DNA of 63,884 nt from contig NC_068999.1 in assembly GCF_001194135.2 (NCBI RefSeq), positions 2,272,461 to 2,336,344 on the forward strand. The letters are read 5' to 3'. The DNA comes from Octopus bimaculoides. Lineage: Eukaryota. Each line of letters opens with the position of its first letter. Positions within the stretch are counted from its first letter, which is position 1. The notes beneath the pieces are model-generated. The model was not told the DNA's origin. It ran no database searches and was given only the letters and a program-made list of their open reading frames with translations. Shown in pieces: positions 1 to 63,884 of the stretch. A program made the position numbers and the translations under genes.

Positions 1-1770
1 CCCGCCCTCCCCCATTACCATAACAATCATCATCATCACCATCACCGCCGCCACCATCGATGTTGCCATTGACGACATGACACATCGTCACATGTACATA
101 GACTCCCATTGGACTGATAACCATAGACCATTGTCTCTACCCCTACCCCTACCCCTCGCACACACAATTTCACACCTCTCACTCATACATAAATCACACA
201 CACACACACTTACAAACATATTCACACACAGTGATGGCTCACATAGGTATACACACATATATCTACATACATTCACGCCTCACGCAGTTACATGACATAC
301 ACACACAGACCCCAACAAACACACATCACACACACACAAACACATCTCATCACATACATACACACAGATCTATTATGGCAACACACACACACACACAAAA
401 CACCACCACCACCACCAACAGCATTAGCGCCAGAGATTTATTTCTCATCAAGAGTTACATGTGTTTTAAACACATAAATGTATGAAAAGAAGGAAATAGC
501 TACAGGAGTGACAAAACAGCTAGAAATAGCAGCCAAATGATGATGATGATGATGGCTGGCACAGAGATACTGGATGACACATGAATGGATGTGTGTGTGC
601 ACATACATACATACATGCATTAAGGCCCGAATTTTGGGGGAGGGGATCTGCCGATTAGATCGACCCCAGTGCATAACTGGTACTTAATTTATCCACCCAG
701 AAAGTATGAAAGGCAAAGCCGACCTCGACAAAATTTTTCAACTGTTCTTTTCTACTCTAGGCACAAGGCCTGAAATTTTTGGAGAGGGGGTGGGGCAGTC
801 AATTAGATCAACCCCAGTATACAACTGGTACTTAATTTATCGACCCTGAAACTGTAAGGGTTGAACCCCAGCATTTGTGTTTTTAAAGATACTTATTTTA
901 TCAGTCTCTTCTGCTGAACCTCTAAGTTATTACGATGTAAACAAACCAACACCAGTTTATCAAGCTGTAGGGAGGGGGTACAGGTATGAGAACACATACT
1001 CACACAAGTAGGACCTGTAAAAAAGGAAAGAGTACTGTACACATGATGTAGAGTACATCCATTTGTATGTTAACACTTGATGATTACAGAGCTCGACCCA
1101 CACAGGGGCCACATACAATTGTGGAAGGAGAACCACCACAGTGTGTGTGTGTGTGTGTGTGTGGTGTATATGTGTGTGTGTGAACATGCATATGTGTATG
1201 CATGTGCATGTGTGTGTGTGTGTGTGTGTGTATGTATATATGTATGTGCATGTGATTGCATCCATGTGTATGTATGTATGGCTGTCAGAGAGAGAGAGAG
1301 AGAATTGAGAGACAGACAGACAGACAGACAGAGAAAGTTCATGTGTGCTTATCATAGAATCCACGAGTGGAAACACTCCCCCCACCCCATTAAGAGCCAC
1401 AGTGTGTGTGTGTGTGTGTGCGCGCGTATGTGTGTGTGCATATGTGCATGNNNNNNNNNNAGAGCCACAGTGTGTGTGTGTGTGTGTGCGCGCGTATGTG
1501 TGTGTGCATATGTGCATGTGCGTATATGTATTAAGGTGAGTGCTTGTATGTTTATCGCGGATTCCAGCAATGGGAAGGCATCCTTGTTAAAGAGCAGAGA
1601 GAGAGAGAGAGAGAGAGAGAGAGTGTGTGTGTGCGTGCGTGTGTGTGTGTAAACATTGTATATTCATGTGTATGCGTATGTGTATGAATAGTATATAATC
1701 GTAAGTGTATGTGTGTTTGTGAGAAAGAGACAGACAGACAGAATGAGGGTGAGAGTGAGTGAGAGTGAAA

Positions 1771-1815
<45 letters not shown>

Positions 1816-2169
1816 CAGATCTGTGTTGTCACTTGATCCTTGTGACACATTAACATAAACTAAACATTGCCACTGACCCCTTACTGGCCCCTAATAACAC
1901 TTCACACCCCTACTCTTTCCACATCATGCCCTCCAAACCCCACAAGAACAGGGAAAAATTCTGATAATAACACAAATTCAAAGAGAGAGGAGGGATGGTC
2001 ATGGAAAGATTGGCTGTGGAATTTAATAAATTACTAAAAAGGTTTCTTGTATCCGGATCAAACCCATTCTCAAAGGCGGAGAAGAGTATAAAAATGGAAA
2101 CACCAATTCTTCAGGAGAGAAAGAAGCATGGGTAGAATGCTTTGAAAGCCTGCAACCTGGCATTGGTCA

Positions 2170-2500
2170 ATCAGAGACATGCCCTTCTGTGGCATGACAA
2201 TGCCCCAACACACACACTGCCAATGTGACCAAGCACAAACTTGGGGCTGGAAGTGCTGCTTCACCCTGGCCACAGTCCAAATCTTTCACCATCAGGATAC
2301 CACTTTCCAGAACCATGCTTCGTTTCCTGCACGGACGGAGGTTCAACGATGAAGATGAGGTTGAAAATGGATGGAGGGAGTTTCTTACCTCTAAAACCAG
2401 CCAAATTGGTGTAAGAGTGGAATTGCGCTTCTGGCACGACAATGGCAACAGACAACAGAATATGATGGATAAATGTTTTGTATAAGTAATTTGAACAATT
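2170..2500 (+). mobile_element. Decayed mariner transposase 3' fragment
   Basis: Frameshifted HDNAPTH...PGHSPNLSPSGYHF...FLHGRRFNDEDEV, equivalent to the HDNA / PPYSPDLAPSDYHLF motifs. Confidence 0.75.
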
Positions 2501-3313
2501 TATTAAAGCTTAAAATATAAAAAAAAAACAACATTTGACTCAACCTGGTACAAGATGAAATGTTGTGATGTTCATGCATTTCCTACACTCAGAATGCATA
2601 GGAACAGAAAAATGAGGAATTGAGCTGCTCTGAAGGAGAATTGAAAGTGGATCTCCGGCTCCATGGCTTGTAGCTGCTGCTGTTGCTGCTGCCACTGCTG
2701 CTGTTTTATAATCACAACAAAGATGACCTGATACACAGCGAACTTTTATAAAAGGTGCAATAAATGCAAAAAAAAATAATAATAATAATACTAATAATGA
2801 TAAAAAAATCATGGTGGTGATGGTGATGATGATGATGAAAATGACGAAGAAGAGGATGCTGATAGTTGTGTTAGTGGTGATGGTGATGATGATGATGATG
2901 ATGATGACGACAATTTCTTTATTGTTTAATAATATCTTTATATAATAGCAATAATGAAAAATACTTTTGATAAATTCTCCCGTCACTGAGATTGTTGTTG
3001 TTGCTGTTGTTGTTGTTGTCTTAGAAAAGAGAAAAGACAATCAACCGACAGAACAATGCCACACAATTAAGGTGATGGCACCAAATTTTTCTTGCATGTG
3101 CAACAAAGGTGTACAATGGTGCAGTGAGACCAGCAGCTGATCAAAAGACTTTCTTTTAACCGAACCGATTCTGCAGACCTTGTTTTTTGATGTGGGTGAG
3201 AGAAGGAGGAGGAGGAGAGAGAGGAGAGAGGGGGGGTTGGAAAAACTATGCATCTATGGAATATGGCTTTATTTCAATAATAACACTTAGAAGGAACACA
3301 CACACACACACAA

Positions 3314-3426
<113 letters not shown>

Positions 3427-6400
3427 CCCTAACAGAAGAATATGTCAACTTTAAAAAAGAGATGCATATACACAGGAAAGAGAAATACACACATATATGC
3501 ATTCATATGAATACATACAAGCTTATAGAAACACACACACACACACATATAAAGAGAGAGAGCACACTAAATATATATATATGTGTATATATGTATAGTG
3601 TGCTCTCATATTTAGAAACTGAAATATAGTAACATAAAAAACGTGTGTGCACACACACATGCACACACATGCATACACACACATGTGTGGTCGTGTGTGT
3701 GTATGTGTGTGTGTGTGTGCGTATCAAGAAAAGATGAGGTGAAAAAATAGAATTAATGACGATGAAGATGATGATGATGATGGTGGTACATAGAAGAAAT
3801 GATTTGAGTGATGTTTTATTCTGATCTATGGTTGCTTAATTGATGTGGGAGTGACACACAGACAGAGGACAGAAGAGAAGGGGGTGGGCGGCGTGAGAAG
3901 GTGGAGCAGAGAGAGGGAGAGAGGGAGGGAGGGAGGGAAGTACTGAGGTGAGAGGAGGAGTTTGTTAGGAGGGACAGTGTGTGGGTGAGAGAGAGAGGAG
4001 GAGGAGAGAGAGAGAGAAAGTTGCAGGTTAAGGGTGAAAGAGTAAGGGAAGATAGAGAAGAAGAAGAGGGCAAGAGAGATTGTGAGAAGGAAGAGGAAGA
4101 AGGAGAGAAAGGGAAGAGAGAGGACAAAAGAATCAGAGAGAGTGAGGGGGGAGAGAGAGAGTAAGAGAGGTTGGCAAGAGGGAAGTAGAATCAGTCAGGG
4201 AGGGGGAAAAGAGAGGGAGAGATTATGGAAAGGAAGGAGAGAGGGAAAGAAAGTTGTGAATGAACTTATTCTGATGAAAGAAGAGCAAATATTGAAAGAA
4301 AATAAGAAGAGGAAGAAGAGAGGGAGAGAGAGAAAGGTGAAAGGGTGAGAGATGGGGAGTGGGAGGGGTGATAGAAAAGGAAAAGGGGTGGGGTGAGGGG
4401 TAACTTATTCTTCTCATAATGAAAGAAATGGATGACGATGATGATGATGATATAAAAAGTTGGGAAATAGAAAATAGAAGAATGAAATGATGATAGTAGT
4501 GATGATGATGGTGATGATGATGATGATGGTGAAAAAGATGCTGTTGATTTTGAAGATAATGACGCTAACTATTTTGATGAAAATGTTGGTGCTACTGGCA
4601 ATGAGGCTTGTGATGATGATGATGATGACAGTGATGATAAAACTCCCCCCATTAGATTCCTAATTAATACAAAGATGTGTACATTCTCACCTGAGTCCAA
4701 CTAATTACAGACCCCGAAAACTAGATTCAATGAATGGTCATTAGTGCAAGTCTGAAGAATGACTTTTTGTTTTCTGCCGTTTTTAGTTGCAGGAAGCAAA
4801 CTTGGAGAAAGTTTTTGCACCAGACAAACATGACAATCAATTCTTTCGCAACCACCAATCAACAGATCTAATTGCCACAAAAATATTTTGGTTCCATTCC
4901 TTGTTTTGTCCAAAGAAAACTAATTTTTCAGGGAAACAAGCAAACGAGAATTTGAGACCATTCTTGGTTTTTTGCAAGAATTTTTTCTTGAAATGTGTGA
5001 AACGGAGTAAATTTGTGTAGAATGGGTCTTTGGTGTTCTCTGAAGCAGAAACGGCATGTGTGCATATGTGTGTGTGCATGCCTGAGTGTGTGTCTGAGTG
5101 TGTGTGAGTTATGCTGTAACTTAAATGTTCCGATGTAACACCAAGCCATCAACACATGGATGCTTCACCACCTTGATCTAACAACACTGCCATACACCGC
5201 TGCCACACCACAGACGTACCACACACCACACTACCCCTCTCTCCACTCACTATCAGTCTATAATCTTCACTGTCTGAGAAGCCAAACTTTGTAACTACCC
5301 CAAACCACCCATGGCAGCCCAACCAGAACCACAAGGTGTATATTCAAAGCACCAAAAATATCCAAACCAATACACAAAGGCAGCTGTTTGAAGTAAACTT
5401 TTAGACCACAAAACGGCCAGCTTCCATCAGCTGAATATCGGTTTGAAGGATGAGTCTGTGTACGTGCATGCTCGTATATGTATGTGTAGGTAGGTATTTG
5501 GGTGTCTCTATGCATTCAAATGTGTAAATATGTGTATGTATGTATGTATGTTTATAGACAAGTGTATGTCTGTTTATGTAAGTCTGTATATACATATATA
5601 CATATATATATATGTGTATATATATATATGTATATGTATGATTATATATGTATATTTATGTGTGTATAAATGTGAATGGAAGTTTACACATAAATATCTG
5701 TATAATTTATGTGTATGTTTGTCTGTCTGTCAGTATGTATTTATGTATGTGTGTATCTATGTATGAGTGTATGTGTGTATGCATGCCTATATATGAGTAT
5801 GTATGTATGTGTGTACATATGTGTGTATATATGTATGGGTGTACAGACATGTGTATGTCTATATTTTTAAGTCTGTGCATGTATGCATATGTATATATGT
5901 ACAGGTATATTTATGTAAGTACAAGTGTGAATGGATGTATACACATGTGTATGTCTTTATATGTATGCGTATGTATATATTTACAGCTACGTATATACAT
6001 ATATGTAGGCCTGTATATTTGTATGTATGAGTGTATGTGACTATATACGTATATGTATGTGTGTATGTGTACATTTTTGTCTGTGAATGTATGTCTATGC
6101 TTATGTATGTATGTATGTGTACGTAGTTCTACATATTTTTATAAGTGTATAATACAGTGTGTGTGTGTGGGCACAGAGGGGGGGATTTATAACATTTTTC
6201 ACACTTCTTGAAGTCTCTTAGAAAGAGAGAGGCTGGCTGAGTGGGTAGTGGAGTGAGGGAGGGGGTGGGTTAGACCCCCCCCCTTACCCACCCCACCCAA
6301 GGGTGGCGTGAATTGGATGGAAGAACTGTAGAAAGGTGCCAAAATCAAGGCTGTCTGAAACTGTGTGGAGAGACTTTGTAGTCAGAAGGTGCCAGATAGC

Positions 6401-6468
6401 TATATAAATAACTAATGAAGGGGAGTGGGCAGATGTAGACAGATAGAGGGAGATATACATATACATAC

Positions 6469-6511
<43 letters not shown>

Positions 6512-6592
6512 TATACATATACGTATTCAAATACGAGTATATAAATATATATATACACACACAAACATATATACATATGTATGTATATATAC

Positions 6593-6633
<41 letters not shown>

Positions 6634-8799
6634 TGCAAACACACATACATACATATGTACATACGTATACATAATTGTGTAAGCTGCTGTGTGTATACAC
6701 AGAAACACACACACACACACACATTCACACAAATATGTATTATGTATATGTATGTGTTTGTGTATAAGTTATGCATTTGTAAGTATGTATGTGTGTATAT
6801 ATTATGTATATGTTTACAACTGTGTATGCATGTGTGTGTGTATGTATGTATGTGTATACACACACACAGAGGAAGAGAGAGAGAGAGAGGAAGAGAAGAA
6901 GAGAGAGAGAGAGAGAGAGGAAGAGAAGAAGAGAGAGAGAGATTGGAAATATTGATTGGTTCACACCGTTTTTTCTTTCTCACACAAAAAGGGTTTTTGT
7001 AAAACCTTCCACCCAAACGTTGATTGCATTCAGCAGAAGAACACAGACCTCACCCTCAAGTGAATATGGCTTGGTGACAAGTGCCATACTTCCACTAATT
7101 GTTTTAGGGACTGGTTTGGTCACAAAGGGGACATCAAACACCCTCATGGCCCCTCACACCCTAACCCAACAAAAACATTGAGAATGCGACAGGCAGAGAA
7201 GTGCAAAGCTTTTTCCAGGACTTGGTTGGCATTCATTTCCACTTGGGAATACTGGATGGAAAATGAAGTGGTGTGCCTTGCTCAAGGACATGATTCACTG
7301 CTTGGTCCAGAAATTGAACCAACATGATTGTGATTGGGAGTCAACCATTCTTCACCACCAAGCCATGTTTTTGAATGACATCAACACAAACGTGGTAAAC
7401 ACACACACACAGGGTGTATATATGCACAGACACACAAACACACACACATACATATATACACATAATGGATACATTTGCATGTGCACACACATGCACACAT
7501 GTACACACACACACATATATATATGCACATCTATGTACATATACGTATGTCTGTATATGTATGTGTGTGTGTCTGTGTTTGTATCTATGTGTGTGTGTGT
7601 GTATTTACTGATGTGCAGCTGCACTGCAAAGTTGCGAGCATAAAGAAAAAAAAACACAGCACCGGGAAATGGCAATGGTGATGGTGGTGGTGGCAGTGTA
7701 GGAGAAGGTCAGAGGTAAGGTGGTGATGGTGGTGGTGGTGGTGGTGGTGGTGGTGGTGGAGTCTCAGCATCTTTTACAAGCAACAAAGACAGAAGTCGGT
7801 GAGCTGGAAGTAAAAAGAAGTTTTGTTCACATAACCACCACCACCACCACCACCTTTGTACTACAGCCAATACTATCAACTACATTGCTACCCACATACA
7901 CCACCACTGCCATNNNNNNNNNNCGAAGCATTTCATCCAGCACACTAACGACTCTGCCAGCTCACCACCTTCAATAATAATAATAATAATAATAATGTGA
8001 AGAACAATATTGTAAAGAGGCAAGATTATGCCATCAGAGAACAGACGACCACCCTACTTCTACTTCACTGCCACACTTTTCTCCCCAGTATTAAACACCA
8101 TACTACATCTACCTATACCTCAATTCACTCTATTACTACAACCGCTACACATACTACACCATTATCCACCTTTATTTAAACTCAAAACTCCTCTACTTTA
8201 AATTTCGCCACCACCACAACTACTTCCTCCATTACCTGCAGCTTTCGCTGCTGCCACTGATTACAACAGCAAGTGGTGATGGTGGTGGTGGTGGTTGCAG
8301 CAGCAGTGGTGGTGGTGGTGATGTGCTAGCAGCTGCATTTCTCTTGTGCAGTTTTGACTAGGTAAGACCTTAATTTAGACATCAATAAATGTATGCATGC
8401 ACACATGCACAGACACACACACAAGCAGATATAAATATATATATATATATTTATATATCATAAATCCAGGGTGTGAAGCATATGGAGAGCAGACTGGGTC
8501 TGGTCTGTAGTCATGTTTAGCCCAGCTCTAGATGCAATTAAATAAAACACTTTTTTATCGTTAGCTTTTAATTTATATGTCACTACCATATGTCCAAAGT
8601 TACAGCCAGACTAGAATCATAACTCTTGCTCTGGTTAGCCAGATCAATACCTCTTAGAGAATATTTTGTTATCCTAACCCAAGAAAAACAAGCTTATGAA
8701 TCTATACCCCTAAAACTGTGACCTATTTCCCCTTCACTTTTTCTATACACAACAAGCTACAGAGAATGTTTTTTCTTTACATAAGTGCAAAGAAGACCG

Positions 8800-9290
8800 T
8801 TTAGGAGGAAGTTCCAAATGGATCCACCTGTGTGACATTAGCGATGAGTTTGAAACAGATGGAATTGTTCAGAATGTCTGTAAGAAATGCTCTGGAAGAC
8901 CACAGATGCCAACAAGTTCTACCAGGCAAGGAAAGGTATTGGAAATTTATTGTCAGAGTTCAAGGAAATCAAAGCATAGGACAGGAATTCCAATGTTAAC
9001 AGCCCATCATATCTTAGAAGTGCTGTCATTGGAAAAGTTCTATTCCAAGAATAGTTCCGTGCTCTCACTGAAGATGATTCAGACAGAAAAATGGAGTTTT
9101 GTAAGTAGCACTTGACAAGAAGTGTACATACATGATACACACTTTCAAACAAAAGCTGTTTGGAGAGATGAAGCTACATTGAAATAAAATGGCTCAAGTA
9201 ACTGGGGCCCAGAGAATACAAATATTATGGAGAAACAATGCATTAATTTACCAGGAGTTATAGTATGATGAAATTCATCATCAAAAGGTT
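8800..9290 (+). mobile_element. Decayed Tc1/mariner-superfamily transposase fragment (maT/DD37D-like)
   Basis: FETDGIVQNVCKKCSGRP N-terminal HTH-like segment and AVWRDEATL...WGPENT segment, with stops and frameshifts. Confidence 0.55.
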
Positions 9291-12177
9291 AACATTATGC
9301 AAAATACATTCATCCATTAACTCATACAATCACTTACACACCGATATACCATACATCCACACATATAGACTCACATGCAGACAAGTACACACATACACGC
9401 ATATATATAAAATATACGTACATATATTCAGATGCACACACACATACATATACTCATCTACATATCAATAAACACATTCACATCTATACATATATATCTA
9501 TCTATATATACACACATATATATACATATATTGCTGTAGGACTGAACCTGGAACCATATGGTTTGGAAGCAAGCTTCTTACCACACAACCACACCTATCC
9601 CTATAAGCAAAGGCATAGATTAGCACACCTACATATACATATGTGTGTGTATATATATATATTATATATATATATATAATATATGTGTGTGGGTGGGTGT
9701 GGCATGCATGTATGTGTGTGTGTGTGTGTAGGTGTTTGTTTATTCAGACAATGGTGCTTAGGAGATTAGTTGCATTACTTTCAAGATTCTTAGAGAACAA
9801 ATGAAATATTCAAATTGAAGGCTTACATGTGACTGGGATGGAAGTGTGGGGAAGGGGTGNNNNNNNNNNNNNNNNNNNNNNNNNNNNNNNNNNNNNNNNN
9901 NNNNNNNNNNNNNNNNNNNNNNNNNNNNNNNNNNNNNNNNNNNNNNNNNNNNNNNNNNNNNNNNNNNNNNNNNNNNNNNNNNNNNNNNNNNNNNNNNNNN
10001 NNNNNNNNNNNNNNNNNNNNNNNNNNNNNNNNNNNNNNNNNNNNNNNNNNNNNNNNNNNNNNNNNNNNNNNNNNNNNNNNNNNNNNNNNNNNNNNNNNNN
10101 NNNNNNNNNNNNNNNNNNNNNNNNNNNNNNNNNNNNNNNNNNNNNNNNNNNNNNNNNNNNNNNNNNNNNNNNNNNNNNNNNNNNNNNNNNNNNNNNNNNN
10201 NNNNNNNNNNNNNNNNNNNNNNNNNNNNNNNNNNNNNNNNNNNNNNNNNNNNNNNNNNNNNNNNNNNNNNNNNNNNNNNNNNNNNNNNNNNNNNNNNNNN
10301 NNNNNNNNNNNNNNNNNNNNNNNNNNNNNNNNNNNNNNNNNNNNNNNNNNNNNNNNNNNNNNNNNNNNNNNNNNNNNNNNNNNNNNNNNNNNNNNNNNNN
10401 NNNNNNNNNNNNNNNNNNNNNNNNNNNNNNNNNNNNNNNNNNNNNNNNNNNNNNNNNNNNNNNNNNNNNNNNNNNNNNNNNNNNNNNNNNNNNNNNNNNN
10501 NNNNNNNNNNNNNNNNNNNNNNNNNNNNNNNNNNNNNNNNNNNNNNNNNNNNNNNNNNNNNNNNNNNNNNNNNNNNNNNNNNNNNNNNNNNNNNNNNNNN
10601 NNNNNNNNNNNNNNNNNNNNNNNNNNNNNNNNNNNNNNNNNNNNNNNNNNNNNNNNNNNNNNNNNNNNNACACCCTATTTTAAACTTACACCTCACCCCC
10701 CTCCTCATTGCACAAGATGACCACCATCAATTGCTGTAACCTTGTACACCACTACCACCACCACATACACACACACCTACTCTGCTTTAACCTTATATAC
10801 CCCCCCCCTGCATATACCACAGCATGCTACCACCCACACACATGCGCACTACCCTTCCATCACTGCTCCAACTCCCCACCGCTACATTACAATTCAGCAC
10901 TACAACCTAAACACATCTACACACATACCCACCACCCACATACTCACCCTTCACCCAGAAACCCACATCACACGACACTACAACCCCAACACACAAACAC
11001 ACACCATACACTACCACACAAACCACCACTATGCCATACCACACACCACCAGCACCACCCTATGCCTTGCCTATATATACATTATACAAACCACCACTGT
11101 ACACTACAACTCATACCACAACTACACTCTATACTACAACACGCACAACCACCACCACCCTCGACCATGCACCATACACGCCACCCCCTATACAGCTCTA
11201 TCTCACACTACTACCACACATGCACACACTCACATGTACTATATTCCACTAACACTAACACTGCACCACTACAACTACTACCACCACCACATTCTCAAGT
11301 ATTTACAATGAATGTAATTAAACACCTTTGTCTTCACCCCACCACCACCACCACCCCACCATTCTTTTGTAAACTCACCCCTCTTCTTCAACAACTACTA
11401 CTACTACCACTACCACTACCACTTATACTATTGCTGCTGCTGCTATTGCTACTACTCATAACCACCACCCATACCACATCAGTCACTACCAACACCACCA
11501 CCACCACAATCATCATCATCATCATCACAACCTCCATAACCATCAACATCACCTTCACCACCACCACCACCATCTAATGTTGTCGTCAACAGCATGAACC
11601 AACAAAAGAAATGCCACGGGACTGATCAGTCTGCTAGAAATAACAGCCGAATCTCCCTCTACTATTTCAAAGGGAAGAAAAAGTACATTACATAATGTCA
11701 TCCTAGATATACAATGTCAGCAAAATAATAAGTGGAGTGGTCATATTTGGAATAGCTTTAACCATAGGTCTGTTGGATGAAGACTGACTTGGTGCTCAAC
11801 AACAATAGCTGTCCACTCCACCCGCGCTTGCCATTATCAAAACTACCCCCACCATCCCAACCTTGAACCTTCAAGTTGCAAGACCCTAAAACCTGATATT
11901 CTCTTAAGACAATCTCCTTATACCCCACCCACATAAAAAAAATGGTTTTAAACTTAGCCATCCCCTAAAAGTGGGCATCACTTGGGACCATGCTTTTGCT
12001 ATTTGTTCAAGGGGCCTGTGTAGTCATAAGGAGACTAGACGGCCTCCTGGACCTCTCATCCTGGGCCGATTGGAACATTGAGGATGCGATTGATAGAGAG
12101 AGAAAGGCTTACATGAAAACTATAGAGGTCGACCAAAACCCTGTGAGTGGCTTTGGTAGACAGAAATTCAAAGAAAG

Positions 12178-12215
<38 letters not shown>

Positions 12216-13414
12216 CCCCCCCCCACTGGTTTTTGCATATTTATGCCCTCATAACTTAACGGTTCAGCAAAAAATCGCTAGAATAAGTACCAGGCTTACA
12301 AAAAAAAAAGGTTGGGGGGGTCGACTCATTTGACTGAAAATTCTTTAAGGTGATGCCCCAGCATGGCCGCAGTCTAATGACTAAAACTAGTAAAAGATAA
12401 ACTGAAACATAAAATGATGTGACTTGAAATAAAGTATTTTTACGGCCGGGTGTGAACGCTTTTCGGAGCGCAGCTTCTTGGGATGGGCCATGGGGCAATG
12501 AGAAATAAATTATAAGACAAATGTTCGTGGTGAAATGACTTAATTGCTTCAGATTTAAGGTTAAAACCAGCAGTTATCAAACAACTATATATATGACTCT
12601 TGGGGGTTTGTATAAGATTTTGTTGTTAAAATTTATCTGCAACAAATTGATTATATTTCTACGAGACACAAAATAATTGGACAATATTTTTTTATATACA
12701 TTTCCTAATAATATTTAATAACGAAAATATAAGGTTTTTATTTTTTTAAATATGAAATGGCGATGGGAGTCAAAGGGGTCCGTAGGCAAAATTGGGTAAG
12801 AAACCCTGGTTCAAACCGTTTTTTTTCTTTTAATAGAGCGTTTAGGGACTTCTTTGTGGGTAAGGCTGAAATTTGAATGCGTTTTAGGGGTTTCACACGT
12901 GGCAGTGAGATTCCCCTACTTCGTTTATTCACGCACGAACACACGTACACAAACCCACATGGGCGCTCAGGCACAAAAATCTTTATAGTCAAACGCACAA
13001 ACAAGCACACACGCACAAGCATACGCGCGCGCGCCGTGCACACACGCATTTAGCGAACGAGATGAAAGTAATGGAAGGGAAATCACTCCTGATGCTCTAA
13101 ATATTATAATTTATTTTGGCGCCAAAAGCCCTTCCCAACGTCTTTAGCTCCGCCCACATTTGTCGTTCTTGTATGTAATGGGTGCAGACCTTCCCAAACT
13201 CCCTTGCTAACCACATTATCCCACTCTCTCCTTATAAATAGTCGTGACTGTTGTTGTTGTTGTCAATTGCTGGTTTGTCTATCACAACTTAACATCTGGT
13301 CACTCTCTTTGGAGACGAACAAAAGCATTCTATAAATATAATGTACCTTAGCCATCTCTGTGTGTATGTGTATATATATATATATATATACACACACAGC
13401 TATATATGTGTGTA

Positions 13415-13455
<41 letters not shown>

Positions 13456-13462
13456 ACAGGGT

Positions 13463-13657
13463 ATCGGTGGAATATACTCAAGTACATGAATACAAATATA
13501 TGTATATAAACAGTATACTTACATATACGGACGTATACACACATATATATGCACGTATGTACACGACTAGCTTAAATGTGTGTATACGTCCGTATATATA
13601 AGTATACTGTTTATATACATATATTTGTATTCATGTACTTGAGTATATTCCACCGAT
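13463..13657. repeat. Near-perfect inverted repeat, 82-bp arms with 31-nt spacer
   Basis: 13463-13544 versus the reverse complement of 13576-13657 shows one mismatch by eye. Confidence 0.9.
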
Positions 13658-13705
13658 GAAGGCAAAGCATTATTTATGCAAAGCCAGAAATCCAGGATCT
13701 GGAAT
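13647..13705 (+). ncRNA. Degenerate type I hammerhead-ribozyme-like motif (Penelope-like-element type)
   Basis: ATTCCA-CCGATGA-AGGC...GCCA-GAAA-TCC-A-GGA-TC-TGGAAT. Stem I ATTCCA/TGGAAT, core CUGAUGA with U4C, stem II GGC/GCC plus GCAT/ATGC, GAAA, palindromic stem III, AUC cleavage triplet. Confidence 0.55.
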
Positions 13706-14277
13706 TATCTTTGTTATNNNNNNNNNNNNNNNNNNNNNNNNNNNNNNNNNNNNNNNNNNNNNNNNNNNNNNNNNNNNNNNNNNNNNNNNNNNNNNNNNNN
13801 NNNNNNNNNNNNNNNNNNNNNNNNNNNNNNNNNNNNNNNNNNNNNNNNNNNNNNNNNNNNNNNNNNNNNNNNNNNNNNNNNNNNNNNNNNNNNNNNNNNN
13901 NNNNNNNNNNNNNNNNNNNNNNNNNNNNNNNNNNNNNNNNNNNNNNNNNNNNNNNNNNNNNNNNNNNNNNNNNNNNNNNNNNNNNNNNNNNNNNNNNNNN
14001 NNNNNNNNNNNNNNNNNNNNNNNNNNNNNNNNNNNNNNNNNNNNNNNNNNNNNNNNNNNNNNNNNNNNNNNNNNNNNNNNNNNNNNNNNNNNNNNNNNNN
14101 NNNNNNNNNNNNNNNNNNNNNNNNNNNNNNNNNNNNNNNNNNNNNNNNNNNNNNNNNNNNNNNNNNNNNNNNNNNNNNNNNNNNNNNNNNNNNNNNNNNN
14201 NNNNNNNNNNNNNNNNNNNNNNNNNNNNNNNNNNNNNNNNNNNNNNNNNNNNNNNNNNNNNNNNNNNNNNNNNNNNN

Positions 14278-14314
<37 letters not shown>

Positions 14315-17185
14315 TATACACAGTGACGTCGAAGTTTCGGCCAACTATGTATTACTTGCACTGCAACATTCCCTTCAACCATTTCAACATCTTTCAATGT
14401 GTGTGGATAAGACAGACAGATTAGATAGATTTACTGATAAATGGATAGAAGTTTTTTTTTCTTACCACTGCGTTCCACATATTTGTGGAAAAGAAGGATA
14501 AGTGGACAGACAGACGTAAGGGAAAATTAGAATTTTGAAGTGTTTATCGTTTTAGATGGATCCAAAAAGTTGTGTAGTTTTGGTTACATATATCAATACA
14601 TTTGCATTTGCATCATTATAAATATAAGATTATAATAAACAGAAAGCATTAATAGAAACAGTTGAATGTGGTTTTGTAGTGTAACAAATCATTTGTAAAA
14701 TGCCATCTCTTAAAACAATAAACAATGTCTACACACACACGCACACAATAGCTATTCACAGTCAAAGTGTACTGGACTAATGGAACAAGTGTGGTCGTCT
14801 CCACAACAACAGAGCAGTGACTGTGTTACAAACCGATGCAATTTGAACCCCCAACCACACAATCACTGGTGCCAGTGATCCACCACCGCAGCAACAGATG
14901 TTCCCAGCATTTCAAACATTAAACAAACAAACAAACAGAAACAACAAGAACACCAACATCAAAGGAAATCTATCCTAACAAGCAAAGACCAAAAATTGCC
15001 CTGACAAACTGGAAACCCTAATTAGCTTCATACTTTATTATTAATCAGAAACTAATTAAGCTGTCATTTGTAGAAGAACAAATGACTCACTGGTTAATTA
15101 GCAGAGGTATAATTAACATATCAATTGAAGTATAACAAGAGAATGTTTGATTATTAAATATAGAAAATATACTGAATACAAAAGGACAGAAACACACACA
15201 GCTGGTTTGTGATGAGACAATGGAGGATATTAAAATTGGTTTCATTGGTTAAACAATAGACAAAAACAGAAGACAGTATGAGGAGTGTATGCCTGTCAGT
15301 GTGTGTGTGTGTTCATTCAACATCCGTTGTCCATGCTGGCATGGGTTGGACAGTTTCATCAGGGGTGGCAAGCTGGGGGTAAGGGGCTCCAGTCTGATTT
15401 GACTTGGTTTCTACAGTTGGATGCCCTTCTTAACAGCAACCACTTTACAGTGTGTACCGGGTGCTTTTACACACTTTTCTATAGGGGTGGGCAGAAAGGT
15501 AGGGTATTTCCAATGCAGCACTCAACCTGAGCTTTAGGCTGCCAAGTCTGACAGGTTCCAAACTAATATCGAAATTCTTCAGGTGTGGTGGTAGTGGTGA
15601 CAGTAGTGGTAGTGAAGCCGTTGTGATGGTGGTGGTGGTGGTGGTGGTGAGTTAATAGAATAAAGCACCGATAAAATGCAAATTCTGATACACTCAACCG
15701 ATCCCATCCTTCTAGAATTCGGGCCTTGTGCCTTTATTAGAAACAGAACTCAAAACTGTCCAACCCATGCCAGCATGGAAAACAGACGTTAAATGATGAT
15801 GATAACAATCTTTATTTACAAAGAAAATGCACCCACCAGAAATTTGCTTTGTCACGAAACCTTTTATTCAGATTTCAAATTCAGGATGTGTCATACATTT
15901 TCTCACAGCCAAAAATATTCAATATTAAATCATGTGTGTGAGTTTGAGAGAATGTTTGTATGTGTATGTGTGCATGTGTGTGTAAAGTTCACAGAGGTTT
16001 GCAGTCAAAGCTTTACATGACTTTATGAGATATAACAAAATATGCAGATCTAAAATCTATTGTTGTATACTCTCTCTCTCTCTCTCTCTCATTCATTCCT
16101 TCTGTCTCTCCTTCCCTCTCTCTCTCTCACCTTCTCCCACCCGATTTTAAACCCCCTCCCATCCCACCTCAAAATTTACATAGAGTCCACCACCAAGAGA
16201 AGACGCTGGGAGGTGGTGAGGGGCATGGTAGGCCAGGACTAACATAACCAGGCACATAACATTGGCACCTCCCACCACCATCAGACTATCTACGACAACA
16301 ACGACAACAACACCAAGCTTTGTATAGTTTCATTGATTTCATACAAGACGGGTTTATGTCTCTACCTACCACCCCCACCACCACATCCTGCTTTTCGCTA
16401 TATCTTTGTCTACACACACACACACACATACTGACTTCTTGCTCACACACACACATACATATAGACTCATAATCACACACACAGATATAGTTGTTTAAAC
16501 ATGCACATTTAACACACACACACACAAGCAATATAAGTACGTCTATCTTTTATTCTTTTACTTGTTTCGGTCATTAAACTGTGGCCATGCTGGAGTACCA
16601 TCTTAAAGAATTCTTAGTCAAATGAATCAACCCAAATACTTAACTTTTGTTTAAGCCTGCTGCTTATTNNNNNNNNNNNNNNNNNNNNNNNNNNNNNNNN
16701 NNNNNNNNNNNNNNNNNNNNNNNNNNNNNNNNNNNNNNNNNNNNNNNNNNNNNNNNNNNNNNNNNNNNNNNNNNNNNNNNNNNNNNNNNNNNNNNNNNNN
16801 NNNNNNNNNNNNNNNNNNNNNNNNNNNNNNNNNNNNNNNNNNNNNNNNNNNNNNNNNNNNNNNNNNNNNNNNNNNNNNNNNNNNNNNNNNNNNNNNNNNN
16901 NNNNNNNNNNNNNNNNNNNNNNNNNNNNNNNNNNNNNNNNNNNNNNNNNNNNNNNNNNNNNNNNNNNNNNNNNNNNNNNNNNNNNNNNNNNNNNNNNNNN
17001 NNNNNNNNNNNNNNNNNNNNNNNNNNNNNNNNNNNNNNNNNNNNNNNNNNNNNNNNNNNNNNNNNNNNNNNNNNNNNNNNNNNNNNNNNNNNNNNNNNNN
17101 NNNNNNNNNNNNNNNNNNNNNNNNNNNNNNNNNNNNNNNNNNNNNNNNNNNNNNNNNNNNNNNNNNNNNNNNNNNNNNNNNNNNN

Positions 17186-17232
<47 letters not shown>

Positions 17233-17467
17233 GACAGGCTTTTTTTAGTTTCCATCTGCCAGATCCACTAACAAGGCTTTGGTCAGCCTGAGGCTGTACT
17301 AGAGGATACTTCATACTTCCCAAAGGTGTCACACAATGGGATTGAACTCAGAGCCATGTGCTTCAGAAGCAGACTTCTTACTACAAACCCACGCTCTCAA
17401 CCATGTCTCTAGTCTAACATAAGTGACCTGACTATATTCCCATGAACTTGTGACCCTCAAGAACAAT

Positions 17468-17499
<32 letters not shown>

Positions 17500-17904
17500 C
17501 ACTGTATATATATGGATAATACACATATGTGAGTGCACACACACACACGCACTCATGTATATGCTTAAACAAACACATATTCACAACTACAATGTCTACA
17601 CACACATACAGACAGGTACAGATGCATACACACACCTTGTTTACAATAGACATTATAAATAGTAAATTGGTCGCAAATACAAACTTTATAGAGGAAGGAT
17701 GTGGGGGGAGGGGGAGCTAGATAACTTTTTCTTACTTGTTCACATTCTAAACCTTGTGAGTAATGTGTCTAAGCATCGGCATATCTAGATTTGTGTGTGT
17801 GTGTGAATTAAATATGTCTACAGGTGCATGTGTGTGTGTGTTTGTGTGAATAAGAAAAAGCATTAAGAAGGCCAACATGTACAGTGGGAGATGAAAGCGA
17901 AGGG

Positions 17905-18060
17905 AGACGAAAACATGGCCAAGTGGTTAGGGTGTTACATTCGCAAGCGCTAAAATCGGGGGTTCGATTCCCAGGCCAGGTGGCACATTGCGTTCTTGAA
18001 TATAACACATCCCCTGTTGCTCTAAAATCATCTCAACATCTGACAAGTGGCACACTTGTG
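17905..18060 (+). mobile_element. tRNA-derived SINE family 3 (CORE-like); similar heads near 7262-7368 (-) and 54236-54360 (+)
   Basis: TGGCCAAGTGGTTAGG A-box and GGTTCGATTCCC B-box, followed by a non-tRNA body. Confidence 0.6.
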
Positions 18061-19454
18061 CCACCCATACTGGCAATATCGATTTGATAGAGAGAGAGTG
18101 TGCTTATGTGCAACACAAACATTTGGTTGCAATAAACCAATCATTTGTGTGGATCGTTCAGTCAGGAATTGAACCATGAACCTTCGTCTCTGACACAGGA
18201 AATTCTATCAATATATCTTTTACTTGTTTCAGTCATTCAACTGTGGCCATGCTGGGGCATTGTCTTGAAGTTCTCATTTTTAAGCCTAGTACTTATTCCA
18301 TCAGTCTCTTTTGCTGAACTGCTAAGTTACAGGGATGTAAACAAAACAAGACCGGTTACCAAGCTGTGGAGGAAGGTCAAACACACACACACACACACAC
18401 ACACATATATGATGGATATCTTTTAAGTTTCTGTCCATCAAATCTAGAATTGTAACTGGAAAGCAAGCAACTTATCACACAACCACGCCTGTGCCAACAT
18501 ACACACACACATACACACACATATACATACATACACATACATACACATACACACACATATACATACATACACATACACACACATATACATACATACACAT
18601 ACACACACATATACATACATACACATACACACACACATACATGAGTGTATATACATATAAAAATCGTCATTTAACTTTTGGCTTCCGTACTGGCCCCTTT
18701 TCCCTCACATAGCAGTTGGTGACAATAGGCAGCAGGTCAATGAAGGGTCATGTGGGTGCAGGTGTGGGTGTGTGGTTAGGAAACTTGGTCTTCAGTTCAG
18801 TTCCATTGGGCGAGGGTAGCCTCACGCTGACCAAAGCCTTGAGAGTGGATTTGGTAAATAGAAACTGAAAGAAGCCCTCCATATATCATCATCATCATCA
18901 ACATCTGTTTTCCATGCTGGCATTTGTGGGATGGTTTGAGAGGAGCTGGCAAAGGCCGGGAGCCACAACAGGTTCCATTGTCTGCTTTGGCAAGGGTTCC
19001 ATGGCTCAATGCCCTTCCTAACACCAACCACTTTACAGAGTGGGTGCTTATCATGTGACACCAGCACCGAAAGAGTCACCAATAATCTTTCACAACCAAC
19101 ACAATTTCTGCATCAAATCCAACAAACAAATCCTTCCTTTTACGAAGAACAAAAAAACTTTCAAGGGAAACAACTAAGAAGACTGCACGAAGTGAGTTAC
19201 TTCCCCTAGAAATACACTAGCCGCCGCCGTTCCCACAGCCACTAGTGTCATCCCTTCTACCGTTAAGTTTCTGTTCAAACACTCCGGTCCCGGGAGTAGA
19301 ATGTTGAGTTAAGACTTGTCAGTCTGTGCCATGCCTCTAGCGGACATAAATGGAGAAGGTGTTGTCCTGGAAGATGGGGAGAGAGATGCGCTGGAAAAGC
19401 CAGTCTGACTCACAGGGATCGTATTTGTGGAGTCATCTCGGCCCCGATAACAGT

Positions 19455-19625
19455 GAACAGGGATACCATGACTGGATTCTCCTGCTTGTGTGGCATGGTG
19501 CAGAGTCCTGTTGCCAGACATAGGGTCTTGCAGCAGCCACCCTCCTGACCCAGGGCAGCACTACCTCCTCCGGGCACTTGATGTGGGTCTCCGTGTTGAG
19601 TCTGAGGCCGTGTAGGCAAGTCTTC
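19455..19625 (-). mobile_element. Tc1/mariner transposase fragment
   Basis: EEVVLPWVRRVAAARPYVWQQDSAPCHTSRR, containing the second catalytic Asp motif. Confidence 0.75.
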
Positions 19626-19865
19626 ACAAGAACTTCATATCACCAGACATCTCAGTCCATTGTCGTTTCCTCCATGAAGCCCAACATCCTGAGATCAGTC
19701 CTTACCACTTCATCCCACATCTTCTTGGGACTCCCTCTTCCACGGGTACCATCCATTTTCAGTGATCGCCACTTCTTTATGCAGCTGTCCTCATTCATAC
19801 ACATCTCATGTCCAAAACAAAATAGTCTTCTCTCTTGCATGCTACATTTGATTCCTCTTATGCCC
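19626..19865 (-). mobile_element. RTE-clade LINE ORF C-terminal fragment
   Basis: ERRLFCFGHEMCMNEDSCIKK...GRGSPKKMWDEVVRTDLRMLG resembles the RTE C-terminal RRLRWFGHV...GRPRKTW motif. Confidence 0.8.
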
Positions 19866-20569
19866 ATATATATACAAGACCAGATTCCATACAGTTTCTA
19901 TCTACCAAATTCACTGAAACATATAGCAAAATTCAGAGAAGCATATAGCAAAAGACACTTGTCAAAAGTGCTACGTAGTGAGATTGAACCCAAAACTACG
20001 CGGTTGCAAAGCGAGTTTCTTAACCACACAGCCATGCATGTGCACCTTTTCTTCCTCCTTCACTTCTAATTTCGAAATTCCAGCACTCCTCCCAATATAT
20101 TGTCAGAGGTATACGCACACACACACACACACACTTTCTCTCCCTCTGTTTATCTATTTCTCCACACACACACACACACACACACATACACACACCAACA
20201 GAATTCAAAGTCTCATATAAATTCACTTACTTTCTCGTGATATTCTTTCGCCTGAATTTCTCCTACATTCAAGTCAGAAACTCTGCGTTTTCTCTACAAA
20301 AAAATATATAAAAACAATAATGATGATGATGATGATGATGATTACCATCATCATCACCATCATTTCTTTCTTCATCACTAAGGGTTTACAAAATACATTG
20401 GAGACGGTACAGGACAATACAACATGGGGTTGCATAGAGAAGCATATAAAAAGGAAAAAATAACAATATAAATTCTAACGATGAATAACTTCTGAAAAGA
20501 GGAAGACTTCCTAGAGCTGCTCGTGGAGACCCCACAAAACCACCGTTGCCTTGACCACAAGGGCAAGTG

Positions 20570-20975
20570 TCTTCTTCACATCATCTCCCCTCAATCTACA
20601 GACACAGGTCTAGTGTAGGACCATCCACTCGGACCATTCTTGCCATATTCACCGACCTATCAACAAAATTGCTGGGAGACAGCATCTACCACTCCACCTT
20701 CACTTTCCTTTTCAAGTGTAAATTGAAAAAGTTGATGAGGGCTTGGCCCAAGATGAACGTGTCTGTCTTCAGCCTTTTCAGTCTGGTCCCCCCACACAGC
20801 CGATTTCGCTAAGGCTACCAGACAAACACTGCCTTCCCTTCCTGATCAAAGGAAGGTGGTGAGATGATCTTCACAGTGGACTCAGCCGAAGCCAGATCCG
20901 TCCTACATGTGATAGCATGTGTTCGCTATCAACCCATTAAGTGAGCGATGCTCGGGTGTAGGATGAGAGCGAGCA
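20570..20975 (-). mobile_element. L1/Tx1-like LINE ORF2 3' fragment
   Basis: Decayed frame TRLKRLKTDTFILGQALINFFNLHLKRKVKVE...SPSNFVDRSVNMARMV, recognised from memory as an L1/Tx1-type C-terminus. Confidence 0.5.
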
Positions 20976-21481
20976 AAAGTTTCGTTGCTCTTTGCGCTTT
21001 AAATCCTAGAAAATTATTCAAAGCTCATTCTTCCCTAACAAAGGCCAAACACCATCACGGAGAAGATGTAAGAATCAGAATTTTAGTAGAGATGTCAGGA
21101 TTATTATAATTGTAATTAGGGTTTAATTTCAGATAAAACACGCATTGTGGGGACACTTACGTTATACATACGTATACACACATGCAGTTATGCATGTGTG
21201 AATACGTACGTATGTGCATGTATGTATACATTGTGTACGAGCGCACGCATGTATGTATGTATGTATGTACGTACGTATATATATGTATATATTGTATGTA
21301 TGTATGGTTGTGAATTAGCCGAGCCATTAGAGTGATGGTCAGAAAGCCTCGCGGTATTGTTCCGGCTCTTTTCACTGAATTCAAATCCCGCCGAAGTTAA
21401 TTTTGACGCTCTTCCTATCTGGATCGGTGAAAACAAGTCCTCGTCGAGGACGGTGAATTGTCAGAACTGTGAGAGAGGTTT

Positions 21482-22575
21482 CGGCATAACTACAGGGTTT
21501 TACACCCCAGACTTTGGGAGGTCATAACTTTCAGAAAAATGAATATTTTTTAATGAAATTTTCTATGCATATAGTATTTACTATGTAGAATCCGAATGGG
21601 GGTGGGGGACAATTTTCGGAAATTCCAACAGAGTCCACTTAAATTCTTCTCAACTTCCAGGAAAATTAATATTTTTTCGTGAAATTTTCTACAAATATAC
21701 CTTGATGTATGTACATTTCGAGCATGTANNNNNNNNNNNNNNNNNNNNNNNNNNNNNNNNNNNNNNNNNNNNNNNNNNNNNNNNNNNNNNNNNNNNNNNN
21801 NNNNNNNNNNNNNNNNNNNNNNNNNNNNNNNNNNNNNNNNNNNNNNNNNNNNNNNNNNNNNNNNNNNNNNNNNNNNNNNNNNNNNNNNNNNNNNNNNNNN
21901 NNNNNNNNNNNNNNNNNNNNNNNNNNNNNNNNNNNNNNNNNNNNNNNNNNNNNNNNNNNNNNNNNNNNNNNNNNNNNNNNNNNNNNNNNNNNNNNNNNNN
22001 NNNNNNNNNNNNNNNNNNNNNNNNNNNNNNNNNNNNNNNNNNNNNNNNNNNNNNNNNNNNNNNNNNNNNNNNNNNNNNNNNNNNNNNNNNNNNNNNNNNN
22101 NNNNNNNNNNNNNNNNNNNNNNNNNNNNNNNNNNNNNNNNNNNNNNNNNNNNNNNNNNNNNNNNNNNNNNNNNNNNNNNNNNNNNNNNNNNNNNNNNNNN
22201 NNNNNNNNNNNNNNNNNNNNNNNNNNNNNNNNNNNNNNNNNNNNNNNNNNNNNNNNNNNNNNNNNNNNNNNNNNNNNNNNNNNNNNNNNNNNNNNNNNNN
22301 NNNNNNNNNNNNNNNNNTTCAAAATTCCTACATGCTCGAAATGTACATACATCAAGGTATATTTGTAGAAAATTTCACGAAAAAATATTAATTTTCCTGG
22401 AAGTTGAGAAGAATTTAAGTGGACTCTGTTGGAATTTCCGAAAATTGTCCCCCACCCCCATTCGGATTCTACATAGTAAATACTATATGCATAGAAAATT
22501 TCATTAAAAAATATTCATTTTTCTGAAAGTTATGACCTCCCAAAATCTGGGGGGTAAAACCCTGTAGTTATGCCG
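21482..22575. mobile_element. Foldback/MITE-like DNA element with about 245-bp terminal inverted repeats and 6-bp TSD
   Basis: Ends CGGCATAACTACAGGG...CCCTGTAGTTATGCCG. AGGTTT is present at both 21476-21481 and 22576-22581. The arms differ at about 2 positions. The centre is an N gap. Confidence 0.8.
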
Positions 22576-22896
22576 AGGTTTCTTTTCCGGCCTCCGTACA
22601 CTCCGAGTTCAAATCCCGCTCCATCACCGAGAAATGGGGACACTTTTGTCATGAGTTGCACCCAATACACTACACACACACATAAATACACGAAGAAAGC
22701 AACTACACACTTGCACATAGAGATGTTTATGTAAACAGAAGTGAACATATATACAAGTATATACAGAAACACGTGTATTTCACGTGTTATCATAAATGCA
22801 TACGTGTACACACACACACCCAGGTGCGCACACACACACACACACCCAGGTGCGCGCGCACACACACACACACGCACATGTATAATATATAAATAC

Positions 22897-23115
22897 CTTC
22901 TTAATCGGTGGTTGATGTTCCTTCGGATCGGAACGTAATTTGAGGAATTGTGTATCCATAAGAAACGGTGAATGAATCTTAAACATATCTGTTTTCCATC
23001 TGTACGACCGGGTACTAGAACCGGGTGGTTCTTGTCGACAATGTTTATATACATCCTGGACAGCTTTAGAATGACAAACCACCCAACCTTGCTCGTTTTT
23101 GCAGATAATACTCAT
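22897..23115 (-). CDS. Candidate first coding exon (73 codons) of an unidentified gene, head-to-head with RCL1
   Basis: Non-repetitive, CpG-containing ORF MSIICKNEQGWVVCHSKAVQDVYKHC...KEHQPPIKK. It ends at a phase-0 AAG/GTATTT donor exactly where simple repeats begin. Product not recognised and downstream exons not found. Confidence 0.4.
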
Positions 23116-23808
23116 AGCCGGGAATTTTGTCTGAGCGATTGCTTACCACTTTGTGGAGAGTACAAAGTTTATTTATACTCTCCGTAGTCGGGTTTAACAC
23201 ATGTTCATTAATTCATTATTTTAATCTGTAAAACCAAACCAATAATAATAAGAATATTAATAAAATGAAAGAAAAATGCGAAAGAAACGGAAGTGAAAAC
23301 CGAAAGAGATGACAATAAAACTGGAAAGAGTTTAAAGAAGTTTTATATTTGTGTGTATAAGAGGGCGTGTATTACACACACACACAAGTCCAAAATGGTA
23401 TCTTAAAACTCTATAATCCTTTTGAAATATCTTCCTACTAAACTTTAAGTTTTGTTATCGACTTCACTAGTTTGAAAGAAGCCACAAAGACTACAAGCAA
23501 TGCTCAGCCAGTTCGTAGCAAACTGAGGAACATAAATAAAGCTTATTCATTCCATTACATTCGAGGATCGTCACATCGGTCTACATCGTACGAACCGCTT
23601 ATGAAGTGTTTATAAGTAAGCTCGATCAGAAGTGATCTGGGAGTCAAACAACAACTGCATTTAATGAAAGAATTTATTAAAGGAAGGGAAACAGTATAGG
23701 TGGAGATGGACGAATCAGGAACAATTTCAATAGTGGATTAATTCTGAGTAACACCGTTTATGTATTGGCACCGTCTGAACAACACGTGCCCCAGTGGAAG
23801 AGAGGAAA
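23116..23808. promoter_or_regulatory. RCL1 promoter/5' UTR region, possibly bidirectional
   Basis: Lies between the RCL1 ATG and the divergent candidate ATG. CpG is locally retained at 23560-23630. Positional inference only. Confidence 0.3.
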
Positions 23809-26258
23809 ATGTCAGGGAAGAAGTTGTTGGAATATGAAGGATGTAATTTCTTTCGACAGAGATTGGTTTTGTCGATATTGAGTGGGAAATCTGTGAGGAT
23901 AACAAAGATACGGAGTCGGGACGATAATCCAGGATTACAAGGTAACGTATATGTATATATACACGCACACACACAGGCATATACAAACGTTACGTATACA
24001 TGCACCTTATGTAGACTCGCATATTACAAGGATGTTTATATATATGGAAAGACTAGATAATAATAAATAAATATAGGTAATCTTCCAGTTTCGAGGCGTA
24101 AAAGAAATATTCAAGGGAAATAACTGAACGACTTACCAGTATTATCCGTACTACTTTTTCTCTAAAACAGCATGCGATGGAATTTTTTTTTTATAAAAGT
24201 TTTAAATGTTTTTTTCTGTCACATCGTGTAATAAGTCCGCATGGTACTAGACAGTCGTCGCAGGTAAACTTATTTCTAATAAGTCGACGACGCGCAAACC
24301 ATTCCAACATTCTGTATTTTGAGCTACTGCTTAAATCACAGATTTTCCATTTTTCCTCTAATATTAATTCACGAGTGAGGATTTCGTTTTCAGCAAACAA
24401 TAAGATGTTGTGCAGCCGGTCTTCCACGAGGCATTTTCGATTTCTCATAAGAAACTATGATATTCAATCACGTGTGTGATTTATATATAAACAGTTAACG
24501 TCAATCAAATCACGTGATTTATTTATAAACAAAGTAGTACGGATAATACTGGTAAGACGTTCAGTTATTTCCCTTGTATTTTATTTACTTTTTTAACCTC
24601 TCGAAACTGGAAGATTACCGCCTTGTTAATCTACAAAAGAAAAGCATACAAACACACACACACACGTCGTAATGGCCCATGTTATATGTTCATTTCTTCT
24701 CTTCCAGAATTTGAACTCTCTTTCATCTCTTTACTTGAGAAATTGTCAAATGGTTCTAAAGTTGTCATTAACGAGACAGGTAAGCTTCTTGCAAGTATTT
24801 CTTTAAATTAATAACTTTGTGTGTCTAATTAGTATGTTATATGTTGCATGAGTGTAATTAATTCTTAATGTGTTGTCTGTCTGCAATTAATATTTCAGTA
24901 TGTTTTCTGTCTGTAATTAGTATTGTGTTAATAATTAATATCTTATGTAATTGTATATCTATTATGTAAATAATGTTATTGTTTAGCCCCAGGTCAACCA
25001 TAATTAACGATCTTTACATTTTAATCATAATTAGCAAAAACTATTAAACATATTATAACACAATTAATAAACTGTTTACTGATATAAACCAGTAAAAGTT
25101 GATGACTTTTGTGATTTGTGTTTCCACAGGAACGACCATTCTCTTCCACCCGGGTATGCTCTCTGGGGGAAGCTTCGATCATGAATGCAACATAGGCCGA
25201 GCCCTTACCTATTATATTGAACCCCTCTTTTGTTTGGCTCCCTTCGCAAAGAAACCCCTCAAAGTCGTGTTACGGGGAATCACCCACAATTTAGATGATG
25301 CTTCCGTAAGTTCACTCTTCTTTCATTTAATTTTCTTTTTCAATTAATTAGTTTCAGCAGGCAACATAAAAAAAAAAAAAACGGGTGTAAAATGAATCTT
25401 CTTTTTTTAGATAGAAACTGATTTAAGTCTCTGTTTGACTCTCCTTTACTTTGTTTGTCTTACAACTTCTGATCCTTGACACAAGCAGGGATCTAATCTT
25501 AGCTTTAGACATTAATTACTATTTGACTAACAATGGTCTAATTACTGTTCCAGGTCGATCACATGAAGTTCTCCAGTTTACCGGTGCTAAAAAGATTCTT
25601 AGGTACAGACGAGGATCTTGAACTAAAAGTAAGTTGCAAACTTTTATTTAGATTTTCAGGCATTCCACAACTGTCGCTCCCACAAACACCCCATCTCCAT
25701 ACTCATCTTTCCTTCTGTCTCTCTCTCCCAAATTCCACTCCTAAAGTATTGGTCAATAACAAGAGCCACTTGTCCGTGTTGCCACCCAATGGGATTGAAC
25801 ACAAAGCCACTTGATTGTGACGTGAGCTTCCTAACCACACACCCACTACCCCTAGATAATGCATATATTTGTTTATTTCTATTCTTTCTTGTAGATAACT
25901 CGTCGTGGCCCAGCCCCTGACGGAGGGGGTGAAGCAGTGTTTTCCTGTCCTTGTCGACAAAAGTTACGACCAATCCAGTACACAGACCCTGGAAGAGTGA
26001 AGAAGATCCGTGGAATTGCGTATCCTTTCACTTAGATGGATCACTTGCTTTCAAGAACATGTGTTCTAGTTTAATGTGTATATGTGTGAATGTGTGTGTG
26101 TGTGTATATCTCTTGCTGCACTGAGAAGTGATAAATTACAGGACTCAATACCTAAGTGTAGAATATTGTTTAACACATTATTATAACAGAAAGATTCCTG
26201 TTTCCACTACTCTGAGTTACATCATGTTTCTGATCATTCAGCTGCTAAACAAAGCCTC

Positions 26259-26302
<44 letters not shown>

Positions 26303-27350
26303 TCGTTTAGCATCCGCTTTCCATGCTAGCATGGGTTGGACGATTTGACTGAGGACTGGTGAACCAGATGGCTTGTGAGTGAATTTTGGTGAACAGAAAC
26401 TGAAAGTAGCCTGTCGTGTGGGGAGGGGGGGGGCTTGTGTTTGTTCCCCCACCACCAGACAACTGGTGTTGGTGTGTTTCCATCCCCATCACTTAGTGGT
26501 TTGGCAAAAGAGAATGGGAGAATAACTATCAGGCTTAAAAAAATAATTACTGAGGTCAAATGGTTTGACTAAAATTCTTGAAAATGGTGCCCCAGTATGG
26601 CCACAGTCTAATGACTGAAACAAGTAAAAAATCAAGCACTGACTTAATTAACAGTTTTGTTTCTTTTAATATGATAAGCGTCCTTAACATTGGTCAGTTG
26701 GTGCACCAAAGTGTCTCCAGGGACGCTCAACCGATTGATGGAATCTGCCAAAGACGTCCTTTCAGAGTTCATCCATGATATTTACATTCATTCCGATCAC
26801 TGCAAGGGCAAAGAATGTGGAAAGTAAGTTGAATTTTGGTTATTCAGAGATGGTCTTGTTGTTGTTGTTTAACCCTAGGTCGACCTTGACTAAACAGCTC
26901 TGCCGATCAAAGACATTCTAACTGTGACCAACCTTTATTTCACTGAGCTACAATGCTCCAAGTTCTCTTTATCCAATGTTGTACATTGCTAAGCTGATAA
27001 AATGTGATTCAAGCAATATCCAGCTGCTCGCGCCTCTGAGAGCATTTAGCCCTTATCCTGTGGCCAGGGGTCACTAGGCTGTGTTAAGTCATACAATCTA
27101 CACTGAGAGGTGGGATTGAACCTGGGAACAAATATTTCTAACAGTGACACAAGATCACAAATTTGAGGTAGACCCCAGTATTTAACTGGTACTTATTTTA
27201 TTGACCCTAAACCGATGAAAGGCAAAGTCAGCCTCAGTGGAATTTGAACTCAGAACATAGCAACAGGCGAAATACTGGTAAGCATTTCGCCCAACATGCT
27301 AACGATTCTGACAGCTTGCTGCCATAATAATAATAATAATAATAATAATC

Positions 27351-27388
<38 letters not shown>

Positions 27389-29736
27389 CATAATGCATAC
27401 ATATAATTTATCTTTGTTAGATGGAAGGGTCAGCGACCATGACATTGGCAAGTCTTCTGATGTGATGGTCATAACTATGTTGTAGACTTTCCTCTCTCCC
27501 TAGTTATTAAATGTTTGTCTTTCTCTCATCAGATCACCTGGATTTGGTTTGACCCTTGTAGCAGAGACAACAAAAGGGACCTTCCTAGCTGCCGAGGCTA
27601 TTTCAAGCCCTAAAGGATCAGACAAGGGACCATCTGTTGCTGAAGATGTTGGTAAAAAAGCGGCTTATTTATTATTGGAAGAAATATATCGGGTAAGTTA
27701 GCCTGAATTTATTGATCCTGGTGGTGTGAGGGTTTTCATTCTTGTCATTGAGACTGCTGATCAGCGGTCTTGAGTTCAAACCTTACTTGGGGTCACTCTT
27801 TTTCCATGGTGTCCCTTTAATATTGTTTTGTTGCATGTCTCCCTGATTCCCATAGCAATAGTTTCTGAAGCATTGTGTAGAGGAGAAACACACCTTCCAC
27901 TGGAGAGGATGCCAGACTAACTTACCTATAAAGAACTGTGGACTGAAAGTTAACAAAACACTGCCTACCATTTGTAAACTATACCTCTCAGTTTGGTGGA
28001 ATGGTTGTAAACAAAGCTACGAGCTACACCACAGTGGTACCTACTTTCAGTTAAGTAGACTGGGCTCCCTAATCAGCTGAGCTCATTAAGCCCTCCCTCC
28101 ACTAGAGAGTTCAGTGATTAGTGACAGTAATGACATTAATTTCCTGATTGAGTAATTTGGTGTAACAGAGACATCCAGATATTAAAGTAATTGCATAAAT
28201 AATTAAAATATCTGACTCTATTTTCCATCTCTTGTCATCCATCATCATTTAACATCCATTTTCTTTGCTGGCATGGGTTGGATGGCTTGATAGGAACTGG
28301 CAAGACCAGGAGCTGCATCAGGTTCCACTGTCTGTCTTGGTTTGGTTTCTATGGCTCGATGCCCTTTCTAATGTCGACCACTTTACAGGGTGGTCAAGAT
28401 GATTTTTACATTGCACCATCACCAATGCATTCTATGTGGCACCATCACCAGTGCTTTCACATGGTACCAGCACTGACATGGTCACCAAGTACCTGTATCA
28501 AGAATAAAAACAATTCTATCAATTTCTTTCTTTCAATTTTTTCCTTTGCAGGGTGGCTGTGTAGATTCTCTTAACCAAAGTATGGCAGCATTATTTATGG
28601 TCCTTGGCTCTCAGGATGTGTCAAAACTTCAAATTGGACAACTCACTCCATACACGTAATGATGGAAATTTTTTTTTTTTTTCCTTAACATCTATTATTC
28701 CGTTTTCTAATTGCTACAAAAACAATATCTCCACTCATAGACATTCTAAAATTTGTAATTACATTTTAGTCTAGACTTTGCTAATGAGGCCTAATAATAC
28801 AGGAACATGTAATAAGTTATTACCATAGCTACCAAAAATCGAACCTGTTCTAGACTACATCTCTATTTAAATTTTTAATTTAAATTTCAGAGTTGTCTCT
28901 CTTGCCTTACTTAGCAACTATTGTCATTAACACTAAATATGTTTTCTCATCATTTACCCTGTTATATCAGTTGATACCAAAATTATCTTTGCTCCAACTA
29001 CATTAAGCATGTTAATCCGTTTTGTGGGACATTCTTTAACTAGTCTCATATTCTCACAATACTGTCAGCTGTTTATAGACCCCCCTTATTTATCCGTTGC
29101 ATGCAACAGAAACAGATTTTGATGAAACTCTGCTTCTGTTGCATATATCATGATTGATGTCCCTGTTCTGCTTTTGTTTGAAGACAATATTTTTGCATTT
29201 TAATTCTACGGAAAGAAACTTTGGTTGAGTCATTTTGATAGTGTTAACATTTCATGCCTGCCTGTAATAGCCAATGTTAAGACAGGAGACACAAGTGTAT
29301 TCACTGACATTCACATATGACAGGCTTCTTTCAGTTTCCATCTGTCTCTTCCACCTTGACCAGTCTGGGCTATGAGTGAAGACATCCAAAGTGCTACTGC
29401 ATGGCACCTTGGCTAAGTTAGTACTGAATACATGGTGCTCCAACATGGCCACAGTCTGTTGACTGAAACAAATAAAAGAGATGTAAACCATAGACATGCT
29501 TCCTCTTGTCTCTTCCATTTTTTATTCTAACCAAAAATATTCCAACATTTTTTATTTTTTCCTCAAGGATTGGCGTGATGAGGTTGATCAGAGATTTCTT
29601 CAAAGTCTTGTTTAAAGTGGAAGAAGTAAAAGAAGAGGACAGTTTTGATAACGAACAATTAAAGACAGGAGACAAAAGACTCCTATTAACCTGTGTTGGG
29701 GTCACTTATACAAATGTTAGCAAACCTATTTTATAG
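23809..29736 (+). CDS. RCL1: RNA 3'-terminal phosphate cyclase-like protein (18S rRNA processing), 9 coding exons, 379 aa
   Basis: Exons 23809-23941, 24708-24779, 25130-25305, 25554-25628, 25895-26019, 26698-26823, 27533-27692, 28552-28655, 29568-29736, all GT-AG, total 1140 nt in frame. Translation matches RCL1 motifs: YEGCNFFRQRLVLSILSG, DDNPGL, LFCLAPF, GGGEAVFSCP, KSPGFGLTLVAETT, LLLEEIYRGGCVDS, LTCVGVTYTN. Confidence 0.96.
24076..24622 (-). mobile_element. Non-autonomous DNA transposon with about 85-bp TIRs in RCL1 intron 1, Merlin/IS1595-like
   Basis: Imperfect TIRs at 24076-24157 and 24531-24622 (GGTAATCTTCCAGTTTCGAG...TACTACTTT). An internal minus-strand ORF remnant WFARRRLIRNKFTCDDCLVPC resembles the N-terminal CxxC region of Merlin transposases (from memory). 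No TSD visible. Confidence 0.6.
26020..26697 (+). other. U12-type (minor spliceosome) GT-AG intron, RCL1 intron 5
   Basis: 5' splice site GTATCCTTT (26020-26028). Branch sequence TCCTTAAC at 26681-26688, 9 nt before the exon. No polypyrimidine tract. These boundaries keep the RCL1 frame (GIA/WCTKVSP). Confidence 0.85.
27168..27326 (-). mobile_element. tRNA-derived SINE family 2 in RCL1 intron 6; other copies near 621-850 (-) and 21330-21425 (+)
   Basis: Head ...GAGTTCAAATTCC..GAGG.TGACTTTGCCTTTCATC...AATAAGTACCAG, resembling the conserved central domains of metazoan SINE superfamilies. Exact superfamily needs a Dfam/Repbase search. Confidence 0.75.
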
Positions 29737-30859
29737 AAAATATATTTTATAAATTAAACCATGAAAATGAAATATCCACAGTGTTTGTTTGGTTTTTATT
29801 TGAGGACAGCAAAATTAGATCAGGACACTTGGGTAGAAGACGCTTGGATGGAGAGGGCTTGAAGGGGGCAGGGTTGGTACAGAGCACCTTGGGGATTTGT
29901 CATTGAGAGTGGCACAATCATTTGAGGGCATCAGATGGTTGTCACTTGAGGGTGGTGGGTTGGTTCAGTAGAGATTCTCTGAGTGGTTAGTACTTGAGGG
30001 TGACACAATCAGTAGAGAACATTTGGGTGGTTGGTACTCGATGGAGACTGAATTGGTTGAGGGCATCTGAGTAGCTTGTACTGGAGAATAGACGGCTCCT
30101 TTTGTGTCCCATCTGGCTGAAACTACTAGCGTAGCTAGAGTGTGTACCAACTGGGGCAGCCCTTCTGTTTTCCACTCCCAGACCCCACAAAAAACACATA
30201 TTGCCTACAGCAGACCCAAAAGTGCTGCCTGGGGCAGACCCCACCACACATACACACAGCCGCACTTGTGCCTCTATAACAATAGAATCGATATTTCTTC
30301 AAAAATAAGAAATTTTAATTCAGATAATTTCCATTTATTTTCTTAAACGTTCCATCATCATCATCATCCTCACTGTTGTAACAGTCATCAGGAAATAATG
30401 ATGGGGGCAGTTTTTCTTTATTATTTTACAAAATTTTATTGGTATGGGTGGATGTTTCTGAATTTAAATAAAAATCTTGGAAATTTAAAGGTTTCAGGAC
30501 ACCCTTCCCCTTCCAACTCAAAAGCCCTGTAAAGAAAGCATCGGTAATTGCCCTTCCCCTCCCCAGCTGAGCAATGATAACTTGATGCTCATCAAGAGGT
30601 GCAACCACATTGAACTAACAGGAGAATCAGTATTTGGTGTCAGGAATCTGCTTAAAATAAACCCTACTTACCTGAGCAACAAAAGTGGAGAAATTTCGTT
30701 AGTCTGAAGCATCCAATTCTGTCTTCACCCCTGGTTCCAGGATCTAAATGAAAACCTTCCATCAAAATTTCCTCTGAATTTATCTTATTCATTGTTCGAT
30801 ACTGTGAAATATTGGACAACATTTAATAATACTGTATGATATTGTAAAATAATGTTTGA

Positions 30860-31228
30860 TGTGTGGTAAGTAGCTTGCTTACCGACCAAATGGTTCCAGG
30901 TTCATTCCCACTGCATGGCACTTTGGGCAAGTGTCTTCAACTATAGCCTTGGGCCGACCAAAGCCTTGTGAGTGGATTTGGTAGACGGAAACTGAAAGAA
31001 GCCCGTCGTATATATGTATATGTTTATGTGTCTGCCTTTGTCCCCACCAGCATCGCTTGACAACCGATGGTGGTGTGTTTACGTCCCCGTAACTTAGCGG
31101 TTCGGCAAAAGAGACTGATAGAATAAGTACTAGGCTTACAAAGAATAAGTCCTGGGGTCAATTTGCTCGACTAAAAGGCGGTGTTCCAGCATGGCCGCAG
31201 TCAAATGACTGAAACAAGTAAAAGAGTA
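30860..31228 (+). mobile_element. Near full-length SINE family 1 copy
   Basis: Colinear with the reverse complement of 55346-55760 over its whole length. Confidence 0.88.
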
Positions 31229-31410
31229 TTATGTATACATATCCATATATAGGGGGAAATAAACATGAGAGATGCAGGAGCTGCTCAGGGGTTTTGCAAG
31301 CTCTTCCAGATCCATTGCAATGCTGGAGACCCTTCTGTATTGGCTGTGTGGCAAGAAGCTTGCTTCCCAACCACATGGCTCCAGGTTCAGTCCCACTGCG
31401 TGGCAGCTTG

Positions 31411-31680
31411 GTCTCTGTAGCAACCATGATGTCAATTTTATGTGACCTGAGACCGTCGAGGAAACAAGCTTGCTTCCACTTTGAATTCAGGCCACGTACA
31501 TTTAAACGACCTATGCGTAGCGTAACCATGAAAAGAAACGGCAAAAGAAGGAATTCCACCTACCTTTTTAATCTAAGGCAATTATCCTCAGTACTCGTGC
31601 AGGTGGGATTCCCTCACCTCTTCCAAAGGCGGTTCTTCCGGTGGATCGAACACTTTTGGTAGGTCCTTTAGTTCAATGAT
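31411..31680 (-). mobile_element. L1/Tx1-like LINE, start of ORF2 AP-endonuclease
   Basis: TLRIGRLNVRGLNSKWKQACFLDGLRSHKIDIMVATETKL (NVRG and ETK motifs), truncated by a SINE head. Confidence 0.75.
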
Positions 31681-32625
31681 TTTTTTAGAGTATCTTTTTT
31701 TGAAGTCTCTGTACAGTTCTTATGGGATGTTTGCTATTATTTGATCCGCACATGCCTGAAACGCCAGATTATAACTTTCGACAAAGCAACGAACTATAAA
31801 TCTGAGTTAATCTTCGCTAAAGATGGAACCCCCAAACCAGACTGCCTTAAATTATCCAATAAGCGTCGTCGCGGCACACATCGTACCATGGTAGGGTCCT
31901 ACCTCTGTGAGTTTATATGCCTTCGCAGACATCGAAATTGCAATTTATTCCAAAAAATGTTGCAATGTATCGCGACATGTAAAAGACAATATGTTGACTT
32001 CTTTCATTAAATATTTTTGTCCTTAAAAGGTTTGTAATGTGTTTTGTTATGAATTTTTAAGGGAAAAAAAGAAAACAAGAAAAAAAACGATGGGCTCAAA
32101 CACAGAAATATACAGATATATACCTATATCTTATATGCATTCCTACAGATGATCCATGCTTGTTGCAAACAAATACCATTTCAATCAGGCGACCGCGTTT
32201 AGAAAAATAAAAGCGACCGGCGAAGTTATGATGTAAGCACGTGCTAAAACCCCTCATAATTTTCTATTTTTACAAAATCTTTTCGATTCTGCATAATGGA
32301 ATTAATACGGGATCTTTTCCCTTTGAACAGCACATCGAGAAATTAACTTTTTGTAACTAAACACTTTCAAACTTTGGACACTGGTTCAACAATTCTCACA
32401 AAAATTTTCAACCCTTCCCCCAAAGGAGAAAGACAACAAAAGGTCGAGGGAGATTACTCTCGTTAAATCCCTTTTTCGNNNNNNNNNNNNNNNNNNNNNN
32501 NNNNNNNNNNNNNNNNNNNNNNNNNNNNNNNNNNNNNNNNNNNNNNNNNNNNNNNNNNNNNNNNNNNNNNNNNNNNNNNNNNNNNNNNNNNNNNNNNNNN
32601 NNNNNNNNNNNNNNNNNNNNNNNNN

Positions 32626-33722
32626 CTCGAAACTAAGTTCATCATCATACGAAAAGTGCTTCTCCTTAAAAAGAAACAAAAAACTTTATAGTTGGAAGTT
32701 AGATGGTGCGAGGTCGGGAGAGGAGGGTTTCAAAGCCGCAGGAGTGTGCTTTCATTTGGGCAACGTGCATTGTGAACTGGGGCATTGTCTTAGAGAAATC
32801 GGACGCCTTTGGTCAGCATGCCACGCTTCTCTGCTTTGATAGTGTCCCGCAACTTCTGCAGCAGAGAAGTATAATATGCCCCATTAATTGTGGTGCCCTT
32901 TGCCAGAAAAATCCATCATCACTAAAAAAAAACTGTGAGCATCACCTTGCCTGCTGAGGGTTGGACAAGAGCCTGATTAGGGGGTGGTGAGTTATGCTTC
33001 CATTGCTTCGACTGGACTTTAGTCTCAGGACCATAGTGATGGGCTCCTGTTTCATCCTGTGTGATAAACCTGTCGAAAAGTCTTCCTCGTTTTCTTGGCA
33101 CATTGCCAAAAGAGCCTGGGGGCAATTGACTCCTTCCTGCTTCCGAAAAGGTGTGAGCATCCGGAAAATCTATGGTACAGACAACTTCCGCAAGTGCAAA
33201 TGGTCGTGAATGATTTTTTTTCCACAGACCCTACACTTATCTTCACTTCTAGGGCTACTTGCCGAATAATTATGCGGCGATCCTTCAAAATGGCGGCTTC
33301 TACTTTATGGACGGTGGTCATCAATGGCGGAATGCCGTCGTCCAGGAATAGGAGTGGTTTCCACCGATGTCCGACCACATTTGAACTGGCGATGCCAGTG
33401 CTTCCCTACGTCGTATGACGGTGCATCGTCACCATAAAGTTCTTTCGGGTCATCAAAACTCACTTTTGATGTACAACCTTTCAAAGATAAGAACCTGATC
33501 ACTGATTTGCATTCAACTACCTCCATTAAAACACCTGAGTCCACTTCAGCAACCGTAAAAGACAAATGAACTCTAGTGAAAAGCTGCAATTTATAATACA
33601 CCATGTATAGTAAGACCTGAAGTTCGGTTTCCTGTAATAACCGGAAGTGTTTCAGAGAAGTTTTTAATGCGCATCCCGCATGCATGCAGCCTTCGGGTTG
33701 TTCACGATCTTTCAAAGTGAAT
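32626..33722 (-). mobile_element. Decayed mariner element, near full-length transposase with frameshifts
   Basis: SVIRFLSLKG...WHRQFKCGRTSVE...GR; DRRIIIRQVA; RFITQDETGAHHYGPETKVQSKQW; SAGKVMLTVF. The 3' end runs into an N gap. Confidence 0.9.
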
Positions 33723-33779
33723 TAGTTAAATTTTTTTCAGAAAATTATTTCCTTTGTAAATTCCTGCACAATTTGTAAT

Positions 33780-33820
<41 letters not shown>

Positions 33821-34586
33821 NNNNNNNNNNNNNNNNNNNNNNNNNNNNNNNNNNNNNNNNNNNNNNNNNNNNNNNNNNNNNNNNNNNNNNNNNNNNNNNN
33901 NNNNNNNNNNNNNNNNNNNNNNNNNNNNNNNNNNNNNNNNNNNNNNNNNNNNNNNNNNNNNNNNNNNNNNNNNNNNNNNNNNNNNNNNNNNNNNNNNNNN
34001 NNNNNNNNNNNNNNNNNNNNNNNNNNNNNNNNNNNNNNNNNNNNNNNNNNNNNNNNNNNNNNNNNNNNNNNNNNNNNNNNNNNNNNNNNNNNNNNNNNNN
34101 NNNNNNNNNNNNNNNNNNNNNNNNNNNNNNNNNNNNNNNNNNNNNNNNNNNNNNNNNNNNNNNNNNNNNNNNNNNNNNNNNNNNNNNNNNNNNNNNNNNN
34201 NNNNNNNNNNNNNNNNNNNNNNNNNNNNNNNNNNNNNNNNNNNNNNNNNNNNNNNNNNNNNNNNNNNNNNNNNNNNNNNNNNNNNNNNNNNNNNNNNNNN
34301 NNNNNNNNNNNNNNNNNNNNNNNNNNNNNNNNNNNNNNNNNNNNNNNNNNNNNNNNNNNNNNNNNNNNNNNNNNNNNNNNNNNNNNNNNNNNNNNNNNNN
34401 NNNNNNNNNNNNNNNNNNNNNNNNNNNNNNNNNNNNNNNNNNNNNNNNNNNNNNNNNNNNNNNNNNNNNNNNNNNNNNNNNNNNNNNNNNNNNNNNNNNN
34501 NNNNNNNNNNNNNNNNNNNNNNNNNNNNNNNNNNNNNNNNNNNNNNCGTCGGAGATAGGAGAAAACAAACGTATAACTTTATTATT

Positions 34587-34620
<34 letters not shown>

Positions 34621-34657
34621 CTTCGACTTCTGCTCTTGTTTTCATGTTCAAAACAGG

Positions 34658-35519
34658 ATGCCTGTGTCAGTTGCTGCCAAAAATATTTGTCCAGTTATAG
34701 GCGAGGGTCCTCACTGGGAGGAAAATTCCAAATCCCTTCTATTCGTTGATATAACAACTGCAGGTTACTACAGATGGAATTCCCTGGATGGAACATGTGA
34801 GGAAATCCACGCAGGTATGTAACTCAGATCTTTTGGTTTGTTTCATTCAATATTTCTCTGTACCTCATTTCCTCTCATTCACTTCTTTCCAGATGGTACC
34901 TCTTTTTTTGCCCTTATTTACTTATCATAGGGTACTTCTTGTTCTCTTTATGTCTGTGCATCAACAGCAAAGTACAAATGTGTTGAGCAAAGACTTGGGC
35001 AGAATTGAAGTGTGCAAGAGAGAAGGCTGCACTGTTATGGACACGTGATGTGTATGAAGAAGTTCTGATTGCTTAATGTGGATGGAGTTTGGAGTTTGCA
35101 GAAGCGGGAGACCCAAGAAGACATGAGATGAAGTGGTGAAACCTAATATCAGGACTTTGGATCTTACATAGATGACAAAAGATTTGGATGACTGGCAATA
35201 TGCAGTTCTGATGAAGGCCTGTGAAAATGAGGTTCTGGAAGTGCAGTGTAGAGAGAAAGAGAGAGAAAGAAATTCAAAGAATTGCTTTGATCCAGTGATA
35301 GAATGCCTGTCATGTCTATAGGTAATGAGGGTTTGAGTCCTAGATGCACCTTCCATTTTTTTCTGTCTAGAAGAGTTTTTCAACTCAATATTTACATGCC
35401 TTTACACATGCATAAAAACTTTATGAGTGTGCTTTGAGATATTCCAAAAAAGTATTTCACATTCTTTTGAAAATTTACAAAAATTCCCATTACATCAGCA
35501 ATATATATTTATACTGACA

Positions 35520-35555
<36 letters not shown>

Positions 35556-37911
35556 CTCTTATGAAGTCTTTATATTTTCTATTCTCCAGACAGTGGTTTA
35601 GCTGGTTTCATTATCCCCCGCCAGAATGGAGGTTACCTTGTATCAAATGATGCCAGAATATTACATTTGGATTTTGCCAGTCGCAAATTGGAACCCTTCC
35701 TAACTATCCAACCTGATGAATTAGATCTCCATCTTAACGATGCTAAGTGTGACAGCAAAGGAAGATTGTGGGCAGGTAAGATGATGTCATTGAGTTGCTC
35801 TCTCAATTGTTGGTAGCAACATACACCTACATAGATCATCATCATCCTTTACCATACATTTTCCATGCTGGCATGGGTTGGTTGTTCTTACATACGGATA
35901 AACGGATAAAGAGATTGACTTACACATAGACATACATTCACACACACACCTGTATCTATTTAACTGTCTATCTATCCATCTCTCTCTCTCTCTCTCTTTC
36001 ATATATATATTCTTTTATTTGTTTCAGTCATTTGACTGCGGCCATGCTGGAGCACCGCATTTAGTTGAGCAAATCAACCCCAGGACTTATTCTTTGTAAG
36101 CCTAGTACTTATTCTATCAGTCACTTTTGCTGAACCACTAAGTTACAGGGATATAAACACATCAGCATTGGTTCTCAAACACAGACACACAATCATGTAC
36201 ATACATACATATATATATATATATAGGTTCAGGTGAATATGGTTCTTAAGTTTAAGCACCAGAATTAAGTATGGTATTATCCATACAGTTTCAAAATAAG
36301 GTGATTAAAATCGAAATACGCAACAAGGATATCNNNNNNNNNNGGTGATTAAAATCGAAATACGCAACAAGGATATCCATATATATATATATATATATAC
36401 GACGGGTTTACTGAATGGCACGAGAAACATTCTAGTGACGTTGAATATCTTACCTGGCTACCACAGTCCCCAGATCTCAATATTATTGAACATTTATGGT
36501 GCATTTTAGAAAAACAAGTAAGGAATCAATATCCTCCTCCATCATCACTACAAGAACTGGAGACTGTTTTAGCTGAAGAATGAACAAAAATTCCTTTGGA
36601 AACGATTTAAACTTTGTACGAGTCCATACCTCATAGAATTCAAGCTGTAATTACTGCCAGAGGCAGTCCTACCCCATATCAAAATAAATTTGTTTGAAAT
36701 TTTAAGGTGTTTCCATTATTTTGTCCAACCCCTGTATATATGTATTATTCCTGTATCTATTATCAGGGACCATGGGACGTTTTAACACTGTCTCTGACTT
36801 CGTAAAAGAAGCTGGATGTTTGTATCGAATTGACAAAGACCTAAAACCATTTGTCGTCAAGGAAAAAACCAATGTTTCCAATGGCATAACTTGGACAACA
36901 GATGAGAAAACCATGTTTTACACACATTCCATTCCCAGAAAAATATTTTCCTACTATTATGACATCCATTCTGGAGAGGCATGTAAGTTCCATTTTTGTC
37001 TCTAAACTTTAGACACTTCTCACTTGCAATTTTTTGTACTGACATTGGAATGATAAACGGTAAATCAACTTTTTCTTTCTTTTAACAGCAAGAGAACAAG
37101 TTGTTGTGGACTTCACTGATAAAGAATGGTCAGAGTATGGCATACCAGATGGAATGACCATGGACGTAATGGATAAGCTTTGGGTAGCAGCATTCAAAAG
37201 TAGCCGAGTGTTCCAAATTGATCCCGAAACAGGTCTGTTTTTGGCTGTTTGTATCAATATATACACGCATACATAGGAATGTGTGTGTGTGTGTGTGAAG
37301 TCACTTTTAATACTACTGTGTTTACGAGGGGGAGACAAGCACCTCCACTCAGCGAAGCCTGCATCCAGGGACATGTTTCTGAGTTTTTGCTCGTCATCAG
37401 CTTGGAGTAGCAGTCTCTCTGAGAGATTTAGAAATGTATCATTTCTAATTTTGAAATCAGTGAATGTGTTTCACTAGAATTATTATATGTTTACGAGAGC
37501 TTGACAGGCATCTTCAGCCAGCAAGTCATGTATCATTTTCAGGAGTTTACAGACAAATCTAAACCCATAGATATAGTGATGGACAAAATAAAGAAATGGG
37601 TGTATGTGTTGTGTTGTGTTGTGTTGTATTGCTTTGCATTGTGTTGTGCTGCATTTCATTGCAAAGTGAAGTGAATACAAATATGTTTCTGAACTCTTTC
37701 AGGAAAAATTCTACAGACTATCAAGTTCCCAGTGTCTGAAATTACTTCCTGCTGCTTTGGTGGACCAAATTATGATGAACTGTATGTCACATCAAGTCAC
37801 CTTGGATTAACTGATGAGGAGTTTAAAAATAACGAACCACTGGCTGGAAGTCTCTTCAAGGTCACAGAAACAGGCGCTAAAGGAAGGGCAGCATTTTCGT
37901 TCCAAGGCTAG
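34658..37911 (+). CDS. RGN: Regucalcin/SMP-30 gluconolactonase-family protein, paralog A (303 aa, most divergent copy)
   Basis: Exons 34658-34814, 35590-35775, 36767-36982, 37089-37232, 37703-37911 (912 nt, GT-AG, all introns phase 1). Motifs [51 protein letters not shown]. Confidence 0.93.
35010..35230 (+). mobile_element. RTE LINE 3' fragment in RGN-A intron 1
   Basis: Homologous by eye to 19626-19865 and 38960-39350 ([10 protein letters not shown]...RPKKT*DEVVK). Confidence 0.65.
36010..36200 (-). mobile_element. SINE family 1 3' half; other partial copies near 890-960, 9530-9600, 12255-12410, 16553-16668, 17228-17397, 18212-18490, 18750-18885, 19875-20035, 26380-26630, 31343-31411, 41835-41935, 47985-48140, 57400-57545, 63580-63725
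   Basis: Shared strings GTTTCAGTCATTTGACTGCGGCCATGCTGGAGCACCGC and CTTTTGCTGAACC.CTAAGTTAC, or the 5'-half strings. Boundaries approximate. Confidence 0.8.
36420..36736 (+). mobile_element. Tc1 element 3' end with right TIR, in RGN-A intron 2
   Basis: [15 protein letters not shown]...[14 protein letters not shown], then the TIR end ...TTTTGTCCAACCCCTG followed by TA. Confidence 0.85.
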
Positions 37912-38624
37912 CAAAACTGATTCTTTTTGCAGAATGTTCTAGATTCATGGAATCAAACAACCAGCTAAATGAATGAATAAATAAATAGCGAATGAGTATT
38001 GTTGGAGTATCATGGAATCATTTTTATCCAAAATACTTTTGTATCATTCTATCAAGCATTAAAACATATTCACATTCTATATTCACTTTTATTGCCTTTT
38101 TATTTTATCCAAATAATTTACATTTTTTGTTGTATTAACGATTATCCATTACTATAAACTTCTCTTGTTTCCTGGTTATGTGTCTGGTATAAATTGTTTC
38201 CTATTGAATCAAAACTTGTGGTTTCATATGTGGAACATCTTATAAAAAAGGATTCTTTCGTTTTCGTGCTCTTCTTCTCCACTCTTACATTATATTGAAA
38301 GCTTTCTGAATTATTATTACTGCCCTTTTATTTCTGATGAGGCCATAAAATAGTTTTTAAAAAAAAGTGTGATTGCGGAGAAATTACGCTGCTATTTCTA
38401 GCAGATTGGCTGACTGTCTAGACATTCCACCTTTTATCTCTTGTGATAGTGTTCATAATTACTTTTCTTGTCTCTGTTTATTTTTCTGTCCCCGCTCCCT
38501 GCTCTCTTTGTTTCTTCTTGCTGCTAAATCTGTAAATCTGTACATTTTACTAACACCCAACACACACACAAAATATATTTGCAAACCATTGTTGTCTTGT
38601 TAACTCACAAATAAAGTATATATC

Positions 38625-39365
38625 ATCATCATTTAATGTCCACTTTCCATGCTGGCATGGGTTGGAAGGTTTGACTGAAACTGTTAAACCGGAGGAGCTT
38701 CACCAGGTTCCAGTCTGATTTGACGTGGTCTCGATGGCTGGATGCCCGTCCTAATGCCAACCGCTCTGAGAGTGTAATGGGTGCAATTTACATAACACTG
38801 GTAACAGCCACAACTACGGTTTCCCAAGTGCCATTCACATGGCGCTGGCAATGGTCATGTCTATTGTTTCACTTGGCTTGACAGGTTTTCTCAAGCATAG
38901 CATATCTCCAAGGGTCTCAGTCACTTGTCATTGCCTCTGTGAGGCTCAACATTGAAAGATCATGCTTCACCACCTCGTCCCTCACCTCCTTGACACCCAA
39001 CAGTCAAAGATCATGCTACCAGCTGTGACTAATATTATTACAATTTCACCGGTGCCATTTACATCAGCAACAGTAAAGACTACAACTTCACGAGTCTTCT
39101 CAAGCAGAACGTATTGCCAAAGGTCTCGGTCACTAGTCATCTCTTCTGTGAGGCCCAACATTCGAAGATCGTGCTTCACCACCTCATCTCATGTCTTTCT
39201 TAGTCTACTTCTTCCACAGGTTCCCTCCACAGTTAGAGATTGGCACTTTGCACAGTCATTCTCATCCATATGCATCACATGACCACACTGGCACTCTCTT
39301 TTGTACACCATATCTGATGCCTCTTATGCCCAGTTTTCTCTCAAGACACTCTGTTGCTCTTGCAG
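38625..39365 (-). mobile_element. RTE LINE 3' fragments with the family 3' tail
   Basis: DLRMLGLTEEMTSDRDLWQY... plus the tail GGATGCCCGTCCTAATGCCAACC...CCAACCCATGCCAGCATGGAAAG ending in (ATG)n. Confidence 0.8.
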
Positions 39366-41034
39366 GGATTTTTGATTTGTCCTCTTCCCTACTTACTGAG
39401 ACTTAAAAACAAAATATTAATTTTTTTAGAGAAAGAATTTATCTAATATAAAAAAAAAACANNNNNNNNNNNNNNNNNNNNNNNNNNNNNNNNNNNNNNN
39501 NNNNNNNNNNNNNNNNNNNNNNNNNNNNNNNNNNNNNNNNNNNNNNNNNNNNNNNNNNNNNNNNNNNNNNNNNNNNNNNNNNNNNNNNNNNNNNNNNNNN
39601 NNNNNNNNNNNNNNNNNNNNNNNNNNNNNNNNNNNNNNNNNNNNNNNNNNNNNNNNNNNNNNNNNNNNNNNNNNNNNNNNNNNNNNNNNNNNNNNNNNNN
39701 NNNNNNNNNNNNNNNNNNNNNNNNNNNNNNNNNNNNNNNNNNNNNNNNNNNNNNNNNNNNNNNNNNNNNNNNNNNNNNNNNNNNNNNNNNNNNNNNNNNN
39801 NNNNNNNNNNNNNNNNNNNNNNNNNNNNNNNNNNNNNNNNNNNNNNNNNNNNNNNNNNNNNNNNNNNNNNNNNNNNNNNNNNNNNNNNNNNNNNNNTTTT
39901 CGGTTTTGGATTTGGATTTTAATGTCGTTTTCTATTCATGTGTACCGTATACACGCGTTCTATACATGTGTAATTATCATCACTGTTGGTAATAAAAATC
40001 AATCAACTATAAAAATGAAAAGAAAAAAGTGCATCTAATTTGCGATCAAATACGACACTGATTTCTGTTCCGTGTTTTTTTTCTTTTTCTCTCAATCTCT
40101 GTTTACTATTTCTCGCCCTGCCCCAACTCCATCAAGATCAACTTATGCTTTTTCACATCTTGATAAGATAAAGAACCAGACAAATACAATACTTGACAGG
40201 CACTTCATTTATTTTATCAATGCTATTTACTAACCCTTCTCTCTCAAATGTTACGACCGAATAATTAAAATAGAAACATTTATCTCTTACTCTCTCTCTC
40301 TCCCTCTCTTTGTCTTCATCTAATATATATACATACGTGTAATAAAGACAAACTGCACATTACACTACTACGACAAAAAACGGTATGTTGCTCTCTTTTT
40401 CCTTCTTTCATGGGAGTTTTTGTCTACACCGTTTCAACTTGCTAAACATAGCAACCGAATCTCCTACAGATTTTCGGAAAAAGAGGGATTTCGGACCATT
40501 CTCTCCACCTGAATTTATTATCACTAATTTCCGTAACTTTTGCATATTTCACTTTTCCTATTTTCATTTTTATATGGGAAACCAACATAAACGTAATTCT
40601 GCAAAATGTCAGGTAAAAATATGCATTTTTCAAAAAGTTATAAAGAAACAAATTGGGTGGGGGGGTGGAGCATCAACTTGTAATTCCGTGTAAAGTAAGC
40701 ATCGATATATCAAGTAGAGATCAAGTGGAGAAAGACGTCTCTGATAAGATTACAACTTATTACAGCTTGCAATGGGAGCATCGTAGATTAGTTTGATTTT
40801 CATTTATATATTCCTTTTTTTTTTTCTTTTAATTTGCCTCATCTGAGAGTCTTTTTTGTGGTGTTTTGTCTTGTTTCAATTAGCAACTTTCAAATTGTAA
40901 GCCTCGATATATCAAGAACTATAAAAGAACGAGGTATGATTAAATTCGTCCATACCACTTGCAACATAAAAACTACATTACGTGTCATAAAGTGATTCGT
41001 TTTTTTTATGTAAAACAATTTTACTTTTTATGTA

Positions 41035-41830
41035 CAGTGTACCCTCCGCTTATTCGCGGTTCGGCATTCGCGAAAACCACCGCATATTCACGGAATCGTG
41101 AATATCCTCTGCGAATTTTTTATGGCATTTTCGTGGCAATATATAGTTTTTCAAACTTTATAAGGTTAAACTAATAATACACCCTTGACAACTGAAGGTC
41201 GCTCTGATTTGAATAGGCGCGCATCATGTCGCTTGAATTTGTTTTAGATACAAGTAAACTTTTATCTTGTACCTCTTAAGATGTTTTTGTAGGGGTTTTT
41301 TTTTCTTTTTTTGGAAAACCTGCATGCAGTAGCTATCTCCGGCATTTTGTTGCGTGCTGTGTTTTTTGTAGCATGTTATTAAAGCCCTAAGATACCGCCC
41401 AAACGCCCTACACCTTCTAAAGCGTCTGGCAGTGAACCCAAGCGCCAGAAAAAGGTTATGACGCTCCATGAAAAGGCACAACTGCTGGATATGTTCCTGG
41501 AAAGTAAAAGTTATGCTGCAGTAGGTCGCCATTATGTTGTCAACGAAAGCACCAAACGCTACATGAAGAAGAACGAGGTGACGATCAGGACTACCGTAGC
41601 GAAAAGTTTCTGGGAAAGTGCCAAAAAAGATAACGATAGTGAGAAATAAGCACTTCGTAATCATGGAATCTGCCTTGGCATTGTGGATCAGTGACTGCAA
41701 GAAAAAGCATCCCCTTGAGGGGTAACATCATCCGTGAGAAAGCACAGAGTTTATGCCGACAGTTCGACAGAGGCTTAAGAGCAGAAGGCACTGAAGAACC
41801 GTCGCCAGAACCAGAACCAAAACCATTGAC
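41035..41830 (+). mobile_element. Tigger/pogo-like DNA transposon 5' fragment (CENP-B-type HTH)
   Basis: TA then left TIR CAGTGTACCCTCCGCTTATTCGCGG. ORF PKRPTPSKASGSEPKRQKKVMTLHEKAQLLDM...YAAVGRHYVVNEST, then MESALALWISDCKKKSIPL..NIIREKAQSL after a frameshift. Confidence 0.88.
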
Positions 41831-41932
41831 AAAACCGTAACAAGTCCTGGGGTTGATTTCTTCTACTAAAACCTTTAAGGTGGTACTCCAGCATGGCCAC
41901 AGTCAAATAACTGAAACTAGTAATGGAATAAA

Positions 41933-41995
<63 letters not shown>

Positions 41996-42182
41996 TACAT
42001 ACATATCTATATGTATGTATCTATCTGTATAAACATGCATACACACACTATTTCTCTCTTGTATATATATATGTGTCTGTCTGTTTGTGTGCATGTGTAC
42101 ACACACACAAATGCACATACATATGCTATATATAAATGTTTCTTTGCTTTTTATTAAATGTAATTTTGTTTTCAGAAACAAG

Positions 42183-45100
42183 ATGTCTGTATCTGTTGCT
42201 CTGAAGAATGTCTGTCAAGGAATTGGTGAAGGACCTCACTGGGAGGAACGTATTAAATCCTTGCTGTTTGTTGATGAAGAATTTGGAGGTTTCTACAAGT
42301 GGAATAGCATTGATAACACACATACCAAGTTTAATGTTGGTATGTATGTTTGTATATCTATCTACATGGGTGAATAGAAAAATTCATAGACTGACTATGA
42401 AGGAGTGATGCTAGAGCTGTGAAATTTTGCATGCAATCATTTCAACCCTTCTTATTAATAATTACATTGTTTCTTTCCAGTTAGACTGACATCTGACTGT
42501 TCAAAGATGACTTCAAAAGTAATTAGTATCGACTTCCTTTGAAAATGGACAAAATTTGGTATTGTAGTATTATCAAGTACCAGAAGAAAAACGGTTTGGC
42601 CCCCAAGGACATTCAAGCTGACATGGTTGATGCTCTGATTTCATGAACGGTGCAATAGTGGACAGCTGAATTTTTAGAGATGAAGGGAGAATTTTGAAGA
42701 TGACCCATGCTCTAGATGTCCTGCAACTGCCACCATCAAGGAAAACATTGATCATGTTCATCACGTGGTGATGGATGACAGGCAATTGATTATAAATCAA
42801 ATAACCAATTCTATTAGTATATTCTATAAGAGAGTTGAGAATATTCTGCACAATGAACTTGGCATGATGAAGGTTTCTATTCAGTGGGTACCACGTCTTC
42901 TGACACCTGATCAAAAGAGCACCAGGCTGGTCACATCATGGGAAAATCTGACATTATTTGAGGCAGATCCAGCTGGTTTCTTTGAACATTTTCTAACTTA
43001 GTAGGAGTGTTGGATTCATCACTTTGATCCAGAGACAATCTTTCAGTGAAAACATTCCTCCTCACCAACTCCAAAGTTGCCATGTCTTCTGGAGTGGAGA
43101 AGATAATCTCAGTTTTTTGGAATGCAAAAAGAATTTTGTTTATTAATTATCTTCAAAAGTGCCACACCATCAATGGAGGGTACTGTGCCAACTTGCTGAG
43201 GCAGTTAAAAAGGGTCAAGTTTCATCAGGACAATGCTCCAGCACACACAAGTCCTTGGTTTTAAAGGTTGCTGTGTGTGATTAGCTTTCAACTGGTTGGT
43301 CAACCCCTATTCACCTGGTTTGGTCCCTACTGTTCCCCAACATGAAAAATCCACTTGGCTGGGAACCAGAATCACTGATGGTGACTTCATATGCACTGTT
43401 GAACTTTTTGAGCAGCACTGTGAAATCTCCTTCACCGATGGGATCCAAGCAAAGCAATGCCAATGGAGAAAGCGTGTGGACTGCAAGATGGACTGTGTTG
43501 AAAAATAAACCTCATCTGGTCACATGCCACGATAATATCTTGGTCAGCCTGTGAACATGGCATGTCACTAATGCTGGTGCCATAAAAAATAACACCCAGT
43601 ATATTCTGTAAAGTGACTGACATTAGCAAGAGCTTCCAGCTGTACAAACTAAAGTAGACATTGGGGCACCATGGGTCCTGTCAGACAATCCAGCCCATGC
43701 CAGCACAGAAGATTGATGTTAAATGGTGTTGATGATGATGGTGATGATCAATATATCATGCTATCATATGATATAGACCTCTTTATTATAAGATTGTGTT
43801 ATATCTTTTACATCACAATATGTTTGTATCTCCTCTTATGTATATTACCAGGTGACAATGTCAGCTTCATCATACCTCGTGAATCTGGTGGTTATCTCGT
43901 ATCATATAAGACCCAACTCGCTGAATTTGACTGGGAGAGTCAACAGATGAAACCATTCCTCAATGTGGAACCAGATAAACCAGGAAATTGCTTCAATGAT
44001 GGTAAATGTGACAGCTCTGGCAGACTTGTGGCAGGTTTGTATTTGTTTTATGTATGAAACTGTCTTTCATAGTTTTTTTTTATTATTTTCAGTGTTGTTG
44101 TTGTTGTTTAACCCCAGGTCATCTCTTACTGGATTGTAACTTCAGAGTTTGATCAGTGACACTGCTCAACGTACCTAACTTCTCACTCTGAAGGTACTAA
44201 CCATTATTCTATCTTGGGCAGTTTTGGTATTTACAATGGCCAGTCTATGAGGTTTCCTGGTGAGAATGAAATCTATCTGCCTTGTGTGTTTGCTAGAATG
44301 GTAGGTGATGAGGTGTCTGGTCACTTTCTGGAAGTGGGTGTTGCAAATTGTTTGATTAGTTCCATGATAGAACTCCAGGAGTCTTGCATCCTCACCATAT
44401 TCATTCTCCTCATGGACATCACAGTAGCCATCGTGTTTTTGGCCACTATGTCCATTAAAGTCACCATTAAAGGCTCTCACAGAAACACTTCTGTTTGTAT
44501 ATTCGTACATACCTTCATGTATGGTGATTGTTCCATTGTCATAGATGCTCAGCATCTTCTGCCATTTCTGACTTTCCACCCATGACCTCTCAGACGACTA
44601 TTCAGTCTTGCCATTTTGTAACTGTGCATATTTCCAGCTGGTTAGGTCTGCACGTGTTGCCACTCTTCCAATTCCACAAGACTGTCAGTGAAACCAATGG
44701 TAGCCATAATTCACACACACACACACACATGTAGATATATATATATCTTGTAAATGCTTTGGGGTGCATTATCATTTTTGTTTCTGAAGTGTTAGGAGAG
44801 TTTCAGTATTAGACCTCTCCATCTAATTTTTTGCTTAACCCCAAGTCAGCTCTGGTCTAGTTCCCCTTTCATTGTCAAGTGTGCATAAATTCTGAAATAA
44901 TAGAATGTAATGTAAAGGAAATTTGGCTGCTATTTCTAGCTGTTAGACTTGTCACTAGATTTCAATGTGGACAGAATAACATACTCTAACTTTTCTCCTT
45001 TTAGGTACAATGAAAATATTCACAGGCACAGCTGAAATGGCTGAAGCTGGACGTCTATATCGAATTGATAAAGATCTCTCGGTCAATGCCATCAAAGACA

Positions 45101-46796
45101 AGATCAATATATCTAATGGTATGGCATGGACAGCAGATGACAAAACCATGTTCTACACCCATTCTCTTCCTAAAAAAGTATTTTCTTATGACTATGACAT
45201 TTCAACCGGAGAAATCTGTAAGTATTGTCAGTTTTANNNNNNNNNNNNNNNNNNNNNNNNNNNNNNNNNNNNNNNNNNNNNNNNNNNNNNNNNNNNNNNN
45301 NNNNNNNNNNNNNNNNNNNNNNNNNNNNNNNNNNNNNNNNNNNNNNNNNNNNNNNNNNNNNNNNNNNNNNNNNNNNNNNNNNNNNNNNNNNNNNNNNNNN
45401 NNNNNNNNNNNNNNNNNNNNNNNNNNNNNNNNNNNNNNNNNNNNNNNNNNNNNNNNNNNNNNNNNNNNNNNNNNNNNNNNNNNNNNNNNNNNNNNNNNNN
45501 NNNNNNNNNNTATTAGTAATTTGTGAGATGTTGGAAAGCTTAACAGAGATTGTCCATGCAATCAGAAGACAAATTTCTTAATAACAGTTTAAAACATGGA
45601 ATCCAAACTAAAATAAATTTAATTAACCCTTCCAATGTTGTCATGGAAATATTCATTTTAACAATAAATATTCTGTTTGCTTCTTTAGCCAGAGAACAAG
45701 TGGTTATTGATTTTGAAGGCAAAGAACTCCACGAGTATGGGATACCAGATGGAATGACAATTGATTTAAATGACAAAATATGGTTAGCTAGCCATTATAG
45801 TAGCAAAGTATTCCAGATTGACCCAGAAACAGGTAGAGAAACTTTATTTCTTTACTCAAAAGCCTTGGTTGATGAGACAATAGAGTTCTCCCTTTCTCCC
45901 TTTCCCTACCAAAAATTCCTGGCAAACCTCCTTCAAATCATATTCTGTTATCCACGCTGTGTCTGGATAAAAGATGAGGTGGTCACAGCTGGACCAGCTC
46001 TGATCGTGGATAGATGTGCCTGATCAGGGCTTATCAACAACTGATAATTCATTCTCATGAAATACTTTGCAAACAACTCATCCATGTGGTGGAAGAAAAG
46101 GACAATTAAGAGCAGCTAATTAAGAGAGAGATTGGTGTACATCAGATGCCTATCATCATCCTCACCACCACTTCTGCCACCACCATCACCACCACTTCTG
46201 CTGCCACTGCCACAGCTGCCATCACTCCCACTGCCACTCATTACTGCCATCATCATCATCATTATTGTCCAAACAAACAAACAAGCAGATCACTTTTGTG
46301 TGCTGCAGATGAAGATGTGTTTGTTAATACCGAAAAGAAAAGGTATTTAGTATGACTGCTAGATGAACTTAGTAGTTGGCCATGTCTACCTTGGATAAAG
46401 ACTTCATATATAAGCACGGATGGCTGAGTGGATAGAAACACAGACTACCAGCAGTGAGATGAGTGGTTCACATCCCAGCACTGGTAACAGATTATGCTTG
46501 TGGCTATGACACTAAACTCCTGTGCCTATGTTTTTCAATTTTGGACAATTCTTTTTTACTTTTACCCATTTTAATAACCATTTTCAGGTAAAATTCTCAG
46601 CTCAGTCAAGTTTCCTACACGTCAAGTCACTTCCTGTTGTTTTGGAGGCCCAAACTATGACGAACTTTATGTGACATCGAGAGCCAATAACTTAACAGAA
46701 AAACAGTTGCAAAATGAAGAGAAACTTGCTGGAAGTGTGTTCAAGGTTACGGAGTTGGGGGCAAAAGGTAAAGCAGCTCCCGTCTTTCAGGGATAG
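42183..46796 (+). CDS. RGN: Regucalcin/SMP-30 family protein, paralog B (301 aa)
   Basis: Exons 42183-42339, 43852-44034, 45005-45217, 45689-45832, 46588-46796 (906 nt, no stops). Motifs [47 protein letters not shown] near 46890. Confidence 0.93.
42395..43556 (+). mobile_element. Decayed mariner element in RGN-B intron 1
   Basis: DRQLIINQIT...ILHNELGMMKVSIQWVPRLLTPDQK, WIHHFDPET, HQDNAPAH. Confidence 0.9.
44175..44560 (-). mobile_element. RTE LINE AP-endonuclease fragment in RGN-B intron 2
   Basis: GDFNGH...RLLEF...ICNTHFQK...ITY...QIDFIL motifs. Confidence 0.85.
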
Positions 46797-47220
46797 TCTA
46801 CACCACTCTCCAGGTATACATTGTAATTTGAACATGACCAGTACTATAATTATATTTTATCAAAGGTATGTTATGTAAAACAATAATGAAATAAATAAAC
46901 GTAAATTAGAATAAATTTGTTTTGCATTCTTTCTCCTTCACGAGTGCATGTGTGGCTGTGTGGAAGATGAACCCTTTGAAATCAAATTGTTTCAGTTTCA
47001 ATCCCATTGCATGTCTTCTGCTACATAACTAGGAGATGACCAATGCATTGTGAGTGGAGATTCATGGACAGGTAATATGCAAAATCTGTTGTACCTGTAG
47101 AGGTGTGTTTACATTTACTCCTCTTAAAAACTGGTTTTGTTGTTTAAGTTCCATAACTTAGTCCAACCCATGCCAGCATGGAATGCGGATGTTAAACGAT
47201 GAAGATGAACTTAGTAGTTT

Positions 47221-47976
47221 CATCATCATCATTGTTTAACGTCCGCTTTCCATGCTAGCATGAGTTGGACAATTTGACTGAGGACTGGTGAAACCAGATG
47301 GCTGCACCAGGCTCTAATCTGATTTGGCAGAGTTTCTACAGCTGGATGCCCTTCCTAACGCCAACCACTCCGAGAATGTAGTGGGTGCTTTTACGTGCCA
47401 CCGGCACGAAGGCCAGTCAGGCGGTACTGGCAATGGCCATGCTCGAAATGGTGTATTTTACGTGCCATCTGCACAAGAGCCAGTCCAGCGGCACTGGCAA
47501 TGATCTCGATTCGAATGTCTTTTCACGTGCCACCGGTACAAGTGCCAGGAAGGCGACGTTGGTAACGATCACACTCAAAAGGTGCTATTTACATGCCACG
47601 AGCACAGAAGCCAGACAGCTGGTGCTCTAGCAACGATCACGCTCGGACGGTGCCATCACAATTTTGCTTTCACTTGCCCAAACAGGTCTTCACAAGCCGA
47701 GTATAGTGTTCAATGAAAGAGATATTGGCATAGGTGCCAGTCGTGAAATTTAGTTCAATTTCAATTTCACTTGCCTCAACAGGTCTTCGCAAGCGGAGTT
47801 TAGTGTCCAATGAAGGAATGGTACGCATAAGTGGGCTGGCTACATCCCTGGCAGAGGCCTTGGATTTAGGTCTCACTTGGCTTGCCGGGTCTTCTCATGC
47901 ACAGCATATTTCCAAAGATCTCGGTCATAAGTCATTGAGATCTTTGGAAGTATGCTGTGCGTGAGAAGACCCGGCA
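47221..47976 (-). mobile_element. RTE-related non-autonomous retroposon with four internal about 66-bp tandem units and a 40-bp foldback end
   Basis: RTE tail (GGATGCCCTTCCTAACGCCAACC; (ATG)n). TTACGTGCCA-type anchors at 47391, 47458, 47523 and 47589. Inverted repeat 47883-47922 / 47937-47976. Confidence 0.8.
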
Positions 47977-49029
47977 TATTTGTATATATATACAACGGGC
48001 TTCTTTCAGTTTCCGTCTACCAAATCCACTCACAAGGCGTTGGTCGGCCCAAGGCTATAGTAGAAGATACTTGCCCAAGGTGCAATGCAGTGGACTGAAC
48101 CCAGATGCATGTGGTTGTAAGTAAGCTACTTACCACACAGNNNNNNNNNNNNNNNNNNNNNNNNNNNNNNNNNNNNNNNNNNNNNNNNNNNNNNNNNNNN
48201 NNNNNNNNNNNNNNNNNNNNNNNNNNNNNNNNNNNNNNNNNNNNNNNNNNNNNNNNNNNNNNNNNNNNNNNNNNNNNNNNNNNNNNNNNNNNNNNNNNNN
48301 NNNNNNNNNNNNNNNNNNNNNNNNNNNNNNNNNNNNNNNNNNNNNNNNNNNNNNNNNNNNNNNNNNNNNNNNNNNNNNNNNNNNNNNNNNNNNNNNNNNN
48401 NNNNNNNNNNNNNNNNNNNNNNNNNNNNNNNNNNNNNNNNNNNNNNNNNNNNNNNNNNNNNNNNNNNNNNNNNNNNNNNNNNNNNNNNACACACACACAC
48501 ACACACACACAAGTGCGCGCGCGTATATATAATTTAGTTTTCTGCAAGGAAGAGAATCCTTGTATTTGGTCAAAAAAAGGTAAGTTGTTCTCTCTTTTTC
48601 TCATTAATCTTCCTTCGTGATCCTTCGAAGGAGTTTCTCTTTATGCAATGTTTCAACTTGCTAGAAATAGCAACCAAATCTCCTTCAAATCACAATTTAT
48701 TGTTATAGAAAAAGCAAGGCTACATTACTTATTGTAAGTCTCAATATATCAAGTATCATAATAGAATAATTGGATTGTCACATCTGGAACGTCTCTGAGG
48801 GCAAGTCTTTTCAATATAGCTTGAAATTTGAGTAAATAACACTATTCTATGGACCTTAGCAGAATTCGTTTTTCGTGTAACAATCTCGTATTTTGCACAT
48901 TCCCTTTGATTAATTCGACCAATCAGAGAACCTTATGCGTTCATTTTGCCTGCTAGAAATAACAACTAGATTTCCTTTGACTTATACTGTACCTATTCAG
49001 AAATGATGGCTAATGCTACATTAGATAAT

Positions 49030-50020
49030 GTAGTATGCAAAATGTAGTTGGCCAACAGATCGCGGTATTTCAGGATTTTGTTCCACTCGGCCGCAGAAGC
49101 TGTGGACCTCGCCCTGACAGCAGCATCCAGGATGTGAGAAGAAGCAAAGGAGTCGCTAACTGTGACATCCCAGACAAGGCACCTGCCTTGCGACCAGGGG
49201 CACAGGGTGATGCCGTCAGGTCTCTTCCCCTCACATCTGGACAATCCAGATGGTTCCAAGATGGAAGGAATGTTTGTCCGGGCCAAGCTCCTCTCGAGTA
49301 TCAGGTTCAGCTCCGTATGACTTGCGAAGCAACCAGCATTCGAATGGCAAGGAAGACCACGGAGCCCTGTGGAGTTGAGGAGCCTGCCACAACGACAGAT
49401 CAAACTCGTGCATACGTCAGCTCCCACTCTGAGGGCAATGGAGACACGAAGTTCGTCCAAGCTGAGTAGGCCACCAACATTAGCCACAGGGATGGCATCA
49501 ATCCAGTCACCTGAGTATTTGGCGATAGCAGACAGTAAGCGGCACCTTGAAAACTGGTCCAACTGGATGAAGAGGGAGTCGAAGGTGGTCTTCGAAATTA
49601 TGTTATCCGAAGCTCTCTGACTCCGACAGTCCTCCACCTTCTCAGGAGAAGACAAGCCTAATTCGCTCCAGTGTTGGAGAGCTTCATCCAACGCCCTGTT
49701 GGAACTGGTCCATGCTGGAGAGGAGAGGCTGTTGCATACCAGGGTGGAGCAGGCGTGGAAGCAGGGGAGAGAGAGGGACGAATACTTAGAAAGACCAAGA
49801 CCTCCAAATCGCTTGGGCAATGCAGCCTGATTGTGGGACGTTGGAAAGAGTCTGACATTGACTAAACATTCGAGTCTCTCTCAAAGATTAGGTTGTCGAA
49901 GCGTTGGAAGCACGATGGAAATTGGTAAAATGGGCTGACTCTGAGTAAATATAGACGCTTAGGAATCGAGAGGTAATTCCTAAGTATGAAAAAGCCTCGA
50001 TGGGATTCGATAGCTTCAAT
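49030..50020 (-). mobile_element. CRE-clade (restriction-like endonuclease) non-LTR retrotransposon 3' remnant
   Basis: LRNYLSIPKRLYLLRVSP; LPKRFGGLGL; SGDWIDAIP...LSLDELRVSIALRVG; decayed zinc knuckle CRCG...PC; RPDGITLCPWSQGRCLVWDVTVSD (PD..D endonuclease motif). Confidence 0.82.
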
Positions 50021-50685
50021 TAGAATTTAATATGCAAAAAAAAAATGTTCGTACACATACATGCCTACATAAATCCCGTATGCTTACACACATCACGCAT
50101 ATCTACAAAATGAAGCGAGTAATTTCTGGAAAATATTGCGATGTGTGTCAGTATGTGTACGATTGTACCAATTCCTTTTATTTTTTCTTCTTATTAAATT
50201 CCTACATAATTATAATCAACACAGTGTAAAAGGTATTTGTATAAAATTTCATTAAAAAATTGCCCATTTTTCTGCATGTTATGGGGAAACAAAGTCGGTG
50301 GGCGGTGAGGCCCAATTATGTAGTTTTTTGAGTAAGTTGATGCTATTTTGAAGGGAGGTAATCCATTCTGGCTTTATATAATTACTTTGACTCGGTCCGT
50401 CACACCCAGTTGTTTTGACGGAGAATTAGTTACTGCAGGAGGTTGTTCAAAAGCTGCAAGGCAGAATTTAAACTACTTGTTCTCTCGCAATTTCTTCGAT
50501 CGCAGAAAACTTCAGGTCGGTAAAGTTTTATCCAACCAGTATCGGTATGGTTTTATCATGTTGTGCCTTATATATTCAAGTAGTGAAGTTCTCTTAGAAC
50601 TTCGGTGCAAGTTATACGTGTGTTTGTTATGCATGCAATGCAGATATGTACTATGTGGCTGCATACGAATTTTTGTGTGTATATC

Positions 50686-51190
50686 TATGGCTGTGTGGTG
50701 AGAAGCTTGCTCTCTCAAGCTCATGGTTTTGAGTCCAGTCACACTGCGTGGCACCTTGGGCAAGTGTCTTCTACTATAGCCTCAGACCGACCAAAACCTT
50801 ATGAGTGGATTTGGTAGACGGAAACTGAAAGAAGCCCGTCGTATATATATATATGAGAAATAATTTCTTGAATTTCACGGATTTGATCACTTTTAGCTGC
50901 AGTGCCTAGATCTTGACTTCTGTATACATTCAAGGTCCCAATCTTGTTAATTATGTGTTTTGGAATATCGATGTTTTATGTGTGTGTGTGTGTGTCCATA
51001 CCATCGCTTGACAACCAATGTTGGCGTGTTACGCCCCCGAAACTTAGCGGTTCGGCAAAAGTATCTGAGAGAATAAATACAAAGAATAAGTCCTGGAGTC
51101 AGTTTATTCGACTAAAACTCCTTAAGTCGAATAAATGGAGTCATTTAACTCCAGCATGGCCGCAGTTAAATGACTGACACAAATAAAAGA
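50686..51190 (+). mobile_element. SINE family 1 copy with extra sequence in the central microsatellite
   Basis: The 5' and 3' halves match the family and are separated by about 130 bp of unrelated sequence. Confidence 0.8.
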
Positions 51191-51439
51191 ATAAAAAAGA
51201 ATATATATCCAGGTAGGCGGACATCAGCAATTGGTAGCACATACAAGTAGGAATTTTTCCGTTTTGAAGGCGATTTTTCAGATTTTTTTTTCACGGTGCC
51301 ATTATGGGAGAATCTTTTTAGCAAGAAAACAAAATTTCGAAAAACTTTTTTTTTTTTTAACGGCAATAGTTAGAGAAATAAATTTATAAATTACTTTTGT
51401 GCGTGTGTAATGGAAAACCAAAGGAAGGTTAACTGAGAA

Positions 51440-51600
51440 GATAGTTTTTGTACGTGGTAAATGCTCAGGTGCTATAAACACTGAAAATGTGCAGAGAACA
51501 GTTTCTGTTACGTTCCAGGGAGGAAAACTACAAGTAGTTGATAGCTTCTGTTACCTTGGGGACCAAGTCAGTAGCGGGGGTGGATGCTCCGAAAGTATAC
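51440..51600 (+). mobile_element. RTE LINE reverse-transcriptase fragment
   Basis: FVRGKCSG...QVVDSFCYLGDQVSSGGGCSES (F.YLG motif). Confidence 0.75.
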
Positions 51601-51780
51601 AAGGGCTTCTTTCAGTTTCTGCTTACCGAATACACTGAACCATTTATATATTACGAAAAAGATAAATAAATAAAACACACCAAGTAAATTAACAATATTT
51701 TTAGTAAGAAATAAAATGGATCTGTTTTTTGTAATTTCTTCTTTTTTTTTTAATTTTTTTTATCTCATTTCAGAAACAAG

Positions 51781-52445
51781 ATGTCTGTGTCTGTTGTCTT
51801 GAAGAATCCCTGTCAAAAAACTGGAGAAGGACCTCATTGGGAGGAAAGTACTAAATCCTTGCTGTTTGTTGATATTGAACCTGGAGGTATACACAAGTGG
51901 AATTCTGTAGACAACACCCACACCAAGTTTAATACTGGTATGTATATATGTATGTGTGTGTGTGTACTTAGTCATGTATGAATGGATGGATTGTGCGACT
52001 AGTTGGATGATTGTATGCTTGTGATGATCAAGCACTATTCATTATCATAGGATATCAATCTCTTATACAATTATCGTATGATATCAATATTTTATTACTT
52101 GATATTAATCCATTTGTCATGTTGTATAATCAAAATATGTGTTTTTAATCGTCTCTTGTATGTTTAATTTACCAGATGGAAAGGTTAGTTTTATCGTTCC
52201 TTCGGAATCTGGTGGTTATATCGTATCCAAAGACACAAAACTTGCTGGTTTTGACTGGGAGAGTCAACAGGTGAAACCATTCATTGATGTTGAACCAGAC
52301 AAACCAAAGAATAGATTCAATGATGGAAAATGTGACAGCTCTGGCAGACTGTGGGCAGGTTTGTATTTCTTTGTTTTACACATGAGACACATATACAATC
52401 AAGAGATGATGCAGATATCTTCTTGATATCCTGTTGCATATTTTG

Positions 52446-52485
<40 letters not shown>

Positions 52486-52495
52486 NNNNNNNNNN

Positions 52496-52534
<39 letters not shown>

Positions 52535-54770
52535 CAGTGTGTGAATTATTTTTTGTACATAGCTGCACACAGAAATATGAATGACATTCACTGTGAAATT
52601 TTATCTGGATGAACAAATTTCTCCTTTAGACTTTCATTGTGAAAAGCAGACCATCAGACACTTGTCTTTCAGTTTGATTTCATCTCCTCAGTGATAGATA
52701 CCACCTTCCACCTTTAGTGCTTGACAGAAACTTCTGTTCCTATGTAAAAATTGGCAAGCAAAACATTTGTTGATGTCTGCTGAAGTGTGCAAAGCTGGAA
52801 TTAATTCAATGCAAGCTTATTAAATAGTAAGAATCATAAAAAAAAAAAAAGAAATATTTTATTCTTTACTGAGCCACAAACCTCTTGCTCTTTTCTGTTG
52901 CATTTGCTAGACTCTACATTCTAAATTGCTCCAGAATGTTGTCTGTGTGTATTTAAACGTCTCTACTCTCCATGCTATACTCTACATTCTTATCACTCTT
53001 GAGAAATTAAGTGAACCCGTGATTAGCCAGTCAATTACTTATCAACACTTTTGTACACAAAACTTTCTTGGATTGCAGAGATTTGTGAAAAGATTTACTG
53101 TTTAAATCTTTCAATTTTTAGGTACAATGGAGGAATTCACGGGTGAACTAAAACCGACTGAAGCTGGACATTTATACCGACTTGATAAAGACCGATCACT
53201 GCATACCGTCAAAGATAAGATCAATATATCTAATGGTTTGGCCTGGACATCAGATGACAAAACCATGTTCTACACCCATTCTACTCCAAGAAAAGTGTTT
53301 TCTTATGACTATGACGTTTCTAAAGGAGAAATCTGTAAGTTTTGTCAGTCTGAAGTGTTTCTTTGTTTAGAAATTTGAAAATTGAAGCAAGGATTTTCAA
53401 TTGGAATTGACAAGTGTATTACAAAATAACATGTTTTCATTTACAGTCCTATATTTAAGAGATGAGGAATTATGTACATTATTTACATTATTTACATTTG
53501 ACGGATATTTGCAATTATTCTTGAAATAATTTTTATTTCGTTCATCAATTTGAATATAATCTCATACAAATACAGTGTGGTCTCATATTCATAAAATGTG
53601 AGCTGTTGAACATTTCGAACACTTTTCACCAGTGAAATCAGATGTATCCACAAAAGATTTCACAACCATTAACTGCAGTAAACAGCTTTATATATCAAAC
53701 CAATTTTTGTTGTGGAATGTCATGTTTAGATCTATTTTTTATTGAGATATGTTAAGTGTATTGTGACAATGTGGCATGCAGGAAATATCAATTCTAACTT
53801 TTGTTTGATATTTACATCATTTCTAGAATAGCCATGAAATTTAATTTTACAGGCTTAACTGAGATTATCCATGTAATTTACAAATTTCTTGCTAAAAGTT
53901 TAAAACACTCAAAAGACAATAAATTTAATTAATCCTTAAAATGTTGTCATGGAAACATTTTATTTTAGCAATAAATATTTTCTGTTTCTTTCTTTAGCCA
54001 GAGAACAAGTGGTTATTGATTTTGAAGGCAAAGAATTCCATGAATTTGGGATACCCGATGGAATGGCAATTGATTTGAATGACAAGATATGGCTGGCTTG
54101 CTTCTCCAGTAGCCAAGTATTCCAGATTGACCCAGAAACAGGTACAGAAAATGTTATTTCTTTAATTAAACGTCTCACTCATTGAGCCTGTCAGAGTCTG
54201 TATTTGTTGTGGCTACTCTAGTCTAGTCTAACCTCATGGCCTAGTGGTAAAGATTTTACACTCGCAATCACAAGATAGTGGTTTCAATTCCCAGACTGGG
54301 CTACGTGCTGTGTTTTCAAGCAAAAAACTTTATTTTATGTTGCTTTAGTCCACTCAACTGTTCAGGGGAAGTGCTGTAATCTCAGTCACTTATGCACCAT
54401 GGAAGCTGGGTCACCAGCCACATAAATCCTAGGTTTGCTGGCAATGACTCCAATCAATGTGATTGATTGAAATAATGAAGATAATATTGAAGGTAGTAGG
54501 TTGTATAGTTTTCAGTTTTGGACAATTCCTTTGACTTATTTAATTTTAAAACTAATTTCAGGTAAAATTCTGACGTCAGTCAAATTTCCCACAAGTCAAA
54601 TCACTTCCTGTTGTTTTGGAGGCCCAAACTATGACGAGCTGTATGTGACATCGAGTGCTTCCTTTTTGACAGAAGAACAGTTACAAAATGAAGAGAAATT
54701 TGCCGGAAGTGTTTTCAAGGTCACCGGGTTGGGAGCTAAAGGGAAAGCAGCTCCTAACTTTCAAGGATAG
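51781..54770 (+). CDS. RGN: Regucalcin/SMP-30 family protein, paralog C (301 aa, retains canonical NRFNDGK)
   Basis: Exons 51781-51937, 52176-52358, 53122-53334, 53998-54141, 54562-54770 (906 nt). Same motifs and exon sizes as paralog B. Confidence 0.94.
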
Positions 54771-55039
54771 TCTACAACACTCTCCAGGTACACGTAATAA
54801 TATGAAGATCACTGGTGCTACAATTATGTTTGTTCATAGATGTGTTTTATAAAATCAATAATGAAATAAATGAAATTCAAGAGACTGTCTTGTTTGTTTT
54901 GTATTCTTTCTCCTTTATATGTGGCCTTGGGGTTTAGATGTTCTTCTTAGAAGAAGCAGACACATAATTTGGTTGTGTGCCAGTGAATATACAAAGACAG
55001 AAGGGCAGGGATGAAATTTGTTTCATGGAGTTTTGTTTT

Positions 55040-55255
55040 TCAAATTACTTGGTGACCCTGTCAGTACAGGTGCCACTTAAAATGCATCCAGTCCACACTG
55101 TAAAGTGGTTGATGTTCGGAAGGGCATCCAGCTGTAAAAACCTTGCCAAAACAGACACAGAAGTCTAGTGCAGGCTTCTGCTTGACTGGTTCCTGTCAAA
55201 CCGACCCATCCATTCCAGCATGGATGGTGGACATAAAACAATGATGATGATGATG
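55040..55255 (+). mobile_element. RTE-tail short retroposon; other copies near 15310-15470, 18890-19075, 26300-26370, 28250-28420 (minus strand)
   Basis: GGAAGGGCATCCAGCTGTAAAAACCTTGCC...CAGCATGGA...(ATG)n tail, shared with the RTE fragments. Confidence 0.75.
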
Positions 55256-55345
55256 ATGCAAACCCAGAACCAAAATTTTTTACAAAGTCAATTTTAAAAA
55301 AATCTTTGTATCAAAATAAATACAGGCATTAAAATAATAATAATA

Positions 55346-55540
55346 ATACTCTTTTACTTGTTTCAGTCATTTGACTGTGGCCATGCTGGAGCGCCGCCTT
55401 TAGTCAAGCAAAGCGACTCCAGGAAGCCTAGTACTTATTCTATCGGTCTCTTTTGCCCAGCCGCTAAGTTACGGGGACGTAAACACACCACCATTGGGTG
55501 TCAAGCGATGGTAGAGGGACAAACACAGACACACAAACAC

Positions 55541-55598
<58 letters not shown>

Positions 55599-55760
55599 GA
55601 TGGGCTTCTTTCAGTTTCCGTCAACCAAATCCACTCACAAGGCTTTGGTCGGTCCGAGGCTATAGAAGAAGACACTTGCCCAAGGTGCCACACAGTGGGA
55701 CTGAACCTGGAACCATGTGGTTGGTAAGCAAGCTACTTACCACACAGCCACTCCTGCGCC
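55346..55760 (-). mobile_element. Full-length tRNA-derived SINE (family 1, bipartite with internal CA/TA microsatellite)
   Basis: Head GGCGCAGGAGTGGCTGTGTGGT...GGTTCAGTCCC (A/B boxes), CCTTGGGCAAGTGTCTTCT core, internal microsatellite, 3' half ending CAGTCAAATGACTGAAACAAGTAAAAGAG. Flanked by (TAA)n on both sides. Confidence 0.88.
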
Positions 55761-56261
55761 TATAATAATAATAATAATAATCATGATAATAATTACTATT
55801 ATATTTGTACATCAATCATAGGCTTGCAGGAATAGGGACGACATGAAACTAAAGAACCGCTAATCTAAGACTATTTAAGAATAGGAAGTAGGTCTAAGCA
55901 AAAATGCAAGTAGTCTTTTGTTATCAAATCAACGTGTGTTTTATGACTAAAAGTCTGAAATAGAACACGACTGTTCCAAGAAAAGAAAAAAGCTAATAGA
56001 ATAATGTCAGAAAAATAAAATTAATGTTATAGCTTGATTCCGTAATCATGTGAGGATGAGAAAACATGAGTCTTAGGAAAATAATAGAGTAGTAGAGAAT
56101 GTAGTGTTCATGTTAGTAATTAGTTTGTGTGGTTTGTGAATCAATAGAACAATAAAAGAGATGAACGTACATGTTCACTACCATTTATGTTCCAGTATTA
56201 GTTTTGGTCATTCACATCAGCCAAATAGTCAATATACTGTCTGTTTTAGATGCAGTATAAG

Positions 56262-56321
<60 letters not shown>

Positions 56322-57704
56322 CTCTTCGCATCTGATCTCTTTCTTAAGCTCCTGAACAAATTTGACAATCCAATCAAAGGTGACATTGGCCTGCTTGCCT
56401 AGCTAAGAAGGTGGCAGCGTTCAAAAGCTAAAACGAGACAAAGCGCATTGTGACTAGCAATGTATAACATCCAATAGTCTGGTCAATCATGTGATCATGT
56501 GATGATGAAAGTACAAAGATTCTATTGCAATCGTTGAGTATAGGTGGTTCATGAGTGATTACCTTTCTCTGTATATTAATTAAAATTATAATCAACATGA
56601 TATTAGTATTGGTGCTTGTGAACTTCAGAGTCTGGAAGAAGAATCAAAAGGGGTGGGGGTGTAGTTAAAACTGAGAAATCTAGAAATTTCCATTCAGTTG
56701 GAATTGCTTTTTAAATCACTTATAAATAAAATAGATTTACAAAAAGTCACATCCCATTTGTCTGTTAAATGAGGAAACTATTAAATGACGAAACAATTAT
56801 TATTTATCATTTTATAATTGTTTTAAATATAAATCAAAAATCGATTAATTTTATAATTGCAATTGATCAAAGATGTAGCAATCTTAGGCAACGATAAGTT
56901 AGGTTCCACCATCATTGCATGCACTATTTTATCCAGTCAGATATTTTAACACATAGCCTGGTAGTCTGAGAGTCATTTTTGGTTTGTTTACTATGGGACA
57001 GTAGTCTCATACATACATGAGATGAAACGGAATGGTTTGAAGGACGTTTTCCTGTAACACTATGCAATTAATGACTGTTTTGTAAGTATGCCATACCAGT
57101 ATTGACTAATATTCTTTCACTGGTTACTGTTATTGGACTGTGGCCATGCTGGAGCAATACCTTCAGGGGTTCATTGAGGATATTGATTCTAGTATTTATA
57201 TTTCTGTCTGGAATTTATTTTATGGACTGACTTGTTTGTCAAACTGCTAAGTTAAACTGCTAGGTTACAGGGCAAGAACAACTCTGGGAGTTCTCAAGTA
57301 AACATAAATGTATGCACACACTTGCACTACATACCCGCACACACATGCACACACACACGCACACACACACACATACAATATGACAGGATTCCAAACAGTT
57401 TCTGTCAAGCCAATTTCACTTTAAAGATATGGTTTCATCTGAAGTTATAACAGAAGACAATTGACCAAGGTGCCATGCAATAGAACTGAACCAGAAAACA
57501 TGTGATTGCACAGAGACCTTCTTAACCACATAACCACACACGTACATAGAGAGAAGAAAGAACACAAAACAAACAAACAAAAAAGTCTCTTTCTCTAATT
57601 TACTTTTATTTCATTATTAATTTTATAAAATATAACTGTGATAAAACATAATTATAATATCTGTGGTTTTTCAGTTACTACATATACCTGGATAGTGGTG
57701 TAGA

Positions 57705-60525
57705 CTATCCCTGAAAGACGGGAGCTGCTTTACCTTTTGCCCCCAACTCGGTAACCTTAAACACACTTCCAGCAAGTTTCTCTTCATTTTGCAACTGATT
57801 CTCCGTCAAACGGCTGGCACTTGATGTCACATAAAGTTCGTCATAGTTTGGGCCTCCAAAACAACAGGAAGTGACTTGACTGACAGGAAACTTGACTGAT
57901 GTTAGAATTTTACCTGAAATTGTTTTTAAAATTGAAACGAAGAATTAAAAAGATATCTTATTTTTGAATTTTTCTTTTGCAAGAATTCTGACCTGCAGCC
58001 TGGAATTGTATTTCAAGTAAGTCATACTAATTACAAAACCTTTAAACACTGGGCCTCTTCAGTTTTTGATTAAATTCCCAGAAATTTTTCCATTTCTATT
58101 TTTCTTCTTAATGGTTTTAATTTATTCAACTAATTTTTTTTTTCTTTTGTATGTTATCATATTGTCTTATCTCTATGTTAAACATGTCCACACATTGTTT
58201 TGCTGCTGTATCAGCTTGCATTGGTTTTATTGTATTTTATTTTTTCATTTCATCTGACTGTTTTTGTTGTTGCCTACATAAGAACAAATGTATTTATTTT
58301 ATGATTATAGAATGTGATGTGAGGGAGATATGGCTGTTATTTTTGTTAGATAAAATGATCATGAGAAATAGAGATTCTTTCGTCTTGTGTCACACAGTTT
58401 TTGAGTAAAGAAATAAAACATTTTATACCTGTTTCTGGATCAATCTGGAATACTTTGCCACTAGAGAAGCAAGCCAACCATATCTTATCATTTAAATCAA
58501 TTGTCATTCCATCTGGCACCCCATATTCGTGGAGTTCTTGGCCTTCAAAATCAATAACCACTTGTTCTCTGGCTAAATATGGAAACAGAAAATATTTACT
58601 ATTAAAATAAAATATCTCCATGACAACAGTAGAAGAATTGTCTATTGAATTCCATGTTTTAAATTGATAGCTGGCTTCAAATTTCTCAATGCAAAAGCAT
58701 GTTTACATGTGAATGTATATATTTATGTGTGAGTATACTGAGGATTGAACTCACTCTGCACCATATTCACTTTTAATTACCAATTAATAAAATTGCAAAT
58801 TACAAGATTTCTGCTTTGTGTTTTTGGGACAGAATTAATTAAATAACAATTGTCCTAATCAATAAGGGGGTAATTTAATTTTTTCTCCTTATTGATTCTC
58901 ACATTTTACGTAAATGTGACCCTTTCATATTTGTTTACCATGTGGACCTCTGTTTTAGGATAAATACACTGAGTCCCTTTGTGTTATAAGAAGTGACTAA
59001 AAAGAGTTGGCAGCAGGAAGGATGTCTGATCATAAATCACTATCTTAGAAAATCTCTCCAAGCAATGCCAGCCTGGAAAAATGGAAGTAAGATACCGATA
59101 AAGGCCTGGTGGGTGTAGAGGAAGAAAATTATTTCAAGAATAAATAATTGTAAATACAACAGAATTAATTTTAATGAATTGAATTAAATTTTATTAAGTT
59201 TTTGTGATAGAGCAGCAGACAAAAATACCTTGTGCTATTTTGAAACTTGCCTTTAGGTTTTAAACCAAAATCCTTGGATCTTTACCAATATCTAATTAAA
59301 AAAACACTTAAGACTGACAATACTTACAGATTTCTCCGGTAGAAACATCATAGTCATAAGAAAATACTTTTCTAGGAAGCGTATGGGTGTAGAACATGGT
59401 TTTATCATCTGCTGTCCATGTCATACCATTAGATATATTGATCTTGTCTTTGATGGCATTGACCGAGAGATCTTTATCAATTCGATAAAGATGTCCAGCT
59501 TCAGTTATTTCAAGTTTGTCCTTGATTGTCTTCATGGTACCTAAAATTAGGAAAGTTGAAAAAAAAAAATAGTAACATTTCCTGAAAATCTTAGAAGTGC
59601 ACAAATATTTTGTGTCTGGTTAATCTAACTTCAAATTATAACCTGTATTGCCTTTCAAAATAGAAGAATGTTGTTTTAAGCATTTTTGGTCATAGGTTTA
59701 CTTGCTTGTCGGATATGACCTGGAGGTAAACAACAACAACATCCACAACAACATCATTGAAAATTTAAAAAATACAGAAGAAAGTTTCAATTAATAAATT
59801 CAATTGAAACAGCTTTTGATTAAACTACTGATATATGATAACTACAGGTATATAATTATGTAAAACAAATGTGGAATGACCCTAGCTGTAATGTTGGCTT
59901 CAAAGAAAATTCTCAAAAAGGTATTTGTGTTCAAACCCAGAATTTTGCTAAGAATGGCATGGATTTTCCAAATATGGCATTTCAAAATTTCAATAAATAG
60001 TAATAATAATAAACAATATATTCAAATACAATATTGTTACAAGTAATACTATAAGTATCACTGGACTTTGGAGCTAAGCCAAAAAATGTTTGTTCTGGTA
60101 TGAAAATTGATAAACAAAAAAATTATTTATTTGTGTGAAAGCTAACCAGACTTGGATTAAAATAACAATGTACAGGAAACAAAAGACAAGCTTTTCTCAT
60201 GCATAAACAATGAAATACAAACCTGTCCACAGTCGACCATAACTGTCACATTTACCGTCGTTGAATACATTTTCTGGTTTATCGGATTCTATTTTGATGA
60301 AAGGTTTTAATTCTTGAGTCTCCCAGTCAAAATCAGCAAGTTGGGCAAAACAGGCAACGATGTAACCACCAGACTCTCGAGGAATAATGAAGCTTACGTA
60401 TCCATCTAATAAATTTGACACAAAACAAGAGAAGATGAAAATATTTGGGGATATAAGCCTTTGTACATATCGTGATGGAAACATCATGTTTCACTTCATA
60501 CACACACATATTCATACACACATAT

Positions 60526-60578
<53 letters not shown>

Positions 60579-60754
60579 ACTGACCAAGATGACGTCCAGT
60601 TCTACGTTTTCTGTGGCTGTAATTACAAACCTCATTTAATTGCCTTTGTCTTATCTCTCATTCTTTTATTTGACATCAACCATTTGTCAAATCTACCATA
60701 ATTAGCCTTCAACACACAGTTACATACACACACACACACACGGATGAATATCCC

Positions 60755-60798
<44 letters not shown>

Positions 60799-61229
60799 CA
60801 CATGCACACACTAACACACACACTCACTCATACACACACATAAATATACGTACGTAGAAACATCAAAGAAATCTGATTTTAGGAATTTATCAAATCTGCC
60901 ATAATTAGCCTTCCACACACACACACACACACACTGTAACGAGTGGTACCCAACATACTCAGTGACTGACTTGAACTCTCTCAAGAAGAACTGAAATTGA
61001 ACACACACATACATAGACACACACACACACACACACACACAGATGTACAAAAATACAGATATACATACATACCAGCTTTAAACTTGGTGTGTGTGTAGTC
61101 AACAGAATTCCATTTATGTAAATGTCCAGTTTCTACATCAACAAACAGCAAGGATTTGGTGCTTTCCTCCCAATGTGGTCCTTCCCCAGATTTCTGGCAG
61201 ACATTCTTCAAGGCAACAGACACAGACAT
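57705..61229 (-). CDS. RGN: Regucalcin/SMP-30 family protein, paralog D (301 aa), convergent with C
   Basis: Minus-strand exons 61229-61073, 60405-60223, 59540-59328, 58572-58429, 57913-57705 (906 nt, GT-AG, intact). Same motifs as the other copies. Confidence 0.93.
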
Positions 61230-61590
61230 CTCGTCGATGAAGAAATGAAATCAAAAAACCCAAAATATATAATACAAGATGCATTCCAGATGTTTTGAGA
61301 CTTTTTTTTGGTGACACAGCTATGGCTGTCCTAAATTGATTATTGTAATTTTGGTGTATTATTACTACACATCTGTCTAATAAGCTGACCTGCCAAATTT
61401 TGTTATTCCAGATTGAAGGAGATAGCTGAAGCAGCACATTGAATACACCTTACAAGACACTGCTTATCGCAGGTGACTAGTTTGCAGAATGCCATCAGGA
61501 TGCGAAGACAATTTGGAAGCTGACTACCCCCACCCCCCGTGGCTACAGGCTACGTGGATACTATACACATGACAACACACCCCCTACAAC

Positions 61591-61909
61591 GAAGAAGAAG
61601 AAGAAGAAGAAGAAGCTGAAGAAGAAGACGAAGAAGAAGAAGAAGAAGAAGAAGAAGAAGAAGACGAAGAAGAAGAAGAAGAAGAAGAAGAAGAAGAAGA
61701 AGAAGAAGACGAAGAATAAGAAGANNNNNNNNNNGCTGAAGAAGAAGAAGAAGAAGAAGAAGAAGAAGAAGAAGAAGAAGAAGAAGAAGAAGGAGAAGAA
61801 GAAGAAGCTGAAGAAGAAGCTGAAGAAGAAGAAGAAGCTGAAGAAGAATAAGAAGAAGAAGCTGAAGAAGAAGAAGAAGCTGAAGAAGAAGAAGAAGAAG
61901 AAGAAGAAG
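61591..61909. repeat. Long interrupted (GAA)n tract upstream of RGN-D
   Basis: About 320 bp of GAA with GCT/GAC interruptions and one 10-N gap. Confidence 0.95.
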
Positions 61910-62729
61910 ATACCTGTTTCTTGTGGTGATTTAGTAAGCCTTTGTTGTAGTCTATGTTTTTGTAGAGTTATTGAAGTCCAGGATGGTGCACAGGGTGCCA
62001 GACCCGTCTCTCTCACAGCAAACAAATCTGTTCCTTCTGGTGAACTGTCAGCTTTTATTAAATTCTGATACAGGAAACCACCAAAAGTTGTTGATAAAAG
62101 AGGCAAGAAGGCCTACTGATGTCTTTGAAGAAAAATAGAGAGAGAGAGAGGGGGGTGGTGGACTGAGTTAGAGTATTAGTGTGATGGGGAGGAACAATAA
62201 AGAGAGAATGAGTGAGAGAGAAAGTAAGAGTAAAGAAGGGAGACAAATGGACAAATATAAGAAATGAAACATACACAACACAAGACAATGAGAGGATCTG
62301 CTAAAAATAACAGCAAAATCTTTCTCCAATCACACTTTTGTTTTAAAGATTTTTAAAAGCCTTATCAGAGGAGAAAGGGCAACATTCGTGACTATTTTCA
62401 GGATTTCCAGACCTTGAGGTGGTGGTCATGGATGGAGAAGCAGTTAACTCTTCTTTGACTAGAGACTAAACCCGAATACTTGCAACTAAGGGATTCCACT
62501 AAATGTCCCTGGGGAGAGGCAACAAATTAACACTAAAAGGCACAATAATCAAACAGGTTCGCACGCAATATTGTCCCTCAGCCAAATATCACTTGCTCAA
62601 CCTGAGGATATTGTAACAGATAATTAGTCAAGGTGCATTGCACACCTTCATTTGTTTTTGAAGGTTCTATATTTTTATATATTTTCTCTCGTTGGCCACA
62701 GGCATTGCAGTGCAGCTGCGAGGGGAAAT

Positions 62730-63070
62730 CATTGAATCACCGTCTGTGAGTTATCAGAGGATGTGCAGATTAGTTACGGTTCAGTTCAGTCCATTATCGC
62801 TGAAGATTTGGGTATGAGACGCGTGTCTGCCAAGTTTGTGCCAGAACTGCTTTCAGCTGACCAAAAGGACACTTGGGTTTCACTTGCACAAGATCTTCTT
62901 GATTGTGTTAAGAACGATGAAAACTCTTTGAAAACTTTGCTTAGGCCTCTAAGCAGGTATCTCCAAGCTTTTGATAAAATTTGATGCAGATTCTCTGCTC
63001 AACTTTTTCTGTCATAGTCAATGCAATGATTACATGCTGCATATGTTCCAAGCACTACTGCAAACAGCAG
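62730..63070 (+). mobile_element. Mariner transposase fragment
   Basis: ISYGSVQSIIAEDLGMRRVSAKFVPELLSADQK. Confidence 0.8.
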
Positions 63071-63203
63071 GAAGTGAGCTTGAATGTTAAAACTTAGTGT
63101 GCATGCATGGCAGAGTTTGAGGCCAATTTATGCCAAACAGCTTCACTCTGTGGGCTTCAGCTTTGTTACTATGGGACAACAGTCTGGATACTTATTGATC
63201 AGA

Positions 63204-63294
<91 letters not shown>

Positions 63295-63734
63295 TGTAAA
63301 TGCGTGCAATTCCTGCCATTCTAATGAGGGCAATGTCCTTTTTTGAAGCATGTCAAGGAATATATGAATAAGCTATCTCCATGATAACCATTATCTAGAT
63401 TCTTATTAGGTATTGTTATTTAACACCAGACACAGATACAGTCCATAGTCCATAGACATATTATCAATGACACACCAAATGAGATCAGCATCGCTTTCTT
63501 AAAAGTAAGTATAAAAACTAGATAGATGGCTGGATGGACAGATGGAGGGAAGGACAAACAGAGAGATAGATGACAAGCGTCCACACACTTTCTGTCTACC
63601 AAATTTCCCTCACAAAGCACTGCGCAATCTGAAACTATGATAGAAGACATTTGCCCAAGGTTCCATGGAATGGGATCAAACCTGAAGCCATGTGGTTGCA
63701 AAGAGACCATCTTAATCACATATTCATATATAAA

Positions 63735-63884
63735 GGAGAAAAGAATATAAAACAAACAAAACATCTCTTAAATTACTTTTATTTATTTCATTATTAATTT
63801 TATATAACATATCATTATTAATTTTATATAACATATCTATGAACAAACATAATTATAGAACCTGTGATCTTTATATTACAATGT
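63735..63884 (-). other. 3' UTR / poly(A) region of a probable fifth regucalcin paralog lying beyond the window
   Basis: The reverse complement (acattgtaatataaagatcacaggttctataattatgtttgttcatagat...aataatgaaataaataaaagtaatttaagagatgttttgtttgttt) aligns with the 3' UTRs of paralogs C (about 54795-54900) and B (about 46819-46920). It is followed by the same SINE head that follows B and D. Confidence 0.72.

What the first reader, a model, noticed from the sequence alone, without database searches (positions are those of the whole stretch)
34658..63884. Expanded regucalcin/SMP-30 lactonase cluster: metal ligands fixed, active-site loops hypervariable
Seen: four intact paralogs all keep the metal-site residues (E in GEGP, N in ND, N in SNG, D in PDG, equivalent to human E18/N103/N154/D204). 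Their differences concentrate in short loops. After GTM: [49 protein letters not shown]. After FVD: ITTA, EEFG, IEPG, VETG. After WxA: AFKSS, SHYSS, CFSSS, CFSSG. After LYVTS: SHLG, RANN, SASF, SASR. Established: SMP-30 is a six-bladed propeller lactonase that also hydrolyses organophosphates, the segment after GTM forms the lid over the substrate cavity, and squid DFPase uses the same fold and E/N/N/D metal site. Inference: this is a cephalopod lineage-specific set of cytosolic (no signal peptide) lactonase/phosphotriesterase enzymes diversifying in substrate range, possibly for dietary toxin or xenobiotic detoxification. I cannot tell from here whether it has been described.
Basis: partly seen in the sequence, partly recalled or inferred. 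Interest (0 to 1): 0.85.

Follow-up and report, generated by a model that had tools for sequence, protein, structure and literature searches.

The report
Octopus tandem regucalcin (SMP30) gene cluster
Four intact, already annotated copies of the metal-dependent lactonase regucalcin/SMP30 lie side by side in Octopus bimaculoides, as part of a six-gene array specific to the genus Octopus; their catalytic core is unchanged, but the substrate pocket differs between copies, and three copies have lost the sugar-binding Arg/Glu pair.

Summary
The window is Octopus bimaculoides chromosome CM046619.1. It carries four complete five-exon regucalcin/SMP30 genes: A, B and C on +, D on -. All splice sites are GT-AG, and every N gap lies in an intron or between genes. 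The catalytic residues are intact.

- The array has six genes. F and E lie just past the window end.
- It is specific to Octopus, not to cephalopods. The loci fetched from Argonauta and Sepia hold one gene each.
- Other molluscs have their own multi-copy sets.
- The variable loops all sit on the active-site face and map onto published cavity residues of mammalian SMP30.
- Their dN/dS is about 0.5-1.1, not significantly above 1, and their variability tracks family-wide variability (rho 0.55).
Arg101, 89% conserved family-wide, and lid Glu121 are kept in C, E and F. They are replaced in A (His/Phe), B (Cys/Ile) and D (Val/Thr), and the replacement class is shared by the O. sinensis orthologues.
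- Cavity residues are 81% identical between orthologues but 34% between paralogues.
- Gene conversion also shapes the loops.

The genes are already annotated, and any detoxification role is untested. Interest is moderate to low.

The parts
34658..37911 (+). Gene A, regucalcin/SMP30 paralogue, 303 aa. Exons 34658-34814, 35590-35775, 36767-36982, 37089-37232, 37703-37911. It is the oldest and most divergent copy. Pocket residues: His at the R101 position (35730-35732), and the lid [12 protein letters not shown] (36775-36810) has Phe at the E121 position.
   Evidence: Identical to UniProt A0A0L8FYD7. About 60% identical to B-D. Synonymous sites are saturated against B-F. Branches before Argonauta in the NJ tree (99% bootstrap). 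dN/dS 0.24 against the O. sinensis copy.
42183..46796 (+). Gene B, 301 aa. Exons 42183-42339, 43852-44034, 45005-45217, 45689-45832, 46588-46796. Pocket residues: Cys at the R101 position (43989-43991), lid KIFTGTAEMAE (45013-45045), His at the Y219 position.
   Evidence: Contained in the annotated A+B fusion model P0130. The O. sinensis orthologues P0004 and P0122 have Asp at the R101 position.
45511..45859 (+). Gene-conversion tract covering B exon 4 and flanking intron. It is 97.1% identical to paralogue F over 350 bp, against 75-90% elsewhere in the two genes. Its left edge abuts the N gap at 45237-45510.
   Evidence: Exon 4 of B is 99.3% identical to F, against 91.5% to its own O. sinensis orthologue.
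51781..54770 (+). Gene C, 301 aa. Exons 51781-51937, 52176-52358, 53122-53334, 53998-54141, 54562-54770. It keeps the canonical pocket: Arg at the R101 position (52313-52315) and an EE start to the lid (53130-53162).
   Evidence: 100% identical to NCBI 'regucalcin [Octopus bimaculoides]' P0001. AF2 model pLDDT 96.2.
57705..61229 (-). Gene D, 301 aa. Exons 61229-61073, 60405-60223, 59540-59328, 58572-58429, 57913-57705. Pocket residues: Val at the R101 position (60266-60268), lid KTIKDKLEITE (59500-59532), Val at the I202 position.
   Evidence: Identical to XP_014785794.1 (P0129). The O. sinensis orthologue also has Val at the R101 position.
43046..43264 (+). Mariner-type transposase fragment inside B intron 1. 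It is not part of the gene.
   Evidence: Pfam Transposase_1 PF01359, E 2.8e-6.
41458..41649 (+). Short ORF between A and B that public gene models use to fuse A and B into a 688/740-aa product. The fusion is probably a read-through artefact.
   Evidence: P0130 contains A, this ORF and B. One search lists a 688-aa product with two SGL hits.

Best explanation
Window 34658-63884 holds four of the six genes of an Octopus-specific tandem array of regucalcin/SMP30-family enzymes. These are six-bladed beta-propeller, divalent-metal-dependent lactonase-type hydrolases, and they appear cytosolic.

How the array evolves (shown).
- It evolves by birth and death. A is an old duplicate. B-G radiated after the Argonauta split and before the O. 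bimaculoides/O. sinensis split.
- G was found only in O. sinensis.
- A carries two frameshifts in the O. sinensis assembly.
- B was re-duplicated in O. sinensis.
- Exon-scale gene conversion occurs between copies.

How the proteins work.
- By homology to solved SMP30 structures, Glu16, Asn151 and Asp205 (C numbering) hold the metal at the bottom of the central cavity, and Asn101/Asp102 position the substrate.
- The cavity walls and entrance are built from top-face loops. These include the lid after GTM and the loops after FVD, WxA and LYVTS.
- These top-face loops are what differ between copies.
- The copies fall into two pocket classes. C, E and F (plus O. sinensis G) keep Arg101 and Glu121, which bind sugar hydroxyls in mammalian SMP30. 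A, B and D have replaced both with His/Phe, Cys(Asp)/Ile and Val/Thr.

Inference. The copies are all active enzymes whose substrate preferences have diverged. C, E and F remain sugar-lactone-like, while A, B and D take less polar or otherwise different substrates. The divergence arose through a near-neutral burst of pocket change after duplication, followed by purifying selection on each copy's own pocket.

Not known: the physiological substrates. A detoxification role is speculation.
For: - Family and fold.
- Complete ORFs with conserved intron positions in 14 genes from four species.
- Gene-wide purifying selection: dN/dS 0.11-0.24 for five orthologue pairs, pooled 0.18.
- Catalytic residues are invariant.
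- Array structure and synteny with O. sinensis, ending at the same WD40 gene.
- Tree with 100% bootstrap for every orthologue pair.
- Published cavity residues (PMC3551927) are variable in 14/15 columns against 71/286 elsewhere (p=1e-7).
- Those cavity residues are 81% identical between orthologues but 34% between paralogues. The rest of the protein is 91% and 81%.
- Top-face loops take 2.2 times more nonsynonymous change than bottom-face loops after duplication (p=1.4e-5), and 1.84 times after speciation (p=0.004).
- Arg101 is present in 108/122 other family members but replaced in A, B and D. The O. sinensis orthologues share the replacement class (Val in D of both species; His in A and the A pseudogene; Cys versus Asp in B).
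- Arg101 and Glu121 co-vary family-wide (odds ratio 5.4, p=0.006).
- GULO was not found in O. bimaculoides, so the classical ascorbate-pathway role may not constrain these genes (PMC6582580).
Against: - No activity or expression data exist for any copy.
- dN/dS in the pocket is not significantly above 1. The pattern is therefore compatible with relaxed constraint followed by drift.
- Loop variability largely mirrors what is seen across all regucalcins (rho 0.55).
- Copies can be lost. A has frameshifts in O. sinensis, and no G was found in the O. bimaculoides loci examined.
- Gene conversion breaks the single-tree assumption of my counts.
- Cavity membership was mapped by alignment to mammalian residues, not measured on coordinates.
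- The alignment within the lid is ambiguous by one position.
Confidence: 0.6

Rival explanations
1. Redundant dosage duplicates. The array is a neutral or dosage-driven tandem amplification of one enzyme. The top-face loops differ only because they are the least constrained part of the fold, and substrate range is essentially unchanged.
For: - Pocket dN/dS is at or below about 1 and not significant.
- Paralogue variability correlates with family-wide variability.
- Most reader-loop positions are also highly variable in 122 other regucalcins.
- Copy number differs between sister species, and one copy is disrupted.
- Gene conversion homogenises exons.
Against: - Arg101 is 89% conserved family-wide, yet it is replaced in three copies, and the O. 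sinensis orthologues also lack Arg there.
- Pocket residues are 81% identical between orthologues against 34% between paralogues.
- Post-speciation pocket dN/dS is 0.43-0.48, so each copy's own pocket is under constraint.
- Top-face loops evolve about twice as fast as equally exposed bottom-face loops.
Confidence: 0.28
2. Adaptive, positively selected detoxification array. The pocket loops are under recurrent diversifying selection to hydrolyse dietary toxins, xenobiotic lactones or organophosphate-like compounds.
For: - Pairwise pocket dN divided by gene-wide dS reaches 1.4-2.2 for pairs involving B or D (my ratios from the values).
- The lid shows 23 nonsynonymous and 7 synonymous changes on post-duplication branches.
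- The youngest duplicate pair, O. sinensis B/B2, is 99% identical over 9.7 kb but has 6 nonsynonymous and 0 synonymous changes in the lid. Its exon-3 nonsynonymous divergence is 5.8 times the flanking-intron rate (p=8e-5).
- A, B and D have lost the polar sugar-binding pair.
Against: - Pooled tests are not significant (p=0.28 and 0.71).
- The B/B2 signal could be conversion from an unsampled copy, because extra SGL fragments exist in that region.
- There is no evidence on substrates, tissues or induction.
- No paper linking cephalopod regucalcins to detoxification was found.
Confidence: 0.1
3. Non-enzymatic role. The copies act as calcium-binding or regulatory 'regucalcin' proteins, or as recruited structural proteins, and the pocket changes reflect loss of enzyme function.
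For: Regucalcin is described in mammals as a Ca2+ regulator (cited in PMC6582580). The sugar-binding residues are lost in three copies.
Against: All metal ligands and Asn103/Asp104 are strictly kept in every copy of both species. This would not be expected if catalysis were dispensable.
Confidence: 0.04

Closest known systems
Mammalian regucalcin / SMP30 gluconolactonase (PDB 3g4e, 4gn7, 4gnb)
   Same: - 40-41% identity, and TM 0.94-0.95 between the AF2 model of C and the crystal structures.
- Same length and the same metal ligands (E18, N154, D204).
- Same Asn103/Asp104.
- A lid loop after GTM.
- Copies C, E and F also keep Arg101 and Glu121.
   Different: - A six-gene tandem array here (four of them in the window), where I recall mammals having a single regucalcin gene (my recollection, not checked here).
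- A, B and D lack Arg101 and Glu121.
- The lid is one residue shorter in B-G and lacks the Pro124-Ala125 motif.
- GULO, the next enzyme of the ascorbate pathway, was not found in O. bimaculoides (PMC6582580).
Multi-copy regucalcin-like genes of other molluscs (e.g. Batillaria, Mactra, Pecten, Mercenaria, Crassostrea, Gigantopelta)
   Same: - Several regucalcin-like genes lie on the same contig or chromosome.
- Some paralogues also lack Arg101 and have divergent lids: P0053 Gigantopelta, P0078 Mactra, P0103 Pinctada, P0117 C. virginica, P0076/P0160 Liolophura.
   Different: - These are independent expansions. The Octopus copies B-G form one clade, with Argonauta and Sepia outside it.
- I did not examine the structure of those arrays.
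Squid DFPase (Loligo vulgaris; PDB 1e1a, 1pjx)
   Same: Six-bladed propeller with equivalent E/N/N/D positions (PMC3551927). Foldseek probability 1.0.
   Different: - Only 16-17% identity and TM about 0.75.
- No sequence hit at E<0.001.
- DFPase has an open cavity without a lid, and its fourth Asn is a metal ligand.
- The octopus genes are regucalcin-type and are not DFPase orthologues.
Firefly luciferin-regenerating enzyme (PDB 5d9b)
   Same: It is a member of the same family that has taken on a non-sugar substrate. E 4.6e-44 and TM 0.91.
   Different: 36% identity. There is no evidence that the octopus copies act on luciferin-like compounds.

Membership tests
SMP-30/gluconolactonase/LRE-like (Pfam PF08450, SGL) | Full-length match to the SGL profile above the gathering score (26.3 bits) | tested here: met
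   A 231, B 234.8, C 264.4 and D 254.5 bits, covering profile positions 1-2 to 244-246 of 246.
SMP-30/gluconolactonase/LRE-like (Pfam PF08450, SGL) | Six-bladed beta-propeller fold | tested here: met
   The AF2 model of C has pLDDT 96.2 and pTM 0.93. It shows 24 strands in six four-stranded blades, with the N-terminal strand closing blade 6. TM 0.94-0.95 to 3g4e/4gn7/4gnc. Only C was modelled.
Regucalcin/SMP30 subfamily | Metal ligands Glu18, Asn154 and Asp204, plus the catalytic-site Asn103 | tested here: met
   Present in A-D at E16, N151/153, D205/207 and N101/102. Also present in F, in the O. sinensis copies B, B2, C, D, E, F and G, and in the Argonauta and Sepia genes (N-terminal Glu not assessable in O. 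bimaculoides E and O. sinensis C, whose exon 1 was not recovered).
Regucalcin/SMP30 subfamily | Closest relatives are animal regucalcins | tested here: met
   Best database hits are mollusc, brachiopod and annelid 'regucalcin' proteins at 45-53% identity. The best solved structures are human and mouse regucalcin.
Regucalcin/SMP30 subfamily | Sugar-hydroxyl-binding Arg101 and lid Glu121, which underlie gluconolactonase / L-gulonate lactonisation specificity in mouse SMP30 | tested here: inconclusive
   Met in C (and in F and E outside the window). Not met in A (His, Phe), B (Cys, Ile) or D (Val, Thr). These residues define substrate specificity rather than family membership, and 14/122 other members also lack Arg101.
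Regucalcin/SMP30 subfamily | Metal-dependent lactonase activity | not testable with these tools
   This needs recombinant protein and enzyme assays.
DFPase (squid diisopropyl-fluorophosphatase) | Sequence-level orthology to Loligo DFPase, and an open lid-less cavity | tested here: not met
   No DFPase chain at E<0.001 in the PDB sequence search. 16-17% identity and TM about 0.75. An 11-12-residue lid segment is present after GTM.

The most novel reading that the evidence does not exclude
After GULO and the ascorbate pathway became irrelevant, octopuses turned their single regucalcin into an array of specialised hydrolases. Paralogues A, B and D have lost the sugar-binding Arg101/Glu121 pair, carry species-conserved non-polar or altered pockets, and would have acquired new non-sugar substrates such as lipophilic lactones, dietary or microbial toxins, or phosphotriesters. 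The lid exon would be the recurrent target of selection, as hinted by the O. sinensis B/B2 pair.
Probability: 0.2. Interest if true: 0.6.

Novelty: new member of a known kind. Interest (0 to 1): 0.3.

Why it matters
If the copies differ in substrate range, the array would be a compact natural experiment. It would show how the lid and top-face loops of the SMP30 propeller set specificity. That scaffold is of interest for lactone and organophosphate hydrolysis and has been used in enzyme design. The array would also add a metabolic or detoxification family to the known octopus-specific gene expansions. As it stands, this is an annotated enzyme family that has duplicated in tandem, as it has in other molluscs. 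The practical value of this work is a corrected gene map: six genes, with the A+B fusion model probably wrong. It also gives a short list of pocket residues to test.

Tried and rejected
I went through database ids instead.
- An A orthologue was sought in other species with a second protein search. None is annotated. An apparently frameshifted copy was found only by reading O. sinensis DNA.
- Positive selection: pooled Nei-Gojobori and parsimony-based counts gave no omega significantly above 1. Many small-set dS values saturate to NaN, so per-pair pocket omegas are unreliable. PAML and HyPhy were not available.
- 3-D distances to the metal could not be computed because model coordinates are not exposed. 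I used published residue lists and strand order instead.
- Six literature searches found no description of cephalopod regucalcin expansion apart from the structural paper found. Absence in this library does not prove that none exists.
- Transcript evidence: no transcriptome-derived (Logan) sequences occur in the Octopus clusters. Expression therefore remains open.
- Five of six ORFs in the introns, intergenic spacers and upstream flank gave no Pfam hit. One was a mariner fragment.
- Window 1-34657 showed only microsatellite-rich sequence and no further SGL copy.

Full report
**Where the window comes from.**
- Copy C is 100% identical to NCBI 'regucalcin [Octopus bimaculoides]'.
- Window positions 41781-63884 match GCA_001194135.2 chromosome CM046619.1 base for base, N runs included.
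- Extrapolating from that offset, the whole window would correspond to about 2,272,461-2,336,344 on that chromosome.

- A tblastn scan with a crude copy-C protein found exactly four sets of five exons in 34658-63884, and nothing comparable in 1-34657.
- An exhaustive search of GT/AG junctions gave one consistent model per gene. It was re-derived by exact peptide matching.
- Each gene has five coding exons. All four introns are phase 1, at the same positions in every copy, and use GT-AG.
- The proteins are 303 aa (A) and 301 aa (B, C, D).
- All six N runs lie in introns or between genes. The closest, 45237-45510, starts 20 nt after the exon-3 donor of B.
- Each protein aligns with human SMP30 from end to end without a missing block, so the gaps do not hide coding sequence.
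- A is about 60% identical to B, C and D, which are 78-80% identical to each other.
- The clustering of differences is not chance. Among B, C and D, 19 of 24 reader-loop columns vary against 66 of 277 elsewhere (p=9e-8).

**What the genes are.**
- All four match Pfam SGL (PF08450) end to end at 231-264 bits.
- The best solved relatives are human and mouse regucalcin/SMP30 (E 3e-58), followed by firefly luciferin-regenerating enzyme and bacterial lactonases. Squid DFPase is not hit by sequence.
- An AlphaFold2 model of C is very confident (pLDDT 96.2, pTM 0.93) and shows six four-stranded blades.
- Foldseek gives TM 0.94-0.95 to 3g4e/4gn7/4gnc, and only about 0.75 at 16-17% identity to DFPase.
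- These are therefore true regucalcins and not DFPase relatives.

**The array is larger than the window.**
- On the chromosome, C(+) and D(-) are followed by F(-), a 301-aa gene that starts about 330 bp past the window end. Next come E(+) and a WD40 gene.
- Exon 1 of E probably sits in an assembly gap.
- Public models fuse A and B into one 688/740-aa product through a short intergenic ORF. The two halves are complete genes, so I regard the fusion as an artefact.

**Comparison with other cephalopods.**
- O. sinensis has the same array in the same order and orientation, ending at the same WD40 gene.
- Its members are, in order: an A copy with a 2-bp deletion in exon 2 and a 1-bp deletion inside the SNG codon triplet; G, an extra copy with no O. 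bimaculoides counterpart in the loci I read; B; B2; C; D; F; and E.
- Several exon fragments also occur there.
- Argonauta hians has one gene in a 23-kb locus. Sepia pharaonis has one gene spread over 39 kb.
- Neither protein search returned a second annotated Argonauta or Sepia paralogue among its 120 best hits; cluster listing added only >=90%-identical members.
- A neighbour-joining tree of the coding sequences puts Sepia outside, then A, then Argonauta, then a radiation of G, C, F, E, B and D. Every O. bimaculoides/O. sinensis pair has 100% bootstrap.
- Synonymous divergence agrees with this order. It is about 0.25 between orthologues, 0.4-0.6 among B-F, 1.4 to Argonauta, and saturated for A.
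- The expansion is therefore specific to the Octopus lineage, not to cephalopods.
- Many other molluscs have several regucalcin-like genes on one contig. Tandem multiplication of this family is thus not unusual in the phylum.

**Do the variable loops line the cavity?**
- Model coordinates are not exposed, so I used two proxies.
- First proxy: residues named in the mouse/human SMP30 structure paper (PMC3551927).
  - Metal ligands: E18, N154, D204.
  - N103 contacts substrate. It is a ligand only in DFPase, PON and Drp35.
  - Substrate contacts: R101, N103, E121.
  - Opposite wall: C16, I202, Y219.
  - Entrance: R15, P35, P57, R101, E120-P124, D265, G266.
  - Lid: the loop after GTM.
- Second proxy: strand order in the model. 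All four segments are B-to-C loops of blades 1, 3, 5 and 6, on the same face as the D-to-A loops that carry the other cavity residues.
- Of the 15 alignable cavity columns, 14 vary among B-D against 71 of 286 elsewhere (p=1e-7).

**Is this diversifying selection?**
- All genes are under purifying selection overall. dN/dS is 0.11-0.24 in five orthologue pairs and 0.18 pooled. It is 0.24 for A against the frameshifted O. sinensis copy.
- Parsimony counts on the tree give the following:

| Site set | Post-duplication branches | Post-speciation branches |
|---|---|---|
| Cavity set, own synonymous rate | 0.66 | 0.43 |
| Cavity set, gene-wide synonymous rate | 1.11 (p=0.28 for >1) | 0.48 |
| Rest of the protein | 0.30 | 0.19 |

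- Top-face loops accumulate 2.2 times more nonsynonymous change than bottom-face loops after duplication (p=1.4e-5), and 1.84 times after speciation (p=0.004). The excess is therefore not simply 'relaxed surface loops'.
- No region reaches omega significantly above 1.
- Per-column variability among the paralogues also correlates with variability across 122 other regucalcins (Spearman 0.55).
- The supportable statement is this: the pocket changed at about the neutral rate after duplication, and has since been held in place.
- Consistent with that, cavity residues are 81% identical between orthologues but only 34% between paralogues. The rest of the protein is 91% and 81%.

**The sharper signal.**
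- Most reader-loop positions vary in all regucalcins, but Arg101 does not. It is Arg in 108 of 122 other sequences.
- In the array it is Arg in C, F and E (and O. sinensis G, Argonauta, Sepia and squid). It is His in A, Cys in B (Asp in both O. sinensis B copies) and Val in D of both species.
- The same three copies have also lost lid Glu121 (Phe, Ile/Ala/Thr, Thr/Lys). C, E and F keep it.
- Arg101 and Glu121 co-vary across the family (odds ratio 5.4, p=0.006).
- In mouse SMP30 these two residues, together with Asn103, bind the sugar hydroxyls.
- Similar losses occur in paralogues of Gigantopelta, Mactra, Pinctada, Crassostrea, Liolophura and ticks. This is a recurrent way for the family to diverge, not an octopus novelty.
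- GULO was not found in O. bimaculoides (PMC6582580). That may have removed the constraint to lactonise L-gulonate.

**Gene conversion.**
- Exon 4 of B is 99.3% identical to exon 4 of F, but 91.5% identical to its own orthologue.
- The tract is 350 bp at 97.1% identity, window 45511-45859, and runs into the gap.
- B's 'SHYSS' loop, with His at the Y219 position, is therefore a recent copy of F's loop.
- Exons 1 of C, E and F are also unusually alike.
- Pocket elements thus move between copies, and single-tree analyses should be read with care.

**A hint from the youngest pair.**
- O. sinensis B and B2 are 99.0% identical over 9.7 kb, with no differences in exons 1, 2 and 4.
- Exon 3 has 13 differences: 10 nonsynonymous and 3 synonymous. 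Six nonsynonymous and no synonymous changes fall in the lid.
- Flanking introns differ at about 1% (p=8e-5).
- Several B states are unique among all sampled copies.
- This could be selection on the lid, or conversion from an unsampled fragment.

**Verdict.**
- The genes are annotated members of a well-known family, and the array is an Octopus-lineage instance of a pattern common in molluscs.
- The evolutionary claim (hypervariable, diversifying, cephalopod-wide) and the physiological claim (detoxification) are not established.
- The most useful new points are:
  - the six-gene map;
  - the two pocket classes defined by Arg101/Glu121;
  - the contrast between orthologue conservation and paralogue divergence of the pocket;
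  - the role of gene conversion.

Noticed in passing
L003:10001-17625 and L010:10001-17736 (O. sinensis B and B2): A very recent segmental duplicate, 99.0% identical over 9.7 kb. Exons 1, 2 and 4 are identical, but exon 3 (the lid exon) has 13 differences: 10 nonsynonymous and 3 synonymous, of which 6 nonsynonymous and 0 synonymous fall in the lid. Flanking introns differ at about 1% (p=8e-5). This could be selection or conversion from an unsampled copy.
   Followed up: partly
L006:1-3846 (O. sinensis, upstream of gene G): The orthologue of window gene A carries a 2-bp deletion in exon 2 and a 1-bp deletion inside the SNG metal-ligand motif, and NCBI calls only a 140-aa product. Yet dN/dS against O. 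bimaculoides A is 0.24. It is either a recent pseudogene or an assembly error.
   Followed up: partly
window 34658-46796: Public gene models (688 aa in the current annotation; 740-aa XP_014785744.1) fuse genes A and B through a short ORF at 41458-41649. Both halves are complete five-exon genes with their own start and stop codons, so the fusion looks like an annotation artefact.
   Followed up: partly
just beyond window end; L005:6001-10791 and L001:10991-15056: Two more array members lie there. F (301 aa, - strand) starts about 330 bp past base 63884. E (+ strand) lacks exon 1, probably because it is hidden in the N run at L001:9571-9870. A conserved WD40-repeat gene follows.
   Followed up: yes
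window 43046-43264 (+), also 42765-43001: A mariner-type transposase fragment (Pfam Transposase_1, E 2.8e-6) inside intron 1 of gene B. The neighbouring ORFs look like the same decayed element.
   Followed up: partly
window 48993-49820 (-): A 275-aa ORF between genes B and C with no Pfam hit. It may be a decayed retroelement, but its origin was not resolved.
   Followed up: partly
window 1-34657: No further regucalcin copy and no convincing gene. The sequence is dominated by microsatellites (TG/CA, TA/TC runs), eight N gaps and scattered transposon-like ORFs.
   Followed up: partly
L003:18442-18597, L003:23721-23837, L010:22749-22907: Isolated exon-5-like, exon-4-like and exon-1-like regucalcin fragments lie between O. 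sinensis B, B2 and C. They indicate decayed or unannotated further copies.
   Followed up: no
C residues 71-73, window 52228-52236; same position in A, B, D: The blade-2 B-to-C loop (KDT in C, YKT in B, CFA in D, NDA in A) is among the most often replaced stretches of the protein: 7.5 nonsynonymous changes at residue 72 and 6.0 at residue 71.
   Followed up: partly
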